Notes under the pieces: model-generated | Databases searched by the model: none | Seen by the model: only the letters and a program-made list of their open reading frames with translations | Told to the model about the DNA's origin: nothing | Position numbers and translations under genes: made by a program | In this document: piece by piece, positions 1-47,263 of the stretch | Position numbering within the stretch: position 1 is the first letter of the stretch | Layout of the letters: the number at the start of each line of letters is the position of its first letter | NCBI GenBank assembly: GCA_030150585.1 | Contig: JASLFM010000190.1 | Coordinates: 1-47,263 of the forward strand | Direction: 5' to 3' | Source: Acidovorax sp. | GTDB taxonomy: Bacteria; Pseudomonadota; Gammaproteobacteria; Burkholderiales; Burkholderiaceae_C | Length of the DNA: 47,263 nt

Positions 1-485
1 GCGGGGCCCTCGGGCGCGGGCGTGCCGGCGGGCGCCACCCACAGCGCGCGGGGCTGGCCATCCGCTGGGTAGAGGTGAACGATGCTGGCGGCGCCGGAAT
101 CGGTCTTGGTCCAGGCGGGTAGAGCGCAGTCAGCTACCGTATTGATAGCGTTGCCTACCAGGCCAAACAGCGCGAAGTCGGCCGTGACATCGGTGAGGCG
201 TGCCTTGGCGCGCAGCACGAACATCGACAACCGCTTGAGCGTGGCGGCCAGCAGGTCGCGGCTGCACACGAGCAGAATCTCGGTGCCGCTGCGCTTGAAG
301 CCGATGAAGCTCGCCTGCATGCGGCCCTTGGCTGACAGGAAGGCCGCCAGGCGCGCGTGCTGCAGGTCGAGCAACGCGAAGTCCTGCGTGAGCTGGCCTT
401 GGAGGAACGAGGCGGCGTCCTCGCCTTCGACGCGGATCACGCCCAGGTGGGGGAGGGGGGCAATGCCATGAAGGGGCTGGGTCAT
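1..485 (-). CDS. ygfZ: Folate-binding tRNA-modification protein YgfZ (GcvT-fold), N-terminal part only; the gene continues past the left edge of the window
   Basis: Absent from the ORF track because there is no stop codon inside the window. Hand translation of the minus strand from the ATG (complement of 483-485) gives MTQPLHGIAPLPHLGVIRVEGEDAASFLQGQLTQDFALLDLQHARLAAFLSAKGRMQASFIGFKR... The GVIRVEGEDAxxFLQGQLTxD opening is typical of YgfZ/GcvT-like proteins. The gene is divergent from mltG. Confidence 0.7.
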   Translation of the reverse strand, partial: MTQPLHGIAPLPHLGVIRVEGEDAASFLQGQLTQDFALLDLQHARLAAFLSAKGRMQASFIGFKRSGTEILLVCSRDLLAATLKRLSMFVLRAKARLTDVTADFALFGLVGNAINTVADCALPAWTKTDSGAASIVHLYPADGQPRALWVAPAGTPAPEGP

Positions 486-531
486 GGCTGAATTATGATG
501 CCCGGTCCTTTCCATTCGGGCCGCTAGGGTT

Positions 532-1542
532 GTGCGTCGCTTACTGGTTTTTCTGCTGTTGATCGCCGGCGCGCTGGGCGCGGGCGCGGCCTGGTGGCTG
601 TACGAACCCATGGACCTGGGCGGCGCGCAGACGCTGGAGCTGGAAATCGAACCCGGGACCACGCCGCGCGGCGTGGCGCGGGATGTGGTGGCCGCTGGCG
701 TGCGCACCGACGCGCGGCTGCTCTACGCATGGTTCCGCCTCTCGGGGCAGGACCGGCTCATCAAGGCGGGCAACTATGAAATCCCCGCGGGCACTTCGCC
801 ACACGGCCTGCTGCAGAAGCTCGCGCGCGGGGAAGCGACGCTGCGCGCGCTCACCCTGGTGGAGGGCTGGAATTTCCGCCAGGTGCGCGCCGCGCTTGCC
901 CGCGAGGAAGGGCTGCGCCACGACGCCACCGTGCTTGGCGACGCGGCCCTCATGGTGCAGCTCGGCCGTCCCGGCGTGCCGCCGGAGGGGCGCTTCTTCC
1001 CGGATACCTATACCTATGCCAAGGGCAGCGGCGAGCTGGCCCTGCTGCGCCGCGCGCTGCATGCGATGGACCGCCGGCTTGAAGCCGCGTGGGCCTTGCG
1101 CGCGAGCGACACGCCGCTGCAATCGGCGGACGAGGCGCTGATCCTTGCGAGCATCGTCGAGAAGGAAACGGGCCGCGGCAGCGACCGCGCATTGATCGCG
1201 GGCGTGTTCAGCAACCGCCTGCGTGCAGGCATGCTGCTGCAGACCGATCCCACGGTGATCTATGGCCTGGGCGAGAAGTTCGATGGTAACCTGCGAAAGC
1301 GCGACCTGCAGACCGATACGCCCTGGAACACCTACACGCGCGCAGGCCTGCCGCCCACGCCGATCGCCATGCCCGGCAAGGCCGCGCTGATGGCCGCCGT
1401 GCAGCCCGAGCCCACGCGCGCGCTGTACTTCGTGGCCAAGGGCGACGGGTCGAGCCACTTCAGTGCCACGCTCGAGGAGCACAACCGGGCCGTGAACCGC
1501 TACCAGCGCAACCAGCCGCCCGCCAAGGAAGGCAGCCGATGA
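532..1542 (+). CDS. mltG: Endolytic murein transglycosylase MltG (YceG family)
   Basis: 336-aa ORF with a GTG start. It has an N-terminal TM anchor ([20 protein letters not shown]) and a YceG core ([10 protein letters not shown]...[25 protein letters not shown]...[18 protein letters not shown]). Its stop overlaps the tmk start (ATGA). Confidence 0.9.
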
Positions 1543-2234
1543 CGAATACAGCACCCACGGCACGCCCAGGCCTGTTCATCACCTTCGAGGGCATCGACGG
1601 CGCGGGTAAGTCCTCGCACATCGAGGCACTGGCCCAGGCCTTTCGCGCGCAAGGCCGCACCGTGACGCTGACGCGCGAGCCGGGCGGCACGCCGCTGGCC
1701 GAGAAGCTGCGCGAGCTGCTGCTGCACGACGCCATGGACGCGCTGACCGAGTCGCTGCTCGTATTCGCCGCGCGGCGCGATCACCTCGTGCAGGTGATTG
1801 AGCCGGCGCTGGCGCGCGGCGAGGTGGTGCTGTGCGACCGCTTCACCGATGCCACCTTCGCCTACCAGGGCGCGGGGCGGGGCTTCGACACCCAGGTGCT
1901 ATCGGTTCTGGAGCGCATGGCGCAGACTGGGCTGGCTCCAGACCCGCAAAGGATGCGTGAACCCGACCTGACCGTGTGGTTCGATGTGCCCGTGGAAGTG
2001 GCCGCCGGGCGGCTGGCCTCCGCCCGCGTGCCGGACCGCTTCGAGTCCCAGCCGGCCGAGTTTTTCCGCCGCGTGGCCCAGGGCTATGCCGAGCGCGCGG
2101 CCGGGGCGCCCCAACGCTTCGCGCGCATCGACTCCTCGCAGGAGCGGCACCAGGTCTGGCAGCAGCTCACGAGCGTCTTCGTGCGCAAGGGCTGGCTCGC
2201 CATCATGGTGGCCACGCAGGGGGGGCCGAAGTGA
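1539..2234 (+). CDS. tmk: Thymidylate (dTMP) kinase
   Basis: P-loop [14 protein letters not shown] and the [16 protein letters not shown] motif. It follows mltG and precedes holB, as in E. coli. Confidence 0.95.
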
Positions 2235-3247
2235 GCGAGGCGCAGCATACCGATAGCGCCGTAGCGCCCTGGATCGCGATGCAGCGTGCCACGCTGCTGG
2301 CCCAGCGCGGCCATGCCTGGTTGCTGCAGGGGCCGTCGGGCCTGGGGCAATATGCCTTGGCACTTGAACTCGTGCGCGCCTGGCTGTGCGAGGCACCCAC
2401 GCCGCAGGGCGCCTGCGGCCAGTGCGCCAGCTGCCACGCGATCGACGTCCGCACGCACGCCGACCTGTGCGTGCTGATGCCGGAAACGCAGATGATTGCG
2501 CTGGGCTGGCCCTTGTCCGAGAAGGCCCAGGCCGAGATCGACGACAAGAAACGCAAGCCCAGCCGCGAGATCCGCGTGGAGGCCATGCGCGACGCCGTGG
2601 AGTTCACGCAGCGCACCTCGGCCCGTGGCCGGGGCAAGGCCGTGCTGGTCTATCCAGCCGAGCAGATGAATACCGTGACGGCCAACGCGCTGCTCAAGAC
2701 GCTGGAAGAGCCGCCCGGCGATGTGCGATTCGTGCTGGCGAGCGAAGCAGCGCACCTTCTGCTGCCCACCATCCGCAGCCGCTGCCTGGGCCACACCATG
2801 CTGTGGCCCCCCGAAGCGCAGGCGCTGGCCTGGCTGCAGGCCCAGGGGCTAGCAGCCGAGGCGGCCCAGGCCCAGCTGCGCACAGCGGGCGGGCGGCCCC
2901 AGGACGCACTCGCGCAGGCCGAGTCGGGCCGCAGCCCCGCTGCCTGGGCGCTGTTCCCGAAGGCCGTGGCGCGCGGTGACGCCTCGGCCCTGGCCGACTG
3001 GACGCCTGCCCAGGCCGTCGATGCGCTGCAGAAGCTCTGCCACGACCTGCTGGCCAGCGCCGCGGGCGCCGCGCCGCGCTATTTCGCCGCAGCCGACCTG
3101 CCGCCCGCACCGCCGCTGCTGGCACTCGCACGCTGGTCGCAGGCACTCGCGCGTGCAGCACGCACGGCCGACCACCCATTCAATACCGGCCTGATGCTGG
3201 AGGCGCTTGTGGCCCAGGCGCGAAACACCCTACACTCGCGTCATTGA
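2231..3247 (+). CDS. holB: DNA polymerase III delta-prime subunit
   Basis: It lies in the frame of track ORF 1976..3247. The start is placed at GTG 2231, overlapping the tmk stop (GTGA), because the conserved N-terminal PW motif (APWIAMQ) lies upstream of the first ATG (2279). Motifs present: [13 protein letters not shown], zinc module [21 protein letters not shown] and TIRSRC. Confidence 0.85.
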
Positions 3248-3263
3248 GACGCCCCCACCTACC

Positions 3264-3623
3264 ATGAGCAGTCCCTCCACCGCGCCGCGCCCCAGCGTCA
3301 TGCAGCTGGCCATCAAGGAAAAGGCGGCCCTCTACGCGGCATACATTCCGTTTTTCAATGAGGGCGGCATTTTCGTGCCCACCACGCGCGAGTACCGCCT
3401 GGGCGACGACGTGTACGTGCTGCTCACGCTGCCCGAGGACACCCAACGCTACCCTGTGGCGGGGCGAGTGGCTTGGGTCACGCCCGCGCGGGCTGCGGGC
3501 AATCGCACGCAGGGCGTGGGTATCCAGTTTCCCAAGGACGAAAAATCGCGCCAGCTCAAGATCAAGATCGAGGAAATCCTGGGCACCGCGCTGGGCTCCG
3601 ACCGGCCGACCCAGACCATCTGA
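3264..3623 (+). CDS. pilZ: PilZ-domain protein (type IV pilus assembly PilZ type)
   Basis: The ATG at 3264 gives MSSPSTAPRPSVMQLAIKEKAALYAAYIPFFNEGGIFVPT..., a PilZ-like fold signature. The tmk-holB-pilZ linkage is the arrangement known from Pseudomonas aeruginosa. Confidence 0.8.
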   Translation: MSSPSTAPRPSVMQLAIKEKAALYAAYIPFFNEGGIFVPTTREYRLGDDVYVLLTLPEDTQRYPVAGRVAWVTPARAAGNRTQGVGIQFPKDEKSRQLKIKIEEILGTALGSDRPTQTI

Positions 3624-3679
3624 CGATTCCTGCCCCACCCTGATGCCGACCCGCCGCGTGCCGGTCGGCATCGCTGCTT

Positions 3680-4495
3680 TTGAAGCCTATGTTTGTCGAT
3701 TCCCACTGCCACCTCACATTTCCTGAGCTGCAGAGCCAGCTTCCCGCCATCCGCCAGGCCATGCAGGAGGCGCAGGTGGACCGCGCGCTGTGCATTTGCA
3801 CGACCATGGAAGAATTTGCCGACGTGCATGCCCTGGCGCTGGCGCATGACAACTTCTGGTGCACCGTGGGCGTGCACCCTGATAACGAGGGTGTGATGGA
3901 GCCTTCGGTACAGGATCTGCTGGAGCGTGCCGCACTGCCGCGCGTGGTGGCCATTGGGGAGACGGGGCTCGACTACTACGGCATGGAGGACCGCAAGGGT
4001 GGCCGCAGCATTGCCGACCTGGAGTGGCAGCGCGAGCGTTTTCGCACCCACATCCGCGCCGCGCGCGCGGTGGCCAAGCCGCTGGTGATTCACACGCGCA
4101 GCGCGTCCGACGACACGCTGGCCATCCTGCGCGAGGAGGGCGAGGACGGCGGCGGCAGCCGCGCGGGCGGCGTGTTCCACTGCTTCACCGAGTCGATGGC
4201 CGTGGCGCGGGCCGCGCTCGATCTGGGCTACTACATCTCGTTCTCGGGCATCGTCACCTTCAAGAGCGCGCAGGAGCTGCGCGAGGTGGCGGCCTTCGTG
4301 CCGATGGACCGCATGCTGATCGAAACCGACAGTCCCTACCTGGCGCCGGTGCCCTACCGGGGCAAGACAAATACTCCGGCCTACGTGCCATTTGTGGCGC
4401 AGCAGATCGCCGCCTTGCGCGGCATGGACGTCGAGGCCGTGGCCGAGGCCACGAGCCGCAACTTCGAGGCCCTTTTCCCGGGAGTGAAGGCATGA
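3680..4495 (+). CDS. ycfH: TatD-family metal-dependent hydrolase (YcfH type)
   Basis: FVDSHCHL metal-binding start and [15 protein letters not shown] near the C-terminus. It occupies the position after holB, like E. coli ycfH. The start could instead be the ATG at 3689. Confidence 0.88.
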
Positions 4496-5166
4496 CGGCG
4501 CGGCGGCAATTCATCGCGGGTGTGGCGGCTCTGGCATTGGGCTCGCGCAGCGCCTGGGCGGGTTCGTACGACGACTTTTTCACGGCCATCCACCGCGATG
4601 AGGCCGATGCCATCACGGCCCTGGTGCGACGCGGGTTCGATCCCAACACCCTCGACCCCAAGGGGCGCCCGGGGCTGGTACTGGCGCTGCAGCTCGGTTC
4701 GTTCCATGCCTTCCAGGCCTTGCTGAAGGCGCGCGGCATCAAGGTGGAGCAGCGCAACGCGCAGGGCGAAAGCGCGCTCATGATTGCGGCCATCAAAGGC
4801 TACATGGACGAGGCCCGGGCACTCATCGACCTGGACGCCGACGTGAACAAGACCGGCTGGACACCGCTGCATTACGCGGCCTCGGGTACGGGGGCGTCGC
4901 AGCCGGCGATGATCGCGCTGTTGCTGGAGAACAGCGCCTACATCGATGCGGCCTCGCCCAACGGCAGCACGCCGCTCATGCTGGCGGCGCAGTACGGCAC
5001 GCGGGAGTCAGCGAAGCTGCTGCTCGACGAGGGAGCCGATCCCACGCTCAAGAACCAGCTCGGCCTCACGGCCGTGGATTTCGCGCTGCGCGCGCAGCGC
5101 AAGGACCTGGCGGACCAGCTTGCCGCCGCGATCCGCAGCCGCCAGCCCAACCGCGGCAAGTGGTAG
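4492..5166 (+). CDS. Exported ankyrin-repeat protein with a twin-arginine-like signal peptide
   Basis: ATG 4492 overlaps the ycfH stop (ATGA). The N-terminus [23 protein letters not shown] looks like an RRxF Tat-type signal. ANK repeats are present ([64 protein letters not shown]). Confidence 0.8.
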
Positions 5167-6963
5167 TCAGGCGCGGTTTTGCAGCCGCGCGTAGAGCCCG
5201 CCCTGGGCAAGCAATGCGGCGTGCGTGCCCTGCTCGGCGATGCGCCCGTGCTCCATGACCACCACGCGGTCCGCATGCTCGATCGTGGACAGGCGGTGTG
5301 CGATCACGAGGGTGGTGCGGCCCTGCATCAGGCGCTGCAGAGCGTCTTGCACAAGGCGCTCGGACTCGGTGTCGAGCGCCGACGTGGCTTCGTCGAGGAT
5401 CAGGATGGGCGCGTCCTTGTAGAGCGCACGCGCAATGGCCAGCCGCTGGCGCTGGCCGCCCGAGAGCTGAGTTGCGTTGTGGCCCACCAGCGTGTGGATG
5501 CCCTGTGGCAGGCTGGCGACGTGGCTGGCAAGGTTCGCCGCCTCAAGACAGGAGCGCACGCGTTCCTCGTCCATGGCGCCGCTTGGATCACCCAAGGCCA
5601 CATTGGCCGCGATGCTCGCGTTGAACATCACCACGTCCTGGCTCACCATGGCGAACTGGGCGCGCAGGCTGTCAAGTCGCCAATCGGCCAACGGGTACCC
5701 GTCGAGCAGGACTTCGCCTGCGTCAGGCAGCACAAACCGGGGAAGCAGGTTCACGAGCGTGGTCTTGCCTGCGCCCGAGGGACCCACAAGGGCGACGACC
5801 TCGCCGGGCTGTACGGTAAGGCTCACGCGGTCGAGCGCCGGGGCCTGGTCCTCGCGGAAGGACACCGTGACGTTCCGCAACTCGATTGCACCGCGCACGG
5901 TTTGCGGGACATGGGTACCGCTGGTTTCGGTGTCGGTGTCGTTGATGAGCAGCAGCCCGCGCTCGAGCGCCGCGATGCCGCGCGTGAGGGGGTTGGCGAC
6001 GTCGGCCAGTCGGCGGATCGGGGCGATCAGCATGAGCATGGCCGTGATGAAGGCCGCGAAGCCGCCTACGGTGATGGCGTGGCTGCCGCCCGCCGCGCGG
6101 CTCTGCCAGAGTGCGATGCAGATGACGGTGGACAACGCTCCTGCCGAAACCATCTGGGTAAGCGGCGTCATGGCGGCCGAGGCGATAGTGGCCTTGATCG
6201 CGAGGCGCCGCAGGCTGTGGCTGAGGCTGGCAAAGCGCGCGGCCTGCGTGCCCTGGGCCCCGTGCAGGCGCACCACGCGGTGGGCGAGCACGTTCTCTTC
6301 AACTACGTAGGCCAGTTCGTCGGTGGCTTGCTGGCTGCTCTTGGTGATGCGGTAAAGGCGCCGCGACAGCTTCTTCATGATGACCGCCACGCTCGGCACC
6401 ATCACGGCAACGATCAGCGTAAGCTGCCAGTTGATGTACAGCAGGTAGCCCAGCAGGGCGATGAGCGTGAAGCCGTCGCGCGACATGCCCAGAATCGCCT
6501 GCACGAGCTGCGTGGCACCCGTTTGCACCTCGTACACCACGGTGTTCGATAGGGCGCTGGCCGATTGGCGCGTGAACAGCCCCATCTCCGCGCCAAGCAG
6601 CCGGTCGAACAGCGCCTTGCGCAGCAGCAGCATGCCTTCGTTGGCGATGCGCGTGAGGGCGTACTGGCTTGCGAAAACGGCCAGGCCCCGCACGATGAAA
6701 ACGCCGATGATGGCCACGGGCACCAGCCACAGGTCCAGCGTGCCTTCGGTGAAGCCGCTGTCGAGCAGCGGTTTGAGCAGCGCGGGGATCAGGGGCTCGG
6801 TGAGGGCCGCGACGATGGCGCCGCCGAAGGCCAGCACCCAGGCCAACCGGTGGCCGCTGAAGTAGGGGGTCAGGCGCCGCAGCCGTGCCCGCAGGCTGGG
6901 GGAGGTGGCGGGGGCTGGTGGCGCGGTCGGCGCGGGCTGGGGGCCGGAGTCGGGGGCTTGCAT
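5167..6963 (-). CDS. msbA: Lipid A export ABC transporter permease/ATPase MsbA
   Basis: 598 aa. The six-TM exporter domain carries the LKPLLDSGF motif. The NBD has Walker [10 protein letters not shown], signature LSGGQRQR and Walker [13 protein letters not shown]. Confidence 0.85.
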
Positions 6964-7100
6964 GTGTGGGGCGGATTCTACGGCCCGCCGCTACAGCGGC
7001 GGCTCGGTGTACCATACAGTTTGTCACAGGGGTTTTTGGTCAGTGTGTAACATGCTGGATTCACCACCGGCTTTGTATGTACGGTTTCCGATGGCTGCCA

Positions 7101-8426
7101 ATGACTATTGACCGACTACCATCCACCCCTTCGTCCTCCGCGGCCACGCCGCTTCTTCCTTTGCGCCGCCAGATCCTGGCCGCGATGATCTCCCTCCCCG
7201 CCGTTCCTGCCTTGGCACAGTTTCGTGTCGAAGTCACGGGCGTCGGCCTGACCCAACTGCCGATCGCGCTGGCCCCTTTCCGGGGCGAGGCCCAGTCGCC
7301 CCAACGCATCTCTGCCATCGTGCAGGCGGACCTGGAGCGTAGCGGCCAGTTCCGCTCCGTGGATGCGGCAGGCACCGCACTCGATGAGACCTCTCGTCCT
7401 GACATGACGCAGTGGCGCCAAAAGAGTGCCGATTCGCTCGTCACCGGCAGCGTCACGCGCCAGGCCGACGGCCGCTACGACATCCGCTTCCGGCTGTGGG
7501 ATGTGGTGCGTGGCCAGGACCTTGGTGGCCAAAGCTTCATGGTGAGCCAGGGCGATTTGCGCCTGGTGGCCCACCGCATCGCCGACTTCGTTTACGAAAA
7601 GCTCACGGGCGAGCGCGGCGTGTTCTCCACGCGCATCGCCTACGTGACCAAGGCGGGCGGGCGCTACAGCCTGTGGGTGGCCGATGCCGATGGCGAGAAC
7701 GCGCAAGCCGCGCTCTCCAGCCCCGAGCCCATCATCTCGCCCGCCTGGGCGCCCAACGGTGGGCAACTCGCCTACGTGTCGTTCGAATCGCGCAAGCCGG
7801 TGGTCTACGTGCACGACGTGGCCACAGGCCGGCGCCGCCTCATCGCCAATTTCCGCGGTTCCAACAGCGCGCCGGCCTGGTCGCCCGATGGCCGCACGCT
7901 GGCCGTGACGCTGAGCCGTGACGGCGGCTCGCAGCTCTACACCATCGACGCCAACGGCGGCGAGCCCCGCCGCCTCATGCAGAGCGGTGCGATTGATACC
8001 GAACCCGTGTTCTCGGGCGATGGCCGCACCATCTACTTCGTGAGCGACCGCGGCGGTGCGCCCCAGATCTACAAGGTCCCCGCATCGGGCGGCAATGCCG
8101 AACGCGTGACCTTCTCCGGCAACTACAACATCTCTCCCAGCGTAAGCCCCGATGGCCGCTGGCTGGCCTATGTGTCGCGCATCGGCGGTGCGTTCAAGTT
8201 GCATGTCATGGACCTCAGCTCGGGTTCCGTGAATGCCATCACCGACACCAGCGCCGACGAGAGTCCGAGTTTTGCCCCCAACAGCCGCTTGATCGTTTAC
8301 GCCACCCAGCAGCAAGGCCGTGAAGCCCTCATGACCACGACGCTGGACGGCAAGATCAAGGCCCGTCTGGCGGGGCAAGGTGGAGACATACGAGAGCCCG
8401 ACTGGGGTCCGTTCCAGAAACAGTGA
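7101..8426 (+). CDS. tolB: Tol-Pal system beta-propeller protein TolB
   Basis: It lies in the frame of ORF 6885..8426. ATG 7101 gives a signal peptide ([18 protein letters not shown]). Repeated propeller motifs are present ([52 protein letters not shown]). Confidence 0.9.
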
Positions 8427-8472
8427 ACTTATCGTTACAACGCATATCAGCAGGATTGCAGGAGAAATTCGG

Positions 8473-9018
8473 ATGAACCACTTGAAGCGCCTTTCGATTG
8501 CCGTGACCGTGGCTGCCTTGATGGCAGGCTGCAGCTCCGGCGTGAAGCTCGACCAGCCACCCGTCGAAGACAAGTCCGCCACGTCGACCGCCGCGAACAA
8601 CGCGGGTGCCAATTCGGGCAATACCACCCAGAGCGGCGTTGCGGGCGTAAACCTCGGCCAGTCGGACCGCGAGGGCGCCGGCCCCGTGGGCGTGAGCCGC
8701 ATCGTCTACTTCGACTTCGACAGCTACACCGTCAAGCCGGAGTACCAGTCGGTGCTCGACGCCCATGCCCGCTACATCAAGGCCGTTCCCGGCCGCAAGG
8801 TGATGCTCGAAGGCCACACCGACGAGCGCGGCGGCCGTGAGTACAACCTGGCCCTGGGCCAGAAGCGTGCGGAGGCCGTGCGCCGCGCTCTGGGTCTGTT
8901 GGGCGTGTCCGACAGCCAGATGGAGGCCGTGAGCTTCGGCAAGGAAAAGCCCGCCGTGCAGGGCAGCAGCGAGGATGCGTACGCGCAGAACCGCCGCGTT
9001 GAGCTGTCCTACCGCTGA
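8473..9018 (+). CDS. pal: Peptidoglycan-associated lipoprotein Pal
   Basis: ATG 8473 is preceded by the RBS CAGGAGA. It has a lipobox (ALMAGC) and an OmpA-like domain (VYFDFDSY...EGHTDERGGREYNLALGQKRAEAV...NRRVEL). Confidence 0.92.
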   Translation: MNHLKRLSIAVTVAALMAGCSSGVKLDQPPVEDKSATSTAANNAGANSGNTTQSGVAGVNLGQSDREGAGPVGVSRIVYFDFDSYTVKPEYQSVLDAHARYIKAVPGRKVMLEGHTDERGGREYNLALGQKRAEAVRRALGLLGVSDSQMEAVSFGKEKPAVQGSSEDAYAQNRRVELSYR

Positions 9019-9809
9019 TGGTGAAAGTCCATCTCCCCCGGTGGACGCGGGCGGGACTCGCGGCTGCGCTGTCCCTGGCCTTTGCAGCCAGCAGCCATGC
9101 GGCACTGTTCGAGGATGACGAGGCCCGCCGCGCCATCCTGGAGCTGCGCCAGCGCGTGGATGCACTCACGCAGGCCAACCAGCGTGCAGGCGAGGACCTG
9201 CGCCGCTCGGGCGACGATACCTCCCAACTGCGGCGCAGCCTGCTCGATCTGCAGGCGCAGATCGAAACCCTGCGCACCGAGCAAGCCAAGCTGCGCGGGC
9301 AGAATGAACAACTGCTCCGCGACGTGGCCGACCTGCAGCGCCGCCAGAAGGACATGGCCCAAGGCGTGGACGAGCGCCTGCGCCAGTTCGAGCCCGTGAA
9401 GGTTTCGCTTGACGGACAGGAGTTCCAGGCCGACCCTGCCGAGAAGCGCGACTTCGAGGCCGCGCTTGCCGTCTTCCGCTCGGGCAAGTTCGCCGATGCC
9501 GGTACGGCTTTCGCGGGCTTCGTCAAGCAGTACCCGCGCAGCGGCTATGTACCGTCTGCCCGCTTCTGGCTGGGTAATGCGCAGTACGCCACGCGCGACT
9601 ACAAGGAGGCCATCAACAACTTCAAGTCGTTGCTGGCTGCGGCTCCCGAGCATGCCCGTGCGCCAGAGGCCGCGCTCTCCATCGCCAACTGCCAGATCGA
9701 GCTCAAGGACACGCGCGCAGCCCGCAAGACGCTGGAAGACCTGCTCAAGGCCTATCCGCAGTCCGAGGCTGCCGGTGCCGCCAAGGAGCGGCTGTCGCGC
9801 CTCAAGTGA
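9018..9809 (+). CDS. cpoB: Tol-Pal system protein CpoB/YbgF
   Basis: Signal peptide, an N-terminal coiled coil (LRRSLLDLQAQIETLRTEQAKLRGQNEQL) and a C-terminal TPR-like YbgF domain (YPRSGYVPSARFWLGNAQY). Its start overlaps the pal stop (TGATG). Confidence 0.85.
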   Translation: MVKVHLPRWTRAGLAAALSLAFAASSHAALFEDDEARRAILELRQRVDALTQANQRAGEDLRRSGDDTSQLRRSLLDLQAQIETLRTEQAKLRGQNEQLLRDVADLQRRQKDMAQGVDERLRQFEPVKVSLDGQEFQADPAEKRDFEAALAVFRSGKFADAGTAFAGFVKQYPRSGYVPSARFWLGNAQYATRDYKEAINNFKSLLAAAPEHARAPEAALSIANCQIELKDTRAARKTLEDLLKAYPQSEAAGAAKERLSRLK

Positions 9810-10603
9810 CGGCTGTTTCTTTGGTTGCCGAGTTGCTGGCAGTCGATGCCCCCGACCTCCAGCGCCGCTTCGGCGGGCTGGAGCGCCTGTATGGCGTGCC
9901 AGGAGCGCAGCGCATTCGTGGGGCCCACGTCGCCGTGGTCGGCATTGGGGGCGTAGGCTCCTGGGCCGCCGAGGCCTTGGCCCGCAGCGGGGTAGGGCGC
10001 TTGACCCTGGTCGATCTCGACCACATTGCCGAATCCAACATCAATCGCCAGATCCATGCGTTGTCGTCCACCGTCGGTCAGGCGAAGGTGGAGGCCATGC
10101 GCAACCGCATTGCTCAGATTCACCCCGCATGCGAAGTGCAGTGTGTTGAGGAGTTCGTCGATCCCTCCAACTGGCCGGCACTGCTGCCCGGCCCCGTGGA
10201 TGCCGTGATCGACGCCTGTGATCAGGTGCGGGCCAAAGTCGCCATGGCGCAGTATGCCCGTGCCCAGCGCCAGCTATTCGTGAGTGTCGGTGCTGCAGGT
10301 GGAAAGCGCCTGGCGCACAAGGTGGACATCGACGATCTGGCGGCCGTCACGCACGATCCTCTGTTGGCCCAGCTGCGCTATCAACTGCGCAAGCACCATG
10401 GAGCCCCCAAGGAAGGCCGCAAGATCGGCGTGGCCTGCGTCTTCAGCCGCGAGGCCGTGGCGCCACCCGACGCCTCATGCGCTCTGCAAGGAGACGGTAC
10501 GCTCAATTGCCACGGCTATGGCTCAGTGGTGTCGGTAACAGCCACCTTCGGCCAATGTGCTGCCGGTTGGGTCCTAGACCACATCTCGCGCGCCATCGTC
10601 TGA
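9806..10603 (+). CDS. tcdA: tRNA threonylcarbamoyladenosine dehydratase TcdA (ThiF/MoeB-like E1 fold)
   Basis: QRRFGGLERLYG...VAVVGIGGVGSWAAEALARSGVGRLTLVDLDHIAESNINRQIHA aligns closely by eye with E. coli TcdA/CsdL. The GTG start overlaps the cpoB stop (GTGA). Confidence 0.88.
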   Translation: MTAVSLVAELLAVDAPDLQRRFGGLERLYGVPGAQRIRGAHVAVVGIGGVGSWAAEALARSGVGRLTLVDLDHIAESNINRQIHALSSTVGQAKVEAMRNRIAQIHPACEVQCVEEFVDPSNWPALLPGPVDAVIDACDQVRAKVAMAQYARAQRQLFVSVGAAGGKRLAHKVDIDDLAAVTHDPLLAQLRYQLRKHHGAPKEGRKIGVACVFSREAVAPPDASCALQGDGTLNCHGYGSVVSVTATFGQCAAGWVLDHISRAIV

Positions 10604-10636
10604 TGGTGGTTGAGAATACGCTATAATTTAAGTCTT

Positions 10637-10655
10637 TGCTGCAATGATTGCAGCA
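10637..10655. repeat. Perfect 9-bp inverted repeat (TGCTGCAAT g ATTGCAGCA) in the tRNA-Lys leader
   Basis: Read directly. It lies between a TATAAT hexamer (10622-10627) and the tRNA 5' end (10662). It could be a leader hairpin or an operator. Confidence 0.6.
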
Positions 10656-10661
10656 TCGGTT

Positions 10662-10737
10662 GGGACGTTAGCTCAGTTGGTAGAGCAGCGGACTTTTAAT
10701 CCGTTGGTCACAAGTTCGAATCTTGTACGTCCTACCA
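10662..10737 (+). tRNA. tRNA-Lys, anticodon UUU, CCA encoded
   Basis: 76 nt: GGGACGTTAGCTCAGTTGGTAGAGCAGCGGACTTTTAATCCGTTGGTCACAAGTTCGAATCTTGTACGTCCTACCA. It folds as a cloverleaf: acceptor GGGACGT/ACGTCCT (G1-U72 wobble), anticodon loop CTTTTAA and T-arm GTTCGAATC. Confidence 0.93.
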
Positions 10738-10745
10738 AGATCACG

Positions 10746-10779
10746 AGGCCCTGTAGCAATACAGGGCCTTTTCTTTTTT
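10746..10779 (+). terminator. Rho-independent terminator of tRNA-Lys
   Basis: Perfect 10-bp stem AGGCCCTGTA / TACAGGGCCT with a GCAA loop, followed by TTTTCTTTTTT. Confidence 0.85.
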
Positions 10780-10822
10780 GCTGCGAATTGTGTAGCACTG
10801 CACTGCTTAATTGATGGGGACA

Positions 10823-10853
10823 TGTTCCGCAATCAATGGCGCTGTTCCGCAAT
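10823..10853 (+). repeat. 11-bp direct repeat TGTTCCGCAAT x2 (10823-10833 and 10843-10853) at the left island border
   Basis: Read directly. The copies are 20 bp apart start to start, in the 255-bp non-coding stretch between the tRNA terminator and phaB. Confidence 0.6.
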
Positions 10854-11034
10854 TTCTCGTTCTCCGAGGCGCCAGGTCATAGGTCATGGTGTCTTCCTCT
10901 CCGCGATAACACCGGTGCAGGTTTTCACTGGGTCAATACAGTCAGCCTGGCCAGGACTGTCTGGCTGACCTTATGGCAAGCCATCATCATGCAGCCGCGA
11001 GGCGCAATTGATTCACGCTCGAGGAGTTGAGGCG

Positions 11035-11772
11035 TCATGCCATGTACTTGCCTCCATTGATCGACAGGGTGATGCCGGTGATGAAGCCGGCGTCTTCCGA
11101 GGCGAGGAAGACCATGCCCCGTGCGATCTCGGCTGGCGTGGCTAGTCGGCCGACGGGCACTTGCTTGAGTATCCCCAACATGACCTCCGAGGGTACGGCG
11201 CTGACCATCGCGGTATCGGTGTAGCCAGGAGCGATGGCATTGACGGTGATGTTGCGCGAGGCGCTCTCGAGTGCGAGCGACTTCGTGAAGCCGATCAGTC
11301 CTGCCTTGCTCGCCGCATAGTTACATTGCCCAGCTTGGCCAGCGAGGCCGTTGACCGAACTCATGTTGACAATGCGGCCGTAGCGGCGCTCCCGCATGCC
11401 CTCGATCACCGCGCTGCACATGTTGAAGCAGCCACCAAGGTTGGTGTCGATCACTTCGCGCCACTGCTCATGGGACATCTTGTGCAGCATGGCATCGCGC
11501 GTGATGCCAGCGTTGTTGATCAGTATGTCCACCGGGCCCACCTCGGCTTCCACCCGTGCCACGCCTTGGCGGCATGCGACAGGATCAGCCACGTTCCAAG
11601 TAAAGGCGCGAATGCCGGTTTGCTCGGAAAAATGCCGTGCTGCGTCGCCGTGTGAGCCATGGCTGACGACTACGCGATAGCCTGCTGCAAGCAGTGCTTG
11701 CGCGGCGGCTGCGCCGATACCAACGGTTCCGCCTGTTACGAGGGCAACTCGCATGTCAGCGCTGGCTTGCAT
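11035..11772 (-). CDS. phaB: Acetoacetyl-CoA reductase-like short-chain dehydrogenase (PhaB/FabG type)
   Basis: TGGxxGIG cofactor motif (VALVTGGTVGIGAA), NNAGITRD and SSVNG...YAASKAG (catalytic S, YxxxK). Overall the sequence looks very similar by eye to Cupriavidus PhaB. The start may instead be the ATG at 11754. Confidence 0.72.
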   Translation of the reverse strand: MQASADMRVALVTGGTVGIGAAAAQALLAAGYRVVVSHGSHGDAARHFSEQTGIRAFTWNVADPVACRQGVARVEAEVGPVDILINNAGITRDAMLHKMSHEQWREVIDTNLGGCFNMCSAVIEGMRERRYGRIVNMSSVNGLAGQAGQCNYAASKAGLIGFTKSLALESASRNITVNAIAPGYTDTAMVSAVPSEVMLGILKQVPVGRLATPAEIARGMVFLASEDAGFITGITLSINGGKYMA

Positions 11773-11847
11773 GGGGTCTCCTTAGGGCGGCGATGCAAGG
11801 GCCAAAGCCCATTCAAAGTAACTGTACGCAGGGCAACCTTGCCGCGT

Positions 11848-11861
11848 TTGCGCTGTATCAA
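11848..11861. promoter_or_regulatory. Candidate FNR/CRP-family box TTGCG-CTGT-ATCAA
   Basis: It sits in the 173-bp divergent spacer, with its centre 82.5 nt from the phaB ATG and 91.5 nt from the groEL ATG. Confidence 0.45.
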
Positions 11862-11945
11862 TCAGTGGTTTTGATCCGTGCGCGAGAGTGATTGGCATGC
11901 GAGCCTGGCGTAAGGGCTTGGGGCGTGGACAGGAGGTCATCAGCT

Positions 11946-13571
11946 ATGTCTGCAAAGAAGCTGCTGTTTCGTGATGAGGCTCGCGACAAGATTCGCCGTG
12001 GCGTTGATACCCTGGCTGAGGCTGTCAGGGTGACGCTGGGTCCGCGCGGGCGTACTGTGGTGCTTGATCGTGAATTCGGTGCACCACAGATTGTCAATTC
12101 CGGCGTGGTTGTCGCAAAAGCGATCGAGTTGGAGGACCGGTTCGAGAACATGGGAGCGCAGTTGATGCGCGAAGTCGCTGCACGCACGAGCGAATTGGCG
12201 GGTGACGGCACCACCACGGCGATTGTGCTCGCGCACGGCTTGGTGCAAGAAGGCTTGAAGTATCTTGCCGCGGGAATGAATCCGATGGGGCTCAAGCGCG
12301 GCATCGAGCAGGCGATCGATGTTGTCGTGGCCGATCTGAAGCAGTTGGCCCAGCCCTGCGCCTCGTCGCAGGAAATTGCCCATGTCGCCGCGATCTCCGC
12401 CAACAACGACCGTTCGATTGGCGATCTCGTCGCGCAGGCGATGGACAGGGTAGGGCGCGATGGTGCGGTCTCGATCGAGGATGGATCGGGCATCGCGAGC
12501 CAGTTAGAGACCGTGGAAGGGCTGCAGTTCGACCGAGGCTATCTCTCTGCTTACTTCGTGAACAACCCCGAACGTCAGACCTGCGTGTTGGAGGATGTCG
12601 CGGTGCTGCTCTATGACCAGAAGCTCTCTGGCCTGCAGGAACTGGTGCCACTGCTCGAGGCTGCGGCAAAGGCGGGAATGCCCCTGCTGGTTGTCGCCGA
12701 GGATGTCGATGCGGAGGCGCTGGCAACCCTGGTCGTGAACAGCATCCGTGGGGTGATCAAGACCTGCGCCGTCAAGGCGCCGGGTTTTGGTGATCGCCGC
12801 AAGGCGATGCTGCAGGATCTCGCGCTCGTCACGGGCGGTGAGGTGATCTCCGCCGAACTGGGGTTGACCCTGGAGAAAGCCACGCTCGAACACCTCGGTC
12901 GCGCACGCCGTGTGGTAGTGGACAAGGAGTACACCACCATCGTCGGCGGCGCTGGCGACCCGTCCATGATTCGCGACCGCATTGCGACGCTGAAGAAAAA
13001 GCGTGAGAAGCCCACGAGCGACTACGACCGCGAAAAGCTGGACGAGCGCATCGCCAAGCTCTCGGGCGGCGTCGCGGTGATCAAGGTCGGTGCGGCTACG
13101 GAAACCGAACTCAAAGAGCGCAAGCTGCGTGTCGAAGATGCCTTGCACGCCACGCGTGCAGCCATTGAGGAAGGCATTGTTCCCGGCGGCGGGGTTGCCT
13201 TGCTGCGCGCGCGCAAGGCGTTGCAGGGGATCATCCTCCCGACGCTCGACGAAGATTCGGGCCTGAAGATTGTGGTGCGCGCGCTGGAGGAGCCAATGCG
13301 CCGCATTGTGCTCAACGCTGCGCAGGAACCATCCATCGTGCTGGATCGAGTCGATTCCGCAACGCAGGCGAGCTTCGGCTACAACGCGGCCAGCCACGAG
13401 TACGGCGATATGCTCGCGATGGGAGTGATTGACCCGGCGAAGGTGACGCGGTTGGCGCTCCAGAACGCCGGTTCCATTGCAAGCTTGATTCTCACGATCG
13501 ACTGTATGGTGGCCGATGCGCCCAAGAAGGAGTCGCCTTCACCGGCGATGCCAGCGGCCGAGATTTTTTGA
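11946..13571 (+). CDS. groEL: Chaperonin GroEL paralog (Cpn60) with no adjacent GroES
   Basis: ATG 11946 follows the RBS CAGGAGG. The sequence [40 protein letters not shown]...AGDGTTTA...IVPGGGVAL is present. The C-terminus ends ...[15 protein letters not shown] and lacks a GGM repeat tail. Confidence 0.9.
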
Positions 13572-13611
13572 GCGCAGGATCGTGCCAATGCGCGGACAAG
13601 GCACGGGAGGC

Positions 13612-13625
13612 TTGCGCTGGCGCAA
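13612..13625. promoter_or_regulatory. Perfect palindromic box TTGCG-CTGG-CGCAA, identical 14-mer to the one at 20999-21012
   Basis: Read directly. It lies in the convergent groEL/lon spacer, so no obvious promoter is served. Confidence 0.3.
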
Positions 13626-13777
13626 GGCATCGGGCATGGCGTCTGCCACGCAGCATCGGCGATGCCGGAGGCCTGCTTCATGAGCTTCAACGGTAATCAC
13701 CGGTGATCAAGTAATCTCTACACCCCGAGATAGGTCGCTTCGGCGCCAAGCCGTCTCTGGAGAGCGTGTGCACCGCA

Positions 13778-16123
13778 TTAAGGTGCGGCGCGCGGCTCCG
13801 GATCGAGCGCCTCGGCAACGGCATCGTCGACTGTATCGAGGGCCACGAAGCGGATGGACTTACGCACGCTCTCGGGCACATCCGTCAGATCCCTTAAGTT
13901 GCGCGATGGAAGCAACACTGCCGACAAGCCGGCGCGCTGGGCTGCAAGCACCTTTTCTTTGATGCCGCCAACAGGCAGAACGAGCCCTCGAAGGCTTATC
14001 TCCCCAGTCATCGCGACGTCGTGGCGCACTTTCCGATCGGAGAAAAGTGAAGCCAGAGCGATGAACATGGCAACCCCGGCGCTGGGGCCATCCTTTGGAA
14101 CCGCGCCTGCCGGAATGTGCAAATGCACGTCGCATGCGTCGAATGCGCCAGCGGCGATGTGCAGTGCTGCAGCCTGGGTCTTTACCAGCGTGAAAGCGGC
14201 CTGCGCGCTCTCCTTCATGACATCGCCGAGTTGCCCCGTCAGGCGCAGTTTTCCGGTGCCCGGCAGGCGTGCGGCTTCGATGAAGAGAATGTCTCCGCCA
14301 ACAGGCGTCCATGCGAGGCCCGTCGCCACGCCCGTCAGGCTCATGCGAAGAGCGGTTTCGCGCTCGAAGGTGGCGGGTCCAAGTACCGCATTCAGCTCTG
14401 CGGCGTCCACCCGAACGATCGGCGACGTGCCCTCTGCCACCTGCATCGCGGCATGGCGCATGACCCGGCCGATCTCGCGCTCGAGCTGGCGCACACCCGC
14501 TTCGCGTGTCCGGTTGGCGATGATGTCCACGAGCGCGGCATCGGCCAGCACGCACTGGTCCTCTGCCAGTCCATTGGCGGCGCGTTGCCGCGGCACGAGG
14601 TAGCGGTGCGCTATGCCAAGCTTTTCCTCTTGCGAGTAACCGGGCAAATCAATCACCTCCATGCGGTCGCGCACAGGTCCCGGCACGTTGTCGATCACGT
14701 TCGCCGTCGCTATGAAGACCACCCGACTCAGGTCGAACGGTATCCCGAGGTAGTTGTCGTGGAAACTGTTGTTTTGCTCAGGGTCCAGCACTTCAAGCAG
14801 TGCGGCCGAAGGATCGCCATGCGCGCTCGCGCTGAGCTTGTCGACTTCGTCGAGCATCATCACTGCGTCACGAGCACCCGCCCGGCGCAGGCCTTGCAGG
14901 ATGTTTCCGGGCAGGGCGCCGATGTAGGTGCGCCGGTGGCCCCGGATTTCCGCCTCGTCATGCACGCCGCCAAGGGAAACACGGACGAACGGGCGTTGAA
15001 TGGCGCGGGCGATGCTCTGACCCAGCGAGGTTTTTCCTACGCCCGGCGGTCCCACAAAGCACAGGATCGGCGCACGCCCCTCCGGATTGAGCTTCTGTAC
15101 CGCGAGGAATTCGAGCACCCGCTTCTTGACGCGCTCCAGCCCATAGTGATCGGCCTCCAGTATCGCGCGCGCGGCCGCCAGGTCGATCGGCGCGGTCGCA
15201 GGGCTCTTCCATGGCAACTCGATCATCCACTCAAGATAGTTGCGCAGCATGGAGTATTCACCAGTGGTCTCCGGCATGGTGCGCAGCCGCTGCAGTTCCT
15301 TGCGCGCATGCGCCTCTGCATCGGCCGGCATGCCCGCTTTAGCGATGGCGTCCTCGATGCGATGCAGTTCTTCTGCGTTGGCATCGTCTTCGCCGAGTTC
15401 ATGGCGAATGGTCTCCATCTGCTGGCGCAAGAGAAATTTGCGTTGCGTATCGCTGATCTGCTCCTTGGTGCGTTCCCCAATCTCGCGGGAAAGGCGCACA
15501 ACTTCCAGGCGATGGGACAGCAGCTTAAGGAGCTTCTCCACGCGTGGCACCGTGGCGACCATCTCCAGGAGCTCCTGCTTCTCGTTCACGTCGATGTCGA
15601 TCACGCCTGCGACGATGTCGGAGAGTACCGACGGGCCACGCGTGGTTTGCATCGCCTGCACCAGTTCGGAGGGAACGCTGGGCAGCAACGAGAGCAGCTC
15701 GATGGCACGATCGCGGAGTTGGCTTTCAAGCGCTTCGCTTTGCGGCGAGTTATCGGCCTCCAGCTCGATGGGGGCGATCTTCGCTGCGAGAAAGGGGTAG
15801 CCGCCTATGGCTTCCAGCAGTCGAAAGCGCTGAATGCCATTGCATACCGCATGGTGCTGTCCTTGTTCAGGCTCTACATGGTGGACGACCCGAGCGAGCG
15901 TGCCGATGGTGTGCAGCGAATCGAAGGAGGGGTTTTCCTCCAAAGGGTTCTTCTGCAGCACCACGCCTACCGGGACTTCTCCTTCCAGTGCATGCCGAAG
16001 CGCGGCAATCGATGAATCCCGGCCGACGCTGATCGCAGTCAGCGCATGCGGGAACAAAACGAAATTTCGCATCGGAATCAGTGCAACGACACCGGGAGGA
16101 AGACTGGATTCGGGGTTTGCCAT
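13778..16123 (-). CDS. lon: ATP-dependent LonA protease (endopeptidase La) paralog
   Basis: 781 aa. It has an N-terminal LON substrate domain (ALIPMRNFVLFPH), AAA+ Walker A (GPPGVGKTS) and Walker B (VMMLDEVDK), plus an S16 protease domain with PKDGPSAGVAM (Ser) and GGIKEKVLAA (Lys). Confidence 0.92.
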   Translation of the reverse strand: MANPESSLPPGVVALIPMRNFVLFPHALTAISVGRDSSIAALRHALEGEVPVGVVLQKNPLEENPSFDSLHTIGTLARVVHHVEPEQGQHHAVCNGIQRFRLLEAIGGYPFLAAKIAPIELEADNSPQSEALESQLRDRAIELLSLLPSVPSELVQAMQTTRGPSVLSDIVAGVIDIDVNEKQELLEMVATVPRVEKLLKLLSHRLEVVRLSREIGERTKEQISDTQRKFLLRQQMETIRHELGEDDANAEELHRIEDAIAKAGMPADAEAHARKELQRLRTMPETTGEYSMLRNYLEWMIELPWKSPATAPIDLAAARAILEADHYGLERVKKRVLEFLAVQKLNPEGRAPILCFVGPPGVGKTSLGQSIARAIQRPFVRVSLGGVHDEAEIRGHRRTYIGALPGNILQGLRRAGARDAVMMLDEVDKLSASAHGDPSAALLEVLDPEQNNSFHDNYLGIPFDLSRVVFIATANVIDNVPGPVRDRMEVIDLPGYSQEEKLGIAHRYLVPRQRAANGLAEDQCVLADAALVDIIANRTREAGVRQLEREIGRVMRHAAMQVAEGTSPIVRVDAAELNAVLGPATFERETALRMSLTGVATGLAWTPVGGDILFIEAARLPGTGKLRLTGQLGDVMKESAQAAFTLVKTQAAALHIAAGAFDACDVHLHIPAGAVPKDGPSAGVAMFIALASLFSDRKVRHDVAMTGEISLRGLVLPVGGIKEKVLAAQRAGLSAVLLPSRNLRDLTDVPESVRKSIRFVALDTVDDAVAEALDPEPRAAP

Positions 16124-16153
16124 GGTTCACTCCATGCCGATGAGCCTCAGGTC

Positions 16154-16621
16154 TCAGGCAGCGTCGTGCCTACCGGAGTGGCCTATCGCGCCGATGCGTT
16201 GGAGGCGCTGCATAACCTCGGTTGCGCTCAGCGAGGTGAAATCGTTGCTGAGTGCTACGTCGACTCGTTCGTTGACACTTTCACTCAAGGCGTGCCTGAG
16301 TTCGCCAAGAAAGGGCTTCGCGGCCAGAATGGTCAGCGAGTCGAATTCACGCTTGGCAAGCCCTTCTTCTAATCGATCAGCCAGCGCACGGGCAAAAATC
16401 TGATGTTCCTTGCGACGAGGGTCGCAACGCGCTGCGAAGCGGTCGTCGTGGTGGTCTCGAACCCCGTGTTCGTGCCCTGCAGTTTCCGCCAGTTCTTTGG
16501 CGTGCATGCGGCTCTGCGCGTGTGCCAAGGCCTCGACGGGCTCTAGCCCGCTATCGGTGCCATCGTGCCGGAAGATACGGGCGAGCGAAGCATTGGCCAC
16601 CACGACCCATTGGTTTTTCAT
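16154..16621 (-). CDS. Host-attachment-family protein (Host_attach-like, function unknown)
   Basis: 155 aa. The opening MKNQWVVVANASLARIFRHDG... and the later HDDRFA / FA..LA..L pattern resemble proteins annotated as host attachment protein. It ends 30 nt upstream of the lon start. Confidence 0.6.
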   Translation of the reverse strand: MKNQWVVVANASLARIFRHDGTDSGLEPVEALAHAQSRMHAKELAETAGHEHGVRDHHDDRFAARCDPRRKEHQIFARALADRLEEGLAKREFDSLTILAAKPFLGELRHALSESVNERVDVALSNDFTSLSATEVMQRLQRIGAIGHSGRHDAA

Positions 16622-16654
16622 GGATTTCTCCTGGATATGAAAGGAGGACAGCGG

Positions 16655-16882
16655 TTAGCGGCGGGCTAGCAGAATGCCTGCGATCAGACCCGCGAAAGCC
16701 ATCGCAGCCATTGCGGTGTACGGGTGCTGGTGCATGCCGTCGTCTGCGGTACGCATTGCGTCTCGCGCTCTGGTTGCGACATCGCTGTGCCGCAGGTCAC
16801 CGAGGTCTTCAAGCACACGGCTCCACGTGTTCTTGGCGCACGCCGTGTTAGCGTCTGCGTTGCGGGTTGTTTCGTCGTTCAT
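16655..16882 (-). CDS. DUF883/ElaB-YqjD-family tail-anchored membrane protein
   Basis: 75 aa. It has a hydrophilic N-terminal part and the C-terminal signature HPYTAMAAMAFAGLIAGILLARR, typical of ElaB/YqjD/YgaM. Confidence 0.65.
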   Translation of the reverse strand: MNDETTRNADANTACAKNTWSRVLEDLGDLRHSDVATRARDAMRTADDGMHQHPYTAMAAMAFAGLIAGILLARR

Positions 16883-16945
16883 GGCCAGTGCCCTTCAAAG
16901 CAGTGAATTGATCAGCCCATGTTAGGAGGCGGAGTCGCGATGGGA

Positions 16946-16959
16946 CTGATACGCGTCAA
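16946..16959. promoter_or_regulatory. Candidate FNR-family box (gene-sense TTGAC-GCGT-ATCAG)
   Basis: Its centre is 70.5 nt upstream of the DUF883 ATG (16882), the first gene of the DUF883-host attachment-lon run. Confidence 0.5.
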
Positions 16960-17243
16960 GTATTCGCTCGCAGTTCTTTGCCGGTCGTATCGCCGAGGCA
17001 TGCGGAAGCGGAGGTCGACCTGGCTCTGGCCATGGAACGGCAAACTGTCTCGGCATGCCGCGCGAAAGTTCAGCCAGACAACGCCTTTGAGTTGTGCCTG
17101 CAGCCGCGATAAATGCCTGCCCTAGGGCAGGGGGGTGTGCGCGGATTCGATTCGACGAGTGCGGTGGTTCTGGTGGTCCCGTATTTGGCGAACTCAATGT
17201 GATCCGGCCCGACCTGTCCAGCACGAGGTAGGTCGGTGTTCCT

Positions 17244-17528
17244 GAGAAAGTCCAGCGCGACGCTGAGCAGCACTGGCGCGATGATGATGAAGAAGTTAGC
17301 TGCATCGCCGGCCGAGGCCGATATGGCGCTGGCGGCCAGCAGCGCCAACACGAGCGGGTTGCGAAAGCGCGCGGGGAATTGCAGCGCGAGATGTCGCTGG
17401 CTGCCTGCCTCCAGCATGTTAGGACCGTGCTGTGCCGGCCATTCCTTCGCCTGGGCTTGCGACAGCCCTTACGTCGCTGCTGCTGCGGGATCGAGCCACC
17501 ACGTGGAAGCGGGGCGAGGAGGTTTCAC
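17244..17528 (-). pseudogene. Remnant of a P-type cation-transporting ATPase (N-terminal domain plus TM1-TM2 only)
   Basis: Hand translation from GTG 17528, which is 8 nt after the usp stop: VKPPRPASTWWLDPAAAAT*GLSQAQAKEWPAQHGPNMLEAGSQRHLALQFPARFRNPLVLALLAASAISASAGDAANFFIIIAPVLLSVALDFL. This matches the Cation_ATPase_N pattern (GLSxxEAxxRLxxxGPNxL...QFxNPLxxxLL) and the first TM hairpin. There is an in-frame TAA at 17469-17471. Similarity ends about 95 codons in, whereas an intact enzyme has about 900. Confidence 0.6.
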
Positions 17529-17535
17529 GTCGTGG

Positions 17536-17994
17536 CTAGGCCGGCTCCAGGCCAGGGTGACGCACCAGAAGTACAGGCACCGGACTGGCACGCACGACCA
17601 ACTCGGCATCGCTGCCCATCGTCAGACGGCTGACCCCTCTTCGCCCATGCGTTCCCATCACGATCAGGTCGCAACCGGTGGCCTTCGCCTCGTCGAGCAC
17701 GACGGAGGCGATGCGCTCTCCGGTGGCTTCGCGCAGCGCCGCATCGCACTTGACATCCGCTTTGGCTGCGAGTGCGCGAGCGTCCGAGAGCAGATGCTCC
17801 CCATACTCGCGCAGTGAGTTGATCACGTCGTTGTAGGCAGTGACATTCGCCAGCTCCACGATCATCGGAAAGTCATCGACCACGTGGAGGAGGTGCAGGC
17901 TGGCCTTTTGCTCTGCCGCCAGGCGGATCGCCTCCTGAAGGCCGATTGCTGCAGTCTTGCTGCCGTCGATAGGGACGAGAATACGGTGGAACAT
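17536..17994 (-). CDS. Universal stress protein (single UspA domain)
   Basis: ATG 17994 follows the RBS GAGGAG. Motifs present: MFHRILVPIDGS...LHLLHVVD...CDLIVMGTHGRRGVSRLTMGSDAELVVRASPVPVLLV. Confidence 0.88.
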   Translation of the reverse strand: MFHRILVPIDGSKTAAIGLQEAIRLAAEQKASLHLLHVVDDFPMIVELANVTAYNDVINSLREYGEHLLSDARALAAKADVKCDAALREATGERIASVVLDEAKATGCDLIVMGTHGRRGVSRLTMGSDAELVVRASPVPVLLVRHPGLEPA

Positions 17995-18089
17995 GGTTGA
18001 AATCTCCTCGGCCGCAGCGATGGACGATCCACTCGCGACCGGCCGCTCTCGCGAGTGACAAATTCTTGGCACACGCGGCAGGTCAGCGC

Positions 18090-18103
18090 TTGCGCCCGAT
18101 CAA
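18090..18103. promoter_or_regulatory. Candidate FNR-family box TTGCG-CCCG-ATCAA
   Basis: It overlaps the pat stop codon. Its centre is 102.5 nt upstream of the usp ATG (17994). Confidence 0.35.
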
Positions 18104-20781
18104 GGAGCGTGGGTGACGGATTGATTCAGCACTTTCACTACGCGCCGGATGCTCCCATCGCCTTTCTCCACCGGCGCGGCAACGAAGCCCATTGCGTGAG
18201 CGAGAGCCAGCATCCGGGTGTTCTCGCGCAGCACGACGCCAGCCAGCCGAATGACGCCCCGGCTGCGCGCATGCTCAATCAACTGACCAAGCAACAGCGT
18301 TCCCAACCCGACGCCTTTGAGGTCGGAGCGCACGACGAGCGCGAACTCGGCCTCGATACGGTCAGGATCGCACACCGTTCGGCCGATCCCCAGCATTTCG
18401 AGACCACCGTCCGAGCCGGGGGCGTCCACGATGAAAGCCATCTCACGGTCGTAGTCGATCTGCGTCATTCGGGCCAACTCGCTGTGCTGCAGCGCTGGCC
18501 TTGCCAGAAAGAAGCGTAGACGCAGGTCATCCGGGGCTAGGCCTTCCAGAAACTGCCGATGCCGCGGCTCGTCTTCGGGCCGGATCGGCCGTATCGTGAT
18601 CGTGCGGCCATTCCAGCGATAGTTGCGCACCCATTCGCTGGGATAGGGCAGGATGGCGAAGTGCTCAGCACCGGCGGGCTCCGTCTTTGAGATGCGCACG
18701 CGTGCATCCAAGGCCAGCACACCGCGTTCATCGACCAACAGTGGATTGATGTCGAGCTCCGCGAGTCCCGGCAGGTCGGCCAGCATCTGCGACACCGCGA
18801 TCAGCACGTCGTAGAGCGCATCCACATGGGCGGCCGGGCGGTTTCGATAGCCCGCCAACAGGCGCGACACGCGCATGCGCGATACGAGTTCACGCGCCAG
18901 GCTCCGGTTCAGGGGGGGCAATGCGGCGGCGCTGTCCATTGCGACCTCGACCGCAGTCCCTCCCTGGCCGCACGCAATGACCGGACCGAAAACGCTATCG
19001 ATGGTGGCGCCCACGATGAGCTCATGCGCGTTGGGGCGAACCACCATCGGCTGCACGATGAAGCCTTCGAGGTGCGCGTCGGGGCGAGCCGCTTTCACAT
19101 CGCTCAGCATCTCGCCGATTGCCTTGCCGAGGGATGACGCGTCGTGAATGCCGAGTCGTACACCGCCCACATCCGACTTGTGGGGGATATCCTGCGAGGC
19201 TATCTTCACCGCGACGGGGTAGCTCAGCTCGCGCGCCGCCGTGAAGACAGCTTCTGGGGAAAGGGGGACGGTGGTCGTGGGAACGACTGGAATGCCGTAG
19301 GCCTGCAGCAGGTCGCGAACCTGCTGTGCGCCAAGCCATTCACGCCCTTCGGACAGCGCGGCATCGAGCAGGCTGCGCGCCTTGGCGCCATCGGGAGCGG
19401 AACTCTCGCTCGTGGCGGGTGTCTCCATCAGCATGTCCTGATTGCGGCGGTAGGTTTGCAGCATCCCGAAAGCCTGCACCGCCTCCTCGGGTGTCGGATA
19501 GTCGGGCACACCGGCTTCCTCAAACAACTGGCGGGCGCCCGCGACTGTGCTGCCGCCGAGCCAGACACTCATGACCCTTGGTGCGGCCGCTCTGATCAGT
19601 GGCAGACATGCACGCGCGATGTCATCGCTTCGGACGATAGCGGTGGGGGCGTGCAGGAACAGCACCGCTCCGCTTGACGGATCGCCAAGCACAGCGGACA
19701 GCGCAGCCGTATAGCGCTCGACTGGCGCATCGCCGAGAATGTCTACAGGATTGCCGTGAGACCAACTTGCAGGCAATTGCGCACTCAGGCGATCGAGCAG
19801 CGCCGCGCCGGGGGCCGCCAATTGAATGCCGGTGCGCTCGGCCGCGTCGGCCGCCAGCACGCCAGCGCCACCTCCATTGGTGAGGATGGTCAGCACTTCA
19901 TCGCGGTTCTCTCTGAAACGCGCGAGCGTTTCCGCCGCAGTAAACAGGGCCTGGAGCGTGTCGACCCGAAGCATGCCGGCGCGCCGGATGGCGGCGTCGT
20001 AGACCGCATCGGCGCCAGCCAGCGCGCCAGTGTGCGAAGCGGCTGCACGCAGTCCGTGCTCCGTCCGCCCGGCTTTGACTACGATCACTGGCTTGTTGCG
20101 GGCTGCTGCACGAGCCGCGGACATGAACTTGCGTGGCGACTGCACCGACTCGATGTAGAGCAGGATGGCGCGCGTTGCGGAATCGCTGCCCAAGTAGTCC
20201 AGCAAGTCACCGAAGTCGACATCCAAACTGTCGCCGATAGACACCATATGGGATAGCCCGATCCCACGGCTTCTTGCCCAGTCAAGCATCGCAGTGACGA
20301 GCGCCCCCGATTGTGAAACGAATGCGATTTCGCCAGGCAATGCATCCGTATGTGCAAAGCTTGCGTTGAGGCCGACGTGGGGACTCAAGAGGCCAATGCA
20401 GTTCGGCCCGAGCAGCCGCATGAGGCAAGGCTTGCTGGCATCCAGGACGGCCCGCTTTTGAGAATCGCTGAGGCCCGCAGTCATGATGACCGCCGCCCGT
20501 GTTCCACGATTCGCAAGTTCTGCCACCAGAGGTGCAATCGTGTGGGCGGGCGTGCACAGCAGTGCAAGTTCCGGTGCTTCGGGCAGATGTGCTGCATTGG
20601 CGGACACAGGCACGCCATCCAGCGTGCTGTACTTGGGGTTGACCGCATAGACCGGGCCGGCGAAGCGTCCTGCACGCAAGTTGCGCCAGACCGTGGCACC
20701 GACGCTGCCGGGACGACGGGACGCACCGAAAACGGCGACGGAGCCCGGAGTGAGCAGGAGGTCGAGATGGCGAATTGTCAA
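18100..20781 (-). CDS. Pat/PatZ-type protein lysine acetyltransferase (NDP-forming acyl-CoA synthetase-like domains fused to a C-terminal GNAT)
   Basis: It lies in the frame of ORF 18100..21291. The start is placed at TTG 20781, 6 nt after a GGAG, giving (M)TIRHLDLLLTPGSVAVFGASRRPGSVG, the usual CoA-binding opening of this family. An ATP-grasp middle region follows. The C-terminal GNAT has VVRSDLKGVGLGTLLLGQLIEHAR. Length is about 893 aa, as for E. coli PatZ. The upstream 170 codons of the track ORF look non-coding. Confidence 0.82.
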   Translation of the reverse strand: MTIRHLDLLLTPGSVAVFGASRRPGSVGATVWRNLRAGRFAGPVYAVNPKYSTLDGVPVSANAAHLPEAPELALLCTPAHTIAPLVAELANRGTRAAVIMTAGLSDSQKRAVLDASKPCLMRLLGPNCIGLLSPHVGLNASFAHTDALPGEIAFVSQSGALVTAMLDWARSRGIGLSHMVSIGDSLDVDFGDLLDYLGSDSATRAILLYIESVQSPRKFMSAARAAARNKPVIVVKAGRTEHGLRAAASHTGALAGADAVYDAAIRRAGMLRVDTLQALFTAAETLARFRENRDEVLTILTNGGGAGVLAADAAERTGIQLAAPGAALLDRLSAQLPASWSHGNPVDILGDAPVERYTAALSAVLGDPSSGAVLFLHAPTAIVRSDDIARACLPLIRAAAPRVMSVWLGGSTVAGARQLFEEAGVPDYPTPEEAVQAFGMLQTYRRNQDMLMETPATSESSAPDGAKARSLLDAALSEGREWLGAQQVRDLLQAYGIPVVPTTTVPLSPEAVFTAARELSYPVAVKIASQDIPHKSDVGGVRLGIHDASSLGKAIGEMLSDVKAARPDAHLEGFIVQPMVVRPNAHELIVGATIDSVFGPVIACGQGGTAVEVAMDSAAALPPLNRSLARELVSRMRVSRLLAGYRNRPAAHVDALYDVLIAVSQMLADLPGLAELDINPLLVDERGVLALDARVRISKTEPAGAEHFAILPYPSEWVRNYRWNGRTITIRPIRPEDEPRHRQFLEGLAPDDLRLRFFLARPALQHSELARMTQIDYDREMAFIVDAPGSDGGLEMLGIGRTVCDPDRIEAEFALVVRSDLKGVGLGTLLLGQLIEHARSRGVIRLAGVVLRENTRMLALAHAMGFVAAPVEKGDGSIRRVVKVLNQSVTHAP

Positions 20782-20998
20782 AGTCAACTCCAAATGCAGG
20801 CGCGCCTGTCGTCGCAATGGTCGGCATGTCTCCGGGGAGGGGGAGCCACGGGCTGCACCCCGGCGCTCAATGGCCTGGCTCAGGGCGACGGGCCTGCGCC
20901 TCTTCAACCATTGCCGGTCCAAGATGAGGTGGCAGCGTCGGCATGGGATCTCCTCATTGGCAGAGGACTGACGATGCCGCATCCGATTTGCAGTGCAC

Positions 20999-21029
20999 TT
21001 GCGCTGGCGCAATTGCGGATGCTGCGCAA
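20999..21029. promoter_or_regulatory. Tandem palindromes TTGCG-CTGG-CGCAA (20999-21012) and TTGCG-GATGCTG-CGCAA (21013-21029)
   Basis: Read directly in the 417-bp divergent pat/usp spacer. Confidence 0.35.
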
Positions 21030-21124
21030 GCCATTGGCGGCGGCTGCATTCTGGGGATCGCACCAGGCCCGTGAGTTTCCTGAGAATGGGCGAAAGGCAA
21101 AGTGGCACCTCAGTTCTAGAGCTC

Positions 21125-21138
21125 TTGACGGTGGTCAG
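21125..21138. promoter_or_regulatory. Candidate FNR-family box TTGAC-GGTG-GTCAG
   Basis: Its centre is 67.5 nt upstream of the tandem-usp ATG (21199). Confidence 0.5.
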
Positions 21139-21198
21139 AATATTGATGTGAACGGCGGCTACTTTCGGGGTATCTGGTCCCTTCGATTGGAGTTCGAA

Positions 21199-22035
21199 AT
21201 GATCAAGGTGCCGCGCCAAATCCTCGTTCATCTCGACTCGACAAAAGCTTCTGCTTTGCGCCTCGAGATTGCTTTGGGCCTTGCCGAGCAATGGGACGCC
21301 GAACTTGCAGCGCTCTATGCCGTGACGCCGGCATTGGTGACGCTGTCATATCCTCCGGATATCGCGGCTGCTGCCACAAATGTGGCGCTTCTGGATGCGG
21401 AGTGTCGCGAGAGGGCGGCCCGAGCCTTCCAGGCCGCGCTGCCAAAGTCGTGGGTGGCCGCCACTTGGGCGAGCGCTGAAGTCATGTCTGTATCCGGAGT
21501 GGTAGCGAAGCAAGCGCTGTATGCCGACTTGCTGATACTTGGTCAGCCTGATCCAGGTGATCCAGCTGCAGCCAGGCTGCCGCCAAGTTTCGTATCGGAT
21601 GTTCTGATCGAAAGTGGAAGGCCCGCACTCGTGATCCCGTTTATCGGTACGCCAAGCGTTCCAGGTAAACGAGTTGTGATTGCCTGGAAAGATACACGCG
21701 AAGCCGCCCGGTCGATGTACTTCGCCTGGCCCTTTCTTCACGCCGCTGAAAGTGTCCATGTCATCGCCTGGGGGGACGACTCAGACGGCGTCGAGGGGGA
21801 CGCGTTGAAACTCAGGACCTACATGACTGCACACGGCGTGCGGGCGGAATGGCACGTTGAGGCGCATGAACCTGAAAAGACTGGCGAGATGCTGCTTTCG
21901 CGCACGGCTGACCTTGGCGCGGATCTACTGATCATGGGATGTTATGGCCATGGACGGTTGCGCGAGTGGGTTCTCGGTGGAACCACACGGTCAGTGCTGG
22001 ATGCCATGACGATACCGGTTTTGATGGCCCATTGA
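21199..22035 (+). CDS. Universal stress protein, tandem UspA domains
   Basis: It lies in the frame of ORF 20350..22035. ATG 21199 follows the RBS GGAG. The 278-aa product has two Usp halves, the second ending ADLLIMGCYGHGRLREWVLGGTTRSVLDAMTIPVLMAH. Confidence 0.85.
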   Translation: MIKVPRQILVHLDSTKASALRLEIALGLAEQWDAELAALYAVTPALVTLSYPPDIAAAATNVALLDAECRERAARAFQAALPKSWVAATWASAEVMSVSGVVAKQALYADLLILGQPDPGDPAAARLPPSFVSDVLIESGRPALVIPFIGTPSVPGKRVVIAWKDTREAARSMYFAWPFLHAAESVHVIAWGDDSDGVEGDALKLRTYMTAHGVRAEWHVEAHEPEKTGEMLLSRTADLGADLLIMGCYGHGRLREWVLGGTTRSVLDAMTIPVLMAH

Positions 22036-22094
22036 CCTTAGGGGACCAGGCGCCAGGGCCATCGATGCAAAGCGACAGCCTCTATCGGGGCGTG

Positions 22095-22526
22095 CTATTG
22101 AATGACGATAGGCGTGGAGCCATTGCGGCTTGCTTTCTTGGGCAGTTCAAGCGTCAGCACACCGTCCATGTACTTTGCATTCACCTTTGCTTCGTCGACG
22201 TTCTGACCAAGACTGAAGGTGCGGGAGATGACGCCGTAGTGGCGTTCGCTACGCAGGACCTTGTCACCATTGCCAACGGTCTCCTTCTCACTTTTCATTT
22301 GCGCTTCGATGCTGACGACATCGCCATCGACTTTGACTGCAATGTCCTCCTTCTTCACGCCAGGGATGTCCGCCTTTACCTTGAATGCCTTGTCGCCTTC
22401 GGTGACATCGATGCGCATTTTCATATAGGGTGAATCAGGTTCGGTCATGCCAGGGGAGAAGAAGCGACGGATAGCCGCTTCAACGTCATTGCCGAAGAAC
22501 GGGTCCAGTACTCTCAAATTGCTCAT
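22095..22526 (-). CDS. Small heat-shock protein, Hsp20/alpha-crystallin family
   Basis: 143 aa with an alpha-crystallin domain (AFKVKADIPGVKKEDIAVKVDGDVVSIEA...ERHYGVISRTFSLGQNVD...AKYMDGVLTLELPK). A strong RBS GAGGAGG precedes it. Confidence 0.92.
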   Translation of the reverse strand: MSNLRVLDPFFGNDVEAAIRRFFSPGMTEPDSPYMKMRIDVTEGDKAFKVKADIPGVKKEDIAVKVDGDVVSIEAQMKSEKETVGNGDKVLRSERHYGVISRTFSLGQNVDEAKVNAKYMDGVLTLELPKKASRNGSTPIVIQ

Positions 22527-22624
22527 TTCAGCCTCCTCATGAAAAGATGATTGAAGCGGCGCAGGTAATGCAACACCGCAAGGCCCTGTTCACGTAGAAA
22601 GCGGGAGATGCGTTGTACCGCTGC

Positions 22625-22633
22625 GGGGGGGGG
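22625..22633. repeat. Homopolymeric G9 (C9 on the hsp20 strand) tract in the hsp20 upstream region
   Basis: Counted directly: ctgcGGGGGGGGGcacc, about 100 nt upstream of the hsp20 ATG. Confidence 0.9.
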
Positions 22634-22779
22634 CACCTGCTTCGTCGTGCGGCGTGGCAATGGCCCAAGCTATTGGCGCTCTGCGTGCCTTGCACTGCAT
22701 CCCAGCATTCGTCCTTCGCACTCCCGCTTTCCAGATGAACAAGCGCTGAATCACTATAGAAGGGCGGCTTCCTCGAGAA

Positions 22780-22793
22780 CTGACGCTTCTCAA
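22780..22793. promoter_or_regulatory. Candidate FNR-family box (hsp20-sense TTGAG-AAGC-GTCAG)
   Basis: It lies about 260 nt upstream of the hsp20 ATG, so it would imply a long leader. Confidence 0.3.
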
Positions 22794-22876
22794 CAATCGA
22801 ATGCTGGAGAGGATTGCAGAGGAGACATCTTCGGCGCCAATTCCTCGCGCGCACCAGGATCAGCGCGCTGGTTCGC

Positions 22877-22890
22877 TTGATCCTTATCAA
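22877..22890. promoter_or_regulatory. Consensus FNR/Anr box TTGAT-CCTT-ATCAA
   Basis: Perfect match to the classical TTGAT-N4-ATCAA consensus. Its centre is 70.5 nt upstream of GTG 22954, the proposed kinase start. It lies inside the longest possible ORF (from 22801), which argues for the downstream start. Confidence 0.6.
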
Positions 22891-22953
22891 GGCATATCCG
22901 GTGCGCTGGGGTGTACCTTTCGTACTCGAACATGCAGACAAGGCCCGTCTTCT

Positions 22954-25170
22954 GTGCCCGTACGTTCATACAAGCCGACTATTCGGCGGCTATTGATCCA
23001 GCTGGTGCTTGCTTGCCATCTGCTGGCATTGCTCGCGGGTGCAGGTGTCGTCTATCTGGGGTATCTGCATCAGCGTTCGGAGATGACGCAAGAGACCGTG
23101 GACAAGGCCGCGTGGCTTGCACGTACTCTGCGAGGCCGGATTGAGGATACACAGGCTGCTTTGAACCGGCTCGGAACCTTGGTGCCAGCCAGTGGCGACC
23201 TTGCTGACTTTCATCGCAGTGCCAGGACGCTCGCAGCGGAGCTTCAGGCAGATGCAATTGTGTTGATCCGCCCCTCCGGGAAACAGGTGGTCAATTCATT
23301 CTTCGAACTCCGGAACACCCCGGCCCGTGTGATGCCTTCTGATTTCACGGAAGTATTTCGCACGGGAAAGCCTGCGGTGGTGAACCTTCTCATGAGCCCT
23401 GTCAGCAATACGCAGGTCATCGCAATGGGTGTTCCCATCAACCGCGATGGGCGGCCAGCCTACGCCCTTTTTGCGATACTGGATGCTCACCGTCTACAAG
23501 CGCTTGTAGAACAGATTCCGGTCCCCGCCAGCTGGATTGTTGCCATTGTTGATGGAAATGGCCGCATTGCTGCCAGGAGTCCTCTGCGGAACCACCTCGT
23601 TGGACGCAAGCTCCCTGAGTCACTCCAGCAAAACCTAGAGGGACAAGCCTTCGGAACGTTCGAGGGCGTCACTCTGGATGGAACCCCGGCGGTAGCGGCT
23701 TACCACACGCTGCCCTCGATCGGATGGTCAGCGATTGTCAGCATCCCGCAGAGCGAGTTCTATGCCGCCGCTCAACGCGCAGCAGCAATGCTGGCCGCTT
23801 CACTTGCCCTCATGCTGGCAATCAGTTTGGCCGGAGCCTTGTGGCTGCAGCGCAAGCTGGTTCGCTCGATTTGGCAATTGCGCGATGCGGCGTCCACCCT
23901 GAGCACCCACGATTCCGAGATGGGAAGCCTTGCCTTTCGCGAGGCAGATGAGTTGGGCGAGGCCCTGAAAAAGACCGCCCATACCGTCGAGGCTTCCCGC
24001 TATGCCCTCTCTCGCAGCGAGCGTCAACTGGCTGGAATTCTCCACACAGCTAGGAGCGCCATCGTTGTTACCGATGCGCAGGGCCGCATACAGATGTTCA
24101 ACGCCGCAGCGGAGACCATTTTCGGCTACTCGCAACCCCGCGTGCTGGGGCGCCCGTTGCATGCGCTTTTTACCGAAGAGGGATGGGTGATATACAGCCG
24201 GGAAGCCGAGGCATCAACCGGTTGCGGCGATCTTGATGAAGTAAGGAGCACTACAGCACAGTGCATGCGCTTCGGACACATTCCATTTCCTGCAGAGTTC
24301 TCTGTCTCGGCGACTGAGGATGCGGACGGGCAGCGCATCTTCATAGTGCTTTTGCGCGATATCACTGCGCGTGTGCAGGCACAAGAGGCATTGCTGGCAG
24401 CCCATCGTGAACTGGATGAACTCAATCTCCGATTCGAGCGGATGCTCTTCAAGGAGTCGGACCTGTGGCATGCAGAAATCGCGAGGGAGCTGCACGATTC
24501 GGTGGGGTCGGCCTTGACGGGCATTGCGATGCTGCTCCAATCGGCACGCTGTCGCATGGAGTCACCACGTGCCGTGGAGACGCTGCTTGACAAGATGCAG
24601 GAGCAGTTGAAGCTCGCTTCAGAGCGGGTGCGACAACTTGCGCGGGGCATACTGCCTGCGGGAGAGGAAGCGGGTGCGCTGCGTCATGCGCTGGAGCAGT
24701 ATGCGAGCGATGTATCCGAAATGCGTGCTATCCATTGCGGCTTGCGAGCCCGTGGTGATTTTTCGGACATCCCTGCCAGTGCCGCTGGCCACGTCTTTCG
24801 CATTGTTCAGGAAGCTGTCACGAACGCGGTACGGCATGGAAGGGCAAGGTCGGTCCAGATTCGGCTTTTTCGCGCAGGTCACCAGTGCGGACTGACAGTG
24901 CGTGATGATGGCGATGGGTGCGACTTCTCCCTTCTGCCTCTTGAGCGGTTGGGGCTTGGCCTCAAGTCCATGCAAGCTCGGGCGAGGGCGCTGGATGGGA
25001 CGCTTGTCCTGCGTGGCCGCTGCGGCCACGGTTGTATAGTCCGACTGCGGTGGCCCGCCCAGCCAAGGAAAGCCCTTGTCTCCGATGATGCTCCGCCACG
25101 CGATGCGCGTTTGCCGGCATCAGGTGCATCGATTCATCCGTCCGTGAAAAGCGATCCACACCAGTCATGA
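22954..25170 (+). CDS. Sensor histidine kinase, NarX/DosS class (periplasmic Cache-like domain, HAMP, PAS, HisKA_3, HATPase)
   Basis: GTG 22954 gives a short basic N-terminus and then TM1 (LLIQLVLACHLLALLAGAGVV). A second TM (MLAASLALMLAISLAGALWL) is present, followed by PAS (ILHTARSAIVVTDAQGRIQMFNAAAETIFGY), an H-box (EIARELHDSVGSALTGI) and a G-box (GLGLKSM). The longest ORF starts at 22801, so the start is uncertain. Confidence 0.85.
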   Translation: MPVRSYKPTIRRLLIQLVLACHLLALLAGAGVVYLGYLHQRSEMTQETVDKAAWLARTLRGRIEDTQAALNRLGTLVPASGDLADFHRSARTLAAELQADAIVLIRPSGKQVVNSFFELRNTPARVMPSDFTEVFRTGKPAVVNLLMSPVSNTQVIAMGVPINRDGRPAYALFAILDAHRLQALVEQIPVPASWIVAIVDGNGRIAARSPLRNHLVGRKLPESLQQNLEGQAFGTFEGVTLDGTPAVAAYHTLPSIGWSAIVSIPQSEFYAAAQRAAAMLAASLALMLAISLAGALWLQRKLVRSIWQLRDAASTLSTHDSEMGSLAFREADELGEALKKTAHTVEASRYALSRSERQLAGILHTARSAIVVTDAQGRIQMFNAAAETIFGYSQPRVLGRPLHALFTEEGWVIYSREAEASTGCGDLDEVRSTTAQCMRFGHIPFPAEFSVSATEDADGQRIFIVLLRDITARVQAQEALLAAHRELDELNLRFERMLFKESDLWHAEIARELHDSVGSALTGIAMLLQSARCRMESPRAVETLLDKMQEQLKLASERVRQLARGILPAGEEAGALRHALEQYASDVSEMRAIHCGLRARGDFSDIPASAAGHVFRIVQEAVTNAVRHGRARSVQIRLFRAGHQCGLTVRDDGDGCDFSLLPLERLGLGLKSMQARARALDGTLVLRGRCGHGCIVRLRWPAQPRKALVSDDAPPRDARLPASGASIHPSVKSDPHQS

Positions 25171-25808
25171 GCAAGACGGTTGTTGTTATTGATGACCACG
25201 ACATCATTCGCTTCGGCTTGGAGGCGTTGCTTTCTGTTCGACCGGACCTTTGTATCGTCGGAGCCGCCAGTTCCTTGAAGCGAGGGCTCTTGTTGATTGA
25301 GGAGAAAAAGCCCGATCTCGTTATCACTGATATGGGTACGGGTGATTCTGGCGGCCTCGACACAGTGCGCGCTGTGGTTGCAGCACAGGCCGATCGTGCG
25401 ACCCTTGTACTGAGCATGCAAGACGAGATGCTGTACGGTGAGCAGGTTCTTGCATTGGGTGCCCGTGGCTACGTCATGAAAGACAACGCGCACGCCGACA
25501 TCGTGCCGGCTGTACATGCGGTGCTTGACGGCGGGATCTGGATGAGTCCGCGCCTAGGGGCTCGTTTGCTCAATCGGAATCTGAAGCGCATGCGTGTGAG
25601 TCGTGACGAAGGCGGTGATACACCCGGCTTGAGCGTGCGTGAGACGGAGGTGCTGGAGTTGCTCAAGCTGGGAAAGTCCACAAAAGAAATCGCTACGGCG
25701 TTGAAGCTCAGCACACGCACCGTGGACGTCCATCGCGCGAACATCAAGCGCAAGTTGGGACTGCGCACGGGAGCGGAGCTTATCGCGTTCGCATCTCACC
25801 ACATTTAG
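25167..25808 (+). CDS. NarL/LuxR-family response regulator
   Basis: The start overlaps the kinase stop (ATGA). The REC domain has DDHD, the acceptor Asp in LVITDMG and Lys in YVMKD. The C-terminal LuxR HTH reads LSVRETEVLELLKLGKSTKEIATALKLSTRTVDVHRANIKRKLG. Confidence 0.92.
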   Translation: MSKTVVVIDDHDIIRFGLEALLSVRPDLCIVGAASSLKRGLLLIEEKKPDLVITDMGTGDSGGLDTVRAVVAAQADRATLVLSMQDEMLYGEQVLALGARGYVMKDNAHADIVPAVHAVLDGGIWMSPRLGARLLNRNLKRMRVSRDEGGDTPGLSVRETEVLELLKLGKSTKEIATALKLSTRTVDVHRANIKRKLGLRTGAELIAFASHHI

Positions 25809-25910
25809 AGGGTCTGCCTCTTGGCGCGGCCTCAATGGCCCCAGAGCCATCAGCTCATAGCAGACATGGGCATGGCGGATTGAACGAGGCAAATGCGTCC
25901 ATTGCTGGGA

Positions 25911-26687
25911 TCATTCCAGATAGCCTTTCGCACTCAGCCCATAGTGGTTGCACAACCCCTCGGTGTCAAGAATCTCGATGTGGCGTCGATGCACATCGAT
26001 ATAGCCCTGCTTGGCGAAAGCGGTAAGGCTGCGACAGACAGTCTCCAGAGTCATGCCGAGGTAGCCGCCTATCTCCTCGCGGGTCATGCGCAGTTGGATT
26101 TCACGGGCAGAGTAGCCTCGCTCTTGCATGCGGCTGGCCAGGTTGAGAAGGAAGGCGGCGACGCGCTTCACGGAATGCGTCGTGGCGATCAGGGACATCA
26201 CACTGCGCTCGCGCACCAGCTCGGTGGTGATCAAGCTGTTGATATGGTTGCGCACCAGGCGGTATTTTTCCGCAGACTCGTTGAGTTCGAAAAATGGCAC
26301 GGCGCATACCTCGGAGTCCTCCATGGCTGCGGCGGTTGATGGATGATGACCATTGGCGAGTCCATCAAACCCTATGATTTCTCCGGGCAGATGGAAAGCA
26401 ATCACTTGGTCGCGGCCTTCCTTCAAGGTGACGGTCGACTTGAATGTCCCCGCCCGAACGGCATACATGAAGAAGAACGGGTCTCCTTCGCGGTAGATAG
26501 CTTGCCCCTTGCGTACTCGGCGCTGGCCGATCTGCAACCGCTCGAATTCGGTGCCACTATCCGACCATGAGGGCAGGCAATGGCTGCGCACTGGGCAAAG
26601 GGCACAACGTCCCGGCGCGTGGTTCGCAGACGGTACAAGGGGCAGCGCATGACTAGCGGCATGAGATGTCTGGACGTCCATGGGCAT
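25911..26687 (-). CDS. fnr: FNR/Anr-type oxygen-sensing CRP-family regulator with an Fe-S cysteine cluster
   Basis: 258 aa. The N-terminal C28-x2-C31-x5-C37 (RCALCPVRSHC) plus C128 in MEDSEVCAVPF matches the FNR [4Fe-4S] ligand pattern. It has a cNMP-like barrel, and the HTH recognition helix reads LETVCRS. Confidence 0.88.
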   Translation of the reverse strand: MPMDVQTSHAASHALPLVPSANHAPGRCALCPVRSHCLPSWSDSGTEFERLQIGQRRVRKGQAIYREGDPFFFMYAVRAGTFKSTVTLKEGRDQVIAFHLPGEIIGFDGLANGHHPSTAAAMEDSEVCAVPFFELNESAEKYRLVRNHINSLITTELVRERSVMSLIATTHSVKRVAAFLLNLASRMQERGYSAREIQLRMTREEIGGYLGMTLETVCRSLTAFAKQGYIDVHRRHIEILDTEGLCNHYGLSAKGYLE

Positions 26688-26953
26688 GGGCCTTCAACAA
26701 AGGCAACGAGCCTGGATGGCTCATCATTGAACGGATTTTTGATTGGGGCTAGCCGGCGCGACTAAGCATAACTACGTGGCGAATATCGGTACTTGGCAGT
26801 AGTGTGGGTAGCTACCAGATACCGGAGCTCTGCTCAGGCAGTTCACTTGGATTCGGCAGCCGCTTCTGCCTTCCTGGGGACTGGATGGATGCATGGAGCG
26901 CCCCAGAAGCGCTGAACCCCAATGAAGCTTGGCTCCACGGGGCCGTGCCCGAA

Positions 26954-26967
26954 TTGACGGGGCGCAG
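26954..26967. promoter_or_regulatory. Candidate FNR-family box TTGAC-GGGG-CGCAG
   Basis: It lies in the 467-bp divergent spacer between fnr (ATG 26687) and the OmpR-type regulator (GTG 27155). Confidence 0.35.
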
Positions 26968-27154
26968 ACAATGAGAAATTCCCCCTCGCTCATCTTGGCA
27001 ATGCTGCCGCTTCCGATGCCGGAGAGGCTCGAGCGCGACCCGGGCTGAAGCACTTGGCGGGAATAGGCTCCGGTAGCCGCGTGGGCCGCGTCAGGGGTTG
27101 GGCTTGCGGTAGGGTGGCATTGATGTACAGCCAAGGCACAAGTAACATGGTGCG

Positions 27155-27886
27155 GTGAGTTCGCCCATCCATCTCGCAGTCCTTGACGACGAGGAAGAAA
27201 TCACCTCGCTGCTTGCCGGCTATCTGTTGAGGCAAGGGTTTCGCGTTAGCCAGCTTCACACGGGTGCTTCCTTGATATCCCTGATGGACAGCGATGCCCC
27301 GGCGCTTGTGTTGCTCGACCTGGGTTTGCCTGGAGAAGATGGTTTCGCCATCGCGCGCCAGCTGCGCGAGCATTGGCGCTGTGGGCTGGTGATCATTACT
27401 GGCCGTGGTGACCCTGTCGACAAAGTGGTCGGCCTGGAGGTTGGTGCAGATGATTACGTGACCAAGCCGTTCGACCTTCGGGAACTATTGGCGCGCATCA
27501 AAGCGGTGTTGCGCCGTCTTGCCCCGAATGCCGAGCCTGCCATGGCGAGGATGCTCTTGGTCGGGCGAACCGCTCACCGCTTTCTTCAATGGGAACTGGA
27601 CACTGCTGCCCGCCGTTTGAGGGACCCCTCTGGGCTCGACGTTAATTTGACGACCGGTGAGTTCGATCTTCTCGCAGTTTTCATCGCGAACCCCGGACGG
27701 GTGCTATCGCGTGATTTCCTTCTGGAGTACACGCACCGGCGCGAGGCCAGCCCTTTCGATCGCACCATCGATGTGCAGGTTGGGCGACTGCGTCGCAAGA
27801 TGGAGGCAGATCCGCAGAATCCGCAGATCATCAAATCCGTGCGCGGCGCTGGCTACATCTTTATTCCCAAGGTTGACTCGTCGTGA
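27155..27886 (+). CDS. OmpR/PhoB-family response regulator
   Basis: GTG start. REC motifs: LAVLDDEEE, LVLLDLGLPGEDG and YVTKPF. The winged-helix output domain reads LTTGEFDLLAVFIANPGRVLSRDFLL...VQVGRLRRKME...IKSVRGAGYIF. Confidence 0.9.
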   Translation: MSSPIHLAVLDDEEEITSLLAGYLLRQGFRVSQLHTGASLISLMDSDAPALVLLDLGLPGEDGFAIARQLREHWRCGLVIITGRGDPVDKVVGLEVGADDYVTKPFDLRELLARIKAVLRRLAPNAEPAMARMLLVGRTAHRFLQWELDTAARRLRDPSGLDVNLTTGEFDLLAVFIANPGRVLSRDFLLEYTHRREASPFDRTIDVQVGRLRRKMEADPQNPQIIKSVRGAGYIFIPKVDSS

Positions 27887-29901
27887 GCGCCCACCCGGTG
27901 ATCCCCGGCTTCAGCGACTGCACGGTCTTCCGTGCGCTGTTCGCTGCTTACCCGGATGCCTTGCTGCTGGTCGATCTGCAAGGCCAGATTGTCCTGGCCA
28001 ATCCGGCAGCCATTGAGCTGCTGGGCTATTCTGCCGAGGCATTCTGCGGGTTGCCGGTGGATGAGTTGGTCCCCGATGGCATTCGGCCTCGCCATGCCGC
28101 TTACCGCGAAGCCTATGCGGCGCATCCACGCGCAAGGCCGATGGGAACGCACATGGAGCTGGTTGCCAAGCGGTGTGACGGCAGCGAGGTGATGGTGGAA
28201 ATAGCGCTGAGTCCACTTCAGGAGCGAGGCCTGCCATACATCGTGGCTGCGGTGCGCGGTGTGGGGGCCTATCCCCATGTCAAGCAAGCCTTTCAGCGTG
28301 CTCGCTATGCCGAGTGCCTGGCCCAGTTCGGCCGGAGCGCGGTCAATGCGCGCGAACCGCAGGCAGTGCTGAGGCAAGTGCCTGCAATGGCCGCTGAAGC
28401 ACTTGAAGTAGAGAGTGCGGCTGTTCTGATACTCGAGCCTGATGAACTCGATTTTCGCATTGCCGCAGGCATTGGCATGGCAGCGGGGGAGTATGTCGGT
28501 GGACTGCTTCCCAACCAACCAACCCTACCTGCAGGCCAAGTGGTTGCCACAGGGCAGGCTGTGATTGCGAGTGCGGGTAGCCGTGAGGGTGCGCACTGGC
28601 CCAGCGAACTGGCTGTGCCGCTGTCAGACTGCGGACGCACCATTGGCGTATTGAGCGCGCGTTCGCGCATTGCTGGGCGTTTCAGCGACCATGAAGGCCG
28701 TTTCCTGGGTTCTCTGTCGAATCTGCTCTCGACGGTGCTTCAGCGTGCGAAAAGTGAGGAGGCCCTGAGCCATGCACAGCGGCTGGAGAGCATCGGCCAG
28801 CTCACAGGGGGCATAGCCCATGACTTCAACAACCTTCTGACCGTGATTTCGGGCAACCTTCAAATGCTCGAAGGTATGCCTGTTTGCGCGACCGATGGTC
28901 ACATCCGGCAGCTCGTGGATGCCGCGAGCCGCGCGACCCGACGTGGCTCCGAGCTCACCGAAAAGCTGCTCGCCTTTTCGAGACGGCAAGTACTTCAGGC
29001 CAGTGTGCTGGACATATCCGAGCTGCTTTCCTCATTGACAGATATGCTTCGTCGAACGCTCGACCAGCGCATCATCATCACCCTTGAAGCTGAAGCGCTG
29101 CTGTGCTTGGCGGATCCGATACAACTTGAGTCTGCGTTGCTGAACATTGCCATCAATGCACGTGACGCCATGCCCGGCGGTGGTGTCTTGGCCTTCGTAT
29201 GCAGAGCACAGGCCACACTGCCTGACGAACTCATGGATCCTGGGGTGGAGCCGAACGAAGCCGGCTATGTGAGGATCGCCGTTACGGATACGGGCGCTGG
29301 TATGACCAAGGCTGTCAAGGCGCATGCCTTCGAGCCCTTTTTCACCACCAAGGAAAGTGGTCGTGGCACTGGCTTGGGGTTGTCTACTGTTTATGGATTT
29401 GCCAGGCAATCGCACGGAGCGGTCGCCCTGCAAAGCGAGCCAGGGAAGGGGACTACCGTGACGCTCTACCTGCCGCAAGTTCGCGCGGAAGGGGGCAGGG
29501 AGCCTCGGCAGCCGAGCGAGCCAGACCATGAATTTCCCACTGGGCTGAGGATACTGCTGGTCGAGGACGATTGCGAGCTTCGGTATGTGATTGAGAGGTT
29601 TCTTGCGTCAATGCAGTGCAAGGTGGAGTTCCGTGCGACTGCGGAGGAGGCTCTGAGGCTGCTGGAGTCCGATATCGCGTTCGACTTGCTCCTCTCCGAC
29701 ATCGCCCTGGGGGCCGGGATGCGCGGCATTGAGCTGGCCGAACTCGTGCGGGAGAGGTCGCCTGCGCTTCCCATATTGCTGATGTCTGGATTCTCTGGCG
29801 AGCTCATAGGGTCGCTGCGAGGATGGAGCTTTTTGCGTAAGCCCTGCACTTGCATGGAATTGAGGTATGCAATAGCAACGGCACTGCGTCCGCCGTGTTA
29901 G
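27883..29901 (+). CDS. Hybrid sensor histidine kinase (PAS, GAF, HisKA, HATPase, C-terminal REC)
   Basis: The GTG start overlaps the regulator stop (GTGA). Domains: PAS (FAAYPDALLLVDLQGQIVLANPAAIELLGY), a GAF-like segment, H-box (GGIAHDFNNLLTVI), N/G boxes (LNIAINARDAM, DTGAGM, GTGLGLS) and REC (ILLVEDD...LLLSDIAL). Confidence 0.9.
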   Translation: MSAHPVIPGFSDCTVFRALFAAYPDALLLVDLQGQIVLANPAAIELLGYSAEAFCGLPVDELVPDGIRPRHAAYREAYAAHPRARPMGTHMELVAKRCDGSEVMVEIALSPLQERGLPYIVAAVRGVGAYPHVKQAFQRARYAECLAQFGRSAVNAREPQAVLRQVPAMAAEALEVESAAVLILEPDELDFRIAAGIGMAAGEYVGGLLPNQPTLPAGQVVATGQAVIASAGSREGAHWPSELAVPLSDCGRTIGVLSARSRIAGRFSDHEGRFLGSLSNLLSTVLQRAKSEEALSHAQRLESIGQLTGGIAHDFNNLLTVISGNLQMLEGMPVCATDGHIRQLVDAASRATRRGSELTEKLLAFSRRQVLQASVLDISELLSSLTDMLRRTLDQRIIITLEAEALLCLADPIQLESALLNIAINARDAMPGGGVLAFVCRAQATLPDELMDPGVEPNEAGYVRIAVTDTGAGMTKAVKAHAFEPFFTTKESGRGTGLGLSTVYGFARQSHGAVALQSEPGKGTTVTLYLPQVRAEGGREPRQPSEPDHEFPTGLRILLVEDDCELRYVIERFLASMQCKVEFRATAEEALRLLESDIAFDLLLSDIALGAGMRGIELAELVRERSPALPILLMSGFSGELIGSLRGWSFLRKPCTCMELRYAIATALRPPC

Positions 29902-30611
29902 GCATTGGCGGTTCTTTGAATAAAGCCGCTGAGCGCCTCCATCCGTGGAATCTCGATGTCGCGCCGCCCCTTCTCCAGAAAGCGAATCAAATCGACGCGG
30001 GCCAAGTGCGACAAAGCCCTGCTCACAGACTCCAGCGTCATACCCAGGTAGTTACCTATCTCCGAGCGTGAAAGGTACAGCGTGATTCGGTCGGTGCGCT
30101 GGCCGCGCTGCGCCAAAGCATCAGACCAGTAGCGCAGGAACTCTGCCACCCGGGCTTCCGCTGGCAGCGAAAGACGGGACTGCAGTGATTCATGGTTCAA
30201 GGCGAGCGCGCGGCTCATGGCTTCGTGCAAGGCCATTAGCAGTGCGGGAGTGCGCGCGGAGGCTTGTAGTAGTGCTTCGTATCGGACTGACCAGACCTCT
30301 CCGGTGTCGAGTGCGATCGCATCGCAGGCGTATTGCCCGGTTGCGAGGCCATCCACCCCGAGCCAGTCCCCTCTGAAGTGGAGCGAGACCAGCTGCTCAC
30401 GACCTTCCGCGGACAGACTCACGAGTTTGACCAGTCCGCAGTTGAGCATATGGAGACAGCCAAACTCCTGTCCAACCCGGTAGATGGCATCACCCGCATG
30501 CACCATGCGCCGTTGAATGGAGACCGATTCCTGCAACAGCTGCAACATGGCGCCGATACGTGCTACCAAGTTGCGTGTCAGTTGGGCATCGCGTTGAGTT
30601 GCTTCATTCAT
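29898..30611 (-). CDS. CRP/FNR-family regulator without a cysteine cluster (Dnr/NnrR-like class)
   Basis: 237 aa with an effector barrel and the HTH SRSEIGNYLGMTLESVSRALSHL (E-x-x-S-R recognition residues). It has no N-terminal Cys motif. Its TAA overlaps the TAG of the convergent kinase (TTAG at 29898-29901). Confidence 0.85.
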   Translation of the reverse strand: MNEATQRDAQLTRNLVARIGAMLQLLQESVSIQRRMVHAGDAIYRVGQEFGCLHMLNCGLVKLVSLSAEGREQLVSLHFRGDWLGVDGLATGQYACDAIALDTGEVWSVRYEALLQASARTPALLMALHEAMSRALALNHESLQSRLSLPAEARVAEFLRYWSDALAQRGQRTDRITLYLSRSEIGNYLGMTLESVSRALSHLARVDLIRFLEKGRRDIEIPRMEALSGFIQRTANA

Positions 30612-30758
30612 CGCGCACTCCTGAAGAGTCCTTGGCAGAAGTCTAGGACGCCGTTGCTACGGCATGGAAAACGACGCTGATGTGTTGGCAACAGTGCGTG
30701 AACGGTTGGTAAATGTGAGGCCTGTCCCAGACCCGATCGACCGATATCTGTTCCAGGA

Positions 30759-30772
30759 TTGCGCTGCGTCAA
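30759..30772. promoter_or_regulatory. Candidate FNR-family box TTGCG-CTGC-GTCAA
   Basis: It lies in the 365-bp divergent spacer between the CRP-family gene (ATG 30611) and phaC (ATG 30977). Confidence 0.4.
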
Positions 30773-30976
30773 TCCATCTGCCCGATGGCGTTTTCTACTT
30801 GGGTCGATGGGTAGCGTGCCGAAGGAAATACCGCGCACACGCCATCGGCTGCGAAATCAGGCGCAATGATCTGCATGCTGAGCACGCGTTCCATGTGTGG
30901 CGCCAGTATCTTTGTGACGGCGGTCTGCTTGGAGTCCGTGCGCTAGCAGCCAGACTGTTGCACTCCAGGAAGTTTT

Positions 30977-32716
30977 ATGCAAAGCGACTCTCTACCCTCG
31001 GTGAATTCAGACTTGGATATCCAGGTTCGCGCAGCGCTTGCACGGATGACCGGTGGCTTGTCGCCCGCAGCCGGACTTCTGGCCCAATTGGATTGGGCAG
31101 CGCATCTGGCAGTCTTGCCCGGCAAGCGCCTGGATTTGGCATGTCTGGCGTTTGATCAAGTTCAGCGATTGGGCGGCTACCTGGGTGACTTCATGCGCAG
31201 CTACCTCCAGCCAGCCCGCGCCCGCGCCAAACTGCCCGTGCGTGACGAGCATTTTGCCGAAGCTGACTGGGAGTCATGGCCTTTTAATCTCTGGCACCAG
31301 ACCTTCCTGCTGTCACAACAGTGGTGGTGGGCGGCCACCCACGGCGTGACGGGTGTTGAGAAACATCATGAGGACCTCGTTGCGTTCGGCGCACGCCAAT
31401 GGCTCGACATGCTATCGCCCGGCAATCTCCCCTGGGCGAATCCGGTGGTCATCCGCAAGACCGCGCTGGAAAGCGGCGCCAACCTGTTGCGTGGATTCAG
31501 ATACTGGGCAGAGGACGTGGATCGCCTGGCGCGTGGCGCTCCTCCTGCTGGAAGTGAGCAGTTTCAACCTGGCCGCGACGTCGCTTGCACCCGAGGCAAG
31601 GTGGTGTTGCGCAACCGCCTGATGGAGTTGATCCAGTATTCACCAACCACCTCATCGGTGTACCAAGAGCCGGTGCTTATTGTTCCAGCGTGGATCATGA
31701 AGTATTACATCCTGGACTTGTCACCGAGCAACTCCCTCGTCAAATACTTGGTGGACCAGGGGCACACGGTGTTCTGCATCTCATGGAAAAACCCCCGGAA
31801 AGGCGATCATGACCTGGGCATGGATGACTACCTGGCACTTGGTTTCCATGCTGCGCTTGGTGCCGTGAATGCCATTTGTCCGAAAGGCCGGGTACATGCG
31901 ACGGGCTACTGCCTGGGAGGAACACTGCTGGCCATTGCCGCTGCGGCAATGGCGCGGGACGGAGATGCAAGGCTGGCCAGCACAACCTATTTCGGCGTAC
32001 AGATGGACTTCAGCGAGCCGGGCGAATTGGGGCTGTTTGTCGATGAGAGTCAGTTAAGCCTGCTGGAAGCCCAAATGGAGCAAGCTGGCTACCTCACAGC
32101 ACGGCAGATGGCGGCCGCCTTCAGCATGTTGCGCAGCTACGACCTGCTGTGGTCCCGCCTGGTTCACCGCTATTTGCTGGGTGAGCGCACCAGCATGAAC
32201 GATCTCATGGCATGGAATGCCGATGCAACCCGCATGCCAGCGAAGATGCACTCGCAGTACCTGCGCCGCTTGTTTTTGTGCAACGATCTCGCGGAAGGCC
32301 GTTACCGTGTTGGCGATGCGCCAGTGCTCCTTGATCGGATGGTGCTGCCCACCTTTGCCGTGGCTACGCTGACAGACCATGTGGCCCCTTGGCGATCGGT
32401 ACACAAGCTGCACCGGCTCACTTCTGCCGAAGTAACCTTTGTGCTCACCACCGGTGGGCACAACGCCGGTATCGTCAATCCGCCAGATCCGACGTCCCAT
32501 CACAGCTACTGGATGCTTACTCGTGCCGCAGGTGAACCCTATTTGGGTCCCGAAGAATGGCTGAACACAGCGCCAATGCATGCAGGCTCCTGGTGGCCGG
32601 CGTGGCAGCAGTGGCTCGCAGAGCACTCAGGTGCACGAGTCCGGCCGCCGCATCTTGGTGCAGATGGCTGTCTGCCATTGGCCGACGCACCTGGCAGCTA
32701 TGTGCTCGAGCGTTGA
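30977..32716 (+). CDS. phaC: Class I poly(3-hydroxyalkanoate) synthase PhaC
   Basis: 579 aa, preceded by the RBS AGGAAG. It has the lipase-box cysteine (ATGYCLGGTLLA), an alpha/beta-hydrolase core and the conserved ISWKNP motif. Confidence 0.9.
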   Translation: MQSDSLPSVNSDLDIQVRAALARMTGGLSPAAGLLAQLDWAAHLAVLPGKRLDLACLAFDQVQRLGGYLGDFMRSYLQPARARAKLPVRDEHFAEADWESWPFNLWHQTFLLSQQWWWAATHGVTGVEKHHEDLVAFGARQWLDMLSPGNLPWANPVVIRKTALESGANLLRGFRYWAEDVDRLARGAPPAGSEQFQPGRDVACTRGKVVLRNRLMELIQYSPTTSSVYQEPVLIVPAWIMKYYILDLSPSNSLVKYLVDQGHTVFCISWKNPRKGDHDLGMDDYLALGFHAALGAVNAICPKGRVHATGYCLGGTLLAIAAAAMARDGDARLASTTYFGVQMDFSEPGELGLFVDESQLSLLEAQMEQAGYLTARQMAAAFSMLRSYDLLWSRLVHRYLLGERTSMNDLMAWNADATRMPAKMHSQYLRRLFLCNDLAEGRYRVGDAPVLLDRMVLPTFAVATLTDHVAPWRSVHKLHRLTSAEVTFVLTTGGHNAGIVNPPDPTSHHSYWMLTRAAGEPYLGPEEWLNTAPMHAGSWWPAWQQWLAEHSGARVRPPHLGADGCLPLADAPGSYVLER

Positions 32717-32838
32717 TGCACCATCGTGACGGACAGCAATCTTCGCAACCTGCCGACAGGTGTCCGCTCAGATCGCATTCTTGCCCAGGGCGACAGACGG
32801 CCCAGCAACATGGACCTTGAAAAGCAAGGCGACATCTC

Positions 32839-34452
32839 TCACGCACTGGCGATGACTTCATTTTGCTCGCTGGCGGTCAGCGGCTCCGCTACGGCGAGCA
32901 GTTGCTCCAGCACCGCTTCGTTGGCCTCCGATGCATCGCCACTGCGCAGTCGCAGTCGTTCCCGCAGAACATGCATGGGGGCCTCACAGGCCAGGATGGC
33001 GAAGGGCCTTTGCAGTGCTTCGGCCAGTGCCCTGGCGGAAACGCGTTCGCTCCTGCGAAGGAACGCGGCATCCAGCACCACCGGGAGGCCCTCTTGGAGT
33101 GCGACACGCGCGAGTGCCAGCAGGCGAGCATAGGTTTGGTGGGTGAGCGTGGGGTTGTACGCGTCAAACCCCTCGGCCCGCGTGTCAGCCAGCAAGTCCA
33201 GGCCCAGGAGCCGTTTTCTTTCAACGTCTGAGCGGATGCGAATGGCGCCGTCATGCTCCAGAAGCCGTTGCGAGGCATAGGTTTTCCCGGAGCCCGGCAA
33301 TCCATATGTGATGACCAGGCGCGCATGGGCGAGGCGGCTCCATTCCAGTGCAGTTCGCGCGTACATTGGGGCAGCGCTGTCATCCGGTGCGCGCAGGTGT
33401 TCGACCTGTGCGCGAACGAGCGCATGGCTTACCAGGTAAAAGCGCAGCAGACCGAGCCCTTCGTATTCGCCGCTGTGTTCCAGCCAGGCGTTGAAAAAAC
33501 GCCAACCCAGATCGGGGCGGCCACGTGCAGCAAAGTCCATCAGTGCAAAAGCGGCGTCGTCGACGATGTCTAGCGAGCGCAACGACGGATCGAATTCGAT
33601 ACAGTCGAAGGCCATGACTTCGCCGCGCCATGCGACGATGTTGGCCAGATGAAGGTCGCCATGCCCTTCGCGGATCTTGCCTGCGCGCACACGCTGCTGC
33701 CAAAGGTGCTGCACGGCACGCCATCGCGCTTCGAGCCATGCCGCGAGGGCATGGGCATCGGCGGATGAAAAAAGTGATCGCGCTCCGGACAGCGCCGCCT
33801 GTGCCCGACGCAGTGGGAGATCGCCGACAGGATCGATATCTGCTGCTGCCGAGGTGGCCTTTGCGTGGAATGTGGCCAGTCGGTGGGCGAACCGGTCCAC
33901 CTCCTGTGCGCCCAAGCTGCCTGCCTTCAGGCGCTCAGAAAACAGCGCTCCCGCAGGAAAGCGCTTCATGCGCACCGCATAGTCCAGCGTGGGGCCATCC
34001 GTATCGATGCCAGGCGCCTGCGCAGACCCTGTGACCCGCGAGATACCTTCGTACAGCGAGGCCGCAAGCCTGCGGTTCAGGCGCACCTCCTCTTCGCAAA
34101 AGATGCGTCTGCGCTCGGCCGTGGAGTAGTCGAGGAATGGCAGCCGCACCGGCTTCTTCAATTTGAATGCCAACGCGGGGGTGAGAAGAATCCAGGAGAT
34201 ATGTGTCTCCACCAGTTCGGCGCCTAGCGCTCGTGCGAGCCTCAATACCAGTTCCCGAGAATGCTCTGCCACATGCGAGCGTTCTTGACGGTGCGAAATC
34301 GATGGGGCTCCTGCTGGATGGGAGTCTTTCATGTGGCTTGGATCCAAGGACCTTTTCACAAGCGCGTTCCGGCTGCGCTGGAATAGCCGTGCAGTGCAAG
34401 ATGCCCATCCAGAAGCCAGTGGGGCCTGCATGGGGGTGGGGTTCGACGGCAA
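32839..34452 (-). CDS. Fusion protein: aminoglycoside-phosphotransferase-like kinase domain plus a C-terminal AAA/P-loop kinase domain
   Basis: N-terminal part: VETHISWILLT...AFKLKKPV...FLDYST and HGDLHLANIV (APH/protein-kinase-like catalytic loop). C-terminal part: P-loop YGLPGSGKT. The longest ORF is 537 aa, and the real start may be the ATG at 34332. Confidence 0.72.
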   Translation of the reverse strand: MPSNPTPMQAPLASGWASCTARLFQRSRNALVKRSLDPSHMKDSHPAGAPSISHRQERSHVAEHSRELVLRLARALGAELVETHISWILLTPALAFKLKKPVRLPFLDYSTAERRRIFCEEEVRLNRRLAASLYEGISRVTGSAQAPGIDTDGPTLDYAVRMKRFPAGALFSERLKAGSLGAQEVDRFAHRLATFHAKATSAAADIDPVGDLPLRRAQAALSGARSLFSSADAHALAAWLEARWRAVQHLWQQRVRAGKIREGHGDLHLANIVAWRGEVMAFDCIEFDPSLRSLDIVDDAAFALMDFAARGRPDLGWRFFNAWLEHSGEYEGLGLLRFYLVSHALVRAQVEHLRAPDDSAAPMYARTALEWSRLAHARLVITYGLPGSGKTYASQRLLEHDGAIRIRSDVERKRLLGLDLLADTRAEGFDAYNPTLTHQTYARLLALARVALQEGLPVVLDAAFLRRSERVSARALAEALQRPFAILACEAPMHVLRERLRLRSGDASEANEAVLEQLLAVAEPLTASEQNEVIASA

Positions 34453-34476
34453 CGCCGCATGGTTGCTGGGAGCCTT

Positions 34477-35553
34477 TCAGGGCACGATGGCCACCTTGAG
34501 AACCCCATCGCGTTGGTGGCTGAAAAGTTCATAAGCAGCTTCTATGTCATCGAGCCGGAATCGATGCGTCACCATAGGACCGAGGTCAACGCACTTGGCT
34601 GCGATTACGGACAACAGCCGGCGCATGCGCTCCTTGCCACCGGGGCAAAGGGTGGTGACGATATGGTGATCTCCCAGGCCAGCGGCAAAGGCAGCATACG
34701 GTACGCGAAGATCGCTGGAATACACCCCCAAGCTGCTCAGAGTCCCCCCGGGACGCAGCACCCGCAGGCAAGATTCAAAGGTCTGTTGCGTGCCGAGAGC
34801 CTCGATGGCTGCATCAACGCCCCGTCCACCGGTCAATCGCATGATTTCATCGACAGGGTCAACGCGACTGGCATCGATGACATGATCGGCTCCCATCGCG
34901 AGTGCCATGTCCAAGCGGGCTGGGATTTTGTCCACCCCTATAACGAAACTGGCGCCGCGCAGCTTGGCTCCAGCCGTTGCACACAAGCCGATGGGGCCTT
35001 GTGCAAAGACTGCGACCATGTCGCCAATCTGGATGCCTGCGCGCTCGGCGCCGCCGAATCCGGTTGACATGATGTCTGGGCACATCAGCACCTGTTCATC
35101 GGTGAGGTTGTCAGGCACGGGCGCGAGATTGGCCATCGCATCAGGTATGCGCACATACTCAGCCTGGCATCCATCGATGGTATTTCCAAGCTTCCATCCT
35201 CCGATCGGCTTCCAACCATGCGCAGAGCCCGCTCCATCTTGCGAGCAGCTGCCACAGAGACAAGCATTGCTCCAGCCACTTGGAGTGATTGCTCCGGCGA
35301 TGACACGTTGACCTTCTCGATAGCCATGCACAGCGGAGCCCAGTCTGGCTATTGTGCCTACGGGTTCATGGCCTACCGTGAGTTGCGGGGCAACCGGGTA
35401 CTCTCCTTTGAGGATGTGTACATCGGTGCCGCAAATAGTGGTCGTCGTGACCTTGACCAGTGCGTCCAGCGGCCCGATATCGGGAATTGGCTTTTCGTCG
35501 AGAACGATGCGGCCAGGCTCCACGAACACTGCAGCTTTCATCTTGGCAGCCAT
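34477..35553 (-). CDS. Zinc-dependent alcohol dehydrogenase (MDR superfamily)
   Basis: ATG 35553 lies 5 nt after the RBS AGGAGA. Motifs present: MAAKMKAAVFVEPGRIVL...CGTDVHILKG...GHE and GPIGL (Rossmann). Confidence 0.9.
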   Translation of the reverse strand: MAAKMKAAVFVEPGRIVLDEKPIPDIGPLDALVKVTTTTICGTDVHILKGEYPVAPQLTVGHEPVGTIARLGSAVHGYREGQRVIAGAITPSGWSNACLCGSCSQDGAGSAHGWKPIGGWKLGNTIDGCQAEYVRIPDAMANLAPVPDNLTDEQVLMCPDIMSTGFGGAERAGIQIGDMVAVFAQGPIGLCATAGAKLRGASFVIGVDKIPARLDMALAMGADHVIDASRVDPVDEIMRLTGGRGVDAAIEALGTQQTFESCLRVLRPGGTLSSLGVYSSDLRVPYAAFAAGLGDHHIVTTLCPGGKERMRRLLSVIAAKCVDLGPMVTHRFRLDDIEAAYELFSHQRDGVLKVAIVP

Positions 35554-35613
35554 GCGGTTCTCCTTTGCGAGCAATCGGATTGTCAAAGTCTAGAAAGCGC
35601 AACGCAAAGATCC

Positions 35614-35627
35614 TTGCGCGTTGTCAA
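35614..35627. promoter_or_regulatory. Candidate FNR-family box (gene-sense TTGAC-AACG-CGCAA)
   Basis: Its centre is 67.5 nt upstream of the ADH ATG (35553). It overlaps the first copy of the 10-bp direct repeat TGTCAAGGCA (35622-35631 and 35638-35647). Confidence 0.5.
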
Positions 35628-35721
35628 GGCAAACAGCTGTCAAGGCAGCATTCAGTAGAGCGCACTTTGGTGCAATGTGGGCAGCGTTTCCGCTGTGAGC
35701 AACCCGATGTACTCAGCATCG

Positions 35722-35735
35722 TTGATGCCGGTCAA
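35722..35735. promoter_or_regulatory. Candidate FNR/Anr box TTGAT-GCCG-GTCAA
   Basis: This is a 9/10 match to the consensus half-sites. Its centre is only about 41 nt upstream of the lipoprotein ATG (35770). That would imply a nearly leaderless mRNA, or the box serves another function. Confidence 0.4.
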
Positions 35736-35769
35736 CAGCAGGTGATCATTGATTCGGGATAGTGGACGC

Positions 35770-36348
35770 ATGAAGCGTGCAAGGCTCTTCATTCCGATCA
35801 TGGCAGGCATGCTGTGCGTCGGTTGCTCATCCCTGCTGCCACGAGGGGTTAGTGACACACCATCACCATTTCGGAACTTTGTTGACGCACAGGATGCTGT
35901 GGAGAAAATCGAGGCTTTCCGAACACGAACCGCGGACTTACCGACATTGGGACTCGACCCTGAAACCGGAAAGAACGTCACCAGAATCCCCTACCCAGAT
36001 ATCGTGGCACGTCTCGCGCCGTATTCCGGTGTTCCGCTTGAGGCTCTAGAGCCGGGTATTCATGCCTGCATTCTCGCGCGTGAAAGATGCCACGCCTACC
36101 TGTTTCACTTTGAGCGAATTGACCGCCGACGCGAGGGTGGCTTCTGGTCGGATTTCCTGAACATCCGTCGGATTACATACACAACGGGCTGGTGGATAGA
36201 GATCCTGGTAGTCGCCAACGACGAAGGAATGGTTCTGTTTCGAAATTATTCGGGCAATGCCCGCATTGAAAAGATCGAACGCCAGACCAATCCACTTGGC
36301 CCTTTGCAGCCGGCAGGTGAGACGGCCGGCGCTGCGTTGGTGCGTTAA
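35770..36348 (+). CDS. Hypothetical lipoprotein
   Basis: MKRARLFIPIMAGMLCVGC is a signal peptide with a lipobox. I recognise no family for the rest of the sequence. Confidence 0.55.
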   Translation: MKRARLFIPIMAGMLCVGCSSLLPRGVSDTPSPFRNFVDAQDAVEKIEAFRTRTADLPTLGLDPETGKNVTRIPYPDIVARLAPYSGVPLEALEPGIHACILARERCHAYLFHFERIDRRREGGFWSDFLNIRRITYTTGWWIEILVVANDEGMVLFRNYSGNARIEKIERQTNPLGPLQPAGETAGAALVR

Positions 36349-36597
36349 GGCGCCATTGCCTCAGGGGCGAACGTCTCGTTGTGGTGCTGAACTGGTTTGT
36401 GCGCTATCGCGGGGTTGCATTGAGAGCGGAGAACTACCCGTGAACCGCAACGAGGTGGGGGGCCTGATCTGTCGAGCGACAGCCAACGCAGTCGGCCAGT
36501 GATAGCAAGGCGTTGTACGACCATCGCAGGGAAGCGGCGGCGACTTGCTGGGCTGCACCCACCGGAAGGACTGGACCACTGCGCGCTTCCTGAAAAT

Positions 36598-36611
36598 CTG
36601 ACAACCGTCAG
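36598..36611. promoter_or_regulatory. Candidate FNR-family palindrome CTGAC-AACC-GTCAG
   Basis: Its centre is 70.5 nt upstream of the nitroreductase ATG (36675). Confidence 0.5.
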
Positions 36612-36674
36612 AGTAGACGCAAGCGCATGAGAGCAATCTAGCCACAGATCAGGATTGTTCTTTGCGTCGCATCG

Positions 36675-37313
36675 ATGGAGGTTTCTTTGAGCACCATTCC
36701 TCTCGACCTTGTTCGGGACATCATCCCGCTTCCTCCGATTGACGCAGATGGAAAGCCGCCTTTGCAACAGCTGCTGCGCGCCCGGCGCAGCACACGCGAA
36801 TTTCTCAGCGAACCACTCACGCTGCAGCAACTGGCTGAGCTCCTCTGGTCAGCGTGTGGAGTGAGCAGTGGCGAAACGCAGCGCCGGACGGCGCCTTCGG
36901 CGCATGGCTGGCAAGAGATATCGGTCTATGCACTGTTGCCTGAAGCGGCCTATCGCTACGATGCCATACATCACAGATTGATTCTCGTGAGGGCTGAGGA
37001 TCTCCGCGCGGCCTCTGGGCTGCAGGAGTTTGCAGCTACCGCTCCGCTCAACCTGGTGTATGTGGTTGATTTTGAATTGATGCACGAAGCACCGCCGGAG
37101 GAGCGCCGCTTTCTCTCGGCAATCGATACGGGGTGCATCGCACAGAACGTGTACCTGTACTGCACCGAGGAGGGCCTTGGAACGGTGGTGCGTGCCCTCA
37201 TCGATCGACGCGAACTCGCCGGGGCGCTTGGCCTCAGCTCCACTGAGCGTGTTGTGCTCGCGCAGTCCGTCGGCCACCCGAGATTACCTCTAACCCTCCT
37301 CAGGAGCATGTGA
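36675..37313 (+). CDS. Nitroreductase-family protein (SagB-type dehydrogenase-like)
   Basis: LLRARRSTREFLSEPLTLQQLAELLWSACGV...RTAPSAHGWQEISVYAL is the pattern typical of this family. Confidence 0.85.
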   Translation: MEVSLSTIPLDLVRDIIPLPPIDADGKPPLQQLLRARRSTREFLSEPLTLQQLAELLWSACGVSSGETQRRTAPSAHGWQEISVYALLPEAAYRYDAIHHRLILVRAEDLRAASGLQEFAATAPLNLVYVVDFELMHEAPPEERRFLSAIDTGCIAQNVYLYCTEEGLGTVVRALIDRRELAGALGLSSTERVVLAQSVGHPRLPLTLLRSM

Positions 37314-37780
37314 TGCGCGCCCCCCTGACTGCTGGCGAAATCTGTACGCGCAAGGTCATCTGGACTGATCCCAGCATGACGCTCGCCGAAGCTGCCCGGT
37401 TGATGCAGACGCACCATGTGGGCTCATTGGTGGTGACAGAGCTCCGCGCGGACCATGCGCGTGTGGTGGTCGGCATTCTTACCGACCGTGACATCAGCGC
37501 TGAACTGATCGCTGCCAAGCGCAACCTACACACTTTCCACGTAAGCGACATCATGAAGCGGGATGTGCTCACGGCCAGAGACCAGGATTCCATTTTGGAG
37601 CTGCTCTCCATGATGCGCCGAAAGCGCGTACGCCGTGTGCCCGTCACTAGCACAACGGGAGAGTTAATAGGCATCGTGACGATTGATGACATTCTCGCGG
37701 TCGTGGCACAGCAAATGCAGGCGCTCGCCGATGCGGTCGCGGCAGCTCGCGACCATGAGGTTCGGGGGGCGATGGTATGA
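37310..37780 (+). CDS. CBS-pair domain protein
   Basis: The start (GTG 37310 or ATG 37313) overlaps the nitroreductase stop. It has two CBS motifs (MQTHHVGSLVV...GILTDRDI and MRRKRVRRVPV...GIVTIDDIL). Confidence 0.85.
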   Translation: MMRAPLTAGEICTRKVIWTDPSMTLAEAARLMQTHHVGSLVVTELRADHARVVVGILTDRDISAELIAAKRNLHTFHVSDIMKRDVLTARDQDSILELLSMMRRKRVRRVPVTSTTGELIGIVTIDDILAVVAQQMQALADAVAAARDHEVRGAMV

Positions 37781-38139
37781 CATCCGCAAGATTTGCCGGC
37801 ATGGGATTCTCCAGCCCGAAAGACTGCACGCAGGCCGGTCGCACCGAATTCGGATCGAATGGCAACGTATGGACTGCCAACGCTTCGCAAGCGACGCCGG
37901 GATCCACATTCTTCGCTGATCTGCTCAACCAACTGGAGCGGCATGTCCTGGCGCAGTTTCCTCAAGGAATTGAATTTGCGCAGCAACTATTCCCAAATGA
38001 GTTGCGTGACATTCGGGAAGCCAAGGAACGTCTTGCAGAGGGGCAGTTCGGCCGCTGCGATCTTTGCGGTGAGTTCATTGGATTTCGCCGGTTGGTCATG
38101 CAGCCCACAGCGATGCTCTGCTCAGCTTGCTATCAATAG
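37777..38139 (+). CDS. TraR/DksA-family C4 zinc-finger protein
   Basis: ATG 37777 overlaps the CBS stop (ATGA). The C-terminal C-x2-C-x17-C-x2-C (RCDLCGEFIGFRRLVMQPTAMLCSAC) has exactly the DksA/TraR spacing. The N-terminal 70-80 aa are not recognisable, so the true start may be internal. Confidence 0.68.
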   Translation: MTSARFAGMGFSSPKDCTQAGRTEFGSNGNVWTANASQATPGSTFFADLLNQLERHVLAQFPQGIEFAQQLFPNELRDIREAKERLAEGQFGRCDLCGEFIGFRRLVMQPTAMLCSACYQ

Positions 38140-38243
38140 GAAGTGGCTGCGGCGACAACTATTTTCATGCACAGACGCTGCCGCCTAGGCTCATCGAGCG
38201 TGAAGCAACAGGCACCCATCATCACTCTGCCAGGAGAAATTTC

Positions 38244-38897
38244 ATGAAGACCGACGACCAACTGAAGAAAGATGTGATCTCTGAGTTGCACTGGGACGCC
38301 TCCATCAATGCCACGCGGATCGGTGTGGCCGTGAACGATGGAATTGTGACGCTGAGTGGTCAGGTGGACAACTATTTGCAAAAGCACGCCGTAGAGCGTG
38401 CGGCGCGCCGGGTGGCAGGTGTGCGTGGCATTGCCGTCGACCTTGAGGTTGCGCTTTCATCCGAGCACAAACGCAGCGATACCGATATCGCGCAGGCAGC
38501 GCTGAATGCGTTGCGCTGGCATGCACTGGTTCCCCACAATCAAATCACGGTGGAAGTGGAACAGGGCTGGGTAACCCTCTCCGGCAAGGTGGACTGGTCT
38601 TTTCAGGCGATGAACGCCGAAAAGTGCATACGGCCACTGGTTGGCGTGAGAGGTGTTTCCAACGAAATCCAGCTGAAGCAACAGGTCAATCCGGAGGACC
38701 TTCGGAAAGATCTCATTGCGGCGCTTAATCGCCACGCAGTGCGTGAAGCCAATCACATAAAAATTGATGTTGACGGTTGCGTCGTCACGCTCAGCGGGCA
38801 TGTCGACTCATTGCCTGACCATGATGCCGTCATCGGCGTAACGAGTGTCGCGCGCGGTGTTTCGCGCGTCATAGACCACCTGGAGGTAGGCGCCTGA
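38244..38897 (+). CDS. BON-domain protein (OsmY-like, three BON repeats)
   Basis: ATG 38244 follows the RBS CAGGAGA. Repeated units of the form V.V..G.VTLSG.V (VAVNDGIVTLSGQVD, VEVEQGWVTLSGKVD, IDVDGCVVTLSGHVD) are each followed by V.GVRGI/V. Confidence 0.85.
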   Translation: MKTDDQLKKDVISELHWDASINATRIGVAVNDGIVTLSGQVDNYLQKHAVERAARRVAGVRGIAVDLEVALSSEHKRSDTDIAQAALNALRWHALVPHNQITVEVEQGWVTLSGKVDWSFQAMNAEKCIRPLVGVRGVSNEIQLKQQVNPEDLRKDLIAALNRHAVREANHIKIDVDGCVVTLSGHVDSLPDHDAVIGVTSVARGVSRVIDHLEVGA

Positions 38898-38992
38898 TAC
38901 CCCGCATCACACATGACCACCATAGCTGGCCGCTGAGTTTCTAGCGTTTGGATGTTAGCGGCTGTGCATTTGAAAGATGAAAGGAGTTCCCC

Positions 38993-39448
38993 ATGTCAAA
39001 CACCAACAAGCGAGGCAATAGCGCCGACCATAGCGCCTCATCGGCGGATGTAACAACTTCTGTCAACGATGCGCAACGTGTTCAGATGCGCCTTGCCACA
39101 GAGGCACTATGTGCGGTATTCCGTGGCTTTGAGAACATGCGGAAAGTGCAGGAGCATGCCGCTCACCGTGCGTTGACGCACCATGCGTCTGCAGTGGAGC
39201 GATTGAAGGGGCCGTGCGAGCTGGCCGATCTTCTGAGCATCCAATCGGACCTGCTGAAGTTCGATTTCGAAAGCGCAACGCAGTACTGGCTGGGCTTATG
39301 GATGGGCTCCATACGAATGCAGAATGAGCTGTCAAACTGCGGCCTTCATCTCATGGAAGAAGATAGCCTGCGACAGGCCACGGACGCTTGGCAAAGGATG
39401 CCCCTGTTTCAGATGAGCGGCTACGAGCACTCCGCAAGCCCGGGCTAA
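38993..39448 (+). CDS. Phasin-like (PHA granule-associated) protein, tentative
   Basis: RBS AAAGGAG. Segments FRGFENMRKVQE, LKGPCELADLLSIQSDLLKF and YWLGLWMGSIRMQNEL line up by eye with the Phasin_2 pattern of Cupriavidus PhaP1 (FEGVEKLVEL, AKDAQELLAIQAAAVQP, YTRHLYEIASETQSEF). Confidence 0.5.
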   Translation: MSNTNKRGNSADHSASSADVTTSVNDAQRVQMRLATEALCAVFRGFENMRKVQEHAAHRALTHHASAVERLKGPCELADLLSIQSDLLKFDFESATQYWLGLWMGSIRMQNELSNCGLHLMEEDSLRQATDAWQRMPLFQMSGYEHSASPG

Positions 39449-39603
39449 AGCCGCGCATGCTCAGGGATTGGCGTTCATTCTCCGCAGGCAGGATTCGCCG
39501 CAGCGAGGCCGTTGTACGCTGCTGATGGGAAACGACGATTGACCCCATGATTGCTGGGGGTCGAAGGGATTGTTTACGGACCGCAAGGGCTGTGAGCGAA
39601 TGG

Positions 39604-40434
39604 ATGTATTTCCAAATGCATGGCACGTGGCTCCACCGTTCGATTGCTTGGGTGTTTGTGTTCTGCTCCTTTGCGAGGGCCGCTAATTTGGCTAGCGACT
39701 CCCCTGCGAGTCCTGAGGAGTTGGCGCAGGTATATCGCACCCAGGTGGATCGCCAGCTGGCTGTTCCCGTCTCGGCGCTTCCTCGTTATGCGGAACTAAC
39801 GGAGGAGGCTTTTGCGCAGGCTGCAATCACCCCTGGCCATTCACAATATGTAGTTGTGATAGACCGCAGCCCCGTTGTTCAGGCCCTGTTGCTGCTGTGG
39901 CGCAAGGCCCGAGGTGAGTACGTATTCGTAGGCGCATCGCCCGTGTCTACCGGGCGACCAGGCGGCTTTGATCACTTCATGACTCCCTTGGGGGTCTTCG
40001 ACCATACGCCGGCCAATCCCGATTTTAGAGCGGAAGGAACGTTCAACAGAAACGGTGTTCGCGGATATGGCATCAAGGGGATGCGTGTCTTTGACCTGGG
40101 TTGGCAGCCCGCATCAAAGGGTTGGGGAGATGGTGCCCTCTTGAAGATCCGCTTGCAAATGCATGCCACAGATCCGGATTTTCTGGAGTGGCGTCTCGGC
40201 TCAGCGCAGTCCAAGGGATGCATTCGCATTCCATCCACGCTGAATCAACTGTTCGATCAATATGGCGTAATCGACGCGGCATACGATGAAGCTGAACTTG
40301 CTGGTGCCGCGCTCTGGGTGCTGAGAGCAGATCGGAGGCCTGTGGCTGGCGCCGGTCGGTACATCGTCATCGTTGACAGCGCTGGTGTGGAACGTCCAGA
40401 TTGGAGTCCTGTGCCGAGATCTCCGGGGCGGTGA
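39604..40434 (+). CDS. L,D-transpeptidase (YkuD) family protein
   Basis: Signal peptide (WLHRSIAWVFVFCSFARA) and the catalytic motif HATDPDFLEWRLGSAQSKGCIRIP (His...Ser-x-Gly-Cys-Ile-Arg). The start could be at 39604 or 39616. Confidence 0.72.
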   Translation: MYFQMHGTWLHRSIAWVFVFCSFARAANLASDSPASPEELAQVYRTQVDRQLAVPVSALPRYAELTEEAFAQAAITPGHSQYVVVIDRSPVVQALLLLWRKARGEYVFVGASPVSTGRPGGFDHFMTPLGVFDHTPANPDFRAEGTFNRNGVRGYGIKGMRVFDLGWQPASKGWGDGALLKIRLQMHATDPDFLEWRLGSAQSKGCIRIPSTLNQLFDQYGVIDAAYDEAELAGAALWVLRADRRPVAGAGRYIVIVDSAGVERPDWSPVPRSPGR

Positions 40435-40468
40435 TCGGCAGCATACCCTTCAAGAGAAAAGGTATGGC

Positions 40469-41119
40469 ATGAGCAATTTTCTGTTTTCTGACAGGGTGCA
40501 GGCCGCTGAGAAGCTCACGCAGAAACTCCGGAGCTACATCGACCAGCATGTATTGATCCTGGCAATCCCCCGAGGTGGAGTTCCCATTGGAGCCGTACTG
40601 GCAAGTCAGTTGCGGGGCGAACTCGACGTCGCCATGGTGCACAAGTTGGGGGCGCCAAGCAGCCCGGAACTGGCTATCGGCGCGATCGACGAGGCGGGGC
40701 GCGTTTGGCTGGAGCCGTATGCGCACATGACAGACAAAAGCTATATCGATGCAGAGGCGGGAAGGCAGTTGATGGAGATTCGCCGCCGGCGCGCCCTGTA
40801 TGCGTCTGGACGTGCACCCACTGCTGTAGCGGGGCGTGTGGTTATCGTTGTGGACGACGGGCTAGCAACGGGGGCCACGATGACCGCTGCATTGAGGGCT
40901 GTGCGGGAGCTTCGGCCTCTGAGGCTGGTCTGTGCCGTGCCTGTGGCTTCTGTGGAAGGTATCGAACGGGTGAGGCACTTGGCAGATGAAGTGGTGTGCG
41001 TGGACTACCCCGCTGAGTTTGTTGGGGTCGGTCAGTTCTATGGCTCGTTCCCACAAGTGAGCGATAGTGAGGTAATCGCCCTGCTAAACGGTGGTGCAAC
41101 TAACGGCCCTGGCCAGTGA
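40469..41119 (+). CDS. Phosphoribosyltransferase-domain protein
   Basis: ATG 40469. It has FSDRVQAAEKL...LILAIPRGGVPIG and the PRPP-binding loop VVIVVDDGLATGATM. Confidence 0.85.
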   Translation: MSNFLFSDRVQAAEKLTQKLRSYIDQHVLILAIPRGGVPIGAVLASQLRGELDVAMVHKLGAPSSPELAIGAIDEAGRVWLEPYAHMTDKSYIDAEAGRQLMEIRRRRALYASGRAPTAVAGRVVIVVDDGLATGATMTAALRAVRELRPLRLVCAVPVASVEGIERVRHLADEVVCVDYPAEFVGVGQFYGSFPQVSDSEVIALLNGGATNGPGQ

Positions 41120-41314
41120 CAGCACGCGTTGATGCTGCTCTTTGGGCGCTCCAAGGGCTGCCCCATCAGCTCATGCGGACATCGCAGTTCTCGCTGGGCA
41201 TGGGCCATCTTGATGTCTGCCAATAGCTACGTACTGCAGGTGTGAATTCTGCTTCTTCCTCGCCATTGCGATACCAGGTCGCAGAGCGGTGTCCCGGTGG
41301 TCCATGCACAGATC

Positions 41315-41328
41315 ATGACAGCTGTCAG
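41315..41328. promoter_or_regulatory. FNR-family-like palindrome ATGAC-AGCT-GTCAG (core TGACAGCTGTCA is a perfect 12-bp palindrome)
   Basis: Read directly in the 437-bp gene-free gap. Its half-sites are the same as the boxes at 36598 and 42656. Confidence 0.35.
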
Positions 41329-41410
41329 ATTCTGCTGCGGCACATGTATTAGATTCTTCATGTCATCGTTCACCGGATGGTGCTGCCGACTGCGAAAGCG
41401 TGGCGGAACT

Positions 41411-41436
41411 GGGCCGCACAACCAGCGGCCTTTTTT
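41411..41436 (+). terminator. Intrinsic-terminator-like hairpin: GGCCGC acaacca GCGGCC followed by TTTTTT
   Basis: Read directly. It has a 6-bp all-GC stem, a 7-nt loop and a T6 run. It lies 290 nt downstream of the PRT stop with no convincing ORF in between. Confidence 0.5.
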
Positions 41437-41556
41437 GCCGAGGCATGATGCGCCGCGGCCGTCACCCGACATGCAGGCAGATCCCGCCTTCAGTGGCAAT
41501 CCGGTGGACGATGACTTTTTTTGCGGTAGGCGGGAAAGCTGCCGCAATGCTGTTCG

Positions 41557-42561
41557 CTAGGGTATGAGAACCGCGGCACCTTCCAGAGTGCCATTCCGGA
41601 CAGCCTGTACAGCCGTATTGGCCTCTATCAAAGAATATGTCTGTACATGGGTCGTGACGTGGATGGAATTGAGCAAGGTGAAGAATGCTTGCGCATCGTT
41701 GCGCGTCAAGTTTGCTACCGACCTCAGCTCTCGCTCTCCCCAGAGCAGGGAGTAGGGAAGCGCCGGTATGGCGCTCATGTGAATCCCGCCGCACACCACT
41801 ATTCCGCCTTTGCGTACGCGCGCCAGAGCAAGCGGAACCAGCTGACCACTCGGTGCGAAGATCAATTGGGCGTCGAGTGCAATCGGCGGTGGCATATCGC
41901 TATCGCCTGCCCATATGGCGCCCAGATTCTTTGCAAAGGCCTGTCCCCTTGTGTCGCCGGGCCGGGTGAATGCGAATACTTCCTGGCCGTGGGCAACGGC
42001 CAGTTGACACACGATGTGCGCCGCGGCCCCGAACCCCCAAATGCCGATGCGCCTGGGCTCCATTCCGCCAGCAAGCCGCCAAGTCCGGTATCCAATGAGT
42101 CCCGCGCATAGCAGAGGAGCCACATGGGCGTCGTCGTAGCTATCTGGCAAGGGAATGCAGAAGCGCTCGTCGGCGGCCGCATACTCTGCGTACCCGCCAT
42201 CGCGGTCGTAGCCCGTGAATACAGGCTCGTCGCAGAGGTTCTCCCGTCCCATGTGGCAGAACGCGCATTGGCCGCATGTGCCGCCAAGCCATGGAATGCC
42301 GACACGTTGGCCCACCTCAAAGCGCACAGCCCCCAATCCACGGGCGACGACCTCGCCCACGATCTCATGCCCAGGAACGACACCAGCACGGTGCGGTTGC
42401 AACTCGGCGTCGATAACGTGTAGATCGGTGCGGCACACGCCGCAAGCGCGGACGCGAACCAAGACGTCCTGAGCCTCAAGTTGAGGCAACGGCTTTCGTA
42501 CCAAGAGGAGTTGGTGCGAGGCGGTGTCGGCCTGCATCGCACGCATTGTTGCGGGCAGCAT
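41557..42561 (-). CDS. Zinc-dependent alcohol dehydrogenase (AdhP-like MDR)
   Basis: VRVRACGVCRTDLHVIDAEL...GHEIVGEVV (catalytic Zn), CGQCAFCHMGRENLC (structural Zn) and IWGFGAAAH (Rossmann). The start may be ATG 42546 (MRAMQ...) rather than 42561. Confidence 0.9.
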   Translation of the reverse strand: MLPATMRAMQADTASHQLLLVRKPLPQLEAQDVLVRVRACGVCRTDLHVIDAELQPHRAGVVPGHEIVGEVVARGLGAVRFEVGQRVGIPWLGGTCGQCAFCHMGRENLCDEPVFTGYDRDGGYAEYAAADERFCIPLPDSYDDAHVAPLLCAGLIGYRTWRLAGGMEPRRIGIWGFGAAAHIVCQLAVAHGQEVFAFTRPGDTRGQAFAKNLGAIWAGDSDMPPPIALDAQLIFAPSGQLVPLALARVRKGGIVVCGGIHMSAIPALPYSLLWGERELRSVANLTRNDAQAFFTLLNSIHVTTHVQTYSLIEANTAVQAVRNGTLEGAAVLIP

Positions 42562-42594
42562 GGCTGCATACTAGTCTTGGCGTGCATGACGTGA

Positions 42595-42608
42595 TTGAGA
42601 TCGCGCAA
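42595..42608. promoter_or_regulatory. Candidate FNR-family box TTGAG-ATCG-CGCAA
   Basis: Its centre is 40-64 nt upstream of the possible ADH start codons (42561, 42546, 42537). Confidence 0.4.
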
Positions 42609-42655
42609 TAGCCATTGGGGTGGTGCATGCATCTTCCCTTCAACCGTCACAGAAC

Positions 42656-42669
42656 ATGACGGTTGTCAG
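42656..42669. promoter_or_regulatory. Candidate FNR-family box ATGAC-GGTT-GTCAG, overlapping an 8-bp inverted repeat AACCGTCA-N7-TGACGGTT (42642-42664)
   Basis: Read directly in the 285-bp divergent ADH/GGDEF spacer. Confidence 0.4.
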
Positions 42670-42846
42670 CAGGCGTTGTCAAGGGGTGCGCTGGAATCAA
42701 GACTCTGGAAACCTTGGAGATGCAAAATGGGCCTGTTTGCACTCGTGATGGATGCCGTACCTCCAATCGCGAACCCAGTGATTTCCCGGAGGGAAATGCG
42801 TGGCCGATGGGGGGTGATTTCTGTTCTGTTGGTCGTCAGGTAGCCC

Positions 42847-44211
42847 ATGCTGGTATCTCTTGTGACTGCGTCGGAAGCAGCCCTGCGCGCCATGGCCATG
42901 GCGCTGGACCAACTCGAAGTGGCCATGTGTGTCTTTGACGATGAGGATCGGACCATCCTCTGGAATGACACCTTCCTGCTTTTCTTTCCGGAGCATGCGG
43001 GTCATGTGTTTGCGGGGGAGCATTACCGGGAAAACCTGCGGCGTTTCTATCGGCAGAGACTGGCCCCGGACGAGTTGCCCTCGATGGAGCGCTACATTGA
43101 AGAGGGAGTTCTGCGCCATCGCGGGCAGCAGCGTCCCTATGAGTTCGATCACCATGGCTACCGGGTGCGGGTGGCGTCCCTGCCGCTGGGAAATGGCAAC
43201 CGGGTGCGGCTGTGGCGCAAGACACAACCCTTGCTCACGGGAATGCAGGATTGCCTCAATCCACTGGCAGCGCCGTTGCCAGCATCCATCTCACCGGATA
43301 CGGCGATGGCGCTGGAAAGTCTGGCAGATGGCGTTCTGATGGTGGATGGACAGGAGCGCGCTGTTTGGGCCAACCATGCTTTTCTGGTGCTGTACGGCCT
43401 GTCCAGCATCGTGGATTTGGCCCGGCGCCGGTTCGACGAAATCTACGCCGGGGCATGGCTTGGTGAAGAACCCACGCCAGGCTATGCCGCAGGGCTTGAG
43501 ACATTGAAAGAGCGGCAGCGCTTTTCTGGAGCGCCCTATGAATTGGCGCTACCGCGGGACCGCTGGGTGCACATCGTCGAACTGCGTGGCACGCAGGCCA
43601 ATGGGAACAGTTTCTTCTCGCACATGGACATTACAGAGTCCAGGCAGCAACAAGAGGAGCTCAAGCGCCTGACCTTGCGCCTGGAGTCGCTGGCTGTGAC
43701 GGACGCATTGACCGGGCTGGCCAACCGCCGGCGATTTGACGAAGTTCTGGAGGCCGAGTGGCGCCGGGCCCAGCGTTCGGGGGCGACTCTGTCGCTGCTC
43801 ATGGTGGATGTGGACCACTTCAAGCACCTCAATGACACCTATGGGCATCCGTTCGGTGACGAGGTGCTCAAGCGCCTCGGTGGTGTGTTGGCCAACAGAG
43901 TGCAACGTGCTGGGAGTCTGGTCGCGCGCTATGGGGGCGAGGAATTCGCAGTGCTGCTGCCGGGAACCGACGCTCGGGAGGCTTGGGAGTTGGCGGAGTC
44001 CATCCGGCAGATGGTGCAGGATCTTGTGCACCAGGATGAGCGGACCGGGCCTGTTGGGGCAACTGTCAGCATCGGCGTGGCCTGTGCAAGGGATCTGGCG
44101 CTGCATGCACCCAGCGCTACGCTGGTGGACATGGCGGACCGAGCGCTTTACCAGGCCAAGGGTGCGGGGCGCAACCACGTCACCTGCGCTGAAGGAAATC
44201 TCACACGCTGA
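42847..44211 (+). CDS. Diguanylate cyclase with N-terminal PAS-like sensor domains (GGDEF, no EAL)
   Basis: 454 aa. The GGDEF domain has DALTGLANRRRFDE, MVDVDHFKHLNDTYGHPFGD and RYGGEEFAVLL (active-site GGEEF). Confidence 0.9.
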   Translation: MLVSLVTASEAALRAMAMALDQLEVAMCVFDDEDRTILWNDTFLLFFPEHAGHVFAGEHYRENLRRFYRQRLAPDELPSMERYIEEGVLRHRGQQRPYEFDHHGYRVRVASLPLGNGNRVRLWRKTQPLLTGMQDCLNPLAAPLPASISPDTAMALESLADGVLMVDGQERAVWANHAFLVLYGLSSIVDLARRRFDEIYAGAWLGEEPTPGYAAGLETLKERQRFSGAPYELALPRDRWVHIVELRGTQANGNSFFSHMDITESRQQQEELKRLTLRLESLAVTDALTGLANRRRFDEVLEAEWRRAQRSGATLSLLMVDVDHFKHLNDTYGHPFGDEVLKRLGGVLANRVQRAGSLVARYGGEEFAVLLPGTDAREAWELAESIRQMVQDLVHQDERTGPVGATVSIGVACARDLALHAPSATLVDMADRALYQAKGAGRNHVTCAEGNLTR

Positions 44212-44369
44212 TCCGCGTTGAATGGTGGGTCCACGCACAGAGGCATCCTGCCCCATGCGGAAATCAATGGGGCTGTGCGGGTGTCGTTACGGATCGTGGA
44301 GCCTTGGGCCACGGATCGCATAGGCTATAAACCGGGCTTGACCATTTCTCTCTCGAAAACACCAACACC

Positions 44370-44681
44370 ATGAACCGCGCCGAACTCGTTGAAATCCTGG
44401 CCACCAAGAACGATCTGTCCAAGACGGCTGCCAATGCCGTGCTCGACACGCTCATCGAAACCATCCAGACCGCCGTGAAGAAGGGTGATGCGGTGCAGCT
44501 GGTCGGCTTCGGCACGTTCAAGTCCGCCAAGCGCGCCGCACGTACGGGCAAGAACCCCGCCACGGGCGCGGCACTGAAGATCCCCGCATCCACGGTGCCC
44601 AAGTTTGTGGCTGGCGCGAAGTTCAAGGCCGTGGTGGACCCCAAGGCTGCCAAGCGCAAGGCCGAGAAGGCTGGCAAGTAA
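44370..44681 (+). CDS. hupB: Nucleoid protein HU (beta-type) with a short Lys/Ala-rich C-terminal tail
   Basis: MNRAELVEILATKNDLSKTAANAVLDTLIETIQTAVKKGDAVQLVGFGTFKSAKRAARTGKNPATGAALKIPASTVPKFVAGAKFK is canonical HU. A 13-aa tail DPKAAKRKAEKAGK is appended. Confidence 0.92.
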   Translation: MNRAELVEILATKNDLSKTAANAVLDTLIETIQTAVKKGDAVQLVGFGTFKSAKRAARTGKNPATGAALKIPASTVPKFVAGAKFKAVVDPKAAKRKAEKAGK

Positions 44682-44698
44682 GCACCCATGCGCAATTC

Positions 44699-44722
44699 GC
44701 CCCGGGGTGTCTTTTCCGGGGC
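44699..44722 (+). terminator. Hairpin downstream of hupB (GCCCCGG-N10-CCGGGGC), no T-run
   Basis: Read directly. This is a weak terminator candidate only. Confidence 0.3.
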
Positions 44723-44758
44723 AGCAGACTCTGCACTTTCCACAGACCGAGTTCAACG

Positions 44759-45211
44759 ATGACAGCTTTCTCCAACGCATTCCGGGCCGAAGTCTTGCGC
44801 ATGGCGCGCAAGGAGATCAAGGGTGAACTGGGCAGCCTGCGCAAGACCGTTACGGCGCAGCGTTCCGAGATCACGGCCCTCAAGAGGGATGTGAAGGACC
44901 TCGTGTCGCAGGTGAAAGGTCTGAACAAGGCTTTGGCCCGCGGGGTGGCGCCAGCCCAAGCGCAGCCCCAGGGCGCCGAAGTTCCTGCGCGCAGAGGGCG
45001 CCGATTCCAATTCAAGGCGGAGGCGCTGGCGGCCAAGCGTGAACAGCTGGGTCTCTCACAGCAGGCCATGGCGGCGTTGCTCGAGGCTTCTACGCTCTCC
45101 GTGGCCCGGTGGGAGGGCGGGAAGGCAATGCCGAGGGCAGCGCAGCTTGAACGCATCCAGGTGGTGTTGAAAATGGGCAAGCGGGAGGCGCTGGGCAAGC
45201 TGCAGGCATGA
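44759..45211 (+). CDS. Hypothetical DNA-binding protein: N-terminal coiled coil plus C-terminal XRE-like helix-turn-helix
   Basis: 150 aa. The C-terminal REQLGLSQQAMAALLEASTLSVARWEGGKAMP fits the HTH_XRE pattern. The N-terminal part is heptad-like (LRKTVTAQRSEITALKRDVKDLVSQVKGLNKAL). Confidence 0.55.
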   Translation: MTAFSNAFRAEVLRMARKEIKGELGSLRKTVTAQRSEITALKRDVKDLVSQVKGLNKALARGVAPAQAQPQGAEVPARRGRRFQFKAEALAAKREQLGLSQQAMAALLEASTLSVARWEGGKAMPRAAQLERIQVVLKMGKREALGKLQA

Positions 45212-45252
45212 CGCTCTCGTGGCCTGAGTTGACATCGGCCCCGCAGCGCTCA

Positions 45253-46152
45253 TCATCGACCCAGCAGTTGTTCCAGAGCGCCAGCCAGCGTGGGGTAGCG
45301 CCATGTAAACCCAGCTTCCTGGGTCCGGCGCGGCACCAGACGCTGGCCGCCGAGCAGCAGTATCGACATTTCGCCCAGTGCCAGGCGCAGCGCCCAGGCC
45401 GGCGCGGGCAACACCGCCGGGCGATGCAGCGCGCGGGCCAGGGTCTGGGTGAAATCGCCGTTGCGCACCGCCTCGGGCGCACAGGCGTTGAAAGGGCCAC
45501 TGCAGGCGTCGTTCTGCAGCAAGTGGTCGATGAGGGCCACCTGGTCGTCCAGGTGGATCCAAGGCATCCACTGCTGACCGCTGCCCAGGCGGCCGCCCAA
45601 GCCCATTCGGAAAGGCGGTAGCAGCCGTGCCAGCATGCCCCCCTGCGAGGCCAACACGGGCGCGGTGCGCAGCAGCGCCACGCGCACGCCCCACTGGCGC
45701 GCGCGCTCGGCTTCTTGCTCCCAGGCTATGCACAGGCGGCTGCCGAAGTCGGCGTTGCCCGGCGCGCTGTCTTCGGCCAGCCATTGCTCGCCTCCGTCGC
45801 CATACCATCCCACCGCAGAGCCCGAGAGCAGCACACGCGGTGGCGTGGCTTGCCGGCCCATCCAGTCGACGAGGGTGCGTGTCAAGTCGACGCGGCTGCG
45901 CCACAGCAGACTCCGCCGCGCTTCGGTCCATGGGCGATCGGCAATGGGCGCGCCCGCAAGGTTGACCACGGCATCGAATGGCGCGTAGCCGTCGAGCTCT
46001 TGTAGCTGTGCGATGCCCTGTGCACCACTGCACAGGGCGTGCACCTGTGGGGGATTGCGGCTCCAGACCCACAGTTCGTGGCCCTGGTGCTGCCAGTGCC
46101 GGCACAATGCCTGGCCGATCAGCCCGGTGCCGCCCGTGAGGAGAATGCGCAT
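45253..46152 (-). CDS. TIGR01777/YfcH-like NAD-dependent epimerase-family protein (SDR fold plus DUF1731)
   Basis: ATG 46152 follows the RBS AGGAAGGAA. MRILLTGGTGLIGQAL is the Rossmann motif. The product is about 300 aa. The upstream 25 codons of the track ORF are unlikely to be coding. Confidence 0.78.
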   Translation of the reverse strand: MRILLTGGTGLIGQALCRHWQHQGHELWVWSRNPPQVHALCSGAQGIAQLQELDGYAPFDAVVNLAGAPIADRPWTEARRSLLWRSRVDLTRTLVDWMGRQATPPRVLLSGSAVGWYGDGGEQWLAEDSAPGNADFGSRLCIAWEQEAERARQWGVRVALLRTAPVLASQGGMLARLLPPFRMGLGGRLGSGQQWMPWIHLDDQVALIDHLLQNDACSGPFNACAPEAVRNGDFTQTLARALHRPAVLPAPAWALRLALGEMSILLLGGQRLVPRRTQEAGFTWRYPTLAGALEQLLGR

Positions 46153-46183
46153 GGGGTGTTCCTTCCTGAGGTTGCTGGGTGGG

Positions 46184-46882
46184 CTACCAAGGCAAGCGCT
46201 GGCCGTCGTAGGCCCAGAAGCCGCCACTGTCTTGCGGCTGCAAGCCGTCGAGCACCGCCAAGAGATCCTGCGCAGCGTCGCGGGCCGGCCGCCAGATCTT
46301 TGTGCCGCGAAACGGGGCTGACAGGGCCGAGTCCACGGTGCCTGGGTGCAGCGCTGCGACCACCGACTGCGGGTGGGTGCGGGCCAGCTCGATGGCTGCG
46401 GTCTTTACCACCATGTTCAGCGCCGCCTTGGAGGCGCGGTAGCTGTACCAACCGCCGAGGCGGTTGTCGCCAATGCTCCCGACCTTGGCCGAAAGTACCG
46501 CGAGCACACTGCGCTCGCCGTGTGCCAGCTGGGGCGCGAAGTGGGCCAACGCCAGGGCGGGCCCGATCGTGTTGACGGCGAAGCTGGCCGCCATGTGCTC
46601 GGCACTCAGTTCGGCCAGGCGTTTCTCGGGTTTGCCCGTGGGGCCTTGCAGCATGCCTGTGGCAACCAACAACAGGTTCCACGGGCCCTGGGTGGCCAAT
46701 GAGTGCGCCGCCTCGGCAATGGTGGCCGGGGCGTCGAAGTCCACCACTGGTGTGCTGGAGCGCCCCAACGCGAGCACCTTGGCGCAGCGTGGGTCGTCGC
46801 GCAGCTGGGCGGTCAGGGCGCCGCCAATGGCGCCCGAGGCGCCCAGGACCAGCGCACGGTAGCCGGGAGGGAGCGATTGCAT
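46184..46882 (-). CDS. Short-chain dehydrogenase/reductase (C-factor-like SDR)
   Basis: ALVLGASGAIGGAL cofactor motif and YRASKAALN (YxxxK). The start was chosen at ATG 46882 (MQSLPPGYRALVLG). Confidence 0.8.
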   Translation of the reverse strand: MQSLPPGYRALVLGASGAIGGALTAQLRDDPRCAKVLALGRSSTPVVDFDAPATIAEAAHSLATQGPWNLLLVATGMLQGPTGKPEKRLAELSAEHMAASFAVNTIGPALALAHFAPQLAHGERSVLAVLSAKVGSIGDNRLGGWYSYRASKAALNMVVKTAAIELARTHPQSVVAALHPGTVDSALSAPFRGTKIWRPARDAAQDLLAVLDGLQPQDSGGFWAYDGQRLPW

Positions 46883-46906
46883 GGGAGGTCCTTTCGGGGG
46901 CATCGG

Positions 46907-47263
46907 CTAGAGGGTGGCGAGCCTGTCACGCAGCTGTTCGGCATGCGCGCGCAGGGCCTCGCGCTGCATCTCGGGCATCTTGTGCAGTTGGCGGTACACC
47001 AGCGCCAGGCGCGGGTTGCCTTGCAGGACCAGGGCGTGGCGTTCAAAGAAGTCCCAGTACAGGGCGTTGAAGGGGCAGGCGCGTGCGCCGGTCTTTTGCT
47101 TGGGGTCGTAGGCGCAGCCCTTGCAGTAGTCGCCCATGCGCTGCAGGTAGGCGGCGCTGCTGACGTAGGGCTTGGTGGCAATCACGCCGCCGTCCGCTCG
47201 CTGGCTCATGCCCAGGGTGTTGGGGAGCTCCACCCACTCGAAGGCGTCAATGTAGATGCCCAG
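46907..47263 (-). CDS. Cryptochrome/photolyase-family protein of the Fe-S (FeS-BCP, PhrB/CryB-like) class, C-terminal part; the gene continues past the right edge of the window
   Basis: The minus-strand frame is open to the window edge (LGIYIDAFEWVELPNTLGMSQ...). The C-terminal CKGC-x12-C (DYCKGCAYDPKQKTGARACPFNALYWDFF) matches the spacing of three of the four [4Fe-4S] cysteine ligands of PhrB-type (6-4) photolyases. Confidence 0.68.
   Translation of the reverse strand: MGIYIDAFEWVELPNTLGMSQRADGGVIATKPYVSSAAYLQRMGDYCKGCAYDPKQKTGARACPFNALYWDFFERHALVLQGNPRLALVYRQLHKMPEMQREALRAHAEQLRDRLATL

Follow-up and report, generated by a model that had tools for sequence, protein, structure and literature searches.

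A low-GC block at tRNA-Lys of an Acidovorax-like genome with a predicted FNR-type low-oxygen stress regulon

Introduction

Does the stretch of low-GC DNA that follows a tRNA-Lys gene in an Acidovorax sp. contig represent a foreign element, and do its genes form one regulon? We analyzed a 47,263-nt contig (the window; JASLFM010000190.1), in which an original prediction, made from sequence alone, had described an old or immobilised island with a complete lxa-like and DosR-like stress regulon. Our data point to a strain-specific island that an Acidovorax-like genome probably acquired horizontally, at an insertion hotspot beside tRNA-Lys(UUU), and that is likely to encode a self-contained FNR/Anr-type low-oxygen stress regulon. 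Besides about 28 genes for stress and storage functions, the block holds its own predicted oxygen-sensing-type FNR regulator.

Results

A compositionally distinct block begins at tRNA-Lys

In sliding windows, GC content drops from 0.66-0.72 in the flanks to 0.55-0.65 inside ~10.5-44.5 kb, and a two-change-point maximum-likelihood fit places breaks at ~10.0 and ~44.9 kb (log-likelihood gain 127; GC 0.68/0.60/0.69). The block itself, positions 10738-44364, spans 33.6 kb with a GC of 0.60 and a GC3 of 0.67. GC3 averages 0.84 +/- 0.04 in 17 flank genes versus 0.67 +/- 0.05 in 29 island genes (Mann-Whitney p = 3e-8), with minimal overlap between the distributions, and tetranucleotide usage correlates at r = 0.87-0.91 among thirds of the island versus 0.71-0.83 between island and flanks. 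These measures bear out the compositional discontinuity first proposed from GC counts of 60-nt lines, all five of which were exact. The GC3 values are unameliorated, and the old age originally suggested for the block does not fit them. Spacers are indeed longer in the island (median gap 104 nt versus 0 nt in the flanks), with six gaps of 326-467 nt; the range of 300-650 bp given earlier was overstated, because three genes lie within the supposed spacers (a universal stress protein (USP) gene at 21199-22035, a TraR/DksA gene at 37777-38139, and a lipoprotein gene at 35770-36348). Island gene lengths equal those of their homologues, so the genes look functional.

The left anchor of the island is tRNA-Lys(UUU) (10662-10737, + strand; ttt anticodon; ARAGORN, Rfam 75 bits). 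Homology to the closest relatives ends exactly at its 3' end, at 10738-10739 (alignments to loci L004, L031 and L016; blastn to L004 and L101), which is where the island had been predicted to start. The terminator hairpin 3' of the tRNA (10745-10770, +) lies within island-specific sequence and differs from relative to relative in the same three alignments.

In relatives, tRNA-Lys marks an insertion hotspot

None of the ~80 related Comamonadaceae loci that we fetched carries the block at the tRNA-Lys site, while the 12 left-flank genes remain syntenic in them. Two relatives encode tyrosine integrases, 92.6% identical to each other, directly beside tRNA-Lys, and unrelated inserts separate the tRNA from a conserved perM-sucAB block; the site is thus an insertion hotspot. 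The backbone is Comamonadaceae and Acidovorax-like, as originally proposed. The best homologues of the island proteins come from Variovorax, Caldimonas, Ideonella and Sphaerotilus, and Acidovorax is absent from their best 120 matches. The GC and GC3 step, the tetranucleotide likeness of the island thirds, the absence of the block in relatives, the stop of homology at the tRNA and the non-Acidovorax homologues together argue for a foreign origin. Because the island GC of 0.60 is lower than in any relative that we identified for its genes (0.66-0.70), we assign no donor.

The same region could instead be native and vertically inherited, its low GC arising from local mutation or selection. [quoted passage not shown] A GC3 difference of 0.17 with sharp edges at a tRNA, a locus that lacks the block in every relative fetched, and nearest homologues outside Acidovorax make vertical inheritance very improbable.

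How the block arrived is not accounted for by any integrase, att repeat or transposase. In agreement with the original claim of no mobility genes, we found no integrase or transposase in the island, no remnant there of the relatives' integrases or of an IS3 transposase, and no second copy of the tRNA 3' end that reaches 11 nt or more. A sister strain carries an IS3 element that ends at ~41307.

The right junction falls at hupB

The first right-flank gene is hupB (HU; 44370-44681, +; Pfam; GC3 0.83), a possible recombination or assembly junction. The right edge of the island lies between ~44318 and 44364: a metagenome contig of 99.8% identity ceases to match upstream of 44365, with promoter similarity lingering back to ~44318. 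In relatives, the ancestral neighbour of tRNA-Lys is perM-sucAB and not the right flank from hupB onward, and the best named matches of the right-flank epimerase are Brachymonas, Castellaniella and Pusillimonas (Brachymonas/Alcaligenaceae-type), not Acidovorax. The proposal that the block simply inserted between tRNA-Lys and hupB is therefore not supported.

These observations raise the alternative that DNA of different community members was joined during assembly, at hupB alone or at both tRNA-Lys and hupB, so that the GC step would mark a species boundary at one or both ends. Both junctions fall on very conserved sequences: relatives share an identical tRNA, and hupB shows 98.4-99.8% nucleotide identity among contigs whose neighbours differ. 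Two independent short-k assemblies (Logan contigs with the island end) break off at 44397, which is 28 nt into hupB, and the match of a third contig begins at 44365 and is preceded by other sequence, so that the assembly graph branches at hupB. One left-flank contig also stops inside tRNA-Lys, and the missing att repeat and integrase fit a mis-join as well. However, the flank-island-flank pattern, with GC3 of 0.75-0.90 on both sides, would require two independent mis-joins, and insertions at tRNA-Lys are demonstrated in relatives. The complete lack of housekeeping genes over 33 kb is expected of an accessory island and would be unusual for a stretch of genome taken at random. Flank and island, moreover, occur together in two unrelated sequencing projects and diverge alike, at 99.1% (left flank) and 99.4% (island) in run SRR18106137, and at 99.6% (island) and 99.8% (right flank) in runs ERR11479751 and ERR11479748. 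We therefore regard an assembly artefact as unlikely, if a good deal less so than vertical inheritance. Assembly could have mis-joined the contig at hupB, but this would affect the right limit only, leaving island and regulon real.

The island encodes a predicted oxygen sensor and FNR-type promoters

Several regulatory genes lie in the middle of the island (Pfam assignments throughout). The first two-component system (22954-25808, +) pairs a dCache-PAS-HisKA_3 kinase (start within 22801-22954, end 25170, +) with a NarL/LuxR-type response regulator (25167-25808, +; best PDB match NarL) that is a generic member of the NarL family. It is followed by the CRP/FNR regulator FNR1 (25911-26687, -), which contains a Cx2Cx5C motif and a central Cys. 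FNR1 matches Aliivibrio fischeri FNR (5E44/8QTO, solved with [4Fe-4S]) at E = 1e-47 with all four cysteines aligned, and is predicted to be a [4Fe-4S] oxygen sensor. A conserved regulatory module (27155-30611, mixed strands) then comprises an OmpR-type response regulator (27155-27886, +), its paired PAS-GAF-HisKA-REC hybrid kinase (27883-29901, +) and FNR2 (29898-30611, -), which is of the CRP/FNR type but lacks the Cys cluster. The GAF domain, originally implied for the NarL-type partner by the DosR parallel, thus belongs to the hybrid HisKA kinase. Variovorax RA8 and PDNC026 show the same module order (57-74% identity); Caldimonas has the same three genes, but with FNR2 upstream of the regulator.

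An unbiased dyad search over 4.9 kb of island intergenic DNA returned as top palindromic dyads TTG-N8-CAA (9 versus 1.4 expected), TGA-N6-TCA (8 versus 1.3) and TGAC-N4-GTCA (4 versus 0.075). Six boxes in this DNA are each followed by a TANNNT -10 hexamer at a distance of exactly 21 nt, with none at 14-20 or 22 nt; shuffled sequences averaged 0.038, and none of 1000 shuffles reached six. The composite of box, 21 nt and TANNNT occurs seven times in the whole 47-kb window, each time in island intergenic DNA. In consensus and in their position near -41.5, the boxes match class II FNR/Anr promoters.

Boxes with this type of promoter precede a PhaB-type SDR gene (box at 11848), a DUF883-baeRF12-lon operon (box at 16946-16959, 21 nt, TAACAT), the tandem-domain USP gene (21125), the Hsp20 gene (22780) and the Zn-ADH gene ADH1 (35614, with a second box at 35722). 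The DUF883-baeRF12-lon box and its TAACAT -10 element are also present in the orthologous promoters of V. ureilyticus and of a metagenome locus (L103, L094). A perfect TTGATCCTTATCAA box lies at 22877, near Hsp20, and a CTGACAACCGTCAG box at 36598, ahead of the nitroreductase run. An orphan FNR-type promoter at 41315-41355 (+; ATGACAGCTGTCAG, 21 nt, TAGATT) has no annotated gene downstream. The four cysteines of FNR1, the six boxes and the box conserved in Variovorax together point to a self-contained, oxygen-responsive regulon on the island.

Stress and storage genes of the putative regulon

At low oxygen, FNR1 would retain its [4Fe-4S] cluster and dimerize, as its four conserved cysteines suggest. 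It would then bind TTGA(C/T)-N4-(A/G)TCA(A/G)-type boxes, which by their geometry lie ~41 nt upstream of the transcription start, and turn on at least five units: the phaB-like SDR, DUF883-baeRF12-Lon, the tandem USP, Hsp20, and ADH1 with an AAA_33 fusion protein. Judging from family knowledge and the characterised lxa locus, the products may serve four functions. Proteostasis would involve an orphan GroEL paralogue (11946-13571, +; Pfam Cpn60; no adjacent GroES gene), Lon (13778-16123, -; Pfam) and Hsp20/alpha-crystallin (22095-22526, -; Pfam). The acetoacetyl-CoA-reductase-like, PhaB-type SDR (11035-11772, -; Pfam adh_short 1.8e-58), a class I PHA synthase (PhaC; 30977-32716, +; Pfam PhaC_N and PHBC_N), a phasin (38993-39448, +; Pfam), ADH1 (34477-35586, -; Pfam) and a second Zn-ADH (41557-42561, -; Pfam) could provide a redox sink and carbon storage. 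ADH1 shares the segment 32839-35586 with the fusion protein, which has a C-terminal AAA_33 kinase domain (32839-34272, -; Pfam).

Translation and growth arrest may fall to DUF883 (16655-16882, -; Pfam) and baeRF12/Host_attach (16154-16621, -; Pfam), both encoded with Lon in one operon (13778-16882, -); to single-domain USP1 (17536-17994, -; Pfam Usp 1.5e-28) and tandem-domain USP2 (21199-22035, +); to a Pat-like protein lysine acetyltransferase with CoA-ligase-like, ATP-grasp and GNAT domains (18100-20793, -; Pfam); and to a CBS pair (37310-37780, +; Pfam) and a TraR/DksA C4 zinc finger (37777-38139, +). The last two belong to a gene run (36675-38897) that starts with a nitroreductase (36675-37313, +; Pfam) and ends with a triple-BON protein (38244-38897, +; Pfam). 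Envelope remodelling would involve this BON protein and a YkuD L,D-transpeptidase (39547-40434, +; Pfam). FNR2 and both two-component systems may supply further inputs, as may a PAS-GGDEF diguanylate cyclase whose GGEEF motif is intact (42847-44211, +; Pfam). The cyclase gene is the last of the island, and a JGI metagenome scan gave no close homologue of it. The island also encodes a phosphoribosyltransferase (40373-41119, +; Pfam), a predicted lipoprotein with no Pfam family (35770-36348, +; translation) and the predicted P-type cation ATPase remnant, which is real and N-terminal (17070-17468, -; translation). Pfam confirmed nearly all of the originally proposed inventory; besides the NarL partner kinase, it differs in a missed baeRF12/Host_attach gene and in the USPs, where two genes with three USP domains replace the three genes claimed.

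USPs, Hsp20, Lon, GroEL, BON, DUF883/ElaB-type proteins and PHA genes are typical of general stress, and the block might accordingly be a stationary-phase or envelope-stress cluster that is not oxygen-specific, its boxes serving another signal (NO, redox or carbon status) or its genes being driven mainly by the two-component systems. FNR2 lacks Fe-S cysteines, four of the boxes have a GCGCAA half-site unlike that of classic FNR, and about half of the island transcription units, including the nitroreductase operon, GroEL, PhaC and GGDEF, have no box of canonical geometry. Against this, FNR1 aligns its four cluster-ligand cysteines with a solved oxygen-sensing FNR, the box consensus and spacing fit class II FNR/Anr promoters, and the homologous B. 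cenocepacia lxa genes, otherwise largely silent, are induced 2- to 240-fold by 6% oxygen (PMC3721108). A cluster without oxygen specificity is accordingly improbable, and we favour the low-oxygen regulon.

Relationship to lxa, Variovorax clusters and DosR

The lxa locus contains USPs, Hsp20, BON, nitroreductase, ADHs, PhaB/PhaC, CRP/FNR and two-component systems, and its motif is TGA-N6-TCA (PMC3721108). The island shares these protein families and has that motif among its top dyads, but the claim of a complete and identical inventory did not hold: an lxa-homologous Burkholderia region, used as a proxy, has homologues for 13 of the 29 island genes at 26-58% identity and shows no collinearity, and the island lacks lxa functions such as class II RNR, PfkB, Ack/Pta, FtsH, cytochrome c and SulP. 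By sequence comparison, the island is only loosely lxa-like and no orthologous lxa copy. The proposed DosR parallel likewise stands at the family level only; the NarL-type system has no GAF kinase and a generic regulator, and no DosR box is present in the island.

The island is closest to Variovorax-type clusters rather than to Burkholderia, and Variovorax clusters match 20 of the 29 genes at up to 90% identity. We thus place the island as a Comamonadaceae (Variovorax-type) representative of a loosely conserved Burkholderiales cluster class whose studied example is lxa, that is, as a new example of a known locus type and not a new kind of system. The PhaB-type SDR is 71-81% identical to Variovorax proteins and 55% to the lxa proxy, to which Zn-ADH 2 is 58% identical; the Pat-like acetyltransferase is 72% identical to that of Variovorax RA8, and GroEL is 86% identical to metagenome locus L097. 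In Variovorax ureilyticus, the DUF883-baeRF12-Lon operon is conserved at 82.9% nucleotide identity, and the same USP and Cation_ATPase_N fragment are found at 79%.

A lower-GC block lies between tRNA-Lys(UUU) and hupB

The window, which is one entire NCBI contig of 47,263 bp, changes in GC content from 0.68 to 0.60 and back to 0.69 along its length (two-change-point fit; log-likelihood gain 127). GC3 is 0.84 in the 17 flank genes versus 0.67 in the 29 island genes (p = 3e-8), median gene spacing is 0 nt in the flanks and 104 nt in the island, and coding density is 98% and 86%, respectively. All five 60-nt GC spot counts behind the original prediction of an island were exact on recount, and the GC profile has a sharp-edged step at both ends of the block. 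In alignments to the nearest relatives, similarity vanishes directly past the tRNA 3' terminus. The other edge was placed with a metagenome contig: it shares 99.8% identity with the window across hupB and the gene that follows, but parts from it upstream of 44365, apart from a weakly similar promoter-like stretch reaching back to ~44318. The loss of homology at the tRNA and the divergence of the hupB contig thus bear out the proposed limits of the block, 10738 to ~44320-44364.

The left flank (the first 10.7 kb) carries mltG, tmk, holB, a PilZ gene, tatD, an ankyrin gene, an ABC exporter, tolB, pal, cpoB, a ThiF-family gene and tRNA-Lys(UUU), a gene order common to ~80 Comamonadaceae loci. The nearest left flanks are those of Acidovorax MAGs, with a 93% identical CpoB protein and 86-87% identical flank DNA. 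We considered and rejected a recombination tract in thiF, where the identity to relatives, 0.80-0.81 versus 0.82-0.91 elsewhere, is only slightly lower and fits a less conserved gene. The right flank (44370-47263) encodes HupB, an HTH protein, a TIGR01777 epimerase, an SDR and the C-terminus of a photolyase/cryptochrome-related protein, and has the appearance of an accessory cluster. The best named matches of the epimerase are from Brachymonas denitrificans (85%), Castellaniella and Pusillimonas; its top 120 matches include no Acidovorax protein.

Metagenome assemblies bear on whether the block is correctly joined to its flanks. Two independent Logan contigs match the right end of the island at 99.4-99.6% identity and both end 28 nt into hupB; a third contains hupB with a different upstream region, and a left-flank contig ends inside tRNA-Lys. 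Short-k Logan assemblies from two projects (the ends of contigs L099, L100 and L002) break in the first 28-33 nt of hupB (44365-44397), so hupB must have two or more different genomic neighborhoods in the communities sampled. An exact 37-nt pattern across the left junction had no match in JGI metagenomes, and a search for records identical to the SDR protein encoded next to the tRNA (11035-11772, minus strand) came back empty. A mis-join at hupB is possible because of the contig stops inside the tRNA and hupB, the alternative upstream region on the third contig, and the epimerase matches outside Acidovorax. Against a double chimera, GC3 is host-like on both flanks, and the divergence of flank and island matches in two unrelated projects. 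We consider it unlikely that either junction, or both, is an artefact of assembly, and the evidence for an island at tRNA-Lys with its regulon holds whether or not hupB is mis-joined.

The tRNA-Lys(UUU) site is an insertion hotspot

The block was absent after tRNA-Lys in every relative in which the tRNA core could be located (0/53, from ~80 loci with a syntenic left flank). Many relatives have tRNA-Lys followed directly by perM and sucA-sucB-lpd, and others have unrelated DNA between tRNA-Lys and this conserved block. Tyrosine integrases that are 92.6% identical adjoin tRNA-Lys(UUU) in Acidovorax kalamii (L028, 32-1126 downstream of the tRNA) and in a near-relative Logan contig (L101 9327-10388). 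These varied inserts and integrases show that the tRNA-Lys(UUU) site is a multi-use insertion hotspot. At the same position lie an HsdR-like type I restriction gene in locus L045 and, in the closest MAG (L004), a gene for a 1028-aa repetitive surface protein.

The block resembles tRNA-linked islands in its atypical composition with sharp edges, its position at the tRNA 3' end, its strain specificity, and the integrase elements found at the same tRNA-Lys in relatives. It differs from them in having no integrase, direct repeat of the tRNA end or transfer genes, and in that its far end adjoins hupB and not the ancestral neighbor. We found no integrase or transposase remnant, as the original prediction had held: tblastn searches with the L101 and L028 integrases and the IS3 transposase of contig L099 gave no match better than E = 0.19. 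Neither a 32-mer query (up to 3 mismatches allowed) nor any of the 11-14-mers revealed a second copy of the tRNA-Lys 3' end in the window; since the window ends 2.9 kb past the block, an attR may lie farther out. An Rfam scan of the window returned the tRNA alone. There is also no simple empty site, since the contigs with identical hupB (L001-L003) match neither the island nor the tRNA-Lys flank upstream of that gene.

The best homologues of the island proteins are from Variovorax, Caldimonas, Ideonella and Sphaerotilus rather than Acidovorax, and this, together with unameliorated GC3, supports a fairly recent horizontal acquisition. The donor was not found, because all relatives of the genes lie in DNA of 0.66-0.70 GC. 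A sister strain (99.4% identical; L099 1-997, SRR18106137) carries an IS3-family transposase (HTH_Tnp_1 orfA plus orfB) at ~41307, just upstream of an orphan FNR-type box, and the island is therefore subject to IS activity in the population.

The island encodes a stress-related gene set

Pfam searches and manual reading confirmed the gene families originally reported for the island, with corrections to the USP count, the kinase domains and the spacers. Two USP genes are present instead of three, with three domains between them: USP1 (17536-17994, minus strand) and a tandem-domain protein, USP2 (21199-22035, plus strand). A Host_attach/baeRF12 gene sits between DUF883 and Lon, and supposed spacers hold genes for a lipoprotein (35770-36348) and a TraR/DksA finger protein (37777-38139). 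The NarL-type regulator is partnered by a dCache-PAS-HisKA_3 kinase, and the PAS-GAF kinase is of the hybrid HisKA type with an OmpR-type partner.

The reported P-type ATPase remnant is a real fragment. Its pairing with USP1 (17070-17994, minus strand) is conserved in Variovorax ureilyticus (L103 17987-18661; 79% nucleotide identity), where the fragment is called as a 72-aa Cation_ATPase_N ORF. The truncation is therefore older than this island copy, and the fragment is either an old remnant or a functional mini-protein.

The operon encoding DUF883 (ElaB-like), baeRF12/Host_attach and Lon (13778-16967, minus strand) is conserved in V. ureilyticus (L103 9153-12347) and in a metagenome contig (L094 7900-11102), and its protein lengths of 75, 155 and 781 aa are the same in V. 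ureilyticus. baeRF12/Host_attach is an eRF1-like core domain, and since baeRF families have been tied to ribosome hibernation (Burroughs and Aravind, PMC6514570), this operon may link proteolysis to translation arrest under hypoxia. The PAS-GGDEF protein at the end of the island (42847-44211) has an intact GGEEF motif; in a JGI metagenome scan, its relatives, near-identical strain copies aside, reached at most 41% identity over most of its length and 52% over the GGDEF domain. With no full-length relative above ~41% for this protein in that scan and a Lon that is 90% identical to that of Variovorax, the island is a mosaic.

Predicted island promoters share an FNR-type box of fixed geometry

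An unbiased search of 4.9 kb of island intergenic DNA returned TTG-N8-CAA, TGA-N6-TCA and TGAC-N4-GTCA as the top palindromic dyads, with TGA-N6-TCA observed 8 times versus 1.3 expected. [quoted passage not shown] Six boxes are followed by a TANNNT hexamer after exactly 21 nt, and none at 14-20 or 22 nt. These lie upstream of the phaB-like SDR gene (box at 11848), the DUF883-baeRF12-lon operon (16946), the tandem USP gene (21125), the Hsp20 gene (22780), and the alcohol dehydrogenase gene ADH1 (34477-35586, minus strand) with the AAA_33 fusion gene (35614), with one orphan site at 41315. The window contains 7 copies of the composite of box, 21 nt and TANNNT, all within intergenic DNA of the island. 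For boxes at the 21-nt spacing, shuffled controls of that DNA had a mean of 0.038, and 0/1000 reached six. The fixed 21-nt distance places the box center ~41 nt upstream of the expected start, a geometry that, judged from sequence, would be that of class II FNR/Anr promoters (TTGAT-N4-ATCAA type, near -41.5). Both V. ureilyticus (L103) and the metagenome orthologue (L094) retain the box and TAACAT hexamer upstream of DUF883.

Two composites have no annotated gene downstream: 41315-41355 (plus strand), in the gap between the PRT gene and the alcohol dehydrogenase gene ADH2 (41557-42561, minus strand), and 13677-13717 (plus strand), between the convergent groEL and lon genes. The first is followed by a 66-aa ORF (MSSFTGWCC...). 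These composites could drive small proteins, sRNAs or antisense transcripts.

The island encodes two CRP/FNR proteins. FNR1 (25911-26687, minus strand) matches the solved [4Fe-4S] FNR of Aliivibrio fischeri at E = 1e-47, with the four cysteine ligands (Cx2Cx5C plus a central Cys) aligned. FNR2 (29898-30611, minus strand) lacks the four Fe-S cysteine ligands and is syntenic with the PAS-GAF hybrid kinase module. From the promoter boxes and the FNR1 ligands, the island regulon appears likely to be under oxygen control. A variant box, TTGA(C/T)-N4-GCGCAA, lies upstream of SDR, USP1, FNR2/phaC and ADH1 (11848, 18090, 30759 and 35614, respectively), and also occurs in related clusters (L094 5053 and 16726; L097, a metagenome locus, 6130; L103 17808). 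Boxes with the GCGCAA half-site may mark a second regulator, perhaps the cysteine-less FNR2.

Related clusters and regulons

Loci from Variovorax contain homologues of 20 of the 29 island genes, at 30-90% identity. We compared the island with these low-oxygen/stress clusters (Variovorax sp. RA8, sp. PDNC026, V. ureilyticus and related metagenome contigs) and found four shared elements: DUF883-baeRF12-Lon (82.9% nucleotide identity), the USP gene with the ATPase_N fragment, the OmpR regulator with the PAS-GAF hybrid kinase and FNR2, and the SDR-ADH pair. Beyond such small modules the order is scrambled, and the Variovorax clusters match their hosts in GC (0.66-0.70), are scattered across as much as ~100 kb, and in the loci read are not beside tRNA-Lys. 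We found no description of these clusters in the literature searched, and they are apparently uncharacterized.

As in the Pseudomonas aeruginosa Anr and Escherichia coli FNR systems, the island combines a regulator bearing Cx2Cx5C and a central Cys with a TTGAT-N4-ATCAA-type box in class II position, and USPs are among Anr/FNR targets (PMC3721108, PMC12071387). Unlike those regulons, the island packs the regulator and its predicted targets into one transferable block and has no respiratory or denitrification genes.

The proposed parallel to the Mycobacterium tuberculosis DosR (DevR) regulon holds at the level of families, with alpha-crystallin, tandem USPs, a nitroreductase, CBS, P-type ATPase and PRT proteins and a NarL-type regulator in common (see also PMC3721108, PMC12071387). 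The parallel fails at the level of control. A search for the DosR box (GGGACT-N2-AGTCCC core, up to 2 mismatches) gave 0 matches versus 1.6 expected by chance, and the island HisKA_3 kinase is of dCache-PAS type and lacks GAF domains, whereas the DosR kinases are tandem GAF HisKA_3 proteins. Among PDB matches of the NarL-type regulator, NarL ranks best, NarL and VraR stand above DevR, and DevR is fifth; the regulator is a generic NarL-family member. The resemblance to DosR is analogy and not membership, and control in the island, unrelated in its logic, appears to be of FNR type.

The island is lxa-like without being an orthologous lxa locus

Acidovorax and its relatives are aerobes of habitats with fluctuating oxygen. 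To our knowledge, aerobe survival of oxygen loss has been worked out in few models only (lxa, Anr and DosR). The lxa locus of B. cenocepacia J2315 spans BCAM0275a-BCAM0323 (Sass et al. 2013, PMC3721108), and whole-cluster co-induction at low oxygen, with an anoxia survival defect on deletion, has been shown only for B. cenocepacia (PMC3721108). As a proxy for lxa, we used a region of the 1.44-Mb replicon of Burkholderia sp. FXe9 (PLSDB), identified by its BCAM0276-0311 gene order and the annotation "BCAM0308 family protein". Against this proxy, only 13/29 island genes have a homologue, at identities of 26-58%, and there is no collinearity. ADH2 (58%), SDR (55%), nitroreductase (50%), Hsp20 (48%) and BON (45%) are the best matches.

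The lxa core family set is present in the island (Pfam). Both are large contiguous clusters with USPs, Hsp20, BON, a nitroreductase, two Zn-ADHs, PhaB/PhaC, an Anr-related CRP/FNR protein and two two-component systems; the TGA-N6-TCA FNR-like palindrome recurs in the intergenic DNA of both; and a CBS protein and an AAA-family ATPase (36% identical to the AAA_33 fusion) lie beside the Burkholderia proxy cluster. They differ in USP genes (6 in lxa; 2, with 3 domains, in the island) and in the cation ATPase, which lxa has and the island retains as a fragment only. None of the island genes encodes the lxa metabolic functions class II RNR, PfkB, acetate kinase/Pta, FtsH, cytochromes, SulP or MBL-fold RNase, some of which occur in related Comamonadaceae clusters, and the lxa ABC transporters are likewise absent. 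Extra to lxa, the island has GroEL, Lon, baeRF12, DUF883, Pat, the PAS-GAF hybrid kinase module, YkuD, PRT, TraR/DksA, phasin and GGDEF proteins. In GC content lxa matches its host, and it has no link to a tRNA; the GC of the island, which adjoins a tRNA, is 8 points lower than that of its flanks. By gene content and promoter motif, the island belongs to the same loose class as lxa and would be lxa-like in its working, without being an orthologous lxa locus.

The original prediction is thus confirmed as an observation and supported in part as an interpretation. The locus is a known kind of system and not a new type, and it yields a clear regulatory prediction that can be tested. It shows that lxa-like gene sets are not confined to Burkholderia. 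Such a set can sit at a tRNA hotspot as a compositionally foreign, strain-variable block, and here carries its own FNR sensor along with predicted promoters of identical geometry. Its roughly six predicted promoters, single regulator and deletable 33-kb extent make the island a compact test case that could show whether anoxic persistence is gained in a single transfer. A far-reaching reading, which we think quite improbable, is that of a portable "anoxic-persistence" regulon with its own FNR1 sensor and target promoters, spread among Comamonadaceae without integrases by homologous recombination at tRNA-Lys/hupB anchors. The edge at 44318-44364, which resembles a diverged hupB promoter, would then be a trace of the donor hupB locus, and the conserved FNR-driven DUF883-baeRF12-Lon operon would link ribosome silencing to proteolysis in oxygen starvation.

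A 2.4-Mb replicon of Burkholderia multivorans has a nucleotide match to the island GroEL gene, but the surroundings of that match are not those of lxa. On the 278-kb plasmid of Cupriavidus sp. USMAHM13 (NZ_CP017753.1, 234-275 kb; L088), we found genes for Hsp20, GroEL adjoining a nitroreductase homologue (46%), and two CBS proteins; lxa-like sets therefore do occur on plasmids. The same plasmid region also encodes a PAS kinase, an MBL-fold hydrolase, a polysaccharide deacetylase, PhaZ and an IS30 transposase.

Follow-up and report, generated by a model that had tools for sequence, protein, structure and literature searches.

What controls transcription of the roughly 33 kb, low-GC island that adjoins a tRNA-Lys gene in contig JASLFM010000190.1 of Acidovorax sp. 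is the question raised by this locus, which we analysed as a single window of 47,263 nt. The island codes for USPs, HSP20, a Cpn60 paralogue, Lon, an ADP-forming acetyl-CoA synthetase/GNAT protein (ACS-GNAT), PhaC and phasin, together with two Zn-ADHs, a nitroreductase and CBS, DksA-like, BON and phosphoribosyltransferase proteins. Its regulators comprise two FNR-family proteins and two two-component systems. The island is a horizontally acquired, lxa-like module for low-oxygen survival. The initial annotation had read sixteen 14-mers of the FNR type in its intergenic regions, and all 16 are present with the sequences given (nine of the form TTG-N8-CAA and seven relaxed or weak; Table 1). From the sequence evidence set out below, these 14-mers are very probably operators of dimeric FNR/Anr-type activators, placed at the class II position before most transcription units of the island.

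Table 1. FNR-type boxes, regulator genes and a candidate small RNA of the island. Scores are matches to a position weight matrix (PWM) built from related loci only; targets, transcription starts (TSS) and leaders are predicted from sequence.
Feature	Coordinates (strand)	Location or target	Bits	-10 candidate	TSS, leader or other feature
TTGCGCTGTATCAA	11848..11861 (.)	divergent SDR/Cpn60 spacer; class II promoter toward SDR	12.5	TACAGT 11821-11826 (minus strand); Cpn60 side, weaker GAGAGT	TSS ~11814 (SDR)
TTGCGCTGGCGCAA	13612..13625 (.)	convergent Cpn60/Lon spacer	13.8	none at class II offset	same sequence as 20999 box
TTGACGCGTATCAG	16946..16959 (-)	DUF883-Host_attach-Lon operon		TAACAT 16919-16924	TSS ~16912, leader 30 nt
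TTGATCGGGCGCAA	18090..18103 (-)	upstream of Usp1	16.8	AAGAAT 18062-18067	leader ~61 nt
TTGCGCTGGCGCAA	20999..21012 (.)	divergent ACS-GNAT/tandem-Usp spacer		weak CATCGT only, toward ACS	
TTGACGGTGGTCAG	21125..21138 (+)	tandem Usp		TACTTT 21160-21165	TSS ~21172, leader 27 nt to ATG 21199
TTGAGAAGCGTCAG	22780..22793 (-)	HSP20		TATAGT 22753-22758	leader ~220 nt
TTGATCCTTATCAA (perfect consensus)	22877..22890 (+)	dCache-PAS-HisKA_3 kinase/LuxR-type response regulator operon	18.1	TACCTT 22914-22919 (offset 24)	leader ~28 nt to GTG 22954
TTGACGGGGCGCAG (weak)	26954..26967 (.)	divergent fnr/RR-OmpR spacer		CAAGCT	
TTGCGCTGCGTCAA	30759..30772 (.)	divergent fnr2/PhaC spacer	13.4		154.5 nt to fnr2 start, 211.5 nt to PhaC start
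TTGACAACGCGCAA	35614..35627 (-)	ADH1		TAGACT 35587-35592	TSS ~35580, leader 27 nt
TTGATGCCGGTCAA	35722..35735 (+)	conserved hypothetical gene	17.1	GATAGT 35758-35763	TSS 35770
CTGACAACCGTCAG (relaxed)	36598..36611 (+)	upstream of nitroreductase-CBS-DksA-BON operon		weak CAATCT	
ATGACAGCTGTCAG (relaxed)	41315..41328 (+)	convergent spacer		TAGATT 41350-41355	
TTGCGCGATCTCAA	42595..42608 (-)	ADH2		TAGTAT 42568-42573	TSS 42561
ATGACGGTTGTCAG (relaxed)	42656..42669 (.)			weak only	
Sensor kinase (dCache-PAS-HisKA_3) + NarL/LuxR-type response regulator	22954..25808 (+)				
FNR	25911..26687 (-)				cluster cysteines C28, C31, C37, C128; helix ETVCR
OmpR-type response regulator + PAS-GAF hybrid kinase	27155..29901 (+)				
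FNR2 (cluster-less CRP/FNR paralogue)	29898..30611 (-)				helix ESVSR
Candidate small RNA	41362..41437 (+)				~75 nt, predicted TSS to terminator-like hairpin

The comparison with coding and shuffled sequence that the initial annotation had proposed places the concentration of boxes in spacers far above chance. The pattern TTG-N8-CAA occurs 17 times in the window, with 10 occurrences in island spacers (5.29 kb), 6 in island coding sequence (28.2 kb) and 1 in the flanks (13.8 kb). Nine lie wholly within island spacers; dinucleotide-shuffled versions of these spacers average 1.62±1.27, with a maximum of 7, and none of 2000 shuffles reached 9. A de novo EM motif search over the 22 island spacers ranked nTTGCGCtGgnTCAAt first, whether or not a palindrome was imposed. 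With the relatives-only PWM, whose invariant positions are TTG/CAA, 9 of 10 window matches at ≥12 bits fall in spacers, and the corresponding shuffle test gave 8 in spacers against 0.33±0.58. All seven divergent island spacers hold at least one box, and occupancy of most promoter-bearing spacers was likewise borne out (strong boxes in 8 of 14, weak boxes in 3 of 14). The weak boxes at 26954, 36598 and 42656 are not individually separable from noise; the reverse complement of the last, CTGACAACCGTCAT, is identical to the 36598 box at 13 of 14 positions.

The class II placement that had been proposed from start codons also follows from the -10 register, which is independent of them. Among 38 strict spacer boxes from seven loci (the window and six related ones, for which the -10 criterion and gene starts depend on automatic gene calls), 16 have TAnnnT beginning at offset 22 (12 cases) or 23 (4 cases) from the box end, and no other offset between 1 and 64 has more than one case. 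One-mismatch boxes peak alike, 12 of them having the hexamer at offset 22 and another 3 at offset 23. All six occurrences of the composite TTG-N8-CAN-N21/22-TAnnnT in the window fall in island spacers; shuffles give 0.64±0.77. A TAnnnT 22-23 nt past the box puts the box centre at about -40.5/-41.5, where it overlaps the -35 region. A correctly positioned -10 is missing from two strong boxes, namely 13612, in a convergent spacer, and 20999.

Five box centres had been described as lying at a fixed distance from a start codon (70.5, 67.5, 70.5, 67.5 and 70.5 nt). The arithmetic is correct for the starts used, but the value is not fixed: across nine loci centre-to-start distances range continuously from 54 to 110 nt, with a further, distinct class at 40.5-44.5 nt, and the fixed quantity is the box-to--10 distance only. 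For four of the five starts there is supporting evidence. Homologue N-termini back tandem Usp (21199), the sensor kinase (~22954) and ADH1 (35553), and the DUF883 start (16882; ORF <80 aa) is the choice of the codon-usage model. The nitroreductase case is doubtful, as its box fits 4 of 6 outer positions, its -10 is weak, and its start may be ATG 36675, without a Shine-Dalgarno sequence, or TTG 36687, with GGAGG. Predicted leaders of the five promoters are 27-30 nt, in line with what the initial annotation had inferred. The 40.5-44.5 nt class looks leaderless. The predicted TSS of the conserved hypothetical gene coincides with its ATG, which aligns with homologue residue 1, so that its mRNA is probably leaderless. 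The same is probable for ADH2, where the predicted TSS is the A of the start codon; this start is shared with the 72%-identical ADH of locus L082, whose box centre lies 41.5 nt from its own start. The 41315 box would, as a candidate FNR-dependent promoter, drive a small transcript that ends at an intrinsic-terminator-like hairpin (41411-41431) followed by TTTTTT; the transcript matched no Rfam family and showed no conservation among the related loci compared.

As initially annotated, the island codes for one four-Cys FNR and one cluster-less paralogue, FNR2, both with FNR-type recognition helices, E--(S/C)R. In the FNR helix a Cys stands in for the Ser found in at least 90% of orthologues, and the best solved match of this protein is Aliivibrio fischeri FNR. 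FNR2 has orthologues with 62-69% identity in Variovorax, where genes for an OmpR-type regulator and a PAS-GAF hybrid kinase adjoin fnr2; genes for a dCache-PAS-HisKA_3 kinase and a NarL/LuxR-type regulator adjoin the Fe-S FNR gene in six related loci. The mechanism that we propose would begin with a drop in oxygen, upon which the island FNR would gain a [4Fe-4S] cluster and dimerise. It is the presumed binder among at least two FNR-family proteins, a chromosomal FNR and FNR2 being possible additional actors, and box function would be oxygen-dependent. The dimer would bind TTG(A/C)(T/C/G)-N4-(A/G/C)(T/G)CAA and, activating rather than repressing, would recruit RNA polymerase to promoters that have a recognisable -10 and no -35, at the predicted transcription starts. 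Survival or dormancy-like genes and the regulators themselves would be switched on, and the weak 26954 box could mediate fnr autoregulation.

Near-identical sequence was found in one Logan contig only. The host is probably a Variovorax-like bacterium, with Comamonadaceae (Variovorax-like) and uncultured Burkholderiales as nearest relatives. In relatives with an FNR 51-62% identical to that of the island, boxes occur almost only in spacers while gene order is shuffled, and they sit upstream of HSP20, Usp, HK, ADH, PhaC, BON, ACS-GNAT and DUF883 genes. Spacer:coding counts in the six relatives are 9:2, 7:2, 6:0, 2:1, 2:1 and 1:2; in L088 both coding matches lie inside a small-heat-shock gene called at 276 aa. 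Variovorax loci and the B. pyrrocinia lxa-like cluster have the same box pattern, and conservation upstream of homologous genes extends over nine diverged loci. Another conserved palindrome, TAGGTAC-AG-GTACCTA, lies upstream of fnr in relatives.

There are several possible explanations for who binds the boxes, or whether anything does. It is possible, though we consider it unlikely, that a housekeeping FNR from elsewhere in the genome is the main binder, and that the island joined an existing regulon which its own FNR-family genes modulate. FNR boxes are generic across Burkholderiales, homologous genes in Variovorax adjoin ccoNOQP-fnr-hemN and have the same boxes, and the island FNR is a recent or rare addition, since a protein search gave no relative above 62% identity and a scan of 185,579 species genomes gave a best match of 44%. 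However, the triad of HK, LuxR-type response regulator and FNR accompanies the target genes in six independent loci, and such joint travel argues for the local FNR as cognate regulator. Less probable still is a division into two regulons, with the Fe-S FNR on TTGAT/TTGAC halves and FNR2 on TTGCG/CGCAA halves, or with FNR-FNR2 heterodimers on hybrids. Two paralogues are present, the Cys in the FNR helix sets it apart from most orthologues, the share of TTGCG halves (about a quarter to a third) is highest in the window, and neither of the sole two homotypic TTGCGC-N2-GCGCAA sites (13612 and 20999) is accompanied by a convincing class II -10. In Herbaspirillum, Fnr1 and Fnr3 half-sites are distinguishable and heterodimers are thought to bind hybrids (PMC5934665). 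The partition of half-site flavours that had been suggested is not supported, however, as TTGCG halves are mostly paired with TTGAT or TTGAC (16 hybrid sites versus 2 homotypic, near the ~2.8 under independent assortment). The -10 register is alike in hybrid and homotypic TTGAC sites, TTGCG halves recur upstream of BON in Variovorax and in six relatives that each show a single FNR gene in the 12-21 kb of sequence covered, and both proteins retain the Glu and Arg of the FNR helix.

Binding of the dyads by the island's NarL/LuxR-type response regulator, in the manner of DosR, rather than by an FNR protein is very improbable. The DosR box consensus contains GAC-N4-GTC, a core shared with the relaxed boxes. 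In gene content the island is also similar to the mycobacterial DosR regulon (HSP20, tandem USP, nitroreductase, CBS, AAA_33/APH; PMC12071387). Against this, GGGAC-N4-GTCCC shows no enrichment (2 matches versus 1.9 expected), the invariant TTG/CAA positions are FNR-like, and the palindrome upstream of the relatives' fnr is a better candidate site for the response regulator. Least credible of all is that the boxes reflect chance, the composition of spacers that are AT-richer than coding sequence, or terminator or REP-like palindromes. The relaxed class is loose, with 66 one-mismatch boxes in the spacers of the seven loci, most without a -10. Yet sites are kept upstream of homologous genes despite differing gene order, and the box is not a stable hairpin, as its central 4 nt vary. 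For the strict class an artefact is ruled out by the shuffles, which never reached the observed count, the fixed -10 register, the composite pattern and the relatives-only PWM.

Operators for FNR/Anr-type activators, our preferred reading, have precedents in known systems. At 17 intergenic points of the B. cenocepacia lxa locus lies a motif with a TGA-N6-TCA core, low oxygen induces the genes of this locus 2- to 240-fold, and Sass et al. 2013 compared the J2315 motif with Anr/Fnr boxes (PMC3721108). Both loci are low-GC inserted clusters with several USPs, alpha-crystallin/HSP20, alcohol turnover and storage-polymer synthesis, a CRP/FNR (Anr-related) regulator and two two-component systems, and in both the dyad core occupies most intergenic points; the B. 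pyrrocinia lxa-like cluster shares the box-to--10 register. The loci are nevertheless not orthologous: they differ in gene order and in some of their genes, and identity between the island FNR and Burkholderia FNRs is only 41-44%. PMC3721108 does not describe the class II register, the leaderless subclass or the second, cluster-less regulator module, which are reported here. Like E. coli FNR and Pseudomonas Anr class II systems, the island has a TTGAT-N4-ATCAA-like consensus centred near -41.5 in place of a -35 element, and a regulator whose N-terminal Cys cluster is completed by a fourth Cys and whose recognition helix is of the E--SR type. Anr is known to target USP genes (PMC3721108, citing Trunk et al. 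2010). The island differs in its GC-adapted -10 hexamers (TAGATT, TACAGT, TAGACT), its common TTGCG and TTGAC halves, the helix Cys that replaces Ser, and targets that are of stress/dormancy type instead of anaerobic respiration genes.

Herbaspirillum seropedicae, also of the Burkholderiales, has several paralogues (Fnr1/Fnr2/Fnr3) with closely related dyads and hybrid half-site sites; its fnr1 promoter has a class II Fnr site centred at -42, and its Fnr homodimers require an intact [4Fe-4S] cluster (PMC5934665). The FNR2 of the island, by contrast, has no Cys cluster. The cluster-less fnr2 beside a PAS-domain kinase and response regulator, with an FNR-type box upstream (30759) and an FNR-like dyad as predicted target, recalls the Anr-to-Dnr and FixLJ-to-FixK cascades. 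FixJ is a LuxR-type response regulator, whereas the regulator beside fnr2 is OmpR-type. FNR2 is structurally nearest A. fischeri FNR (9qly and related entries, E ~2e-26) and far weaker in its match to FixK2 (4i2o, E = 5.5e-11), with no Dnr structure among the matches listed, and the window holds no denitrification genes. The functional set is very close to that of the mycobacterial DosR regulon, which further has in common with the island single as well as tandem USPs, a kinase-like AAA_33/APH protein, a phosphoribosyltransferase, and a LuxR-type response regulator with its HisKA_3 kinase; Lxa, Anr and DosR gene sets overlap (review PMC12071387). The island operator is the FNR dyad rather than a DosR box; the likeness lies in function, and the island does not belong to that regulon.

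All sixteen FNR-type 14-mers listed in the initial annotation were recovered, and their reported concentration in intergenic spacers was borne out both by strict-pattern counts against shuffled sequence and by a position weight matrix. The window holds 17 matches to the strict dyad TTG-N8-CAA: 10 in island spacers (5.29 kb), 6 in island coding sequence (28.2 kb) and 1 in the flanks (13.8 kb). Genes were called with a self-trained codon model and Pfam, GC3-based calling having been set aside as too noisy across the lower-GC island. Counting only dyads wholly inside spacers gives 9, compared with 1.62 ± 1.27 in dinucleotide shuffles, none of which reached 9 in 2000 trials. A matrix trained solely on sites from other loci scored at least 12 bits at 10 window positions, 9 of them in spacers; in the comparison with shuffles at this threshold, spacers hold 8 against 0.33 ± 0.58. 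De novo motif discovery by expectation maximisation on 22 island spacers, with zero or one site per sequence, returned the same dyad as best motif (nTTGCGCtGgnTCAAt) with the palindrome constraint on or off; a run with an unrestricted number of sites converged on a degenerate 200-site motif and was dropped. All seven divergent spacers carry at least one box, and inverted repeats of the TTGAT-N4-ATCAA type, as used by FNR/Anr at class II promoters, stand upstream of genes.

The feature that is truly fixed is the distance from the box to the –10 element. We determined it, in either orientation and independently of start-codon choice, for all 38 strict boxes in spacers of the window and of six related loci. 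TAnnnT begins 22 nt (12 boxes) or 23 nt (4 boxes) past the final box base, and occurs at most once at any other offset from 1 to 64. The peak recurs (12 boxes at offset 22, 3 at 23) among boxes carrying a single mismatch in the outer TTG/CAA positions, a mismatch that lies mostly in the promoter-proximal half. The composite of box and –10 is found six times in the window, always in island spacers, versus 0.64 ± 0.77 in block shuffles, and marks the promoters of SDR, DUF883, tandem Usp, HSP20, ADH1 and ADH2. Relaxed boxes 16946, 21125, 22780 and 41315 (numbered by their first base in the window) are validated by the same register. Placing the –10 hexamer at –12 to –7, with the start 7 nt past the hexamer, puts the box centre at –40.5 or –41.5, so that the geometry judged from predicted starts supports class II FNR/Anr promoters. 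Direct binding and oxygen-dependent activation would be predicted for promoters of this class.

Five box centres had been proposed to lie a fixed 67.5 or 70.5 nt from a start codon, in agreement with class II promoters with short leaders. The short leaders are supported, being predicted at 27–30 nt for these five promoters, and the arithmetic of the distances is right, but a functionally fixed spacing was rejected: across nine loci, the distance from box centre to start codon at predicted class II promoters varies continuously between ∼54 and ∼110 nt. N-termini of homologues back the starts of tandem Usp (21199), the sensor kinase (∼22954) and ADH1 (35553). The nitroreductase start is doubtful, since a GGAGG Shine-Dalgarno sequence precedes the TTG at 36687 and none precedes the ATG at 36675. 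Several automatic gene calls run across FNR boxes and are over-long (see table); homologue N-termini favor the shorter Usp and kinase genes.

Apart from this continuum there is a tight class in which the box centre lies 40.5–44.5 nt from the start codon, leaving a predicted leader of –1 to +4 nt. It comprises 12–14 of the 56 predicted class II promoters in the nine loci, a count that depends on starts which in the relatives are automatic calls. The range between 44.5 and 54 nt is almost empty, with a single borderline case at 54.5 nt. In the window, the start of ADH2 agrees with homologue N-termini, and a 72%-identical gene in the related locus L082 has the same start residue and the same 41.5-nt spacing; a conserved hypothetical gene is the other example listed in the table. 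Further short-distance cases are seen in relatives (L082:9629, L084:6964, L086:3643 and L087:7017, among others). These distances raise the possibility, which we put forward tentatively and at somewhat less than even chances, that a subset of FNR-dependent promoters makes leaderless mRNAs. Leaderless, Shine-Dalgarno-free translation is common in mycobacteria. If the class is real, low oxygen would be coupled to a distinct translation mode, and part of a hypoxia/dormancy programme in one beta-proteobacterium would be translated without a Shine-Dalgarno sequence.

Coordinates of features in the window and in related loci
Feature	Coordinates	Strand	Description
tRNA-Lys(UUU)	10662-10737		directly precedes island
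Island	10738-44211 (ends at ∼44.2 kb)		∼33 kb, 53–64% GC
Homotypic boxes	13612-13625; 20999-21012		identical, TTGCGCTGGCGCAA; both strong
Stretch upstream of DUF883	16883-17535		653 bp without recognisable gene
Automatic call crossing FNR box, tandem Usp	20974-21198		353 aa (Logan copy)
Predicted HSP20 leader	22527-22746		∼220 nt, holds a C9 run
Automatic call crossing FNR box, kinase	22801-22953		789 aa (Logan copy)
Kinase / LuxR-type response regulator / Fe-S FNR	22954-26687		elsewhere in uncultured Burkholderiales
OmpR-type response regulator / PAS-GAF hybrid kinase / FNR2	27155-30611		elsewhere in Variovorax chromosomes
Conserved hypothetical gene, box-start region	35722-35772	+	–10 GATAGT; predicted start at ATG 35770 = homologue residue 1
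Candidate FNR-dependent small RNA	41362-41437	+	∼75 nt; predicted start ∼41362; convergent spacer
Terminator-like hairpin of small RNA candidate	41411-41431		followed by T6
ADH2, box-start region	42561-42608	–	–10 TAGTAT; predicted start = A of ATG 42561
Automatic call crossing FNR box, HSP20	L088:1556-2386		276 aa
Automatic call crossing FNR box, ORF	L171:14422-14868		148 aa
18-bp near-palindrome	L084:9915; L085:9871; L086:9870; L088:9870; L087:9922; L082:4294 (weaker)		CTAGGTACAGGTACCTAT, between LuxR-type response regulator gene and fnr

The island was thought to encode one Fe-S-type FNR and one cluster-less CRP/FNR paralogue (hereafter FNR2), and comparison of cysteines and recognition helices agrees. 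C28, C31, C37 and C128 of FNR align with the cluster cysteines of Aliivibrio fischeri FNR, its closest solved relative, while FNR2 has neither the N-terminal cysteines nor the fourth one. Both recognition helices retain the FNR-type Glu and Arg (ETVCR in FNR, ESVSR in FNR2). The Cys in the FNR helix replaces a DNA-contacting Ser that is present in at least 90% of the 24 closest orthologues and in A. fischeri FNR (ETVSR/ETISR).

It had further been suggested that TTGAT-like and TTGCG-like half-sites are partitioned between these two regulators. We tabulated half-sites at 52 sites, namely all strict boxes and the relaxed boxes validated by a –10. TTGCG is paired with TTGAT at 10 sites, with TTGAC at 6 and with itself at 2, both of the latter in the window (boxes 13612 and 20999), a pattern close to independent assortment. 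TTGCG halves are also present in every related locus, including those showing one FNR gene, and hybrid boxes have the class II register too. Because TTGCG occurs mostly in hybrid pairs, in all related loci and in a shared register, the sites do not support a clean division of half-sites between two regulators acting as homodimers. A related explanation is that TTGCG half-sites are targets of heterodimers of the Fe-S FNR and FNR2; an analogue of such a heterodimer has been proposed for Herbaspirillum Fnr1/Fnr3 (PMC5934665). We consider heterodimer targeting a less likely prospect than the leaderless mRNAs, and the reading we retain is that of class II FNR promoters with short leaders.

Relatives of the two regulators occur in separate genomic settings. 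No relative of FNR above 62% identity was found among 5.8 billion proteins; a genome scan with the FNR protein gave only housekeeping FNRs (35–44% identity), and a metagenome-contig scan with an FNR alignment gave generic FNRs (40–49% identity) plus one contig already in the set. The informative relatives were reached by protein homology, traced back to the contigs that encode the matches. The triad of kinase, LuxR-type response regulator and FNR is kept in six loci, with FNR 51–62% identical, together with a shuffled selection of accessory genes: HSP20, USPs, AAA_33, PhaC, BON, phasin, ADH, phosphoribosyltransferase, ACS-GNAT, CBS, Host_attach, DUF883, FtsH and a cation ATPase. In these loci TTG-N8-CAA is almost confined to spacers, 1–2 kb in all per locus, upstream of the accessory genes (spacer:coding counts of 9:2, 7:2, 6:0, 2:1, 2:1 and 1:2), and the two coding matches in L088 fall within its small-heat-shock gene called at 276 aa. 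Orthologues of FNR2 are numerous in Variovorax (62–69% identity), where FNR2 forms a triad with an OmpR-type response regulator and a PAS-GAF hybrid kinase. This triad adjoins ccoNOQP-fnr-hemN and Usp, DksA-like, ADH, SDR, BON, PhaC and ACS-GNAT genes, and the boxes and –10 register in its neighbourhood are the same as in the window. As the two triads are found separately in relatives, we infer that two regulatory modules have been combined, mosaic-like, in the island. A conserved 18-bp near-palindrome in the relatives (see table) holds a NarL-heptamer-like TACCTAT and may be the site of the response regulator; fnr would then stand at the end of a cascade that starts with the two-component system. 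In the window, where fnr is inverted, no copy occurs with three mismatches or fewer, and 26762-26779 is only a degenerate match.

The island's predicted proteins resemble those of the 50-gene lxa locus of Burkholderia cenocepacia J2315, a cystic-fibrosis pathogen (Sass et al. 2013, PMC3721108), which encodes six USPs, an alpha-crystallin-related protein, alcohol-turnover and storage-polymer functions, the Anr-related regulator BCAM0287 and two two-component systems (PMC3721108). By Pfam, the island likewise has USPs, HSP20, ADHs, polyhydroxyalkanoate genes, an Anr-like regulator and two-component systems. The MEME-derived lxa motif, a 4-bp inverted repeat with a 6-bp gap at 17 intergenic points, has the core TGA-N6-TCA common to Anr/Fnr sites (PMC3721108); this core is present at most intergenic points of the island and in an lxa-like cluster of B. 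pyrrocinia (L170), which carries the same boxes as the window. However, as judged from Burkholderia FNRs, DNA searches and a B. multivorans region, the island would be neither orthologous nor syntenic with BCAM0275a–BCAM0323. FNR is 41–44% identical to Burkholderia FNRs, DNA searches with the island gave no similarity above ∼72%, and the B. multivorans chromosome-2 region around the best FNR match, with few genes in common with the island, was discarded as not lxa-like. With lxa-like genes and boxes but no orthology, the island represents a system of the lxa kind in another lineage. Later reviews describe the lxa regulator as still predicted, with overlap among the Lxa, Anr and DosR gene sets (PMC12071387). 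We rejected membership of a DosR (DevR) regulon, as DosR boxes do not precede the would-be targets: GGGAC-N4-GTCCC with at most one mismatch occurs twice in the window, both times in coding sequence, versus 1.9 expected, and is not enriched. Anoxic survival of B. cenocepacia H111 requires Anr paralogues (PMC9104464), and the fnr1 promoter of the related bacterium Herbaspirillum has a site centred at –42 (PMC5934665). Low-oxygen induction of the island and a role in anoxic survival would be predicted.

The window is an entire 47,263-bp contig whose flanks (65–72% GC, with single flanking genes at 64–72%) carry housekeeping genes such as tmk; the GC content of the island is 5–15% below theirs. 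The Pfam-annotated genes of the island comprise SDR, a Cpn60 paralogue, Lon, a Host_attach/baeRF protein, DUF883, a single and a tandem USP, an ADP-forming acetyl-CoA synthetase-GNAT fusion (ACS-GNAT), HSP20, a dCache-PAS-HisKA_3 kinase, a LuxR-type response regulator, FNR, an OmpR-type response regulator, a PAS-GAF hybrid kinase, the second CRP/FNR protein, PhaC, an AAA_33 kinase-like protein, two Zn-ADHs, a nitroreductase-CBS-DksA-like-BON operon, phasin, YkuD, a phosphoribosyltransferase and a GGDEF protein. A search for att-like sites with a cut-off of 11 nt found the tRNA region to have no direct repeat, and the Pfam scan of 29 island genes revealed no integrase. The host probably belongs to the Comamonadaceae, since ACS-GNAT shares 73.5% identity with its counterpart in Variovorax sp. 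CF079 and the tmk DNA matches Variovorax at 79%. The only other recorded copy of window DNA is a near-identical 6.7-kb Logan contig (L081), which, with 1 SNP in 1.1 kb, is too similar to give footprinting information. A 127-aa ORF in the stretch upstream of DUF883 has no Pfam match. The predicted HSP20 leader, which is 46–51 nt in relatives, matched no ROSE-type RNA family at Rfam gathering thresholds.

No new mechanism is revealed by these data. What they provide is a near-complete map of predicted promoters, with box, –10, start and leader, that covers some dozen transcription units of the 33-kb low-oxygen survival island, whose host is poorly sampled and probably Variovorax-like; they also give predictions on which of the two FNR-family regulators drives the island. 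Predicted transcription starts include ∼11814(–), 16912(–), 21172(+), 22746(–), 22926(+), 35580(–), 35770(+), 41362(+) and 42561(–). With the same modules and boxes also found in Variovorax chromosomes and uncultured Burkholderiales, the logic of the lxa regulon, a class II FNR/Anr box before USP, HSP20, ADH and polyhydroxyalkanoate genes, reaches well beyond Burkholderia. The practical value lies in annotation, namely over-extended automatic calls across boxes, a small RNA candidate and some predicted leaderless starts.

Besides the leaderless promoter class, two less ordinary observations stand as candidates. One is the small RNA, which has box ATGACAGCTGTCAG (41315), a –10 of TAGATT at the class II offset and a terminator-like end; it has no Rfam family and no homologue in the fetched related loci, and its fold z-score of –1.2 is unremarkable. 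The other is the pair of strong boxes 13612 and 20999, neither of which is followed by a good –10 at the class II distance; box 13612 sits in the convergent Cpn60/Lon spacer, where a promoter is unneeded. Boxes 26954, 36598 and 42656 are still weak. Box 36598 (CTGACAACCGTCAG) and the reverse complement of 42656 (CTGACAACCGTCAT) are identical at 13 of 14 positions and similar to box 21125 on the opposite strand (CTGACCACCGTCAA) and to L084:5432 (TTGACCACCGTCAT), and these four may represent a sub-flavour of the motif.
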